In this document: positions 1-11,504 of the stretch, piece after piece
How the letters are laid out: every line of letters begins with the position of its first letter
How positions within the stretch are numbered: the first letter of the stretch is position 1
IMG/VR virus record: IMGVR_UViG_3300045988_106194
Source: a virus
Strand: one strand, 5' to 3'
Length of the DNA: 11,504 bases
Notes under the pieces: model-generated
What the model was told of the DNA's origin: nothing
Databases searched by the model: none
What the model saw: the letters and a program-made list of their open reading frames with translations, nothing else
Made by a program: the position numbers and the translations under genes

Positions 1-40
1 AAAGGTACGCTACCCACCCCCTGCCACGTTCCCCCAACGG

Positions 41-70
41 CTTTTAACATAGTTTAACACAGTTTAACAC
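41..70. repeat. Three tandem 10-bp repeats (CTTTTAACAT AGTTTAACAC AGTTTAACAC), one per helical turn, 41-70 nt from the terminus
   Basis: Read directly from the sequence. Period is exactly 10 bp and the core GTT-T-AAC is palindromic. Mirrored at 11435-11464. Confidence 0.9.
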
Positions 71-141
71 GTGGGTACTGGGTCGCCACTCTACACGGCT
101 GGCACTGGCTTGCACGGCTGGGGCGGTGTTCGTGGTGTTAA

Positions 142-157
142 TGTTCCACGTGGAACA
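142..157. repeat. 16-bp perfect palindrome TGTTCCACGTGGAACA (operator-like site)
   Basis: Self-complementary over all 16 nt with a CACGTG core. The outer arms TGTT/AACA are the same as in the recurring TGTTTAACA element. Mirrored at 11348-11363. Confidence 0.9.
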
Positions 158-195
158 CTTGCCCTGTAACTCGCTGATTTTCAACGGCTTGCACG

Positions 196-239
196 AATTT
201 ACAAATGTAAATTTACAAATGTGAATAAATTTACAAAAC
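196..239. repeat. Tandem AATTTACAAA(TGT) repeats, three copies (196-208, 210-222, 227-239)
   Basis: Read directly: AATTTACAAATGT, AATTTACAAATGT, then AAATTTACAAAAC. On the opposite strand they contain TAnnTTTG-like boxes (TACATTTG at 209-202, TAGTTTTG at 241-234). Mirrored at 11266-11309. Confidence 0.85.
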
Positions 240-342
240 TAAACTGGTGCTGTTGGTTGCTGAAAATTTTTGCAGAAACTTTCACGTGGTTGCACGTTGG
301 TTGTTAAAAATTCTAAAAATGAAAATTTTTTCTCGCTTATGT

Positions 343-373
343 GTTGTTATGTCGAAAATTGTTTGTATCTTTG
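343..373 (+). promoter_or_regulatory. Candidate inward-facing promoter in the left ITR (TATCTTTG box at 366-373, GTTG 19 nt upstream)
   Basis: TATCTTTG fits the Bacteroidota -7 consensus TAnnTTTG. The identical octamer followed by GC also lies upstream of the capsid gene (4660-4653, minus strand). It sits 48 nt upstream of the ATG at 421. Motif match only. Confidence 0.4.
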
Positions 374-420
374 CACCGTGTTTGATACACAATGAATGTT
401 TAACAAATAATATATGTAAT

Positions 421-753
421 ATGGAACAGCAAAAAAATGTTGAACGGTTTAGGCTTGAAATGATAGTTAAAGCCGTTGAAGATGTAACAAGCGACTTTGA
501 CATTTCAGACGCTTTAAGCGACTATTTAGATTTGTTGCGTGACTTTTCGGGGTGTATTGAAAACATACAACATGACTGTTTTTTAACAGAGGGTGAACTA
601 CCCGAAAACGTGTTGGAAGAGTTGAAAGAACGTTACAACACAAACCGCCTTATTGAGTTGGTTTGGAACACTTCACACGTTGAAAGGGTATGCAAGGCAC
701 TGGAAACGGTGGCTAAACAAGTAAAGTATTTAAAAGATAGTATCAACAAATAA
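421..753 (+). CDS. Hypothetical small acidic protein (110 aa), first gene downstream of the left ITR promoter
   Basis: First ATG outside the ITR in the 247-753 ORF (MEQQKNVERF...), TAA stop. About 23 Asp/Glu versus about 14 Lys/Arg by my count. No transmembrane segment and no motif I recognise. Confidence 0.6.
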   Translation: MEQQKNVERFRLEMIVKAVEDVTSDFDISDALSDYLDLLRDFSGCIENIQHDCFLTEGELPENVLEELKERYNTNRLIELVWNTSHVERVCKALETVAKQVKYLKDSINK

Positions 754-765
754 CACGTGTTAATT

Positions 766-1128
766 ATGGGTATTGAAAAAGTTATCGAGAGTTACCGCAA
801 ACCGCTGGAACTCATCAAAGAGGGTATCGGCAATATAGATACCGAAAGTGAACATGGTAAAAGTTTCATTGCAGAGGCTCAAAAGGTGTTAGGCACACTT
901 ATTGAAAACCTGCCAAACGTGCAAAAGATGTACGAAGACTTGCACGAAAAGTTTGAGGTTGAAAAGGACTGCAAGAACGACGCTTATTTCTTCATTCTTG
1001 AAAGTGGCAATTTTTACAAGTACAAGCAATGGCACTTCAACGAAAAGAAAGGCGACTTGCAAAGCACACTTGAAAAGTTTTGGGCTAACAACTTGAAAGC
1101 CCCCAAAGAGAAAAAGGGTAAAAAGTAA
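766..1128 (+). CDS. Hypothetical protein (120 aa) with a lysine-rich C-terminal tail (KAPKEKKGKK)
   Basis: ATG at 766 (MGIEKVIESY...), 13 nt after the upstream stop. The track's 757 start is a GTG. TAA stop, followed by a strong terminator. No recognisable motif. Confidence 0.6.
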   Translation: MGIEKVIESYRKPLELIKEGIGNIDTESEHGKSFIAEAQKVLGTLIENLPNVQKMYEDLHEKFEVEKDCKNDAYFFILESGNFYKYKQWHFNEKKGDLQSTLEKFWANNLKAPKEKKGKK

Positions 1129-1151
1129 GGTTCAAAGATTGTTTCATGGTT

Positions 1152-1186
1152 CGGGGTACTGCTTTAATTAGTAGTACCCCGTTTTT
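1152..1186 (+). terminator. Rho-independent terminator closing the rightward two-gene unit
   Basis: CGGGGTACT (1152-1160) pairs with AGTACCCCG (1173-1181). The stem extends through G1161-T1172, C1162-G1171 and T1163-A1170 to about 12 bp, and is followed by TTTTT (1182-1186). The U-tract exists only on the plus strand. Confidence 0.8.
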
Positions 1187-1196
1187 GTTACCATAT

Positions 1197-1272
1197 TTTG
1201 CCCCTGCTGGCTTTTCTGTTCGTTTGTGGGTAACATATCCACCCGAACAAAACAAACGCAACACGGGGCAAA
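1197..1272. other. Nested inverted repeats in the convergent intergenic region (possible 3' end structure of the leftward late transcript, or a small RNA)
   Basis: The outer stem pairs TTTGCCCC (1197-1204) with GGGGCAAA (1265-1272). The inner hairpin pairs TGTTCG (1217-1222) with CGAACA (1244-1249) and GTGG (1226-1229) with CCAC (1239-1242). No U-tract on either strand. Confidence 0.4.
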
Positions 1273-1277
1273 TTTGG

Positions 1278-2855
1278 CTATTCTATATAAACGCCCTGTT
1301 CCAGTTGTTCGTATATTGCCCGTTGCTCACTGGTTAATATATTAGCGTTTGCAATACTTCCAACGTGTTCGGCTCTTATAAACCCTTTGAACGTGCCTAT
1401 ATAGTCCGTTACGTTGTCTTTGTTCCTGTTGCCTTTGTCCTTACTGGTGTACCACTTCATTTTAATGTAAGGTTCAAGCCCGTATAATAGTTGTTCGTTC
1501 CAACTGTCAGCCCCCACAAGGTTTATAGTGTCGTTTTGTGGTGCTGTGTAAATTATATCGGTGCTGGGTGCAACATCTTCAACAAGAAACACAATGCCGT
1601 TATAACTTAAACGTGCTATGCCCTCACCTGTAACCGTGTTAATGACGTATTCCAGTCGTACCGATTTGCCCACGTATTCCACGGGTACGGAAACAAACCC
1701 TTTGAACGGCAAAAACAACTGTATTTCGCTTTGGTAGTCGGTGTTGTCGTTATTGTGTGCTGGTATCTCCACGCTTCCGAAATCAAGCGTTACACGGTCT
1801 TTGCTGGGTGCTAAACACTCAATGCCCGTTTCATAGTTACCGCATTTTATTTGGTCTGTGCTGCTGGTCGGTATTTCGGTATGTATTCGCTTTATACGGT
1901 TTACATACTGCCCCAAGTCTATAAGGTAATAACTTGTTTCGCCTGCTGTCGTTTCGCTTCTGAAAAAACGCTTTTTCGCAAAGTCTGCAAGGTTATCCAG
2001 TGTTACCCTATACACGTTTATACTGCCGTAATTAGTTCCTATAACGGTAACGGGTACGGTGTCCCCCGAAATGTTTATACTTTCGTAGTCGCCTATTTCG
2101 GTGGCTGGGTCGCTGGTGTCTATGTAAGCCGTTGCCGTGGTCTTCTCATCGGATAACTCAAAGTTCTTGCTTTTGTAGTAGCCGTATTCGTTTCGCCATG
2201 ACAAAACGGGGGCTTCTTCAAACTCGGTGTTTTCGTTTGCTTTCAGTTCCACGGATAACGCCCCGTTTGGCTTCACAAATTCGGGTATAGGGTTCACGAT
2301 GGAACAACCCGTTAAACTCGTTTCCACCAAATGTACACCCCCGAAAAAACCGCTTATCGTTATCGGCTGGGTTCTGTCTGCGTCCGTAATAGTTACCCGT
2401 GCCGTGCTGTCGTAATCGTTCACGGTAATTTGTAGGTCTGCCGTTGCCGTTTCCCCTGCCGTGTTGGTGTACTGTACCCCCGTATCATAGAAACGCCCAC
2501 GGGGGTAACGTCTGCTTTGTACGGTAATATCAATTTTCACGGTGTCGAAAGATACCGTTAATGTGGTGTCGGCTATGTTGTTTATAACGGTCGGTTCGGG
2601 TACGTCCTCGCTTATTGTGCTGCCTGTAAGCGTTATTTGGCTTTGCTCCATTTCGTCCGTTAAAGTGGCTGTTTTCTTGTCGCTGCTCAACGTGAGGGGG
2701 CTTTCCCTGTAATCACCGTAACCGTCCGTATATTGTGCCTTAATTTCGCCCGTGAACTTATAGCCAGTATCAGCCGTTACCGTCAAAGTAACATCGTACC
2801 CGTTCCGTACTGCTGTAAACTGGCTGTTCGGTATGTTGTTTACTACGTTTTCCAT
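1278..2855 (-). CDS. Large tail protein (525 aa): three N-terminal tandem beta-rich domains plus a conserved C-terminal tail domain, probable receptor-binding or distal tail component
   Basis: Last gene of the structural array; its ATG lies 2 nt after the stop of the gp9-N-like ORF. Three domains of roughly 85 aa each start with VVNNIPN / VINNIAD / IVNPIPE and end with ITLTG / ITISG / INISG. The C-terminal segment LPFKGFVSVPVEYVGKSVRLEYVIN resembles the phi29 gp9 segment [25 protein letters not shown] as I recall it. Confidence 0.6.
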   Translation of the reverse strand: MENVVNNIPNSQFTAVRNGYDVTLTVTADTGYKFTGEIKAQYTDGYGDYRESPLTLSSDKKTATLTDEMEQSQITLTGSTISEDVPEPTVINNIADTTLTVSFDTVKIDITVQSRRYPRGRFYDTGVQYTNTAGETATADLQITVNDYDSTARVTITDADRTQPITISGFFGGVHLVETSLTGCSIVNPIPEFVKPNGALSVELKANENTEFEEAPVLSWRNEYGYYKSKNFELSDEKTTATAYIDTSDPATEIGDYESINISGDTVPVTVIGTNYGSINVYRVTLDNLADFAKKRFFRSETTAGETSYYLIDLGQYVNRIKRIHTEIPTSSTDQIKCGNYETGIECLAPSKDRVTLDFGSVEIPAHNNDNTDYQSEIQLFLPFKGFVSVPVEYVGKSVRLEYVINTVTGEGIARLSYNGIVFLVEDVAPSTDIIYTAPQNDTINLVGADSWNEQLLYGLEPYIKMKWYTSKDKGNRNKDNVTDYIGTFKGFIRAEHVGSIANANILTSEQRAIYEQLEQGVYIE

Positions 2856-2857
2856 AT

Positions 2858-3304
2858 CTATTTATCGCCTTTTATAGTTACCATTATTATGCTGCCTTCT
2901 TCACTGAATAGCCCTGTATTTGGAAACTCCAACTTTTCAAAGTTCGGCAAAGTTGAATAAACCAAAGAACGGGTGTTAATGTGGGTGTCTGCGTTGTCCC
3001 TCTCTGTGATAGTCCCACGGGCTTGCATTATTTCCCTTTCGTAGGTCTTCAACACGTCCACACGCAAAGACAATATAAAAGCGTCCCCCTCTTGAATTTG
3101 TGCGTTATCAATGAAATAATAACGGTTCAGTGTGGGAATGTAACAGTAATTGAACGCTGGAATACCTTTGTAACGGATACGCAAAACGGGGTTTTCCATG
3201 TCGAAATTTGAACGCAAAACGCCCTGTATGTCCGTGGACTGCCCCAACGTCTTATTAACGGTGTTTGGGTGTCCCAAGTAGTTATAAAAATGTATTGTTA
3301 TCAT
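2858..3304 (-). CDS. Tail protein resembling the N-terminal domain of the phi29 gp9 tail-knob protein (148 aa)
   Basis: FNYCYIPTLNRYYFIDNAQIQEGDAFILSLRVDVLKTYEREI parallels the recalled phi29 gp9 segment [47 protein letters not shown]. It sits directly after the capsid gene. TAG stop. Confidence 0.6.
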   Translation of the reverse strand: MITIHFYNYLGHPNTVNKTLGQSTDIQGVLRSNFDMENPVLRIRYKGIPAFNYCYIPTLNRYYFIDNAQIQEGDAFILSLRVDVLKTYEREIMQARGTITERDNADTHINTRSLVYSTLPNFEKLEFPNTGLFSEEGSIIMVTIKGDK

Positions 3305-3316
3305 ATCATCAAGTAT

Positions 3317-3358
3317 TAAAAAGAACGGGCTGGCAATGTTACCACCGCCAACCCGTCC
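3317..3358 (-). terminator. Rho-independent terminator/attenuator downstream of the capsid gene
   Basis: On the minus-strand RNA, GGACGGGUUGGC pairs with GCCAGCCCGUUC (12 bp, two of them G-U), with a 12-nt loop, followed by UUUUU (plus-strand A run 3318-3322). On the plus strand the two G-U pairs become A-C mismatches, so the hairpin is strand-specific. Confidence 0.7.
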
Positions 3359-3382
3359 ACCGTTTAATGAATGTTTACAAAG

Positions 3383-4588
3383 TTATGCTACAAAGAACAC
3401 AACAAAGTTTTCGTTGGTGTCGTTGAAATAGCCTGCGTCAAACTTGAAATAGTTGTTGAAGAACTCGGCTTTTGCGTTGTACGTGGTTGTTACACGTCTG
3501 TCAAGGTTGCAAACGCCCAAAGCGTCACGGTCAAACATAACGCCAAGAACGCCCGAAACGTTCACCGCTTCACCGCTGGCACTCTTTACGTTGATAGTCG
3601 AAACGCTGGCAAAGTCGTAGTTCTTACCGCTTGCCTGCCAACTCGGTACGGTTTCAGCGTTTGGCAAAAGTACCTGGTCTTTGTTGTAGGTGTCAGAATA
3701 GAGGTACGTTTGTGCTGCCTTTGCAAAGTCAGACAAAAGAACGGTGTGCAACATATCCACGGGGGTAAAACGTTCCTTTGCACCCACGTTGAACAGTGTG
3801 GAAACGGTCTGCATACGGTCGGCATACAGTCCCATAGTGTAAGACGCAAAACGGATAAATTCGGGGTTCGTAATTGCGTCCGCTGCTGTGATTGCATCGG
3901 GGTTTGCCGTTTCCCCGTCTGCTGGGTGGAACTTGTCGTTAAACAGCTTCAAAAGGTTCACGCAACGTACTGTACTGGCTGTTGCGTAGTCGGCTGCAAC
4001 TGAAGCCTTACCGCCAAACGCTGTTTTGTCTGCTTTCAGTGTTTCGGCTACCATGTTGTTAATTGTACGCATAATAAGTGCGTCCGCTTTGATAGTCATA
4101 GACTTTTCAACGGCTGAATAAATCATGCTTAAAAAGCCGTTCAACTGCTCGGCACTGCTGAAACTCTCCTTTACCTGTCTTTCGGTAATTGATACGGGCA
4201 CTTCAAAAGTTACCTTGCTGTTAAAGAACTTTGCCGTAACGGTTGGTTTGTGGAATACGTCCTGTTTGTACTCTGTACCGTCCTGCAAGTTCCACGTGTC
4301 GTTTTCGGTGGCTGCTGGAATGTCTGCTGAAATCTTTTCCAGTACGCTGCCAAACTCCCAAGCGTCCATTAAAACGCTGGGTACTTTACCGCTGTAAGGT
4401 CTGTTTACAAACACAACCTTTCCAATGTGGTTTACCAAACTTTTAACGTAGTTGTCCACTGCGTTGGCGTCGAATACTTCCGTACCCAAGTCCACAACAC
4501 CCGTTAAATCTTCCTGCACAATGTCGGTTTTGCCCAACACTTCATTTGATACGCTGTTAATAAGCGTGTAAATCTGCTTTACTTCCAT
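3383..4588 (-). CDS. Major capsid protein, phi29 gp8-like HK97 fold (401 aa), without the C-terminal Ig-like domain of gp8
   Basis: DNYVKSLVNHIGKVVFVNRP parallels phi29 gp8 [20 protein letters not shown]. The C-terminal GVMFDRDALGVCNLDRRVTTTYNAKAEFFNNYFKF parallels [35 protein letters not shown]. The order portal, small protein, capsid is canonical. Confidence 0.85.
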   Translation of the reverse strand: MEVKQIYTLINSVSNEVLGKTDIVQEDLTGVVDLGTEVFDANAVDNYVKSLVNHIGKVVFVNRPYSGKVPSVLMDAWEFGSVLEKISADIPAATENDTWNLQDGTEYKQDVFHKPTVTAKFFNSKVTFEVPVSITERQVKESFSSAEQLNGFLSMIYSAVEKSMTIKADALIMRTINNMVAETLKADKTAFGGKASVAADYATASTVRCVNLLKLFNDKFHPADGETANPDAITAADAITNPEFIRFASYTMGLYADRMQTVSTLFNVGAKERFTPVDMLHTVLLSDFAKAAQTYLYSDTYNKDQVLLPNAETVPSWQASGKNYDFASVSTINVKSASGEAVNVSGVLGVMFDRDALGVCNLDRRVTTTYNAKAEFFNNYFKFDAGYFNDTNENFVVFFVA

Positions 4589-4614
4589 GTTGTAAAATTT
4601 TTATTGTTAAACAA

Positions 4615-5181
4615 TTATTCGTATATATCCAGTGTTATTTCGCTTACAAGGGCAAAGATAATTTTTTCCTGCCACTTGTTACGCCTTAACTCCATTTCTT
4701 TAACCACGTTTTCCGATACGTTGCCCGTTGTCCCCTGTTGTTCTGTGGTACTGGTAACGGTTTCGGTGCGTGTCTTGTTCTGCTCGCTGGTGTCCCGTTC
4801 CCCGTCCGTGAACATATCATCGTTAAACGCCTTTTCTGCGTTTGTGGTGTTGTCCGTTCCCTGCTCGCTGGTGTCCCTGTTTTCGGTCTTCGTTACCTTT
4901 GCCGTGGTCGGTGTTACTGCGTTGTACTCGGTTGTCATCGCTTCCGCCTGTTTCAGCCAGTCGCCAACACGCATTGAAATGATACCACGCAAAACGGGTG
5001 CTGCCGTTGTCGCTGTCAGTCCCTCGGACAAAGTACGGTTGCCGTACTTAAACGCTGCCACTGCGTCCAGTTCTTCGGGTGGTGTACGGGCAAAAATTGT
5101 TCGGTACTCGTCCTCGAAATCGGGGTAAAAGTATTTTGCGAAAAGCCCGTTACCCTCTGTAAACAGTTCCTTGTACTTCAT
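4615..5181 (-). CDS. Hypothetical structural protein (188 aa) with a Thr/Ser/Glu/Asn-rich central region; scaffolding or head-tail adaptor candidate
   Basis: Lies between portal and capsid genes, the usual scaffold position. Its start overlaps the portal stop (ATGA). It contains an internal in-frame duplication (RDTSEQ twice). No recognisable motif. Confidence 0.55.
   Translation of the reverse strand: MKYKELFTEGNGLFAKYFYPDFEDEYRTIFARTPPEELDAVAAFKYGNRTLSEGLTATTAAPVLRGIISMRVGDWLKQAEAMTTEYNAVTPTTAKVTKTENRDTSEQGTDNTTNAEKAFNDDMFTDGERDTSEQNKTRTETVTSTTEQQGTTGNVSENVVKEMELRRNKWQEKIIFALVSEITLDIYE
4653..4660 (-). promoter_or_regulatory. Candidate late promoter -7 box (TATCTTTG) inside the 3' end of the 188-aa gene, 65 nt upstream of the capsid ATG
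   Basis: The reverse complement of 4653-4660 is TATCTTTG followed by C, the same box as in the ITRs. It is followed about 35 nt later by TTGTTTAACAAT, the same box-then-element order as in the ITR. No convincing -33 element. Confidence 0.3.
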
Positions 5182-6137
5182 TTCTTGCCCCCTTTCTTTT
5201 TACGCTGTTCCTCGGTGTCCTCATCGGTGGGGTCGTTTTCCCGTTCTTCCTCGGTTGTTACTTCCACGCCTGTAACCAAACTTTCGTAGTTTTCATGCTC
5301 CAAATACCAAGAACTACCCAAACGCACGGATATTTCAGTACCGAACATTTCGTTTACCTGTTTCAGTGCCTTTTGTCTTTCATGTAGCATATTATCCACA
5401 TACGGCAAAAGTACGTCAACATTCATAGCAACCTCGCCCGTGTTCAGTCGTTCACGCTTCATGTTGTAGTTGGCATTTAGTCCCAACTCGTTCAACATAT
5501 TAGCCTTGTAATACTGCACAAGTTCCACAAGTTGCGTTATATACTGGGTGTTGCTGGTGGCTGTTGTCTGCATATTAACGCCCTTAAAAAAGGCGTTTTC
5601 CCCGATAACGGAAAAGTCCCCGTCCAGTATCTTTTTTAAGAACTCGTCTGCACTTTGCTTTGTCTTGTCATCGCTGGCACTTATCAGCATAGTAATACGG
5701 GTTAAAATGCTGGCTGTGTTCAGTGATATAACACCGTCCGTATATAACACGGCAAATTTTCCTATAAGTGGCAAAAGGCTGTTGCCGTTGGTGTCGTTCT
5801 TGATAAAGACACCGTCCACGCCTATTTTATAGGACTTATTCAGTTTTAACGCTGGGTTCGCTACCGTGTAAATTGTCGGTCTGTTGTACGGGTCGGGTTC
5901 TCCACCTGCTGCACCCTGTAAGGCGTACAAGTCCCCGTTTACCTCTGCAAAAAAGGCGTTGCCCTCTGTCTGCAAAAGCCTTTCCAGTTCCTCGGCTGGC
6001 ACGGTGTCGGGTAAGCCCTCATATACAAGCATCGCCTGCGTTTTCGCCAACGTGTTTTCAATGAAAGACATTACCGCCATGTCCTTATTTTTAACGTAGG
6101 ACTGGAAACGCTGGTATATGTTTTCTTTTTTCTTCAT
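5178..6137 (-). CDS. Portal (head-tail connector) protein, phi29 gp10-like (about 319 aa from the ATG at 6137)
   Basis: [27 protein letters not shown] parallels gp10 [45 protein letters not shown] parallels [45 protein letters not shown] parallels [33 protein letters not shown]. The track start at 6164 is a TTG inside the promoter-like box, so I prefer [11 protein letters not shown] at 6137. TGA stop. Confidence 0.85.
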   Translation of the reverse strand: [319 protein letters not shown]

Positions 6138-6154
6138 ACGCACGTATATATAAA

Positions 6155-6177
6155 TTTTCTGCAAAAATACAAATTTA
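6155..6177 (-). promoter_or_regulatory. Candidate promoter for the structural genes in the ATPase-portal intergenic region
   Basis: The minus strand reads TAAATTTG TATTTTTG CAGAAAA, two adjacent TAnnTTTG boxes (6177-6170 and 6169-6162). The 12-mer TTTTTGCAGAAA is identical to 267-278 of the ITR. An alternative sigma70-like reading is TTGTAT, 16 nt, TATATA. The 85-nt gap is the largest non-terminal intergenic region inside the leftward array. Confidence 0.45.
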
Positions 6178-6222
6178 TTTTGTTAAAAGTGTACCGTTTG
6201 CAGAAAAATTTTCGTTTTAACC

Positions 6223-7359
6223 TTATTTTAGTGATATAATGTTGGTTTTTGCACTCGTTATAAGGTAATTTCGGACAATTTCGCCTACTTCGTTGTCTTG
6301 ATAGAAAACCTTATCAGTTGCGAAATATCTGGCTACCTGCTGTTCTATGTAACTGGCATTGCTTATAAGTTTGCGTTTGTAGTTCGGTTTGCCGTTCATT
6401 TCAAGTGAGTAAATAAGGCTGTTTTCCGTGTCCTTAATCGGGGTTGTTTTCATGTGTATATACGTGAAATTCTCGTTACCCACCTGTATAATGTTGCCCT
6501 GCAAAATAGTGTCGTTAAACTGGATATAATAGACAAACAAAACATCTTTCGGGGCATACTTCACGGGCAAATGTGGATATACTGCCAGTTCCCATTTACC
6601 GCCCGTTATCATCTGCAAATTTTGGTTGTCGAAACAAAAGTATTTGTTACTGGCTTTGTGCTTCACTACCGTACTGCAATACTCAACGGCTACCGTTGCC
6701 CCGTGTTCCCCGAAACGGTAAATGTCTATTGTACCCTGTTCCATTACTGGAACTTGCTTTAACCCCATTTCGGTAAAATACGGGCAATACTTGTTTACAG
6801 TGTTACCCAACATGAAAACCTTTACATCGTCCCTTTGTCGTATTATGGTGCTTAATAGGTTCATAAACAACATAAACTCATCGGGCAAATAGTAACGCCT
6901 TGTTAGGAACTCATCAAATACCACGGTCGTAACATTCGGGTAACTGCTGCTTTTTTCGTGTTCCTGCTCGGACAAACAAAAGCCGTAACAAAACGGCACA
7001 TCGCACGGGGTACGCTTGCCCGTTTCTTCGTTGTAGTACGACAAAAACCATTTGTTCGACATATAGAACACCTCGTTAAATTTCCCGTCTGTAAGGGTCG
7101 AAATAAGCCCGTTTGCCGTGTGGTTTGCAAATAGGCTTTCGGCACGTTTGCCCCTCAAATCTTCACGCCAACGCCTAATATATGCCATTTGCTTGCTCGT
7201 GTTAATAAACTGTTCCAGTCCGTAACGTAACGCTGCGTATGTCTTACCGTTGGAACGCTCGCCAAATATCAGATTATAGTCTGCGTTCTTTGCCAGTATC
7301 TCCCCCAAATCGTAAAATTTCGGGGTGTTGCTTTCCTGCTGCTGTTTCTTCTTTGCCAT
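6223..7359 (-). CDS. DNA packaging (encapsidation) ATPase, phi29 gp16-like (378 aa)
   Basis: Walker A is GERSNGKTY. MAYIRRWREDL parallels gp16 FIYVRRYKPEL. SSYPNVTTVVFDEFLTR (Walker B) parallels NAYPNVSTIVFDEFIRE. FMLGNTVNKYCPYF parallels ICLSNAVSVVNPYF. Confidence 0.9.
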   Translation of the reverse strand: MAKKKQQQESNTPKFYDLGEILAKNADYNLIFGERSNGKTYAALRYGLEQFINTSKQMAYIRRWREDLRGKRAESLFANHTANGLISTLTDGKFNEVFYMSNKWFLSYYNEETGKRTPCDVPFCYGFCLSEQEHEKSSSYPNVTTVVFDEFLTRRYYLPDEFMLFMNLLSTIIRQRDDVKVFMLGNTVNKYCPYFTEMGLKQVPVMEQGTIDIYRFGEHGATVAVEYCSTVVKHKASNKYFCFDNQNLQMITGGKWELAVYPHLPVKYAPKDVLFVYYIQFNDTILQGNIIQVGNENFTYIHMKTTPIKDTENSLIYSLEMNGKPNYKRKLISNASYIEQQVARYFATDKVFYQDNEVGEIVRNYLITSAKTNIISLK

Positions 7360-7364
7360 ATCCT

Positions 7365-9572
7365 TTAATCTTTGAATTTGATACCACGTAAATAATTAAG
7401 ATAGATAACGGACAAACTAAGGCTGTACCCTGTCGGTTCAAGGTGTACCCCCGATTTTTCGTTATAGTCGCACTCGTTGCCTAAATAGTCAAATATGCTT
7501 CCAGTTATGCCGTAATCTATATAAGTGTGAATGTTTTTGCCTGTTGCTTTCGGGGGCAAATCAAGGTAGTTTGTAAATGCGTCAAATATGCCGTTTTGCC
7601 CGTACTTCTCCATAAGGTAGGGAATAGCACATTTTTTGTTTACGCCCGAAACGGTCAAAGATACGGGGTAACTTTTGCCCCCTGTCTTCAATGCGTTTTC
7701 CTGCTCTACCATGTAGCGTTTTGCCCCCAGTGTCTTAAAACGGGTGTAACGCCCCTCATAGTCCCAAACGCCTAACAACTTCTTTACGCCTTTTATTGTT
7801 TTCGGCTGGCACATCTCAAAGGGTATGCCGTGGAACTTGCACGCCTTGCGTAACTTCTGTTCTGCCTGTTTGTTGTAGGTGTCGAAATACGCTTTGTGCT
7901 GGTCGCCCTGCATTAACTTTATACTGTCGGTGTCGCTATATATGTAATCGTCTTTCGCTTCATATATTCCCGTGAATAGGTTACGCCTTGCGTATGCCGT
8001 TACAAAGATACCCCACGGATAAAACAAAAAACGGTTCTTGCTGGAATTGTAGGTATATAGCAAGTTACTTTGCTGTTCGGGTGTCATGTGTTCGGTGTCC
8101 CAGTCCCCGTTATATACGAACTCATCACGGAGGGGGTTTGTTACACACATACCGTAACAACTGTTTAGCATTTCCTTACTGTTCAAATACTCTACTTCCA
8201 TACCGTCCACGCCCTTTAAGGTGGTTTTCTTTTCGTATAGGTGTAATATAGCCTTTACAAACTCGGTCGGCAAATATCCACGCTTGTAACAGTACATCGT
8301 ACCCACACGCATACTTTCCCAGTGGTAAAAGTTCTTTATTATGTGAAAGTCAATATCTGTTATTGTGAGGGCTATTTGTTTGGCTGCTGCCACACGTCCG
8401 TTATTTTCTACCACGTTCTGTTTTATAAAACACTTGCTGGCACTTATCGGGTTGTCCTGTGTTTCGCTGGTGAATATGTTGTTAAACTCAATATCGAAGA
8501 CACAACAGTATTTCGATATAAGAAACTCAAATTGTTTCATACTCTTTACCTGTATGCAAACGCCCTTACTCATCGGGTATTGTTCGGCTACCATTACATA
8601 AGGGTAACTGCTGGTAAAGTCGTAACTATCCACTTCGGGGGTTATCTCATCGGTGTAAATTGCGTTTGCGTGTGTGAAACCGCCTGCAAAGGCACGTTGC
8701 AACATTCTGAACTCATCTAAACCCGTTATTTGTAGTTCCTGCATTAAATTAACGTAGTCCCAGTTTGGCACGGTCTTTCCCTCTTCGTTCTTTGTGCGCA
8801 AACAGTGCTTTCGGCAATACTTGCGTACAAACCCCGTCTTCGTCAAAGGTAGGTTGCAAATGTGCTTCACTTCTTCGATACGTTCCTGTATGTAACACAT
8901 CACTACTTTTATATCATTGATACAGTAACCTATTTCGGCATTTGTAAGGGGTGTTTGTCGGTGTCTTAATAGTGAGTAATCAAGGTCGCCCGTTTTCTTC
9001 TCACACTTGTATTTAACCAACTGTTCCCCAAGTTTAGCCAGTGAGTAACCCGATAAAAGGTAACTACACCGAAACTCTATAAAACGGCTGGTAATAGCGT
9101 AAATAGGTTTTCGCAAATCAATGCTGAAAACCTTTGCCCAGTCAAACCAATTTCGTATAAACTGGAACTCATACGAAAGGTTATGCACGTAGCATATTAA
9201 CCGCCTTTTCTCACCCAGTTGTAGGGTGTCGGCTATCACTTCGCACATTTCCGTAAATTCGTCCCACGTCCTGCCAACTATCACACGCCCGTTAATACCA
9301 AACTGCCAAACGTACATTATAGCCGCCTTTTCCAGTTTTATTTTACGTTTCTGCATAAGCCTTTGCGCCTGTTCGTAGTCGTATGCCGTCCCGTCCTCAT
9401 CACGGTAAAAACTGGTTGTTTCAATGTCAAAGGAACACGGCACATTATAAAAGTGTTCCCCCTTGCTGTTGCCTGTCAAATTCTTTTCATTAACGGATAA
9501 CTCTAAAACGGTGGCTATGTCAGTCGGTTTGTATATTCGGGTATCTTTTTCATTAAACGGTATTTTCTTCAT
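7365..9572 (-). CDS. Protein-primed family B DNA polymerase (735 aa)
   Basis: Exonuclease motifs are ExoI SFDIETTS, ExoII HNLSYEFQF and ExoIII YCINDIKVV. Polymerase motifs are A DFTSSYPYV, B KEMLNSCYG, C YSDTDSIK and KxY LGAKRYM. All are in canonical order and resemble phi29 DNA polymerase motifs. ITR-bounded genome context. Confidence 0.95.
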   Translation of the reverse strand: MKKIPFNEKDTRIYKPTDIATVLELSVNEKNLTGNSKGEHFYNVPCSFDIETTSFYRDEDGTAYDYEQAQRLMQKRKIKLEKAAIMYVWQFGINGRVIVGRTWDEFTEMCEVIADTLQLGEKRRLICYVHNLSYEFQFIRNWFDWAKVFSIDLRKPIYAITSRFIEFRCSYLLSGYSLAKLGEQLVKYKCEKKTGDLDYSLLRHRQTPLTNAEIGYCINDIKVVMCYIQERIEEVKHICNLPLTKTGFVRKYCRKHCLRTKNEEGKTVPNWDYVNLMQELQITGLDEFRMLQRAFAGGFTHANAIYTDEITPEVDSYDFTSSYPYVMVAEQYPMSKGVCIQVKSMKQFEFLISKYCCVFDIEFNNIFTSETQDNPISASKCFIKQNVVENNGRVAAAKQIALTITDIDFHIIKNFYHWESMRVGTMYCYKRGYLPTEFVKAILHLYEKKTTLKGVDGMEVEYLNSKEMLNSCYGMCVTNPLRDEFVYNGDWDTEHMTPEQQSNLLYTYNSSKNRFLFYPWGIFVTAYARRNLFTGIYEAKDDYIYSDTDSIKLMQGDQHKAYFDTYNKQAEQKLRKACKFHGIPFEMCQPKTIKGVKKLLGVWDYEGRYTRFKTLGAKRYMVEQENALKTGGKSYPVSLTVSGVNKKCAIPYLMEKYGQNGIFDAFTNYLDLPPKATGKNIHTYIDYGITGSIFDYLGNECDYNEKSGVHLEPTGYSLSLSVIYLNYLRGIKFKD

Positions 9573-9576
9573 ATAC

Positions 9577-10221
9577 TTACATACTGAATTTGTCGAAATC
9601 GTCCATTATCTTTTTAACGTCCTTTTCCATAAGTTCCACCGCGTTCCAATGGTCGTCCGCTGCCTGCTCTAACTGGTTATCCAGTACGTTTGCAAGGCTT
9701 TGGGCTTCGCTCTCTATTTGGTCGCTAAGGCTTCGGGCTTCTGTTTCCAGTTCCCCCGTAAAGTCTTTGTAACGCATTAGGTAGCGTTCTACAAAATTAG
9801 TGTCATCTATGCTTTGTAACTTCTTTTGTAGGTTCTTTGCCATTAGGTCGAACTCATCGGGTTTAAGGTCGTAGGACTGCATTAAATGCGTGTTGTACTG
9901 TCTTACACCTGTTGCCGTACTGGTAGGCTGTCGCAAAAACGAAATTGCCTTTGTGTACTCCATTTTTAGGGTGTTCCAGTCGCCACGCATAGAGAATTTT
10001 GTGTAACTCTCAACATCGCCCTTTTGCAGTGCTGCAACCGCTGGACTTATTAACCCTGCGTGTTCTATGTTCTGAATACGCCTGTTTGCCCGTTGGAATA
10101 CCTTTGCAATCTCGCTTCGTGCTGCTGGACTGCTTTCCAACTGGTCTAATATCCACTTTTGTAGGGGTTGTTTAGTACTGCGAAAAACGCCCCTTGTAAA
10201 TGCTATTTTACCGCCTTTCAT
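9577..10221 (-). CDS. Terminal protein candidate (214 aa)
   Basis: Lies immediately upstream of the polymerase (4-nt spacer), as gene 3 precedes gene 2 in phi29. It has a basic N-terminal part and an acidic helical C-terminal part. FSMRGDWNTLKMEYTKAISFLRQ loosely parallels phi29 terminal protein FETRAQFNKWKEQASSFTNR. The assignment rests mainly on synteny. Confidence 0.45.
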   Translation of the reverse strand: MKGGKIAFTRGVFRSTKQPLQKWILDQLESSPAARSEIAKVFQRANRRIQNIEHAGLISPAVAALQKGDVESYTKFSMRGDWNTLKMEYTKAISFLRQPTSTATGVRQYNTHLMQSYDLKPDEFDLMAKNLQKKLQSIDDTNFVERYLMRYKDFTGELETEARSLSDQIESEAQSLANVLDNQLEQAADDHWNAVELMEKDVKKIMDDFDKFSM

Positions 10222-10242
10222 GTCTTGTAATCTCGTTTAATA

Positions 10243-10272
10243 ACAAAAGGGGGTAAGCGTGTACCCACCCCC
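10243..10272 (-). terminator. Rho-independent terminator/attenuator between the 120-aa gene and the terminal-protein candidate; also an internal near-copy of the genome terminus
   Basis: The minus-strand RNA GGGGGUGG pairs with UUACCCCC (6 Watson-Crick plus 2 G-U pairs), with an 8-nt loop, followed by UUUUGUU. On the plus strand, 10246-10273 AAAGGGGGTAAGCGTGTACCCACCCCCT resembles the terminal 22 nt AAAGGTACGCTACCCACCCCCT and shares an exact 12-mer. Confidence 0.7.
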
Positions 10273-10296
10273 TTATAAGTAAGACAATACAGTAAA

Positions 10297-10659
10297 TTAC
10301 AAGTCCACAAACGAAACATTGTAACACTTCTTTCCGTGGCTCTCATACTCGTAGATAGTGTAACCTACTTTGCCGTTTTTAATCGCTTCAACGGCTTCAC
10401 TGTCTGCCAGTATTTCACAGGCTGTTTCTGCCATGTGTGAAGGTAGGTTTACTAACTTCTTCGCTTCTGCGTCAATGATAACGGGGCTATCGCCTAAACC
10501 GTTCTTGCTGGCATGTACGAAAATGCCGTTAATCGGGTGTACTACATCGTTGCCCCCGTTGTCCTTACTGTTGAAAATGTCTGCCAACTTGATATACTCA
10601 AAGTTGCTGGTGTCGATACCGAAACCGACTTTGTTAAACTTACTTGCAAATGTTGCCAT
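10297..10659 (-). CDS. Hypothetical early protein (120 aa); candidate abundant DNA-binding protein (SSB or dsDNA-binding)
   Basis: Occupies the position of phi29 genes 5/6, upstream of the terminal protein and polymerase genes. Its 5' leader is nearly identical to that of the capsid gene, and its own terminator follows. No motif I can name. Confidence 0.55.
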   Translation of the reverse strand: MATFASKFNKVGFGIDTSNFEYIKLADIFNSKDNGGNDVVHPINGIFVHASKNGLGDSPVIIDAEAKKLVNLPSHMAETACEILADSEAVEAIKNGKVGYTIYEYESHGKKCYNVSFVDL

Positions 10660-10670
10660 AGTTGTAAACT

Positions 10671-10690
10671 TTATTTGTTAAACATTCATT
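10671..10690 (-). promoter_or_regulatory. Internal copy of the ITR-boundary element AATGAATGTTTAACAAATAA, 11 nt upstream of the 120-aa gene ATG
   Basis: The reverse complement of 10671-10690 is identical over 20 nt to 391-410 at the left ITR junction. It overlaps the last codons (SMNV stop) of the 64-aa ORF. Confidence 0.7.
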
Positions 10691-10872
10691 GAATTGTCTT
10701 TCTGTTCGGTGGCTGTGAACTCTAAAAGCCACTTTTTGAAACGGTTTATCTTCATAACCGCTTTGTCATTCTTGCATACCTCGTTTGTAGTAATAAGGTG
10801 GTTCAGTGCAGCCAGTACCTCAAAACTGTACTCGTCAAACGGGTTGCGTACTTCGTTGTTATTCTCTGCCAT
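10678..10872 (-). CDS. Hypothetical small early protein (64 aa)
   Basis: ATG start 18 nt after the upstream stop, TAA stop, co-directional and tightly packed. No transmembrane segment or recognisable motif. Confidence 0.5.
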   Translation of the reverse strand: MAENNNEVRNPFDEYSFEVLAALNHLITTNEVCKNDKAVMKINRFKKWLLEFTATEQKDNSMNV

Positions 10873-10890
10873 TTTCTTATAAATTAAATG

Positions 10891-11109
10891 TTAATCAATG
10901 TTCGTTACTGCGTTCAGCGCGTGAATTATTTGCCCCGTGTACGGGTCAAAATGCACCGTTTCGCAAAACGCCTTTACATACTCGGCTTTGTAGCGTACCA
11001 ACGTCAAAGTAATTTCACGTTGTGCGTTGTAGTCCTTTGGAACTACCTGTTTACCATTCAAGTAATAAACGTGTTCATTGTTCATATACCATAACTTTTT
11101 GTTAAACAT
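10891..11109 (-). CDS. Hypothetical small early protein (72 aa; alternative start at 11085 giving MNNEHVYY...)
   Basis: First ORF downstream of the right ITR promoter. Its first four codons (ATG TTT AAC AAA) lie inside the ITR. TAA stop. No recognisable motif. Confidence 0.5.
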   Translation of the reverse strand: MFNKKLWYMNNEHVYYLNGKQVVPKDYNAQREITLTLVRYKAEYVKAFCETVHFDPYTGQIIHALNAVTNID

Positions 11110-11504
11110 TCATTGTGTATCAAACACGGTGCAAAGATACAAACAATTTTCGACATAACAACACATAAGCGAGAAAAAATTTTCATTTTTAGAATTTTTA
11201 ACAACCAACGTGCAACCACGTGAAAGTTTCTGCAAAAATTTTCAGCAACCAACAGCACCAGTTTAGTTTTGTAAATTTATTCACATTTGTAAATTTACAT
11301 TTGTAAATTCGTGCAAGCCGTTGAAAATCAGCGAGTTACAGGGCAAGTGTTCCACGTGGAACATTAACACCACGAACACCGCCCCAGCCGTGCAAGCCAG
11401 TGCCAGCCGTGTAGAGTGGCGACCCAGTACCCACGTGTTAAACTGTGTTAAACTATGTTAAAAGCCGTTGGGGGAACGTGGCAGGGGGTGGGTAGCGTAC
11501 CTTT
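11098..11504. repeat. Right inverted terminal repeat (407 bp)
   Basis: Exact reverse complement of 1-407 by manual comparison. It carries mirrored copies of the 10-bp repeats (11435-11464), the palindrome (11348-11363) and the AATTTACAAA repeats (11266-11309). Confidence 0.93.
11132..11139 (-). promoter_or_regulatory. Right-ITR copy of the inward-facing TATCTTTG promoter box
   Basis: Mirror image of 366-373. It lies 23 nt upstream of the ATG at 11109. Confidence 0.4.

What the first reader, a model, noticed from the sequence alone, without database searches (positions are those of the whole stretch)
1..11504. Complete ITR-bounded genome of an unusually small phi29-like protein-primed podovirus
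Both window edges are the two arms of a perfect 407-bp inverted repeat, and everything between them is one coherent virus: small early ORFs, a terminal-protein candidate, a protein-primed PolB, a gp16-like ATPase, a gp10-like portal, a gp8-like capsid protein and gp9-like tail proteins. At 11.5 kb with about 12 genes it is far smaller than phi29 (about 19.3 kb). The only cultured protein-primed podovirus of similar size that I recall is Mycoplasma phage P1 (about 11.7 kb, with ITRs of a few hundred bp). P1 differs in genetic code and base composition. Gene order also differs from phi29. Replication, packaging ATPase and structural genes form a single co-directional array, with the ATPase placed between polymerase and portal. 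There is no visible head fibre, appendage, lower collar or tail lysin gene.
Basis: partly seen in the sequence, partly recalled or inferred. Interest (0 to 1): 0.8.

Follow-up and report, generated by a model that had tools for sequence, protein, structure and literature searches.

The report
Complete Astrid-like mini-phage from gut
This is the complete 11.5-kb genome of a very small tailed phage that copies its DNA from protein-capped ends; phages of this size and layout are already known (the Astrid/Phanie group), and this one belongs to a large uncultured gut branch that probably infects Bacteroidota and has no recognisable lysis gene.

Summary
The window ends in a perfect 407-bp inverted repeat and holds 13 genes of one phi29-type virus: SSB, terminal-protein candidate, protein-primed PolB, gp16-type ATPase, gp10-type portal, short lower collar, phi29-type capsid protein and a two-gene tail knob. 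Its termini (AAAGGTACGCTA) recur at the ends of all 43 related public contigs that carry the motif. In three contigs they are fused directly to ligated Illumina adapters. The ends are therefore real and the genome is complete.

The novelty claim does not hold. Cultured phages of 11-12 kb have the same gene order: Salmonella Astrid/astrithr (genus Astrithrvirus), Pectobacterium DU_PP_III and Acinetobacter Phanie. They share 42-60% protein identity with the window and were reviewed in 2024. Hundreds of gut metagenome contigs are 78-98% identical in capsid protein. A GenBank MAG protein falls in the same 90% cluster as the window's polymerase.

Three things set this gut branch apart.
- It lacks Shine-Dalgarno sites and is enriched 2.7-fold in the Bacteroidota promoter motif TAnnTTTG.
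- Each ITR ends in such a promoter just before the first gene.
- It lacks the CHAP lysin of every cultured relative, and the window encodes no membrane protein at all.

Verdict: a new, genus-level member of a known kind. A Bacteroidota host is inferred (about 0.65). Dependence on a helper phage, as in Phanie, is possible.

The parts
1..407 (.). Left inverted terminal repeat. It holds the replication origin at its tip, repeated elements and an inward-facing promoter at its inner end.
   Evidence: 100% complementary to 11098-11504. Conserved blocks across clade ITRs (A2).
11098..11504 (.). Right inverted terminal repeat. Its inner 12 nt are the first four codons of g01.
   Evidence: sequence read and gene starts.
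1..12 (+). Terminal origin motif AAAGGTACGCTA (mirror copy at 11493-11504). The AAA reiteration suits sliding-back protein-primed initiation.
   Evidence: Almost invariant in the clade. At contig ends in all 43 related contigs. Adapter-fused in L038, L043 and L069. phi29 starts AAAGTAAGCCCCCACCC.
41..70 (+). Three tandem 10-nt units (CTTTTAACAT, AGTTTAACAC, AGTTTAACAC) inside the ITR; candidate protein-binding sites.
   Evidence: Sequence. TTTAACA units recur in clade ITRs.
142..157 (.). Perfect 16-nt palindrome TGTTCCACGTGGAACA in the ITR (mirror copy at 11348-11363); candidate operator.
   Evidence: Sequence. The TTCACGTGGA box is invariant in clade ITRs, with one or two copies.
366..373 (+). 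TATCTTTG, a match to the Bacteroidota -7 promoter motif TAnnTTTG, at the inner end of the ITR (mirror copy at 11132-11139 on the - strand). Inferred early promoter firing inward at both ends.
   Evidence: TTGTATCTTTGC is present in 6 of the 8 aligned clade ITRs; L030 was cut short and L081 has one change.
421..753 (+). g13, 110 aa, acidic helical early protein of unknown function (left-end unit).
   Evidence: ORF and gene call. Homologues in only 4 loci. No family hit.
766..1128 (+). g12, 120 aa, early protein of unknown function.
   Evidence: Homologues in 11 loci. No match in deposited phages.
1152..1181 (.). 12-bp hairpin followed by a T run, lying between the two convergent transcription units; inferred terminator.
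   Evidence: sequence. The overlapping 63-aa ORF 1146-1337 is judged spurious.
1278..2855 (-). g11, 525 aa, distal tail-knob protein. Three tandem Ig-like beta-sandwich domains (about residues 1-270) are followed by a conserved C-terminal knob part.
   Evidence: AF2 pLDDT is 81-96 over residues 1-270. Foldseek finds tandem Ig/FN3 proteins and no enzyme fold. The C-terminal part is 25% identical over 333 aligned positions to the DU_PP_III counterpart. The review models that counterpart as the knob C-part.
2858..3304 (-). g10, 148 aa, proximal tail-knob protein, corresponding to the N-terminal part of phi29 gp9.
   Evidence: Family profile hits the tail knob ('major tail protein') of phage C1 (4EO2, E 0.0055) and 8EGS_Y (E 0.03). 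hhalign to phi29 gp9 residues 91-130 gives P 0.001. 26-36% identical to Astrid, Phanie and DU_PP_III homologues.
3323..3358 (-). 16-bp hairpin followed by TTTTT, downstream of the capsid gene; inferred terminator or attenuator.
3383..4588 (-). g09, major capsid protein, 401 aa, phi29 type.
   Evidence: PF25622 1.9e-53. 58-60% identical to Astrid-group MCPs. 78-98% identical to 80 IMG/VR contigs.
4615..5181 (-). g08, 188 aa, probable short lower collar (tail tube adaptor).
   Evidence: hhalign to phi29 gp11 gives P 0.009 with a shared motif, YFYPDFEDEYRTIF against FNYPIFDESYRTIF. No similarity to scaffold gp7. The low-confidence AF2 model shows a helical base, a long beta hairpin and a C-terminal helix. 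Homologous to Astrid gp7 and Phanie gp7.
5178..6137 (-). g07, portal (upper collar connector), 319 aa from the ATG at 6137.
   Evidence: PF05352 1.2e-14 and phrog_2038 2e-40. Gene call in L119. 43-47% identical to the cultured group.
6162..6177 (-). Two adjacent TAnnTTTG motifs, 25-40 nt upstream of the portal start; inferred promoter.
6223..7359 (-). g06, gp16-type DNA packaging ATPase, 378 aa, with Walker A GERSNGKT and Walker B VVFDE.
   Evidence: PF05894 9.6e-23 and phrog_2150 2e-33. 49-53% identical to the cultured group. Motifs read.
7365..9572 (-). g05, protein-primed family B DNA polymerase, 735 aa.
   Evidence: phrog_1907 7e-71. The only PDB sequence hit is phi29 polymerase 1XHX (E 4e-6). 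BLASTP to phi29 gp2 gives 23% over 502 positions, E 6e-16, spanning Exo II, Exo III and motifs A, B and C; Exo I and KxY were read from the sequence. Long inserts sit where TPR1 and TPR2 lie.
9577..10221 (-). g04, 214 aa, terminal-protein candidate.
   Evidence: Lies directly upstream of PolB. Family conserved from the gut clade to Astrid gp2, Phanie gp2 and K58g2, with invariant S59-P60-A61 and S101-T102 (A1). No detectable similarity to phi29 gp3, so the role is inferred.
10247..10274 (-). 12-bp hairpin followed by a T-rich tail, between g03 and the TP gene; inferred terminator of the right early unit.
10297..10659 (-). g03, 120 aa, single-stranded DNA-binding protein of the type annotated in staphylococcal phi29-like phages.
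   Evidence: tblastn finds 92 Staphylococcus phage records; the best are 37-39% identical over residues 21-114 (E 2e-8). Many of the hits are annotated SSB, including Andhra, St 134 and SLPW. It is the best-conserved small protein of the clade, median 73% identity.
10678..10872 (-). g02, 64 aa, early protein of unknown function.
   Evidence: Homologues in 80 loci, median 58% identity. No significant family hit.
10891..11109 (-). g01, 72 aa, early protein of unknown function. Its start codon lies inside the ITR.
   Evidence: Found only in this phage; L119 is the same genome. Start position.

Best explanation
The window is the complete linear genome of an uncultured, virulent-type phi29-like podovirus. 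It belongs to the Astrithrvirus-like group of about 11-12 kb phages, in a large gut-associated branch. Shown: real physical ends, ITRs, and homologues of the phi29-type polymerase, SSB, packaging ATPase, portal, capsid and tail-knob proteins, in the gene order of Astrid and Phanie. Inferred: a terminal protein (g04) bound to PolB starts DNA synthesis at each end on the 3'-TTT of the conserved AAAGGTACGCTA origin, slides back, and replicates by strand displacement with the SSB (g03). A Bacteroidota-type promoter at the inner end of each ITR drives two inward early units, g13-g12 from the left and g01-g03 from the right, each closed by a hairpin terminator. Internal promoters then express TP, PolB, ATPase, portal, lower collar, capsid and knob genes. 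Unit-length TP-DNA is packaged by the gp16-type ATPase through the portal into a small capsid. The tail is minimal: portal, short lower collar, and a knob split into two proteins, the distal one carrying three Ig-like domains. The host is most likely a Bacteroidota bacterium of the animal or human gut. How the phage lyses the cell is not encoded in any recognisable way.
For: ITR and termini. Core genes. Same gene order and 42-60% identity with Astrid, astrithr, DU_PP_III, Phanie, Entb_47, K58g2 and a Shigella phage. SSB. Knob N-part. Knob distal part with Ig-like domains; the review describes the same split knob for this group (PMC11476376). Lower collar. TP family. Terminators. Large gut clade: 368 IMG/VR stretches encode an MCP relative; 7,545 PolB homologues reach E<=1e-20; 33 gut or rumen MAG contigs; the exact proteins occur in JGI/IMG, ENA and Logan, and the GenBank MAG protein UWI12999.1 is in the same 90% cluster. 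Host signal, Shine-Dalgarno: 0 of 13 window genes have a GGAG/GAGG core (mean anti-SD duplex -1.6 kcal/mol), against 8/15, 9/13 and 5/12 in Astrid, Phanie and K58g2 (-4.5 to -7.1). Across the 88 loci with MCP identity >=76%, 14 of 865 genes have an SD core; L108 and L115 are also SD-less, while nearly all other relatives score -4.5 to -9 (L098, a partial contig, is intermediate). Host signal, promoter motif: TAnnTTTG occurs 27 times against 14.3 expected (0 of 200 shuffles reach 27). It is enriched 2.7-fold across the clade, against 0.55-1.2 in cultured relatives. It is positionally conserved upstream of the TP (70/77), MCP (76/81) and knob (75/81) genes.
Against: The TP role rests on position, size and family conservation; no similarity to phi29 gp3 was found, and no covalent protein can be shown in silico. 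No pRNA was found (Rfam); the ITR does not fold better than shuffled sequence as RNA (z -0.2 and -1.5). No scaffold, holin or endolysin gene was recognised, so part of the life cycle is unaccounted for. The host is inferred from translation and promoter signals only. MAG bin labels are contradictory and no CRISPR spacer evidence was obtained. Some conserved TAnnTTTG sites lie in or at the end of coding sequence, so they may be conserved for other reasons. Read coverage at the ends could not be examined.
Confidence: 0.85

Rival explanations
1. One reading: an unusually small, essentially unprecedented phi29-like lineage whose only size-matched cultured analogue is Mycoplasma phage P1.
For: No megablast match to any deposited phage. 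The nearest classified genus shares only 42-60% protein identity.
Against: At least eight cultured phages of 11.2-11.9 kb share gene order and eight homologous proteins. The group is reviewed in PMC11476376. astrithr (11.6 kb) is cited as the smallest isolated tailed phage (10.1101/2025.06.18.659913). Hundreds of public contigs are 78-98% identical in MCP.
Confidence: 0.03
2. The ITR or the ends are an assembly artefact, and the molecule is longer, circular or incomplete.
For: Perfect 407-bp repeats can be made by assemblers. One other assembly of the same phage lacks both arms (L119, 10,690 bp). Read data were not available.
Against: Perfect ITRs of 222-465 bp occur in independent assemblies from other samples. 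The same terminal 12-mer lies at the contig ends of all 43 related contigs. Ligated adapters abut AAAGG directly in L038, L043 and L069. Cultured relatives have annotated ITRs of 83 and 219 bp.
Confidence: 0.03
3. Lifestyle rival: the element is not autonomous. It is a helper-dependent satellite phage like Acinetobacter phage Phanie, whose capsids become infectious only after binding the contractile tail of an unrelated myophage. Here the helper might also supply lysis.
For: The window has the same split knob with lateral Ig-like domains as Phanie (PMC11476376). It has no fibre, spike or appendage gene. It lacks the CHAP lysin present in every cultured relative, and none of its 13 proteins has a transmembrane segment. 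The review proposes that other Gram-negative members may share Phanie's strategy.
Against: Helper dependence is shown for one member only, and I know it only through the review. Astrid is treated as non-satellite in 10.1101/2025.06.18.659913. The window encodes a full replication, packaging, capsid and neck-knob set. Missing annotation of lysis genes in a Bacteroidota phage may simply reflect poor knowledge. No candidate helper was sought.
Confidence: 0.25
4. Host rival: the host is not Bacteroidota but a proteobacterium (as for all cultured relatives), a Firmicute, or another SD-poor lineage such as gut Melainabacteria.
For: All cultured relatives infect Gammaproteobacteria. MAG bins include Melainabacteria/Gastranaerophilales, Clostridia and others. 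The infant-gut study assigned its phi29-like vOTUs to Firmicutes and Actinobacteria (PMC10159846).
Against: Proteobacterial and Firmicute-associated relatives keep clear SD sites and no TAnnTTTG excess, whereas this clade shows the opposite in every genome. There is no match in 5,426 E. coli genomes, even at E 10, nor in plasmids. Bin labels are mutually inconsistent, as expected for small high-coverage contigs.
Confidence: 0.3

Closest known systems
Genus Astrithrvirus (Salmonella phages astrithr, Astrid, assan; 11.6-11.7 kb)
   Same: Linear genome of about 11.5 kb with ITRs. The gene order is identical: small early gene(s), TP candidate, PolB, gp16 ATPase, portal, about 185-aa collar protein, MCP, about 147-aa knob protein, large knob protein, then a short opposite-strand early unit at the far end. 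Identities: PolB 45%, ATPase 51%, portal 44-46%, MCP 60%.
   Different: No nucleotide-level match. ITR of 407 bp against 83 bp. No CHAP lysin and no small TM protein between ATPase and portal. An SSB of the staphylococcal-phage type instead of the conserved Astrid ORF13 family. No SD sites, and an excess of TAnnTTTG.
Acinetobacter phage Aci01-2-Phanie (11,885 bp; satellite of myophage Aci01-1) and Pectobacterium phage DU_PP_III (11,504 bp)
   Same: Same architecture and split tail knob with Ig-like domains. ITRs of about 200 bp. Core proteins 43-59% identical. The review reports Phanie as helper-dependent.
   Different: Their termini start GGG(T/A)TATCCGCCCC rather than AAAGGTACGC. They carry a CHAP or amidase lysin. 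According to the review, the Phanie distal knob protein has six Ig-like domains, against about three here. Helper dependence is untested for the window. The equal length to DU_PP_III is coincidence.
Bacillus phage phi29 (Salasmaviridae)
   Same: Protein-primed PolB with inserts where TPR1 and TPR2 lie. Homologous gp16-type ATPase, gp10 connector and gp8 MCP, and weak homology to gp11 and to the N-terminal part of gp9. The terminal sequences are alike: AAAG(G)TA.GC followed by a C-rich tract.
   Different: phi29 is 19.3 kb with a 6-bp ITR and a different gene order. It has a pRNA, scaffold, head fibre, appendages, tail lysin, holin and endolysin, none of which was found here.
Rountreeviridae and phage C1 (staphylococcal Andhra, P68 and 44AHJD-like phages; streptococcal C1)
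   Same: The SSB (g03) is 37-39% identical to the protein annotated as SSB in these phages. The g10 family profile matches the tail-knob N-terminal region of phage C1 (4EO2) and of 8EGS_Y.
   Different: They are 17-18 kb, infect Gram-positive hosts, have a single-gene knob and carry tail lysins and fibres.
Bacteriophage sp. isolate 2692_55609 (12,148 bp; cluster 30 of PMC11476376; suggested Bacteroidales host)
   Same: A small phi29-like gut MAG with a split knob, already proposed to infect Bacteroidales.
   Different: The review places it in a different MCP cluster, closer to Amedibacillus phages. It was not available here for direct comparison.
Mycoplasma phage P1
   Different: It does not appear among the 30 listed PolB matches or among the 21 records with an MCP match in deposited phages. 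It was not examined further.

Membership tests
phi29-like protein-primed podoviruses (broad group) | Family B DNA polymerase of the protein-primed type, with Exo I-III, motifs A, B, C and KxY, and TPR1 and TPR2 insertions | tested here: met
   phrog_1907 7e-71. The only PDB sequence hit is phi29 polymerase. The alignment to phi29 gp2 covers Exo II, Exo III and motifs A-C, with long inserts where TPR1 and TPR2 lie; Exo I and KxY were read from the sequence.
phi29-like protein-primed podoviruses (broad group) | Terminal protein gene next to the polymerase gene | tested here: inconclusive
   A conserved 214-aa gene lies directly upstream of PolB and is homologous to Astrid gp2 and Phanie gp2. There is no similarity to phi29 gp3 by profile search or hhalign.
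phi29-like protein-primed podoviruses (broad group) | [quoted passage not shown] | not testable with these tools
   Needs protease-dependent DNA extraction or mass spectrometry.
phi29-like protein-primed podoviruses (broad group) | Linear genome with inverted terminal repeats and a reiterated terminal nucleotide | tested here: met
   407-bp perfect ITR starting AAAGG. The ends are validated.
phi29-like protein-primed podoviruses (broad group) | gp16-type packaging ATPase, gp10-type connector and phi29-type MCP | tested here: met
   PF05894 9.6e-23, PF05352 1.2e-14 and PF25622 1.9e-53, all above the Pfam cut-offs.
phi29-like protein-primed podoviruses (broad group) | Packaging RNA (pRNA) | tested here: inconclusive
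   No Rfam match at E<=1. The ITR shows no excess RNA structure. The Rfam model is, to my knowledge, built from Bacillus phages, so absence is not shown.
Astrithrvirus-like group (MCP cluster 23 of PMC11476376) | Genome of about 11-14 kb with the gene order TP, PolB, ATPase, portal, collar, MCP, knob-N, knob-C | tested here: met
   Window map compared with the Astrid, astrithr, Phanie, DU_PP_III and K58g2 annotations.
Astrithrvirus-like group (MCP cluster 23 of PMC11476376) | MCP similarity to Astrid, DU_PP_III and Phanie | tested here: met
   58-60% identity over the full length. The next group of relatives is at <=33%.
Astrithrvirus-like group (MCP cluster 23 of PMC11476376) | Tail knob split into two genes, the distal one with Ig-like domains, plus a short lower collar | tested here: met
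   g10. g11. g08: (weak).
Astrithrvirus-like group (MCP cluster 23 of PMC11476376) | CHAP-type lysin gene after the knob gene (present in all cultured members) | tested here: not met
   tblastn with four cultured lysins finds nothing in the window or in any of the 80 IMG/VR clade loci. No lysin domain in Pfam, PHROG or NCBIfam.
Genus Astrithrvirus (ICTV; by my knowledge the genus cut-off is about 70% nucleotide identity) | Nucleotide identity across the genome to A. astrithr | tested here: not met
   No megablast match to any phage record. Core proteins are 42-60% identical.
Phanie-type satellite phage | Infectivity depends on the tail of a helper myophage | not testable with these tools
   Known for Phanie only, and here only through the review. 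The window shares the knob architecture and lacks fibre and lysis genes.
Phage of Bacteroidota | Genes without Shine-Dalgarno sites | tested here: met
   0 of 13 window genes and 14 of 865 clade genes have an SD core. Controls from relatives of SD-using hosts are clearly positive.
Phage of Bacteroidota | Promoters of the TTTG / TAnnTTTG type | tested here: met
   27 observed against 14.3 expected. 2.7-fold enrichment in the clade against about 1 in relatives. Positionally conserved, including at the inner end of the ITR. The motif definition is from my own knowledge of Bacteroides promoters.
Phage of Bacteroidota | Direct host link (CRISPR spacer, prophage, proximity ligation or isolation) | not tested
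   No tool for a spacer search was left. MAG bin labels are inconsistent.

The most novel reading that the evidence does not exclude
The whole SD-less gut branch, window included, would be a lineage of Bacteroidota-infecting mini-podoviruses that have shed their own lysis and host-penetration functions. Like Phanie, they would live as satellites that borrow the tail, and perhaps the lysis system, of a co-infecting helper phage. That would make tail-piracy by self-replicating, self-packaging mini-phages a widespread strategy in the gut. Alternatively, if they are autonomous, one of the soluble small proteins or a virion protein would be a new kind of lysis factor.
Probability: 0.2. Interest if true: 0.7.

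Novelty: new member of a known kind. Interest (0 to 1): 0.38.

Why it matters
The window is a clean, complete reference genome with validated physical ends for an abundant but uncultured gut branch of the smallest known tailed phages.

- **Host range.** The contrast with cultured relatives shows how an 11-kb genome was re-tooled for a host with different translation and transcription signals: no SD sites, Bacteroidota-type promoters, and promoters built into the ITRs. It extends the probable host range of the Astrid-like group to Bacteroidota.
- **Lysis.** The total absence of recognisable lysis and penetration genes poses a concrete, testable question. Either the phage depends on a helper, as Phanie does, or it uses an unknown lysis mechanism.
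- **Practical use.** The conserved terminal 12-mer is a handy marker for finding complete genomes of this clade. The results also show that these contigs contaminate MAG bins of many phyla.

Tried and rejected
- **Nucleotide searches.** Megablast of the whole window against deposited phages found nothing. The same query against 5,426 E. coli genomes at E 10, which would also catch perfect CRISPR spacers, found nothing. tblastn of the MCP against plasmids found nothing.
- **RNA genes.** Rfam at E<=1 and ARAGORN found no RNA family, pRNA or tRNA. RNA folding of the ITR on both strands was no better than shuffles, so a pRNA gene in the ITR was rejected.
- **Terminal protein.** Neither the TP family profile against PDB sequences nor hhalign against phi29 gp3 gave a real hit. 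The armadillo-repeat hits are spurious sums over repeats.
- **Other profile comparisons.** The 525-aa family against phi29 gp9, and its profile against PDB sequences, gave nothing. The g08 family against the scaffold gp7 gave nothing. Foldseek with the low-confidence g08 model gave nothing significant; the P68 tail chain 6iac_B appeared only at E 4.8. g03 against phi29 gp5 and against the Astrid ORF13 family gave nothing; g03 was later placed by tblastn to staphylococcal phage SSBs.
- **Host from MAG labels.** Rejected as uninformative. The labels span Prevotella, Phocaeicola, Melainabacteria, Clostridia, Staphylococcaceae and others.
- **Spurious ORFs.** ORFs 1146-1337 (+), 10218-10346 (-) and 247-420 (+, inside the ITR) were rejected as genes. 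They span terminator hairpins or the ITR promoter and are not conserved as ORFs.
- **Unavailable source.** The primary Phanie paper (PMC11264900) is not held. What is said about it comes from the review.

Full report
**Observation**

The two window edges are the arms of a perfect inverted repeat: 1-407 and 11098-11504, 407 nt, 100% complementary. Overall G+C is 43.4%. There is no tRNA and no Rfam match.

Thirteen genes are credible. Eleven lie on the - strand, running from the right ITR inward. Two lie on the + strand, running from the left ITR inward. The two sets converge on a hairpin terminator at 1152-1181.

- DNA_pol_B_2
- Podovirus_Gp16
- Phage_connector (GP10)
- Phi29_MCP

**Are the ends real?**

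Yes, on four lines of evidence.
- Relatives assembled independently carry perfect ITRs of 222, 267, 346 and 465 bp.
- The first 12 nt, AAAGGTACGCTA, are almost invariant in the clade.
- A scan of IMG/VR for AAAGGTACGCTAYYNACCC found 46 contigs. All 43 related ones have the motif within 90 nt of a contig end, pointing inward, and about 25 have it at exactly the first or last base. The 3 internal matches are in unrelated 33% G+C contigs, and about that many are expected by chance.
- In L038, L043 and L069 the tail of a ligated Illumina adapter (..GCTCTTCCGATCT) abuts AAAGG directly. That is what a physical DNA end gives.

The same phage was assembled elsewhere as a 10,690-bp contig, exactly the window minus both arms (L119). 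The window is therefore a complete genome. Its terminal AAA and the following C-rich tract resemble the phi29 end: AAAGGTACGCTACCCACCCCC against AAAGTAAGCCCCCACCC.

**What it is**

No deposited phage matches at the nucleotide level. Protein searches point to one group. PolB is 41-46% identical and the MCP 58-60% identical to these phages:
- Pectobacterium DU_PP_III
- Acinetobacter Phanie
- Enterobacter Entb_47
- Vibrio K58 g2
- a Shigella phage

The next-best deposited phages fall to about 30-36% for PolB and 33% or less for the MCP. The complete genomes of this group are 11.2-11.9 kb (the K58 g2 record is 10.4 kb and cut within PolB), they have ITRs where annotated (83 and 219 bp), and they show the window's gene order. 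Eight of the 13 window proteins have homologues there.

The group is described in a 2024 review as MCP cluster 23 (PMC11476376). The review describes 11-14 kb genomes infecting Gram-negative hosts, with a short lower collar, a tail knob split into two genes, Ig-like domains on the distal one, and a CHAP lysin. astrithr is cited as the smallest isolated tailed phage (10.1101/2025.06.18.659913; 10.1101/2020.03.27.011080). According to the review, Phanie is a satellite whose particles become infectious only after binding the tail of a helper myophage.

**Closer, uncultured relatives**

- 368 IMG/VR stretches encode an MCP relative. The best 80 are 78-98% identical, and most of the contigs are 11.0-12.0 kb with about 44% G+C.
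- 7,545 PolB homologues reach E<=1e-20.
- L003-L005 are the same species or genus, with 90-99% identity in the core proteins.
- The window's exact PolB and MCP are on record in JGI/IMG, ENA and Logan.
- The GenBank protein UWI12999.1 ('MAG: DNA polymerase type B ... [Bacteriophage sp.]') sits in the same 90% cluster as the window's PolB.
- The review's Table S1 already lists many 11-12 kb faecal 'Bacteriophage sp.' genomes in cluster 23.

**Gene functions**

- **PolB (g05).** It aligns with phi29 polymerase across Exo II, Exo III and motifs A, B and C, with long inserts where TPR1 and TPR2 lie. Exo I (FDIETTS) and KxY (GAKRY) were read directly from the sequence. phi29 polymerase is its only PDB sequence hit.
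- **SSB (g03).** It matches 92 staphylococcal phi29-like phage records; the best hits are 37-39% identical over residues 21-114, and many, Andhra included, are annotated SSB.
- **TP candidate (g04).** This 214-aa protein sits directly upstream of PolB and belongs to one family with Astrid gp2, Phanie gp2 and the K58g2 protein. S59-P60-A61 and S101-T102 are invariant. It shows no similarity to phi29 gp3, so the role is inferred.
- **Lower collar (g08).** It shares the motif Y-P-x-F-[DE]-[DE]-x-Y-R-T-I-F with the N-terminus of phi29 lower collar gp11 (hhalign P 0.009). A low-confidence model shows a helical base plus a long beta hairpin.
- **Knob N-part (g10).** Its family profile hits the tail-knob N-terminal region of phage C1 and of 8EGS_Y (E 0.0055 and 0.03) and phi29 gp9 residues 91-130.
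- **Knob distal part (g11).** Three confidently modelled tandem Ig-like domains are followed by a C-terminal part homologous to the DU_PP_III knob protein. No enzyme fold appears.
- **Unknown (g01, g02, g12, g13).** These small soluble proteins sit next to the ITRs and are the most variable genes. g01 is unique to this phage, g13 occurs in 4 loci and g12 in 11.

**What sets this branch apart**

First, translation signals. None of the 13 window genes has a GGAG/GAGG core upstream, and the mean anti-SD duplex energy is -1.6 kcal/mol. Astrid, Phanie and K58g2 have 8/15, 9/13 and 5/12 such genes and -4.5 to -7.1 kcal/mol. The split is clean over all loci. The 88 genomes with MCP identity >=76% have 14 SD cores in 865 genes, and L108 and L115 (68%) are also SD-less. 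Nearly all other relatives score -4.5 to -9; only L098, a partial contig, is intermediate at -2.5.

Second, promoter motifs. The Bacteroidota -7 motif TAnnTTTG occurs 27 times against 14.3 expected, and none of 200 shuffles reaches 27. It is enriched 2.7-fold across the clade and not at all in the cultured relatives. It holds fixed positions upstream of the TP, MCP and knob genes. It also closes each ITR just before the first gene: TTGTATCTTTGC appears in 6 of the 8 aligned clade ITRs.

Together with the gut origin and 43% G+C, I infer a Bacteroidota host with a probability of about 0.65. MAG bin labels are contradictory and were not used.

Third, lysis genes. The CHAP lysin of every cultured relative is absent from the window and from all 80 IMG/VR clade loci. 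The window also lacks the small membrane protein that most relatives encode between ATPase and portal. None of its 13 proteins has a hydrophobic segment. No library recognises a holin, endolysin or spanin.

**How it most likely works**

Shown: real linear ends with ITRs, a phi29-type replication, packaging, capsid and neck-knob gene set, and three hairpin terminators that divide the map.

Inferred:
1. TP-PolB initiates opposite the 3'-TTT of the origin and slides back.
2. The SSB supports strand displacement.
3. The ITR promoters fire inward at both ends to express variable early genes.
4. Internal promoters express the replication genes and then the structural genes.
5. The ATPase packages unit-length TP-DNA through the portal into a small capsid.
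6. The tail is only portal, short collar and a hexameric two-protein knob with lateral Ig-like domains.

Not explained: lysis, envelope penetration, scaffolding, and whether a packaging RNA exists. There is no Rfam hit, and the ITR has no excess RNA structure.

**Rivals**

An assembly artefact and an unprecedented lineage are both excluded by the evidence above. Two real uncertainties remain:
- **Lifestyle.** Autonomous phage or Phanie-like satellite; I give the satellite reading about 0.25.
- **Host.** Bacteroidota or another phylum.

**Verdict**

The window is a new, genus-level, uncultured member of the known Astrithrvirus-like group of mini-podoviruses. What is worth keeping:
- validated termini;
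- ITRs that include the early promoter;
- the SD-less, Bacteroidota-type signature of a large gut branch;
- the complete lack of recognisable lysis genes.

Noticed in passing
window 396-410 and 11098-11109; L004 1-465: The inner ITR boundary lies 12 nt inside g01 (ATG TTT AAC AAA). The left copy therefore forms a 4-codon mini-ORF, ATGTTTAACAAATAA. In relative L004 the 465-bp ITR covers the first 8 codons of both terminal genes. The ITR thus carries promoter, leader and start codon, and the two end genes share their N-termini.
   Followed up: partly
window 390-410, 10671-10691, 4600-4611, 6176-6187: The 21-nt sequence CAATGAATGTTTAACAAATAA occurs three times: in both ITR inner ends and upstream of g03. 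Related TTTAACAA(A)TAAA elements lie 10-40 nt upstream of the MCP and portal start codons. The count alone is not significant (5 against 2 expected; 8 of 200 shuffles reach 5), but every copy sits just upstream of a gene on its coding strand. It could be a leader or initiation-region element.
   Followed up: partly
window 142-157 (mirror 11348-11363); ITRs of L018, L030, L037, L054, L070, L073: A perfect 16-nt palindrome, TGTTCCACGTGGAACA, lies in the ITR. The TTCACGTGGA core is invariant across clade ITRs, often in two copies. It is a candidate operator for an unidentified regulator.
   Followed up: partly
window 41-70 and 195-239: The ITR holds tandem short repeats: three 10-nt ..TTTAACA.. 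units, and AATTTACAAATGT two and a half times. Other clade ITRs instead hold one to three copies of a roughly 55-nt unit (..ACTTTGGCACGGTTTTTGCTATGG..), which accounts for the different ITR lengths.
   Followed up: no
L035, L036, L038, L043, L045, L051, L069, L071 (contig ends): IMG/VR contigs of this clade still carry TruSeq or Nextera adapter remnants at both ends. This helped to locate the physical termini, but it is a data-quality issue in the collection.
   Followed up: partly
L086-L118 (GTDB genome contigs): Whole or partial genomes of this phage group sit in MAG bins labelled Prevotella, Phocaeicola, Melainabacteria/Gastranaerophilales, Scatosoma, Christensenellaceae, Staphylococcaceae, Omnitrophota and others. 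The review also lists Methanobrevibacter bins. This is probably bin contamination by small, high-coverage contigs.
   Followed up: partly
L064, L069, L080, L108, L115: A sub-branch with 36% G+C, against 44% in the main clade, is equally SD-less and TAnnTTTG-rich. Its terminus is AAAGGTACACAAAGC. It presumably infects a lower-G+C host within the same kind of bacteria.
   Followed up: no
window whole length; L084: The window and Pectobacterium phage DU_PP_III are both exactly 11,504 bp. There is no nucleotide match and proteins are 25-60% identical, so this is a coincidence.
   Followed up: yes
L083 and L084 termini: Phanie and DU_PP_III begin GGG(T/A)TATCCGCCCC, whereas the gut clade begins AAAGGTACGC. 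Both have a reiterated first base followed by a C-rich tract. This suggests a different initiating nucleotide (dGMP against dAMP) within one phage group.
   Followed up: no
L105 6795-7214: Among the metagenomic relatives, only L105 (Oscillospiraceae bin, 55% MCP identity, SD-using branch) carries a homologue of the CHAP lysin of the cultured group.
   Followed up: no

What the first reader, a model, noticed from the sequence alone, without database searches (positions are those of the whole stretch)
1..407. Long ITR built from distinct repeat modules, unlike the 6-bp ITR of phi29
The outer part of the ITR (about 1-195) is visibly more GC-rich. It holds C5 runs (17-21, 31-35), three 10-bp phased repeats (41-70), the duplicated decamer GGCTTGCACG (107-116 and 186-195), CACGGCTGG twice (94-102, 112-120), CAACGGCTT twice (35-43, 182-190) and a 16-bp palindrome. 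The inner part (about 196-407) is AT-rich, with AATTTACAAA repeats, GAAAATTTT repeats and promoter-like boxes. This much ordered repetition in non-coding DNA suggests several protein-binding arrays (origin nucleoprotein complex, transcription control) rather than a simple terminal duplication. About 7 percent of a very small genome is devoted to it.
Basis: seen in the sequence. Interest (0 to 1): 0.7.

Follow-up and report, generated by a model that had tools for sequence, protein, structure and literature searches.

The report
Modular terminal repeat of gut phage
The 407-bp inverted repeat at each end of this tiny gut phage genome is real and conserved, and it most likely combines the origin of protein-primed replication, arrays of short protein-binding motifs and an inward-facing promoter; this is a repeat-rich version of a design already known from a few other small phages.

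Summary
Window 1-407 and 11098-11504 are perfect inverted copies, and every listed repeat is present (one is off by 1 nt). Repeat content is far above chance.

Position 1 is the physical DNA end: sequencing adapters are fused directly to AAAGGTACGC in five independent relatives.

About 170 related gut contigs, probably phages of Prevotella or other Bacteroidota, show the modules are constrained. Motif blocks are 96-99% identical, against 81.5% at synonymous sites and 71-76% in spacers.

Three zones emerge:
- Terminus-anchored: an invariant 13-mer, CCCAACG at 33, TTTAAC at 43 and CACG at 68.
- Expandable middle: repeat units whose number and type vary.
- Promoter-anchored: a CACGTGG site always 83-84 nt upstream of a Bacteroidota-type -7 box (TATCTTTG, 366-373), then the 5' leader.

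In most relatives the ITR stops at the palindrome (219-277 bp). Here the two ends are identical through the promoter and leader. In relative L013 the identity reaches 8 codons into both terminal genes.

The 120-aa protein looks like an SSB, not a site-specific binder. A packaging-RNA reading is rejected.

Long ITRs carrying a promoter are known (Mycoplasma phage P1, Cp-1). The dense, rigidly spaced repeats are the new element. No protein binding has been shown.

The parts
1..407 (+). Left copy of the inverted terminal repeat
   Evidence: 100% complementary to 11098-11504; position 1 is the physical end
11098..11504 (-). Right copy of the ITR (a feature at left position p lies at 11505-p)
1..13 (+). 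Terminal box AAAGGTACGCTAC: putative core origin, with a 3-base terminal reiteration (AAA)
   Evidence: Invariant in both clades apart from two single-genome substitutions: G5A in L084 and C13T in L029. TruSeq adapter is fused directly to AAAGG in L039, L058, L060, L065 and L102
13..39 (+). C-tracts (13-21, 31-35) and the CCCAACG box (33-39)
   Evidence: CCCAAC is at position 33 in both clades. C-runs near the tip also occur in Phanie, DU_PP_III and Entb_47
41..70 (+). Three 10-bp phased units, each holding TTTAACA (43, 53, 63)
   Evidence: The TTTAAC at 43/44 is in the same register in both clades. Invariant within the window clade
68..74 (+). CACGTGG: the CACG half of the first bipartite unit (TTTAAC at 43 plus CACG at +25)
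   Evidence: Same register as TTTAAC(44)/GGCACG(67) in the 77% clade
88..121 (+). Variable repeat module: CACGGCTGG x2 (94, 113) and GGCTTGCACG (107)
   Evidence: Replaced by three TTTAAC-type units in L013 and L092 and expanded to a 22-bp tandem x3 in L105
142..157 (.). Palindrome 1, TGTTCCACGTGGAACA (putative dimer-binding operator)
   Evidence: Conserved in the window clade; the same motif occurs twice, 42 bp apart, in the 77% clade
179..195 (+). TTTCAACGGCTTGCACG, last GC-rich repeat unit and end of the GC-rich zone
   Evidence: D1/D8
196..243 (+). AATTTACAAATGT x3, with the 12-bp palindrome TGTAAATTTACA at 205-216; lineage-specific module
   Evidence: D2. Absent from the 77% clade. One unit fewer in L013 and rearranged in L092
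280..296 (+). Site 2, TTTCACGTGGTTGCACG: the promoter-anchored CACGTGG site
   Evidence: Aligns with the second palindrome of the 77% clade. The distance to the -7 box is 83-84 nt in the six genomes where both motifs were found exactly. Degenerate in some close relatives
301..335 (+). Conserved A/T-rich upstream block GTTAAAAATTCTAAAAATGAAAATTTTTTCTCGC
   Evidence: ~80% identical across the 77% clade and 99% within it. A paralogous block lies upstream of the portal gene
344..373 (+). Putative early promoter: -33-like TTG (344-346), 19 nt, -7 box TATCTTTG (366-373), pointing inward
   Evidence: Matches the Bacteroidota consensus TAnnTTTG (PMC7366714). Invariant in relatives. Present at both ends
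374..420 (+). 5' leader of the left transcription unit; the ITR ends at 407, 14 nt before ATG 421
   Evidence: The leader motif CAATGAATGTTTAACAAATAA lies at 390-410
10671..10691 (-). Third exact copy of the 21-nt leader motif, between R64 and the SSB gene
   Evidence: I3. Conserved in L011, L012, L013 and L015. Related leaders precede the SSB, capsid and portal genes
421..1128 (+). Left transcription unit (110-aa and 123-aa proteins of unknown function), driven by the left ITR promoter
1152..1181 (+). Strong hairpin terminator (12-bp stem plus T-run) between the two convergent units
10891..11109 (-). R72 gene, absent from L013 and from L102, L103, L104 and L106; its presence sets the inner ITR boundary at 407
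10678..10872 (-). R64: the only small early protein besides the SSB conserved in both clades; two-helix hairpin; positional candidate for a DNA-binding factor
10297..10659 (-). 120-aa protein, probable SSB (phi29 p5 analogue)
   Evidence: AF2 pLDDT 76. Foldseek hit to the SSB of Staphylococcus phage JBug18: E 1e-8, TM 0.72
9577..10221 (-). 214-aa protein, putative terminal protein (by synteny only)
   Evidence: Immediately upstream of PolB. Homologous to the protein at the same position in astrithr and Phanie. No hit to solved TPs
7365..9572 (-). Family-B protein-primed-type DNA polymerase
   Evidence: Pfam DNA_pol_B_2, E 6.5e-12. 43-46% identical to Astrithrvirus-like phages
6153..6222 (-). 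Internal paralogue of the terminal promoter (GGTTAAAACGAAAATTTTTCTGC, 30 nt, TATTTTTGCAG) upstream of the portal gene
   Evidence: Equivalent TA(TC/CC)TTTGCAA boxes occur in the 77% clade

Best explanation
The ITR is a composite control cassette present at both ends of a protein-primed linear phage genome. It has three zones. (1) Terminus-anchored origin, about 1-75. This holds the invariant AAAGGTACGCTAC, whose AAA reiteration fits initiation at an internal template T followed by sliding back, as in phi29. It also holds C-tracts, CCCAACG and the first TTTAAC/CACG unit. The TP-polymerase complex would start replication here. (2) Expandable middle, about 75-280. This holds short repeats (TTTAACA, CACG-core units, the CACGTGG palindrome and, in this lineage, TGTAAATTTACA). 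They most likely bind one or more sequence-specific proteins that build a nucleoprotein complex helping to open the end and/or regulate the promoter. (3) Promoter-anchored zone, 280-407. This holds a CACGTGG site at a fixed 83-84 nt upstream of a Bacteroidota sigma-A-type -7 box, an A/T-rich upstream block, and the 5' leader. It fires inward at both ends, so both terminal transcription units start from an identical promoter. The ITR is 407 bp because sequence homogenisation between the two ends (plausibly panhandle or strand-switch repair, as in adenovirus) runs inward until the first end-specific sequence, the R72 gene. SHOWN: the repeat, the true end, the enrichment, the conservation and the spacing. 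INFERRED: replication start, promoter activity, protein binding, the identity of the binders and the homogenisation mechanism.
For: Physical end: adapter fused to AAAGGTACGC in L039, L058, L060, L065 and L102. Protein-primed machinery: DNA_pol_B_2 polymerase, Gp16 ATPase and phi29 connector, an SSB-like fold and a conserved protein in the TP position. Constraint: among the aligned 77%-clade polymerase-side ends, motif blocks are 0.96-0.99 identical and spacers 0.71-0.76 (17 ends), against 0.815 at PolB 4-fold sites in 14 of those genomes. Rigid geometry: the TTTAAC to GGCAYG offset is exactly 23 nt in 222 cases over 150 distinct ends, with 71 distinct units. CCCAAC at 33 and TTTAAC at 43/44 are in register across clades. 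The palindrome-to--7-box distance is 83-84 nt in the six genomes measured, while its distance to the terminus ranges from 208 to 304. Promoter: TATCTTTG fits the Bacteroidota -7 consensus. It is invariant in relatives and a diverged copy (TACATTTG) sits in the same layout at the other end. A paralogous block with the same spacing lies upstream of the portal gene. Host fit: SD-like motifs precede 2 of 13 genes here against 8 of 11 in Salmonella phage astrithr, and a 77%-clade contig was binned in a Prevotella MAG. Variable ITR boundary: 219-277 bp ending at the palindrome in most relatives, 349 in L047, 407 here, and 465 in L013, where it reaches codon 8 of both terminal genes. Precedents: DU_PP_III's ITR ends right after TTGACG-17-TAGAAT, and Mycoplasma phage P1's 350-bp ITR has an annotated promoter in each copy.
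Against: No experiment: no transcription start site, no binding data, no replication assay. No candidate binder has a recognisable DNA-binding fold. R64 is only a helix hairpin with no PDB match, and the small proteins have no informative Pfam, PHROG or NCBIfam hits. The middle modules are replaced or vary in copy number between genomes ~95% identical (L013, L092, L105). Site 2 is degenerate in some close relatives (CACGGGG, CAAGGTG), so not every module is essential. Cultured Astrithrvirus-like phages manage with repeat-poor ITRs. TTTAACA also occurs in gene leaders, so it may not be origin-specific. The -33 element is only TTG.
Confidence: 0.68

Rival explanations
1. The repeats are transcriptional elements only. 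The origin is just the terminal 10-40 bp, and everything from about 40 to 300 is operator or upstream-element DNA for a regulator of the two identical terminal promoters, with no role in replication.
For: The promoter-proximal CACGTGG site is anchored to the -7 box (83-84 nt) and not to the terminus. In L016 a TTTCACGTGGAAC sequence lies next to the internal promoter rather than in the ITR. The phi29 minimal origin is only ~12 bp (my own knowledge). Cultured relatives replicate with repeat-poor ITRs.
Against: The first TTTAAC/CACG unit and CCCAACG keep a fixed distance to the terminus across clades. The arrays lie 150-320 nt upstream of the promoter, which is far for bacterial operators. The repeat arrays lie inside the ITR in every relative whose ends were recovered, even where the promoter lies outside it.
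Confidence: 0.2
2. Apart from the terminal box and the promoter, the repeats are neutral by-products of slippage, duplication and end-to-end gene conversion, with no binding function.
For: Copy number and even the type of middle module differ between near-identical genomes (48-bp unit present or absent; L013, L092, L105). The AATTTACAAA module is lineage-specific.
Against: Motif cores are conserved well above the synonymous-site rate while the spacers between them are not. The 23-nt half-site offset is exact in 222 instances despite 71 different spacer sequences. The CACGTGG enrichment is specific to the ITR.
Confidence: 0.1
3. The GC-rich outer part encodes a structured RNA transcribed outward, analogous to phi29 packaging RNA. 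TACATTTG and TAGTTTTG boxes on the outward strand at 202-209 and 234-241 would be its promoter.
For: Outward-facing TAnnTTTG matches exist just inside the GC-rich zone. The phage has a phi29-type Gp16 ATPase and connector but no identified pRNA.
Against: No Rfam hit anywhere in the genome. Folding of 1-200 is no better than shuffles on either strand (z = +0.5 and +1.0). RNAalifold across 12 relatives gives -7.8 and -5.2 kcal/mol with a positive covariation term and 0-1 compensatory pairs. The outward boxes lie in a lineage-specific module absent from the 77% clade. Whole repeat units come and go.
Confidence: 0.03
4. The long ITR is an assembly artefact (a chimeric or fold-back contig).
For: Metagenome assemblers can create inverted ends. 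At least one relative (L067) has a suspicious 119-bp inverted end that lacks the AAAGGTACGC terminus shared by the other contigs.
Against: Dozens of independent assemblies from different samples recover the same terminus and layout. Adapters mark the same physical end. Cultured relatives have ITRs of 60-219 bp.
Confidence: 0.02

Closest known systems
Mycoplasma phage P1 (Delislevirus P1, NC_002515)
   Same: Protein-primed-type podophage of almost the same size (11,660 bp). It has a long ITR (350 bp) with an annotated promoter inside each copy firing inward, and the ITR ends at the first gene.
   Different: It appeared in none of the searches made with this genome (no nucleotide match), though the P1 ITR itself was never aligned to the window's. 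Its ITR is not repeat-rich: 5 repeated 9-mers, reached by 40 of 500 shuffles, and no direct-repeat families. Host and promoter type differ.
Astrithrvirus-like phages of Gram-negative bacteria (Salmonella astrithr/Astrid, Pectobacterium DU_PP_III, Acinetobacter Phanie, Enterobacter Entb_47)
   Same: Closest cultured relatives: PolB 43-46% identical, the same gene order and an 11-12 kb genome. ITRs are 84-219 bp, with C-runs near the tip. DU_PP_III's ITR ends right after a sigma-70-like promoter.
   Different: No nucleotide similarity. Their ITRs are shorter and carry almost no internal repeats (0-1 repeated 9-mers). They have sigma-70 promoters and SD sites rather than Bacteroidota signals.
phi29 replication origins with the p6 nucleoprotein complex
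   Same: The terminus starts AAAG..., with a 3-A reiteration. There is a TP-primed family-B polymerase, an SSB gene and TP-Pol synteny. The idea of a multimeric protein-DNA complex near the end that both helps initiation and controls early promoters is shared (phi29 details from my own knowledge and PMC4974454, title and abstract only).
   Different: The phi29 ITR is 6 bp (PMC11476376). p6 recognises bendability rather than sequence repeats. No p6 homologue was found here, and no pRNA.
Streptococcus phage Cp-1 (NC_001825)
   Same: Protein-primed podophage with a 236-bp ITR that overlaps annotated promoter boxes at its inner edge.
   Different: Its ITR repeat content is at chance level (2 repeated 9-mers, reached by 232 of 500 shuffles). 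Gram-positive host, 19 kb genome.
Adenovirus ITR (core origin plus auxiliary factor sites)
   Same: Works similarly: a conserved terminal core for the pTP-Pol complex, followed by separate sequence-specific factor sites within a ~100-165 bp ITR. The ends are kept identical by panhandle repair (my own knowledge).
   Different: Eukaryotic virus with host transcription factors as auxiliaries. This is an analogy only, with no homology of the ITR sequences.

Membership tests
ITR of a protein-primed (terminal-protein-linked) linear dsDNA phage genome | Inverted repeat located at the physical ends of a linear genome | tested here: met
   407-nt perfect arms. Adapters are fused to position 1 in relatives of both clades.
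ITR of a protein-primed (terminal-protein-linked) linear dsDNA phage genome | Genome encodes a protein-primed-type family-B DNA polymerase | tested here: met
   Pfam DNA_pol_B_2, E 6.5e-12, above the curated cut-off. Homologous to the polymerases of Astrithrvirus-like, Clostridium and Bacillus phi29-like phages.
ITR of a protein-primed (terminal-protein-linked) linear dsDNA phage genome | [quoted passage not shown] | not testable with these tools
   Only a syntenic candidate exists: the 214-aa protein upstream of PolB, conserved in astrithr and Phanie. It has no similarity to solved TPs.
ITR of a protein-primed (terminal-protein-linked) linear dsDNA phage genome | Reiterated terminal bases that allow sliding-back or jumping-back | tested here: met
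   5'-AAA at both ends, conserved in relatives. The mechanism itself was not tested.
Genus Astrithrvirus | Substantial nucleotide identity to Astrithrvirus astrithr across the genome (the usual ICTV genus criterion is about 70%; my own knowledge) | tested here: not met
   Megablast of the whole genome against 50,697 phage records gives no match. PolB is only 45% identical at the amino-acid level. It is related above genus level only.
Bacteroidota primary-sigma (sigma-ABfr) promoter | -7 motif TAnnTTTG | tested here: met
   TATCTTTG at 366-373 and 11132-11139. Invariant in relatives. Consensus as given in PMC7366714.
Bacteroidota primary-sigma (sigma-ABfr) promoter | -33 motif TTTG at suitable spacing | tested here: inconclusive
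   Only TTG (344-346), 19 nt upstream of the -7 box; GCTTG in the 77% clade. The -33 motif is itself weakly defined.
Bacteroidota primary-sigma (sigma-ABfr) promoter | Mapped transcription start downstream of the -7 box | not testable with these tools
   No transcript data available.
phi29-type packaging RNA (pRNA, Rfam RF00044 as I recall the accession) | Match to the covariance model, or a conserved structured RNA near a genome end | tested here: not met
   No Rfam match at E up to 5. No thermodynamic signal. No covariation.
Iteron-type origin repeats (multiple phased sites for an initiator protein) | Several copies of a conserved site at regular spacing next to the replication start | tested here: met
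   TTTAACA x3 at 10-bp phase. Bipartite TTTAAC-N-GGCAYG units at an exact 23-nt offset, 2-4 per ITR in relatives.
Iteron-type origin repeats (multiple phased sites for an initiator protein) | A cognate initiator or binding protein that recognises the repeats | not testable with these tools
   No candidate has a recognisable DNA-binding fold. R64 is a helix hairpin and the 120-aa protein is SSB-like.

The most novel reading that the evidence does not exclude
The rigidly spaced TTTAACA-N16-(G)GCACG units and the CACGTGG palindromes form a previously undescribed, sequence-specific auxiliary origin and operator system for protein-primed replication in Bacteroidota phages. A clade-specific factor (R64 or the TP-polymerase complex) would bind it and couple initiation at both ends to symmetric early transcription. 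The whole origin-operator-promoter-leader cassette, reaching the start codon in some genomes, would evolve in concert, so that unrelated terminal genes acquire identical 5' ends.
Probability: 0.3. Interest if true: 0.6.

Novelty: new variant of a known kind. Interest (0 to 1): 0.45.

Why it matters
Protein-primed replication has been worked out almost entirely in phi29, PRD1, Cp-1 and adenovirus. Nothing comparable is known for the abundant small podophages of gut Bacteroidota. This clade offers a natural mutagenesis series, with hundreds of genomes, that already delimits candidate functional elements to a few nucleotides: a 13-nt terminal box, bipartite repeat units with a fixed 23-nt offset, palindromic sites tied to the promoter, and a Bacteroidota-type promoter duplicated at both ends. 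That makes binding and replication experiments directly designable. It also gives compact, portable promoter and origin parts for Bacteroidota or Prevotella genetics. The finding that ITR length simply tracks how far the ends are homogenised, in one genome into the coding sequence of two unrelated genes, is a clear illustration of concerted evolution of linear-genome ends. It is also a practical warning for annotating such genomes: the shared N-termini are real and are not mis-assemblies.

Tried and rejected
1. Packaging-RNA or structured-RNA reading of the GC-rich outer part: rejected. Rfam found nothing, fold z-scores were +0.5 and +1.0, and there was no covariation.

2. The 120-aa protein as the ITR binder: its predicted fold matches podophage SSBs instead.

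3. R64 as a recognisable DNA-binding fold: the model is a plain helix hairpin with no Foldseek PDB hit and no PDB profile hit. It remains only a positional candidate.

4. Pfam, PHROG and NCBIfam scans of the small terminal proteins: nothing above the cut-offs.

5. The 214-aa protein against solved structures, looking for the phi29 TP: no meaningful hit.

6. Exact search for the terminal 28-mer in IMG/VR: zero hits, because relatives differ by a few bases or lack the first 3 nt.

7. Sigma-70 promoter scan: the best hit, TTGATA-18-AATAAT at 382-411, straddles the ITR boundary and lies in the leader, which is poorly conserved among relatives. The Bacteroidota -7 box is preferred.

8. Coding potential inside the ITR: long stop-free stretches occur in the terminal 260 nt of every relative examined, but at different strands and offsets. 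No protein comparison or start-codon check was made, so this is weak evidence against a conserved ITR gene.

9. A variable-gap pattern search for -33/-7 failed on tool syntax and was not repeated.

10. Literature: the phi29-like review (PMC11476376) and the Dutch-cohort ITR paper (PMC9610469) do not describe ITR architecture for this group.
Full report
**1. What the window is.**
The 11,504-bp window is a complete linear phage genome. Its ends are perfect 407-nt inverted copies, 1-407 and 11098-11504.

- It encodes a protein-primed-type family-B polymerase (Pfam DNA_pol_B_2), a phi29-type Gp16 packaging ATPase, a phi29-type connector and a phi29-like capsid protein.
- All genes except two run on the minus strand from the right end.
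- Two small genes (421-1128) run inward from the left end. A strong hairpin terminator at 1152-1181 separates the convergent units.
- The closest cultured relatives are the 11-12 kb Astrithrvirus-like podophages of Gram-negative bacteria. PolB is 43-46% identical at the amino-acid level and there is no nucleotide match.

**2.
The one exception is the second CACGGCTGG, which lies at 113-121 rather than 112-120.

- The outer 200 nt have GC 0.53-0.56 and the next 250 nt 0.27-0.35.
- The ITR holds 18 repeated 9-mers against 1.3 expected; none of 1000 dinucleotide shuffles reaches 18. Equal-sized windows of the unique genome average 1.9, maximum 9.
- CACGTGG occurs 9 times in the genome, 8 of them in the ITR copies, with 1.9 expected.
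- TTTAACA occurs 17 times against 7.1 expected.

**3. Position 1 is the true DNA end.**
IMG/VR holds 152 relatives. The 80 fetched comprise five with 96-99% PolB identity, one with 78% and the rest with ~77%. Twenty more contigs of the window's own lineage came from ENA and Logan assemblies.

Many contigs start with AAAGGTACGCTAC. In L039, L058, L060, L065 and L102 the Illumina TruSeq adapter end (...CTCTTCCGATCT) is fused directly to AAAGGTACGC. That happens only if the base is a physical end. Nextera transposon ends are fused about 10 nt further in, in several other contigs (L062, L066, L083, L086). An assembly artefact is therefore excluded.

One caveat remains. The 100% identity of the arms in short-read assemblies may partly reflect repeat collapse.

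**4. The modules are conserved, with three kinds of anchoring.**
Polymerase-side ends were aligned for 17 genomes of the 77% clade.

- Near-invariant blocks (0.96-0.99 pairwise identity): the terminal 19 nt, TGGCACG..TTTTTG, both CACGTGGAACAC palindromes and the promoter block. Every TTTAAC core is column-invariant.
- Spacers between them: 0.71-0.76.
- Neutral yardstick from 14 of those genomes (4-fold degenerate sites in PolB): 0.815.

So the motifs are under purifying selection and the spacers are not.

Between clades the sequence has largely turned over, but the layout persists:

- (a) Terminus-anchored. AAAGGTACGCTAC at 1-13, CCCAAC at 33, TTTAAC at 43/44 and a CACG core at 68/69.
- (b) Expandable middle. 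In the 77% clade this is 2-4 bipartite units, TTTAACA-N16-TGGCACGnTTTTTG. The TTTAAC-to-GGCAYG offset is exactly 23 nt in 222 instances over 150 distinct ends, with 71 different unit sequences. Presence or absence of one 48-bp unit explains the 219 versus 267 bp ITRs.
- (c) Promoter-anchored. The promoter-proximal CACGTGG site lies 83-84 nt upstream of the -7 box in the six genomes where both motifs were found exactly. Its distance from the terminus ranges from 208 to 304.

In the window's lineage the middle instead holds three tandem TTTAACA units, CACGGCTGG/GGCTTGCACG repeats and a lineage-specific AATTTACAAATGT x3 module. Among genomes ~95% identical these are swapped or expanded:

- L013 and L092 replace the GC-rich repeats with three more TTTAAC units.
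- L105 has a 22-bp tandem triplication.
- L013 lacks one AATTTACAAA unit.

**5. The inner AT-rich part is a promoter plus leader.**
Window 296-382 is homologous to sequence that, in most 77%-clade genomes, lies just inside the ITR at the polymerase end only. It contains, in order:

- an A/T-rich block (GTTAAAA...GAAAATTTTTTCTCGC);
- TTG;
- 19 nt;
- TATCTTTG, followed by GCAC.

TATCTTTG fits the Bacteroidota primary-sigma -7 consensus TAnnTTTG (PMC7366714).

In the 77% clade the other end has the same layout in diverged sequence, with TACATTTGCA. A paralogous block with the same internal spacing (GAAAATTTTTCTGC, 30 nt, TATTTTTGCAG) lies in the gap upstream of the portal gene. Equivalent TA(TC/CC)TTTGCAA boxes occur there in relatives.

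Three observations fit a Bacteroidota host:

- SD-like motifs precede only 2 of 13 genes here, against 8 of 11 in Salmonella phage astrithr.
- A 77%-clade contig was binned into a Prevotella MAG.
- A published review predicts a Bacteroidales host for a related faecal phage (PMC11476376).

Promoter activity itself is inferred, not shown.

**6. Why the ITR is 407 bp.**
Measured from the true end, ITRs in the 77% clade are 219-277 bp. They stop right after the second palindrome, with the promoter about 70 bp further in.

- In L047 identity extends to 349, just past the -7 box.
- In the window it extends to 407, 14 nt short of ATG 421.
- In L013 it extends to 465 in the contig (468 from the true end). 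There it covers the start codon and the first 8 codons, so the R64 homologue and the left-end protein both begin MEQTKNIE.
- In L102-type genomes the polymerase-side leader and first six codons (MEQQKN) equal the window's left-end leader.
- The window's boundary at 407 coincides with the R72 gene, which is absent from L013 and from L102, L103, L104 and L106.

ITR length therefore records how far inward the two ends have been homogenised before end-specific sequence begins. The mechanism (panhandle or strand-switch repair) is inferred by analogy with adenovirus.

**7. Who binds?**
It is probably the p5 analogue.

Across both clades, the only conserved early genes upstream of PolB are R64, this SSB and the 214-aa protein. 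The 214-aa protein is the TP candidate by synteny only.

R64 is a two-helix hairpin with a basic second helix (VMKINRFKKW). It has no structural or family match. It is a candidate by position and conservation only. Host factors cannot be excluded.

**8. Rivals.**

- A pRNA-like RNA in the GC-rich part is rejected.
- A purely neutral origin of the repeats conflicts with the conservation and the rigid spacing. It may still apply to individual middle modules.
- A purely transcriptional role for all the arrays remains possible. It is weakened by the terminus-anchored register of the first unit.

**9. Comparison with what is known.**
Long ITRs that include an inward promoter are established.

- Mycoplasma phage P1 (11,660 bp) has a 350-bp ITR with an annotated promoter in each copy, ending at orf1.
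- Cp-1 has a 236-bp ITR overlapping promoter boxes.
- DU_PP_III's 219-bp ITR ends right after TTGACG-17-TAGAAT.

What differs here is the density and regularity of internal repeats. Repeated 9-mers number 17-30 in this gut clade, and 0 of 500 shuffles reach that. The counts are 5 in P1, 2 in Cp-1 and 0-1 in the cultured Astrithrvirus-like phages, none of them significant.

The papers I found do not describe ITR architecture for this group.

**10. Verdict.**
The feature is real, conserved and functionally structured. It is best filed as a repeat-rich new variant of the known design 'origin plus promoter in the ITR' of protein-primed phages, in an uncultured Bacteroidota-associated clade. Interest is moderate. 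The design principle is not new, but the comparative data define precise, testable elements.

Noticed in passing
window 390-410, 10671-10691 (-), 4597-4619 (-), 6168-6187 (-), 11095-11108 (-): A leader motif, TGTTTAACAA(A/T)AA..., recurs 14-25 nt upstream of the start codons of the left-end gene, R72, the SSB, the capsid gene and the portal gene. The copy before the SSB gene is a 21-nt exact repeat of the ITR's inner end. In the 77% clade, R64 and the SSB have near-identical leaders (GTTTAACAATTAAAAG.TTACTACA-ATG). It could be a Bacteroidota-style translation initiation region, an internal promoter element, or a site for the same factor that binds the ITR TTTAACA array.
   Followed up: partly
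L013 441-465 at both ends; L102, L103, L104 and L106 polymerase-side ends: In L013 the ITR includes the start codon and 8 codons, so two unrelated terminal proteins share the N-terminus MEQTKNIE. L102-type genomes have MEQQKN at the polymerase end, identical to the window's left-end gene.
   Followed up: yes
window 10891-11109 (-): The 72-aa gene next to the right ITR has no homologue in the 77% clade or in L013, but is present in many close relatives (L092, L098-L101). It is a presence/absence cassette inserted between the leader and R64.
   Followed up: partly
window 6153-6222 (-): An internal paralogue of the terminal promoter lies upstream of the portal gene (GGTTAAAACGAAAATTTTTCTGC, 30 nt, TATTTTTGCAG). 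TAnnTTTG is enriched genome-wide (27 against 14.3 expected), mostly on the coding strand.
   Followed up: partly
L039, L058, L060, L065, L102 (TruSeq); L062, L066, L075, L083, L086 (Nextera); first 10-50 nt of the contigs: Public viral contigs retain untrimmed sequencing adapter at their ends. This is useful here as a marker of the physical end, but it is contamination in the databases.
   Followed up: yes
L027 1-23 at both ends; L035 distal end 1-44; L023 1-48; L076 1-48: Some contigs carry extra non-adapter sequence outside the AAAGGTACGC terminus, and it is identical at both ends in L027 and L023. The origin is unknown: assembly chimera, fold-back junction or a real variant end.
   Followed up: no
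L084 position 5 and about 95-98: The only relative with G5A in the terminal box (AAAGATAC) also has TTACC changed to TTATC about 90 nt inside, the reverse complement of the changed tetramer. This is a single event, possibly an internal inverted copy of the terminal sequence recognised by the same protein.
   Followed up: no
window 5178-6164 (-), C-terminal part; 3' ends of L012, L028, L032, L082, L085: The portal protein varies from 343 to 406 aa among close relatives, and many ~6-kb contigs break in a tandem acidic repeat (GTTTCCTCTGTTTCTTCG...) that, by position, probably lies in the portal C-terminal region. This looks like a hypervariable repeat that also fragments assemblies; the placement in the portal gene was not mapped.
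   Followed up: no
whole window: There is no match to phi29 pRNA or any other Rfam family, although the phage has a phi29-type Gp16 ATPase and connector. Whether these phages use a packaging RNA at all is open.
   Followed up: partly
L016 about 4950-5034: In L016, which has no CACGTGG in its ITR, a TTTCACGTGGAAC sequence followed by a hairpin terminator lies just upstream of the internal TAAATTTGCA promoter. This hints that the palindrome-binding factor acts on promoters.
   Followed up: no
L067 both ends, 1-119: The 119-bp inverted end lacks the AAAGGTACGC terminus shared by the other contigs. This is probably an assembly chimera and not a true ITR.
   Followed up: no

What the first reader, a model, noticed from the sequence alone, without database searches (positions are those of the whole stretch)
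10243..10273. Internal near-copy of the genome terminus embedded in the terminator upstream of the terminal-protein candidate gene
The plus strand at 10246-10273, AAAGGGGGTAAGCGTGTACCCACCCCCT, aligns with the terminal 22 nt AAAGGTACGCTACCCACCCCCT. Both have the same AAAGG start, a GGTA..TACC mini-hairpin and an exact 12-mer TACCCACCCCCT (11-22 versus 10262-10273). A given 12-mer recurring by chance in 11.5 kb is very unlikely (order of 1 in 1000). The copy sits exactly between the putative abundant DNA-binding protein gene and the candidate terminal-protein and polymerase genes, where it also forms a terminator hairpin on the transcript. One possibility is that terminal protein or polymerase binds an origin mimic and so regulates read-through into its own genes. 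Others are a donor or relic sequence for terminus repair or ITR evolution, or a breakpoint that would give a mini-replicon of about 1.26 kb (10246-11504) with origin-like ends.
Basis: partly seen in the sequence, partly recalled or inferred. Interest (0 to 1): 0.7.

Follow-up and report, generated by a model that had tools for sequence, protein, structure and literature searches.

The report
Terminator hairpin that partly resembles genome end
The sequence is an ordinary transcription-terminator hairpin between a small gut phage's single-stranded-DNA-binding-protein gene and its replication genes, and its 12-base identity with the genome end is not kept by close relatives, so it is probably not a working copy of the replication origin.

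Summary
TACCCACCCCCT occurs at 11-22 and 10262-10273, inside a stem-loop at 10247-10274. The window is a complete 11.5-kb phi29-like podophage genome from the human gut, with 407-bp inverted terminal repeats.

On the minus (coding) strand the site is a 12-pair RNA hairpin followed by UUUUGUUAUU. It lies 22 nt after the stop of a 120-aa protein that models as a phi29-type SSB, and 25 nt before the candidate terminal-protein and PolB genes. A hairpin with a T-rich tail sits at this position in almost every relative clade examined, with unrelated stem sequences. Sense RNA folds better than antisense in 166 of 168 variants. It is therefore an intrinsic terminator or attenuator, like the phi29 terminator between genes 6/5 and 3/2.

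The origin-mimic idea is not supported:
- Three genomes with identical termini carry three hairpin variants; only the window type keeps the 12-mer, and one variant has a compensatory stem change that breaks it.
- The family-conserved origin core, GGTACGCTAC, is missing from the internal copy.
- Terminus and hairpin do not co-vary within clades.

One oddity remains. A second clade shares a different 12-mer with its own terminus, on the opposite strand (19 of 48 genomes). Interest is low.

The parts
10247..10274 (-). Stem-loop of the intrinsic terminator/attenuator. Sense RNA is AAGGGGGUGGGU-ACAC-GCUUACCCCCUU: 12 pairs including G-U pairs, with a 4-nt loop.
   Evidence: Terminator scan. RNA fold of 10225-10300(-): -23.9 kcal/mol, z = -3.59, 0 of 200 shuffles as stable. 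A hairpin at the same site in relatives.
10237..10246 (-). T-rich tail after the stem. Sense strand reads TTGTTATTAA; together with the two stem T's the RNA reads UUUUGUUAUU.
   Evidence: T-rich tails follow the hairpin in every clade that has one.
10262..10273 (+). The 12-mer TACCCACCCCCT, identical to terminus positions 11-22. On the sense strand it is the 5' arm plus the first loop/upper-stem bases (AGGGGGTGGGTA).
   Evidence: It is not conserved in close relatives that have the same terminus.
1..22 (+). Left genome terminus (protein-primed origin region). Positions 1-13 (AAAGGTACGCTAC) are conserved in the nearest clades; positions 14-25 are specific to the window clade.
   Evidence: Adapter-abutted ends in relatives.
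11483..11504 (-). Right genome terminus, the same sequence as the left terminus by the ITR.
1..407 (.). Left arm of the perfect 407-bp inverted terminal repeat; the right arm is 11098-11504.
   Evidence: I1: 407 nt, 100% complementary.
10297..10659 (-). p120: single-stranded-DNA-binding protein of the phi29-like podophage type. It is the gene that the hairpin follows.
   Evidence: AF2 model pLDDT 78.8. BFVD best hit is Staphylococcus phage JBug18 SSB (E 1.8e-8, TMq 0.69), followed by podovirus and Clostridium phage susfortuna proteins. PDB hits are weak but led by OB-fold SSBs. No Pfam or PHROG hit.
9577..10221 (-). 214-aa candidate terminal protein, directly upstream of PolB. The function is inferred from position only.
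   Evidence: Conserved gene immediately 5' of PolB in all relatives and in Astrithrvirus phages. No sequence match to solved TPs or to Pfam/PHROGs.
7365..9572 (-). Protein-primed family-B DNA polymerase.
   Evidence: Pfam DNA_pol_B_2, E 6.5e-12. 45% identity to the Salmonella phage Astrid DNA polymerase.
10672..10686 (-). Motif AATGTTTAACAAATA, 13 nt upstream of the p120 start codon. It is also found upstream of the MCP gene, ORF 424-753 and p72, and is a candidate promoter or leader element for highly expressed genes.
   Evidence: 5 matches against 0.61 expected, and 0 of 200 shuffles reach 5.

Best explanation
The feature is a Rho-independent (intrinsic) transcription terminator, most likely a partial one (an attenuator), on the minus-strand transcript. 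It ends the short, highly expressed early unit that finishes with the SSB gene p120. It limits read-through into the genes needed in lower amounts: the candidate terminal protein and the protein-primed DNA polymerase.

It acts as an RNA hairpin: a 12-pair stem with G-U pairs, a 4-nt loop and a U-rich tail. It does not act as a DNA copy of the origin. The 12-nt identity with genome positions 11-22 belongs to one sub-lineage. It combines the G5/C5 stem arm (ACCCCCT, which the terminus also carries) with five adjacent bases (TACCC). Selection does not maintain it.

Shown here: the hairpin, its tail, its position, its structural conservation and strand asymmetry across relatives, the SSB-like fold of p120, and the PolB identity. 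Inferred: actual termination, its partial efficiency, and the terminal-protein function of the 214-aa gene.
For: 1. Anatomy. The site has a 12-pair stem, a 4-nt loop and the tail TTGTTATTAA. The RNA fold gives -23.9 kcal/mol, z = -3.59. It lies in the 75-nt gap between the p120 stop (10297) and the TP-candidate start (10221), on the coding strand.

2. Conservation of structure, not sequence. A stable hairpin with a T-rich tail sits between the p120 homologue and the TP homologue in every clade with a known terminus. These are the window clade, L006, the large sister clade, L247 and clades C, D, E, F and L376. It is also present in L249 and L253, whose ends were not recovered. L248 is the exception, with only a 27-nt gap. 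The stem sequences are unrelated, for example GGGCGCACTTA/TAGGTGTGCCC, CGGGGGTAAACAG/TTGTTGCCCCCG and GGGAGGGGG/CTCCCTCCC.

3. Strand asymmetry. Sense RNA is more stable than antisense in 166 of 168 unique intergenic sequences (mean -24.7 against -15.9 kcal/mol, Wilcoxon p = 4e-29). This is expected for an RNA element that uses G-U pairs and not for a duplex DNA site.

4. Compensatory change. L003 and L173 have GGGGGA...TCCCCC where the window has GGGGGT...ACCCCC. The stem is kept and the 12-mer is broken, while the terminus is unchanged.

5. Gene logic. p120 matches SSBs of phi29-like phages, and PolB follows the TP candidate. In phi29 itself, a Rho-independent terminator inside gene 4 lies downstream of genes 6 and 5 (DBP, SSB). 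It is thought to favour p5/p6 production over the downstream genes (review PMC11476376).

6. No fine-scale co-variation of hairpin and terminus.
Against: Termination has not been measured. The generic terminator scan finds no more candidates in this genome than in shuffles (14 against 13.9), so the scan alone proves nothing. In some clades the tail is only moderately U-rich (UAUUUAAUAU). The host is not identified, and terminator rules may differ if it is a Bacteroidales bacterium, as a review suggests for one related gut genome.

The identity with the terminus is statistically unusual (p about 0.008-0.025 in this genome). A second clade independently shares a different 12-mer, ACCCCTATTTAA, between its terminus (positions 16-27) and the 3' arm plus tail of its hairpin. 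A permutation of clade labels gives p = 0.03 (local alignment score) and 0.017 (longest shared word) for own-terminus against own-hairpin similarity. Pure chance is therefore not a fully comfortable account of the resemblance.
Confidence: 0.75

Rival explanations
1. Origin mimic. Terminal protein and/or polymerase bind the terminus-like sequence in the DNA or the transcript, and so tune read-through into their own genes.
For: The exact 12-mer is shared with terminus positions 11-22, and the site lies just upstream of the TP and PolB genes. Own-clade similarity between terminus and hairpin is above the cross-clade background in the window clade and in the large sister clade.
Against: The family-conserved origin core (positions 4-13, GGTACGCTAC) is absent from the internal copy. 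Close relatives with an identical terminus have hairpins matching only 11/12 and 10/12, and the changes follow stem pairing. The sister clade's match is on the opposite strand, covers terminus positions 16-27 only, and is exact in just 19 of 48 genomes, because the terminus varies while the hairpin does not. Clades C, D, F and L376 show nothing above background. C-run lengths do not correlate (rho -0.05). From established knowledge of phi29 and adenovirus, protein-primed origins work only at a DNA end.
Confidence: 0.05
2. Relic of a sequence exchange. An ancient copy-choice or recombination event moved about 9-12 nt between the terminator hairpin and the variable part of the terminus (positions 14-25). 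The similarity has since drifted neutrally and has no present function.
For: The part of the window-clade terminus that differs from all other clades (CCACCCCCT, positions 14-22) is exactly the part that matches the hairpin. All window-clade hairpin variants remain at 10/12 or better, as expected for decay from one ancestral identity. A second 12-mer coincidence at the same hairpin occurs in the sister clade. The clade-label permutation gives p about 0.02-0.03.
Against: There are at most two events, both in one PolB super-clade. Both sequences are low-complexity C-runs followed by T, which raises the chance background: cross-clade longest shared words are already 5-7 nt. No flanking homology marks a crossover. 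No mechanism is known that copies from an internal hairpin 1.2 kb away to position 14 of a protein-primed end.
Confidence: 0.12
3. The hairpin is mainly an mRNA 3'-end stabiliser or processing site for the SSB message, or a translational-coupling barrier, rather than a site where RNA polymerase terminates.
For: This reading shares the anatomy, position and sense-strand asymmetry of the best explanation. In several clades the tail is interrupted by A's.
Against: In the window the stem is followed at once by UUUUGUUAUU, the classical terminator layout. The two roles are not exclusive.
Confidence: 0.08

Closest known systems
The phi29 early-operon internal Rho-independent terminator, located within gene 4 and known from the literature as TA1
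   Same: It is a hairpin terminator placed after the abundant DNA-binding-protein genes (p6 DBP, p5 SSB) and before the terminal-protein and DNA-polymerase genes of a protein-primed podophage. It is thought to favour production of p5/p6 (review PMC11476376). Here the hairpin follows the SSB-like p120 and precedes the TP candidate and PolB.
   Different: There is no sequence homology. Here the terminator is intergenic rather than inside a regulator gene. In this phage the early and late genes are all on one strand, so read-through continues into the packaging and capsid genes. Termination has not been measured here.
Terminal replication origins of protein-primed phages, such as phi29 with 5'-AAAGTA and a 3'-TTT used for sliding back
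   Same: The true ends of this genome start with AAAGGTA. They lie in inverted terminal repeats and are conserved over the first 13 nt in the nearest clades. The internal copy shares AAAGG and positions 11-22.
   Different: The internal copy is not at a DNA end. It lacks the conserved core GGTACGCTAC as a contiguous block and is not conserved in relatives. phi29-type origins are only known to work at ends; this last point rests on established knowledge and was not tested here.
Astrithrvirus phages (Salmonella phage Astrid, Acinetobacter phage Phanie), the closest cultured relatives
   Same: Genomes of 11.6-11.9 kb, with the same gene order TP candidate, PolB, gp16, connector, scaffold-like gene, MCP and tail. 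PolB is 44-45% identical.
   Different: They have no p120 SSB gene and no intergenic hairpin upstream of the TP candidate; in Astrid a 73-aa ORF overlaps the TP-candidate start. Astrid's annotated terminal repeat is 83 bp and its record starts ATTTTTATGA.

Membership tests
Rho-independent (intrinsic) transcription terminator | G+C-rich stem-loop on the transcript | tested here: met
   12 pairs (6 G-C, plus G-U) and a 4-nt loop. Fold energy -23.9 kcal/mol for the 76-nt region, z = -3.59.
Rho-independent (intrinsic) transcription terminator | U-rich tract immediately 3' of the stem | tested here: met
   UUUUGUUAUU in the window. T-rich tails are present in every clade that has the hairpin, though some are interrupted by A's.
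Rho-independent (intrinsic) transcription terminator | Placed downstream of a stop codon, on the same strand as the gene | tested here: met
   The stem starts 22 nt after the p120 stop codon, on the minus strand, in a 75-nt intergenic gap.
Rho-independent (intrinsic) transcription terminator | Structure conserved in relatives through sequence change, and asymmetric between strands | tested here: met
   Unrelated stems occupy the same site in every clade with a known terminus. There is a compensatory T-A to A-T change in L003/L173. Sense RNA is more stable than antisense in 166 of 168 variants. A MAFFT-based covariation count failed because the G-runs misalign.
Rho-independent (intrinsic) transcription terminator | Transcripts actually end there | not testable with these tools
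   This needs Term-seq, 3' RACE or in vitro transcription.
Protein-primed replication origin, or a functional copy of one | Located at a physical DNA end | tested here: not met
   The site is internal, 1231 nt from the right end. None of the examined contigs ends or carries an adapter junction at it, whereas 37 ends have an adapter abutting AAAGGTA. Reads were not examined.
Protein-primed replication origin, or a functional copy of one | Carries the family-conserved terminal core (AAAGGTACGCTAC, positions 1-13) | tested here: not met
   The internal copy reads AAAGGGGGTAAGCGTG before the 12-mer. Only AAAGG and scattered bases match, and AAAGG is the complement of the stem end plus T-tract.
Protein-primed replication origin, or a functional copy of one | The copy co-varies with the terminus in relatives | tested here: not met
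   No covariation within clades. Across nine clades only two exceed background, and they do so in opposite orientations. The overall permutation gives p = 0.02-0.03, so a weak residual signal remains.
Protein-primed replication origin, or a functional copy of one | Bound by terminal protein and polymerase | not testable with these tools
   This needs EMSA or footprinting.
phi29-type early operon with an attenuator between the SSB/DBP genes and the TP/DNAP genes | The upstream gene encodes an SSB or DBP | tested here: met
   The p120 model matches the Staphylococcus phage JBug18 SSB (E 1.8e-8, TMq 0.69) and other small podovirus proteins. There is no sequence-level family hit.
phi29-type early operon with an attenuator between the SSB/DBP genes and the TP/DNAP genes | The downstream genes encode terminal protein and protein-primed PolB | tested here: inconclusive
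   PolB is confirmed (Pfam DNA_pol_B_2). The 214-aa protein is a TP by position and conservation only.

The most novel reading that the evidence does not exclude
The resemblance between the terminator hairpin and the variable part of the genome terminus (positions about 11-27) may be real rather than chance. It is seen as a 12-mer in the window clade (antisense) and as a different 12-mer in the sister clade (sense). It could reflect occasional copying between an internal hairpin and the ends of a protein-primed linear genome. Alternatively, one phage protein (SSB, TP or polymerase) may recognise an ACCCC(C)T-type element at both places and so couple replication-protein dosage to the origins.
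Probability: 0.07. Interest if true: 0.6.

Novelty: new member of a known kind. Interest (0 to 1): 0.2.

Why it matters
If the best explanation holds, the finding adds one routine annotation. A conserved terminator or attenuator separates the SSB gene from the terminal-protein and polymerase genes in a very large, uncultured family of small phi29-like gut phages. About 7,500 PolB relatives lie at E <= 1e-10. The arrangement mirrors the expression logic of phi29. It helps to annotate these genomes and to design expression studies, but it opens no new question.

Only the minority reading would be of wider interest, namely sequence exchange or shared recognition between an internal hairpin and protein-primed termini. 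That reading bears on how the ends of such genomes evolve.

Tried and rejected
1. Whole-window megablast against GenBank phages found no match.

2. An exact scan of IMG/VR for the 14-mer AAAGGTACGCTACC returned 85 stretches. Only one belonged to a relative, the one already held as L006. A 14-mer is too short for this collection.

3. Look-ups of PolB and p120 variants yielded only one new genome with a recognisable end (L247). They did add hairpin variants.

4. Pfam, PHROGs and PDB sequence searches for p120 and the TP candidate gave nothing usable. The armadillo-repeat and apolipoprotein hits for the TP profile are low-complexity helical matches and were disregarded.

5. The PDB fold search for p120 had no hit at E <= 0.001, though OB-fold SSBs led the list. 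The BFVD search settled the question.

6. RNAalifold on a MAFFT alignment of window-clade hairpins misregistered the G-runs and showed no compensatory pairs. The compensatory change is visible only by direct inspection.

7. Rfam (E <= 1) and tRNA scans of the window found no hits. In particular, no phi29 pRNA family match was found.

8. I tested whether C-run length in the terminus tracks C-run length in the hairpin arm. It does not: rho = -0.05 over genomes, 0.44 (p = 0.23) over clade means, and none within clades.

9. I considered a promoter overlapping the hairpin, since TAACTTTG lies just 5' of the stem in the sister clade. It is not conserved in the window clade or in clade D, so I dropped it.

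10. The terminal GGTA..TACC mini-hairpin is not more stable than in shuffles.

Full report
**What the window is**

The 11,504-bp window is a complete linear genome with perfect 407-bp inverted terminal repeats. Almost all its genes are on the minus strand. Pfam identifies a protein-primed family-B DNA polymerase (7365-9572), a phi29 gp16-type packaging ATPase (6223-7359), a phi29-type connector (5178-6164) and a phi29-type major capsid protein (3383-4588).

The closest cultured relatives are the 11.6-11.9-kb Astrithrvirus phages of Gram-negative hosts, Salmonella phage Astrid and Acinetobacter phage Phanie. Their PolB is 44-45% identical and the gene order is the same. Uncultured relatives are very numerous: 7,546 PolB homologues at E <= 1e-10. 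The metagenome contigs whose records name a source are human gut assemblies.

In 37 contig ends of relatives, a sequencing-adapter tail abuts AAAGGTA directly. AAAGGTAC... is therefore the true physical end. It resembles the phi29 end 5'-AAAGTA.

**The observation**

In dinucleotide-preserving shuffles of the non-ITR body, a shared word of 12 nt or more with the terminal 22 nt arose in 0.8% of trials. With the terminal 40 nt it arose in 2.5%.

Part of the gapped alignment is automatic. The internal AAAGG is the complement of the stem's last C's plus the terminator's T-tract. The internal GGGTA..TACCC is the upper stem. The terminal 'mini-hairpin' is no more stable than in shuffles (z = 0.10).

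**What the site is**

Read on the coding (minus) strand, 10274-10247 is AAGGGGGUGGGU-ACAC-GCUUACCCCCUU, a 12-pair stem that uses G-U pairs. It is followed by UUGUUAUUAA. The 76-nt region folds at -23.9 kcal/mol, z = -3.59. The stem begins 22 nt after the stop codon of a 120-aa gene (10297-10659) and ends 25 nt before the start of a 214-aa gene (9577-10221), which abuts PolB.

The 120-aa protein has no sequence-family hit. An AlphaFold model built from 24 homologues (pLDDT 78.8) matches the single-stranded-DNA-binding protein of the phi29-like Staphylococcus phage JBug18 (E 1.8e-8, TM 0.69). It also matches proteins of other small podoviruses, and the weak PDB hits are led by OB-fold SSBs.

The 214-aa protein is conserved directly upstream of PolB in all relatives and in Astrid and Phanie. 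It has no detectable similarity to solved terminal proteins, so its role is inferred from position only.

The layout is therefore SSB gene, hairpin with U-tail, terminal-protein candidate, polymerase. In phi29, a Rho-independent terminator inside gene 4 lies after genes 6 and 5 and is thought to favour p5/p6 production (PMC11476376). The present element is the functional analogue.

**Comparative evidence for an RNA terminator**

I gathered about 290 related loci from IMG/VR, ENA, JGI and Logan assemblies.
- A stable hairpin with a T-rich tail lies between the SSB homologue and the TP homologue in every clade with a known terminus, and in the L249 and L253 lineages. One lineage, L248, has only a 27-nt gap and no hairpin.
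- The stem sequences are unrelated between clades.
- Across 168 distinct intergenic sequences, the sense RNA is more stable than the antisense RNA in 166 (mean -24.7 against -15.9 kcal/mol). This is the signature of G-U pairing on a transcript, not of a duplex DNA site.
- Astrithrvirus phages lack both the SSB gene and the hairpin.

**Comparative evidence against a maintained copy of the terminus**

The window clade has 17 members (the window and 16 relatives, 95-99% TP identity), of which 16 retain the hairpin region. They carry at least six hairpin variants. Three genomes have known ends, and those ends are identical to each other:
- The window matches its hairpin 12/12.
- L003 matches 11/12, because the stem pair next to the G5 run changed from T-A to A-T. 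This is a compensatory change that keeps the stem and breaks the 12-mer.
- L171 matches 10/12.

The loop bases inside the 12-mer also drift (GGGTA to GAGTA).

The internal copy lacks the origin core that is invariant in the nearest clades (positions 4-13, GGTACGCTAC).

In the large sister clade (PolB about 77% identical), the hairpin 3' arm and tail are invariant (ACCCCTATTTAAT). Terminus positions 19-22 are polymorphic (CCCCTA, CCCATA, CCCCTT, CCCACA, CCCTTA, CCCTTT).

C-run lengths in terminus and hairpin do not correlate. No contig end or adapter junction falls at the site.

**A residual oddity**

In that sister clade the commonest terminus, AAAGGTACGCTACTGACCCCTATTTAAC, shares an exact 12-mer with the same hairpin. 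The 12-mer is ACCCCTATTTAA, at terminus positions 16-27. Here the match is on the sense strand (3' arm plus tail) and is exact in 19 of 48 genomes.

In a matrix of termini against hairpins for nine clades, only the window clade and this clade exceed the cross-clade background. L006 and L247 carry sister-type hairpins. Permuting clade labels gives p = 0.03 (alignment score) and 0.017 (longest shared word). On a PolB tree these clades form one super-clade, so there are at most two independent events.

The part of the window-clade terminus that differs from all other clades (CCACCCCCT) is exactly the part that matches its hairpin. Both partners are C-runs followed by T, which raises the chance background to 5-7 nt. 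The two matches have opposite orientations and cover different terminal positions.

I read this as chance helped by low complexity, or at most as a relic of old sequence exchange. It is not a working element, and I record it as unexplained.

**Verdict**

The hairpin is a conserved intrinsic terminator or attenuator after the SSB gene (confidence about 0.75). Binding and subgenomic ends remain untested. The feature is a new member of a known kind, and its interest is low.

Noticed in passing
L037 about 1278-1289 and other sister-clade loci (for example L043); terminus positions 16-27 of the same genomes: A different 12-mer, ACCCCTATTTAA, is shared between the terminus and the 3' arm plus tail of the homologous terminator hairpin. 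It is on the sense strand and exact in 19 of 48 genomes. Together with the window's antisense 12-mer, this makes two such coincidences at the same hairpin.
   Followed up: partly
window 143-156 (mirrored in the right ITR at 11349-11362): A perfect 14-nt palindrome, GTTCCACGTGGAAC, lies inside the ITR. A near-identical TGTTTCACGTGGAACA is visible in the ITRs of many relatives. It looks like a conserved protein-binding site.
   Followed up: no
window 43-68 (TTTAAC at 43, 53 and 63), mirrored in the right ITR: There are three TTTAAC(A) repeats with a 10-nt spacing near the terminus. Other clades keep TTTAAC(G/A)TTTCCCAAC at positions about 22-38 of their ends, so this is probably part of the origin region.
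   Followed up: no
window 395-409 (+), 4601-4615 (-), 10672-10686 (-), 11096-11110 (-): The motif AATGTTTAACAA(A/T)(A/T)A lies about 6-15 nt upstream of the starts of ORF 424-753, the MCP gene and the SSB gene p120 (5 matches against 0.61 expected). At p72 it overlaps the listed ATG at 11109, so the real p72 start is probably the downstream ATG at about 11085.
   Followed up: partly
L029, L048, L050, L055, L282, L293, L302, L305 and others: first 10-45 bases of the contigs: Public IMG/VR contigs of this phage family still carry Illumina adapter tails (…CTCTTCCGATCT) fused directly to AAAGGTA. A few contig ends instead carry Nextera adapter sequence (…AGATGTGTATAAGAGACAG). This is useful proof of the exact physical ends, but it is also adapter contamination in the database.
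   Followed up: partly
window 10990-10999 (minus-strand sense), inside the p72 gene: A 10-mer, GGTACGCTAC, identical to terminus positions 4-13 (the conserved origin core) occurs inside the p72 gene. A match of this length is close to chance expectation, and I did not examine it in relatives.
   Followed up: no
Termini of relatives (for example L007, L019, L026, L079, L284, L333, L360): Within each clade the first 13 or so terminal bases are nearly invariant (AAAGGTACGCTAC, AAAGGTACACAAG, AAAGGTATACAAA), while positions about 14-22 are highly polymorphic. This suggests that only the first dozen bases, plus the TTTAAC..CCCAAC block, are constrained.
   Followed up: partly
Sister-clade loci, about 20 nt upstream of the terminator stem (for example L012 intergenic AAAGTTATGTTTAACTTT): A second small hairpin (AAAGTTA-TGTT-TAACTTT), containing the GTTTAAC motif, sits immediately 5' of the terminator in the sister clade. 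It is absent from the window clade.
   Followed up: no
window 1152-1181 (+) and 3323-3358 (-): There are two further strong terminator-like hairpins. One lies between the convergent plus-strand and minus-strand gene blocks (CGGGGTACTGC...GTAGTACCCCG plus a T-run). The other follows the MCP gene. They would serve as internal controls for any terminus-similarity test.
   Followed up: no

What the first reader, a model, noticed from the sequence alone, without database searches (positions are those of the whole stretch)
10630..10690. Recurrent AATGAATGTTTAACAAA(TAA) element at the ITR junctions and in front of highly expressed genes
I found the following copies: 391-407 (plus strand, left ITR edge) and 11098-11114 (minus strand, right ITR edge); 10671-10690 (minus strand, identical to 391-410 over 20 nt, 11 nt upstream of the 120-aa gene); AGTTTAACAAA inside the same gene at 10640-10630; TTGTTTAACAAT at 4614-4603 directly upstream of the capsid ATG; CTTTTAACAAAA at 6189-6178 upstream of the portal; and a plus-strand copy at 3366-3382. 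The capsid and 120-aa gene leaders are nearly superimposable (TGTTTAACAATAAAAATTTTACAAC-ATG versus TGTTTAACAAATAAAGTTTACAACT-ATG). The core TGTT-T-AACA is palindromic and shares its arms with the 16-bp ITR palindrome and the 10-bp terminal repeats. This hints that one recognition code links the origins to gene expression. Its function could be a promoter, a translational operator or enhancer, or a recombination site, and is unknown.
Basis: seen in the sequence. Interest (0 to 1): 0.65.

Follow-up and report, generated by a model that had tools for sequence, protein, structure and literature searches.

The report
Shine-Dalgarno-free translation start leader
The repeated AATGAATGTTTAACAAA element is real and conserved, but it is most likely this phage's copy of the Shine-Dalgarno-free ribosome start signal that Bacteroidota and their phages place before heavily made proteins, and not a code tying replication origins to gene expression.

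Summary
The window is a complete 11.5-kb phi29-like podovirus with exact 407-bp inverted terminal repeats (ITRs). The 17-mer lies at both inner ITR edges, and a 21-nt identical copy precedes the 120-aa gene, which I identify by predicted fold as the phage single-stranded DNA-binding protein (SSB). A variant precedes the capsid gene.

The core GTTWAAC always starts 22-24 nt before the ATG. That distance is fixed to the start codon, not to the promoter. The element lies downstream of conserved Bacteroidota-type -7 promoter boxes (TAHHTTTG), or between cistrons in any upstream reading frame. Its 3' half carries adenines at -3, -6 and -11 to -14, the experimentally defined enhancers of Shine-Dalgarno (SD)-independent initiation in Bacteroidia.

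- In about 88 SD-less relatives, 93% of SSB orthologues keep the core at that position. SD-using relatives have GGAGG instead.
- The same 14-mer at the same spacing precedes rplC, tpiA and porL in bacterial contigs.
- It also precedes capsid-like, tail, SSB and recombinase genes in unrelated phages.

Best reading: a strong host-type translation-initiation leader. The ITR edge is where the shared promoter and leader end. An origin-expression code is not supported. The sharply placed GTTWAAC box may be an undescribed part of this signal.

The parts
390..420 (+). Leader of the left early gene gL (ATG 421). CAATGAATGTTTAACAAATAA plus an AT-rich spacer. GTTTAAC starts at -23. The first 18 nt are the inner edge of the left ITR.
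11086..11115 (-). Leader of the right early gene gA (ATG 11085). It is the ITR mirror copy of the element. GTTTAAC starts at -22 and A fills -11 to -14. The ATG at 11109 inside the motif is in frame with gA and is an alternative start.
10660..10691 (-). Intercistronic leader of gC, the SSB gene (ATG 10659). It is 21 nt identical to 390-410. GTTTAAC starts at -24, with A at -3, -6 and -11 to -13. Its 5' part encodes the last residues and stop codon of gB (..S M N V *).
4589..4619 (-). Leader of the major capsid gene (ATG 4588): AATAATTGTTTAACAATAAAAATTTTACAAC. GTTTAAC starts at -24, with A at -3 and -11 to -14. Present only in the window's subclade (window, L004-L006).
10873..10896 (-). Degenerate copy before gB (ATG 10872): GATTAAC followed by 17 nt, then ATG.
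   Evidence: read from sequence
742..765 (+). Degenerate copy before gM (ATG 766): ATCAACAAATAA, followed by the 12-bp palindrome TAACACGTGTTA.
   Evidence: read from sequence
6178..6189 (-). CTTTTAACAAAA directly upstream of the two portal -7 boxes. It lies at about -13 to -22 of that promoter, not in a translation leader.
366..373 (+). TATCTTTG, a Bacteroidota -7 promoter box in the left ITR, 17 nt upstream of the 17-mer (391-407). Conserved in relatives. The predicted transcription start is near 378.
   Evidence: PMC6847099
11132..11139 (-). Mirror copy of the ITR -7 box, serving the right early operon gA-gB-gC.
4653..4660 (-). TATCTTTG inside the 3' end of the scaffold gene, 65-72 nt upstream of the capsid ATG. 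Conserved in the 80% clade. Candidate capsid promoter.
6162..6177 (-). Two adjacent -7 boxes, TAAATTTG and TATTTTTG, upstream of the portal gene. Close relatives vary only at the two free positions (TATATTTG, TATCTTTG).
10297..10659 (-). gC, 120 aa, the single-stranded DNA-binding protein. Followed by an intrinsic terminator at 10247-10274.
3383..4588 (-). Major capsid protein gene (Phi29_MCP). Followed by an intrinsic terminator at 3323-3358.
3366..3382 (+). Antisense partial copy AATGAATGTTTACAAAG. On the sense strand it overlaps a -7-like box TAACTTTG (3378-3385) at the capsid stop codon. Probably not a functional copy.
10630..10640 (-). AGTTTAACAAA inside gC. It codes for K-F-N-K, which is conserved at the protein level in relatives. 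Not counted as a regulatory copy.
1..407 (.). Left ITR; its mirror is 11098-11504. It contains the terminal AAAGGTACGC, three tandem 10-bp TTTAACA units (41-70), a 16-bp palindrome (143-158), and the early promoter and leader up to the element.

Best explanation
The element is the 5' part of a strong, Shine-Dalgarno-independent translation-initiation region of the kind used by Bacteroidota, which is this phage's probable host phylum.

The full unit is about 25 nt of unstructured RNA. It consists of GUUWAAC at about -25 to -18, then AAWUAAA supplying adenines at -14 to -11, then A at -6 and -3, then AUG.

Transcripts start at conserved host -7 promoters, which lie in each ITR and upstream of the capsid and portal genes. 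On these mRNAs the unit recruits the 30S subunit, presumably through protein bS1 and the upstream-adenine contacts. This happens at first cistrons (gL, gA, capsid) and at internal cistrons (SSB; gB in relatives). It marks genes whose products are needed in bulk.

The element lies at the ITR edge because both terminal early operons share the promoter and leader, and they diverge only about 13 nt before their different start codons.

Shown here by computation: position, conservation, A pattern, low predicted structure, replacement by an SD in SD-using relatives, and occurrence before host and unrelated-phage genes. Inferred: ribosome binding, enhancement of translation, and the host phylum.
For: 1. 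**Distance is tied to the ATG, not the promoter.** GTTWAAC starts 22-24 nt before four window start codons. It starts 24-27 nt before 215 gene starts in about 88 related genomes. Its distance to the -7 box ranges from 3 to 37 nt.
2. **It lies inside transcripts.** It is 17 nt downstream of the ITR -7 box and 40 nt downstream of the capsid -7 box. It is intercistronic before the SSB gene. It overlaps the upstream gene's end in different frames (..SMNV* in the window..SMFNN* in L031) or lies in an untranslated spacer.
3. **The A positions persist.** A at -3, -6 and -11 to -14 is kept through indels and substitutions. These are the positions shown by reporter mutagenesis to stimulate initiation in Flavobacterium johnsoniae (PMC6847099).
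4. **The clade is SD-less.** 0% of its capsid starts have an SD-like motif, against 80% in relatives with 66% or lower capsid identity. Cultured Astrithrvirus phages also have SDs. TAHHTTTG boxes are conserved at operon heads.
5. **Leaders carrying the motif fold less than shuffles.** Their z-scores are +0.9 to +1.3, against -0.4 to +0.5 for five leaders without it (gD, portal, gM, polymerase, packaging ATPase).
6. **The exact 14-mer with the same spacing marks real gene starts elsewhere.** It does so in 71% of hits in unrelated viral contigs and 54% in metagenome contigs, against 17-18% for any ATG and 28% for the A-rich half alone. The genes are rplC, tpiA and porL/gldL, and virion structural, major tail, gp32-like SSB, UvsX-like and Erf-like genes.
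7. **A general upstream box appears in neighbouring genes.** In 1669 neighbouring SD-less gene starts that lack the searched 14-mer, TTAAC/AACAA-type 6-mers are 3.4-5.7 times enriched at -28 to -21.
8. **The marked genes are bulk products.** In the family the box marks the SSB gene (93%) and gB (99%). It is absent (0%) before the putative terminal protein (gD), polymerase, packaging ATPase, portal, scaffold and tail genes. The SSB assignment rests on fold: Foldseek E = 3e-9, TM 0.74.
Against: - There is no experimental evidence, and the host is inferred, not identified.
- The GTTWAAC box is present at only a few percent of SD-less gene starts, so it is not required for initiation. Its contribution beyond AT-richness is only correlative.
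- Copies within one genome resemble each other more than orthologous copies in other clades do (TACAAC in the window, TACTACA in the 80% clade). The 21-nt identity extends into a 5' flank (CAATGAATG) that is not conserved elsewhere. Both point to gene conversion or recombination, or to a lineage-specific trans-factor.
- The window version carries two upstream AUGs, which Bacteroidia initiation regions usually avoid (PMC6847099). Both are closed by TAA codons inside the motif.
- The inward-pointing TTTAAC repeats in the ITR termini cannot be explained by translation.
- The collection scans returned only the first 120 stretches each, so frequencies cannot be estimated.
Confidence: 0.62

Rival explanations
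1. Translational operator. A phage protein binds the leader RNA of early genes and shuts off or autoregulates their translation, as T4 RegA and T4 gp32 do. The SSB encoded just downstream is one candidate.
For: - The element precedes the SSB gene and the other small early genes (gA, gL; gB in relatives).
- The SSB identity rests on fold.
- The leader is unstructured and UAAA-rich, like the gp32 operator (own knowledge).
- Copies evolve in concert within a genome.
Against: - The same 14-mer at the same spacing precedes host housekeeping genes and genes of unrelated phages. This argues for a host-wide reader.
- It also precedes the late capsid gene in the window.
- No RNA-binding domain was found in the small proteins.
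Confidence: 0.1
2. DNA-level site for a sequence-specific DNA-binding protein, phage or host, that also binds the TTTAACA repeats and palindromes of the ITRs. This would couple origin function to gene control.
For: - Three or four inward-pointing TTTAAC lie in the terminal 200 nt of all seven genomes with intact ends, about 20 times the genome density.
- GTT-W-AAC is symmetric, and both central bases occur at the same distance from the ATG.
- In relative L106 the ITR-type palindrome GTTTCACGTGAAAC sits 0-17 nt before seven start codons.
Against: - The symmetry is only 3 bp per arm, and the flanking T/A is not conserved.
- All 14 window copies are in the sense orientation.
- The distance is fixed to the ATG, not to promoters.
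- The element occurs between rpsJ and rplC and before tpiA and porL in bacteria.
- No DNA-binding domain was detected in the window's small proteins.
Confidence: 0.07
3. Internal promoter giving leaderless or very short-leader mRNAs for the SSB and capsid genes. The TTTAACAA part would act as an AT-rich upstream element and TAAAnTTT as a weak -7 box.
For: The portal promoter reads TTTAACAAAATAAATTTG. It aligns with the SSB leader TTTAACAAATAAAGTTTA. AT-rich elements near -18 are reported for F. johnsoniae promoters.
Against: - The T-run and the G of the supposed -7 box are not conserved (GTTAC, GATTAC, GAATTAC in relatives). Real -7 boxes are nearly invariant at six positions.
- Leaders shorter than 10 nt are only 3.7% in B. 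thetaiotaomicron.
- The element lies downstream of genuine -7 boxes.
- The sigma-70 scan gave no excess of sites.
Confidence: 0.08
4. Recombination junction. The short conserved sequence is primarily a site where homologous or illegitimate recombination sets the ITR boundary and shuffles gene modules.
For: - The ITR identity stops exactly at the element.
- The 21-nt identity includes a flank that is otherwise not conserved.
- ITR lengths vary from 55 to 868 nt in relatives. Their inner ends fall on other shared motifs: the palindrome, the -7 box, or GTTCAATTAAAC.
Against: - This does not explain the fixed distance to the ATG, the A pattern, or the occurrence in host genes.
- The one apparent module swap (L006) looks like an assembly chimera at the inverted repeat.
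- It is better seen as a consequence of having identical functional leaders in inverted orientation.
Confidence: 0.05
5. RNA processing site. A host endoribonuclease cuts polycistronic early mRNA at (A/U)G|UUUAAC. This would give each abundant-protein cistron its own roughly 24-nt leader, the modal 5' UTR length in Bacteroides.
For: - The leader from GUUUAAC to AUG is 22-26 nt. This is close to the 23-nt mode of B. thetaiotaomicron 5' UTRs.
- In several unrelated phages the box begins 5-8 nt after a -7 box, close to the predicted transcription start, so the mRNA 5' end would fall at or just before it.
Against: There is no direct evidence. The -7 box distance is variable. No structure or known RNA family matches.
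Confidence: 0.05

Closest known systems
Bacteroidia SD-independent translation-initiation region. This is the A-rich 'non-SD RBS': Accetto & Avgustin 2011 PMC3155529, GeneMarkS-2 group B PMC6028130, Baez et al. 2019 PMC6847099.
   Same: - No SD.
- A/T enrichment centred at -13, with A at -3 and -6 and often T at -1.
- Low predicted structure.
- Present before both first and internal cistrons.
- Sits too close to the ATG, within leadered mRNAs, to be a promoter.
   Different: The window element adds a sharply positioned, sequence-specific GTTWAAC(AA) box at -25 to -17. The papers I could read do not describe this box. The nearest hint is 'U signals near position -25' in Nakagawa 2017 (PMC5397173). 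I could not read Wegmann et al. 2013.
AU-rich translational enhancers upstream of the start codon that act through ribosomal protein S1, for example the phage T7 gene 10 leader 'epsilon' UUAACUUUA (from my own knowledge, not tested here).
   Same: A short, unstructured U/A-rich sequence containing UUAAC. It lies upstream of the ribosome-binding region of very highly expressed phage genes and acts in cis on the mRNA.
   Different: The T7 enhancer works together with an SD in an SD-using host. Here there is no SD, and the spacing to the AUG is fixed at about 17-19 nt.
Phage T4 RegA and gp32 translational operators (own knowledge).
   Same: A recurrent AU-rich sequence over the initiation regions of several early mRNAs, including the SSB gene's own leader.
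   Different: Those operators are read by a phage-encoded repressor and are specific to that phage. This element also occurs before cellular genes and in unrelated phages.
phi29 p4 and p6 binding sites and early/late promoter switch (review PMC11476376).
   Same: The phage type is the same: protein-primed replication, ITRs, early operons at the genome ends, and a terminator after the abundant early proteins.
   Different: The phi29 sites are DNA elements upstream of sigma-A promoters or bendability signals at the ends. The element here is tied to start codons. No p4 or p6 homologue was detected.
Short conserved boundary sequences that mediate module exchange in phages, such as the PeSL promoter/stem-loop repeats of T4-like phages (own knowledge).
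   Same: Identical regulatory sequences repeated at gene boundaries. ITR and module edges coincide with them.
   Different: Here recombination is at most a side effect, and no verified module swap was found.

Membership tests
Bacteroidia SD-independent translation-initiation region | Lies within about 30 nt upstream of the start codon on leadered mRNA, at first and internal cistrons alike | tested here: met
   GTTWAAC starts at -22 to -27 in the window and in 215 related gene starts. It occurs downstream of -7 boxes and between cistrons.
Bacteroidia SD-independent translation-initiation region | No Shine-Dalgarno complementarity | tested here: met
   SD-like motifs are at 0% before gB, gC, capsid and most other genes of the clade (up to 15% before the scaffold gene), against 80% of capsid starts in SD-using relatives.
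Bacteroidia SD-independent translation-initiation region | Adenines at -11 to -14, -6 and -3 | tested here: met
   - gC: TAAA at -14 to -11, with A at -6 and -3.
- Capsid: AAAA at -14 to -11 and A at -3.
- Family means: 3.55-3.85 of 4 A at -11 to -14, and A at -3 and -6 in at least 94% of gB and gC leaders.

(reference positions)
Bacteroidia SD-independent translation-initiation region | Little secondary structure around the start | tested here: met
   Five motif leaders have MFE of -1.1 to -7 kcal/mol and z-scores of +0.9 to +1.3 against shuffles. The effect is modest.
Bacteroidia SD-independent translation-initiation region | The host belongs to Bacteroidota | tested here: inconclusive
   All evidence is indirect, and there is no isolate or CRISPR link.
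- Conserved TAHHTTTG boxes.
- Absence of SD.
- The same leader before porL/gldL.
- Gut MAG bins include Prevotella, Phocaeicola and Muribaculaceae, but also many non-Bacteroidota bins.
Bacteroidia SD-independent translation-initiation region | Mutation lowers translation without changing the mRNA level | not testable with these tools
   Needs reporter assays or toeprinting.
Bacteroidota sigma-ABfr promoter (-33 TTTG / -7 TAnnTTTG) | TAHHTTTG with the transcription start 4-5 nt downstream | tested here: not met
   The element holds no such octamer. The nearest candidate (TAAAGTTT) varies at the invariant positions in relatives. Genuine boxes lie upstream of the element.
Phage-specific translational operator (RegA / gp32 type) | The sequence is confined to the mRNAs of the phage that encodes the repressor | tested here: not met
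   The same 14-mer and spacing occur before host genes and genes of unrelated phages.
Phage-specific translational operator (RegA / gp32 type) | Specific binding by a phage protein | not testable with these tools
   No RNA-binding domain was found in the small proteins. SSB is identified by fold only.
Palindromic operator for a dimeric DNA-binding protein shared with the ITRs | Symmetric conservation of both half-sites and orientation independence | tested here: not met
   Only 3-bp arms are conserved, and the outer T/A is variable. The 14 window copies are all sense-oriented. However, GTTAAAC does replace GTTTAAC at 61 related gene starts.
Recombination / mosaic boundary sequence | Breakpoints of ITRs or modules coincide with the repeat | tested here: inconclusive
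   The window ITR ends exactly at the element. Relatives' ITRs end at other shared motifs. The only apparent module swap is a probable assembly artefact.

The most novel reading that the evidence does not exclude
GUUWAAC(AA) at about -25 to -17 is a previously undescribed, sequence-specific upstream box of Shine-Dalgarno-independent initiation across Bacteroidota and their phages. It would be a defined contact point for the 30S subunit or protein bS1. Together with the known adenines, it would mark the most strongly translated genes. It could then be used both as a strong synthetic ribosome-binding site for gut Bacteroidales and as a host-prediction signature for uncultured phages.
Probability: 0.3. 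Interest if true: 0.55.

Novelty: new member of a known kind. Interest (0 to 1): 0.33.

Why it matters
- **Host prediction.** The result turns a puzzling repeat into a readable signal. An uncultured gut phi29-like phage clade carries the promoter (-7 box) and ribosome-start grammar of Bacteroidota. Its cultured cousins (Astrithrvirus) and its more distant relatives use Shine-Dalgarno sites. Regulatory grammar alone therefore points to a host phylum for hundreds of 11-kb gut phage genomes.
- **ITR boundary.** It explains why the ITR stops where it does: at the end of the shared promoter and leader.
- **A testable leader.** The analysis isolates a compact, sharply positioned leader, GTTTAACAAWTAAA-N7-11-ATG. 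This leader recurs before SSB, capsid-like, tail and recombinase genes of unrelated phages, and before rplC, tpiA and porL. It is a concrete candidate for testing how ribosomes choose start codons without an SD, and for use as a strong expression element in Bacteroidales.

Tried and rejected
- **Sigma-70 promoter scan.** 26 sites against 18.4 ± 5.1 in shuffles. This is no excess, and the model is not relevant to the likely host.
- **Rfam, all families, E ≤ 1.** Nothing found, including no phi29 pRNA.
- **RNA hairpin at the palindrome.** TGTT-T-AACA would leave a 1-nt loop, so it cannot fold. The leaders are less structured than shuffles.
- **Weak -7 box reading (TAAAGTTT).** The critical T-run and G are not conserved in relatives.
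- **The TAA inside GTT-TAA-C as the point of the motif** (upstream stop codon, termination-reinitiation). Only 12 of 125 distinct real-start hits use it as the upstream stop, 14 use the later WTAA, and 98 use neither.
- **Element tied to the transcription start.** Only 21 of 125 hits have a -7 box within 45 nt, at distances of 3-37 nt.
- **L006 as evidence of recombination at the motif.** The contig starts and ends at the inverted 21-nt repeat, so it is probably an assembly chimera.
- **Pfam, PHROGs and NCBIfam on the small proteins.** No DNA- or RNA-binding family was found.
- **PDB fold search for gC.** It gave only weak OB-fold/SSB hints (E ≥ 0.02). The viral structure library was decisive.
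- **Megablast against GenBank phages.** No nucleotide match.
- **Literature search for the sequence itself.** It returned only primers. The B. thetaiotaomicron 'PM2' promoter motif could not be compared because its sequence is not in the text. Wegmann et al. 2013 is not held.
Full report
**What the window is.** The 11,504-nt window is a complete linear genome of a phi29-like podovirus.
- It carries a protein-primed family-B DNA polymerase (7365-9572, minus strand), a Gp16-type packaging ATPase (6223-7359), a connector (5178-6137), a Phi29-type major capsid protein (3383-4588), and a perfect 407-bp ITR.
- Its closest cultured relatives are the Astrithrvirus phages of Salmonella, Pectobacterium and Acinetobacter, at only about 59% capsid identity and with no nucleotide similarity.
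- IMG/VR holds at least 368 stretches that encode a relative of the capsid protein. I fetched the best 80, at 78-98% capsid identity, most of them from contigs of about 11 kb. I also fetched 33 more distant relatives from gut and other MAG collections.

**Checking the observation.**
The 17-mer occurs three times exactly. The copy at 10671-10691 matches the left ITR junction over 21 nt.
- Allowing up to 3 mismatches gives five hits against 0.14 expected.
- The core GTTWAAC starts 22-24 nt before four of the 13 start codons: gL, gA, gC and capsid. None of 20,000 leader shuffles reached three.
- All 14 GTTTAAC in the genome run in the direction of transcription.
- Degenerate copies precede gB (GATTAAC) and gM (ATCAACAAATAA).
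- The portal copy is different in kind. It abuts two promoter boxes rather than a start codon.

**Host grammar.** The window's genes lack Shine-Dalgarno sequences, and their leaders are A/T-rich.
- Across relatives there is a clean split. Genomes with about 68% or higher capsid identity have no SD. The more distant ones, and the cultured Astrithrvirus phages, have GGAGG-type SDs.
- The octamer TAHHTTTG is over-represented in the window, with 19 copies against 8.5 expected. This is the -7 promoter element of Bacteroidota, whose transcription start lies 4-5 nt downstream (PMC6847099).
- It sits where operons should begin. One copy is in each ITR (366-373 and its mirror). Two are before the portal gene, where close relatives differ only at the two free positions. 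One lies 65-72 nt before the capsid ATG and is conserved in the 80% clade.
- The same boxes head the early and late operons of all SD-less relatives examined.
- The host is therefore very probably a member of the Bacteroidota. This is an inference.

**Where the element sits.**
- In the ITRs the 17-mer begins 17 nt downstream of the -7 box. That puts it at about +14 of the predicted early transcript.
- Before the capsid gene it lies about 40 nt downstream of the -7 box.
- Before gC there is no promoter. The element overlaps the last codons and stop of gB.
- In the 80% clade the block (A/T)GTTTAACAATTAAAAG(T/A)TTACTACA-ATG precedes both gB and gC. In one case it encodes ..SMFNN*. In the other it lies in an untranslated spacer.
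- The constant is the distance to the ATG. In about 88 genomes GTTWAAC starts 24-27 nt before 215 gene starts, 154 as GTTTAAC and 61 as GTTAAAC.
- It is found before 93% of gC orthologues and 99% of gB orthologues. It is absent (0%) before the putative terminal protein (gD), polymerase, packaging ATPase, portal, scaffold and tail genes, and it precedes the capsid gene only in the window's own subclade.

**The 3' half is a textbook Bacteroidia initiation region.**
- Through substitutions and one-base indels, the leaders keep A at -3, -6 and -11 to -14.
- Ribosome profiling and reporter mutagenesis in F. johnsoniae show that exactly these positions stimulate initiation.
- Earlier logo studies describe the same A/T peak at -13, A at -3 and T at -1.
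- GeneMarkS-2 used the same argument I use here. A motif this close to the ATG, in leadered mRNAs and at internal cistrons, cannot be a promoter.
- The motif-bearing leaders are predicted to be less structured than shuffled versions.
- In the one SD-using relative that has a recognisable SSB orthologue, the block is replaced by an SD.

**What the marked genes are.**
- gC had no family match by sequence. An AlphaFold model (pLDDT 82.5) matches the SSB of Staphylococcus phage JBug18 and uncharacterised proteins of other small podophages (E = 3e-9, TM 0.74).
- gC is followed by a strong intrinsic terminator, as is the capsid gene.
- SSB and capsid protein are the two products such a phage needs in the largest amounts.

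**Is the element specific to this phage family?** No.
- Outside the family, the pattern's ATG opens an ORF of at least 60 codons in 71% of viral hits and 54% of metagenome hits. The figure for any ATG is 17-18%.
- The A-rich half alone gives 28%, and an AT-rich 9-mer prefix gives 29%. With GTTTAACAA the figure is 62%.
- The downstream genes include 50S protein L3, triose-phosphate isomerase and the type IX secretion motor PorL/GldL, which is a Bacteroidota hallmark. In unrelated phages they include virion structural (capsid-like) proteins, a major tail protein, a gp32-like SSB, a UvsX-like recombinase and an Erf-like annealing protein.
- I also examined 1669 neighbouring SD-less gene starts that do not carry the searched 14-mer. 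The known A peaks appear there. The hexamers ATTAAC, AACAAT, GTTTAA, TAACAA and TTTAAC are 3.4-5.7 times enriched at -28 to -21. The positional p-values are 1e-9 to 1e-15 in viral loci and about 1e-4 in metagenome loci.
- The box does not depend on being the upstream stop codon or on a fixed distance to a -7 box.
- A reader common to many Bacteroidota and their phages, most simply the ribosome, fits these facts. A protein peculiar to this phage does not.

**Why the element is at the ITR edge.**
- Both terminal early operons use the same promoter and leader, and the two ends diverge about 13 nt before their different start codons. The ITR boundary is thus the end of shared function.
- In relatives the ITR length ranges from 55 to 868 nt. 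The identity stops at other shared motifs. Most often this is the palindrome TGTTTCACGTGGAACA. Sometimes it is the -7 box or the sequence GTTCAATTAAAC.
- The 21-nt identity between the ITR copy and the gC copy reaches into a flank (CAATGAATG) that other clades do not conserve. Copies within a genome also resemble each other more than orthologous copies do. Occasional gene conversion or recombination between leaders is therefore likely, but as a side effect.
- The only apparent module swap at the motif (L006) is best explained as an assembly chimera.

**The origin link.**
- The terminal 200 nt of all seven genomes with intact AAAGGTA ends carry three or four inward-pointing TTTAAC and none pointing outward. 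That is about 20 times the genome density. In the window these are three tandem 10-bp units at 41-70.
- These repeats lie upstream of the early promoter and near no start codon, so they must act on DNA. I cannot explain them.
- They share six bases with the leader box, but nothing else ties the two together.
- In one divergent relative (L106) the ITR-type 14-bp palindrome does sit just before seven start codons. I record this as unexplained.

**Verdict.**
The unifying origin-expression code is unsupported.
- The element is a new member of a known kind, the SD-independent initiation region of Bacteroidota.
- The sharply placed GTTWAAC(AA) box is not described in the literature I could read. It may deserve experimental testing.

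Noticed in passing
window 143-158 and 11347-11362; L031 214-229 and 256-271; L106 and L113 genome-wide: A 16-bp perfect palindrome, TGTTCCACGTGGAACA, lies in each ITR.
- Relatives carry GTTTCACGTGGAAC two or three times per ITR.
- In most 80%-clade genomes the ITR identity stops exactly at it.
- In L106 (about 17 copies) and L113 (about 7 copies) it is scattered over the whole genome.
- In L106 it lies 0-17 nt before seven start codons.

Its function is unknown.
   Followed up: partly
window 41-70 and 11435-11464; first 200 nt of L019, L031, L038, L055, L071, L074: Three or four inward-pointing TTTAAC(A) lie in the terminal 200 nt of every genome with intact AAAGGTA ends, and none point outward. 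This is about 20 times the genome density. In the window they form three tandem 10-bp units. They are probably an origin-associated DNA element.
   Followed up: partly
L031 66-80, 124-138, 172-186; window 100-114: The ITRs of the 80% clade contain TGGCACGGTTTTTGC twice and a TTGT variant once. This matches the sigma-54 -24/-12 consensus. L106 has it too. The window has TGGCACTGGCTTGCA, with the spacing one base short.
   Followed up: no
window 3378-3385 with 3323-3358 (minus strand); after the SSB gene in L031 1247-1290: A -7 box TAACTTTG sits directly in front of a GC-rich hairpin and T-run. In the window it overlaps the capsid stop codon. In the 80% clade it follows the SSB gene. It looks like a back-to-back terminator and promoter module, or a promoter whose transcript starts with a stabilising hairpin.
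   Followed up: partly
window 10297-10659 (minus): The unannotated 120-aa protein is the phage SSB by predicted fold (pLDDT 82.5; Foldseek E = 3e-9, TM 0.74 to the Staphylococcus phage JBug18 SSB). No sequence-family library recognised it. It has more than 500 homologues in gut metagenomes.
   Followed up: yes
window 391-410, 10671-10690, 11098-11114: The window's version of the leader holds two upstream AUGs that open mini-ORFs closed inside the motif: AUG AAU GUU UAA and AUG UUU AAC AAA UAA. In the right ITR the second AUG is instead in frame with gA, which would give a 72-aa rather than a 64-aa product. Upstream AUGs are normally avoided near Bacteroidia start codons (PMC6847099).
   Followed up: no
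window 196-240 and mirror 11265-11309: There are three direct repeats of AAATTTACAAA(TG/AC) in each ITR. The reverse strand holds an outward-pointing TACATTTG at 202-209.
   Followed up: no
whole window: No endolysin or holin is recognisable in the window, although cultured Astrithrvirus relatives encode an endolysin after the tail gene. The two plus-strand genes (421-753 and 766-1128) have no family match.
   Followed up: no
L006 ends (1-40 and 10296-10375): This 10.4-kb contig starts at the motif before gC. It ends by joining the gL leader to the 3' end of gB through the inverted 21-nt repeat. It is probably an assembly chimera. It shows that the repeat can mislead short-read assemblers and truncate the ITRs.
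   Followed up: partly
window 1-12; L031 1-12: The terminal sequence AAAGGTACGCTA is shared between clades whose ITRs otherwise differ. It resembles the AAAGTA terminal repeat of phi29 (PMC11476376), consistent with a conserved minimal origin for protein-primed initiation.
   Followed up: no
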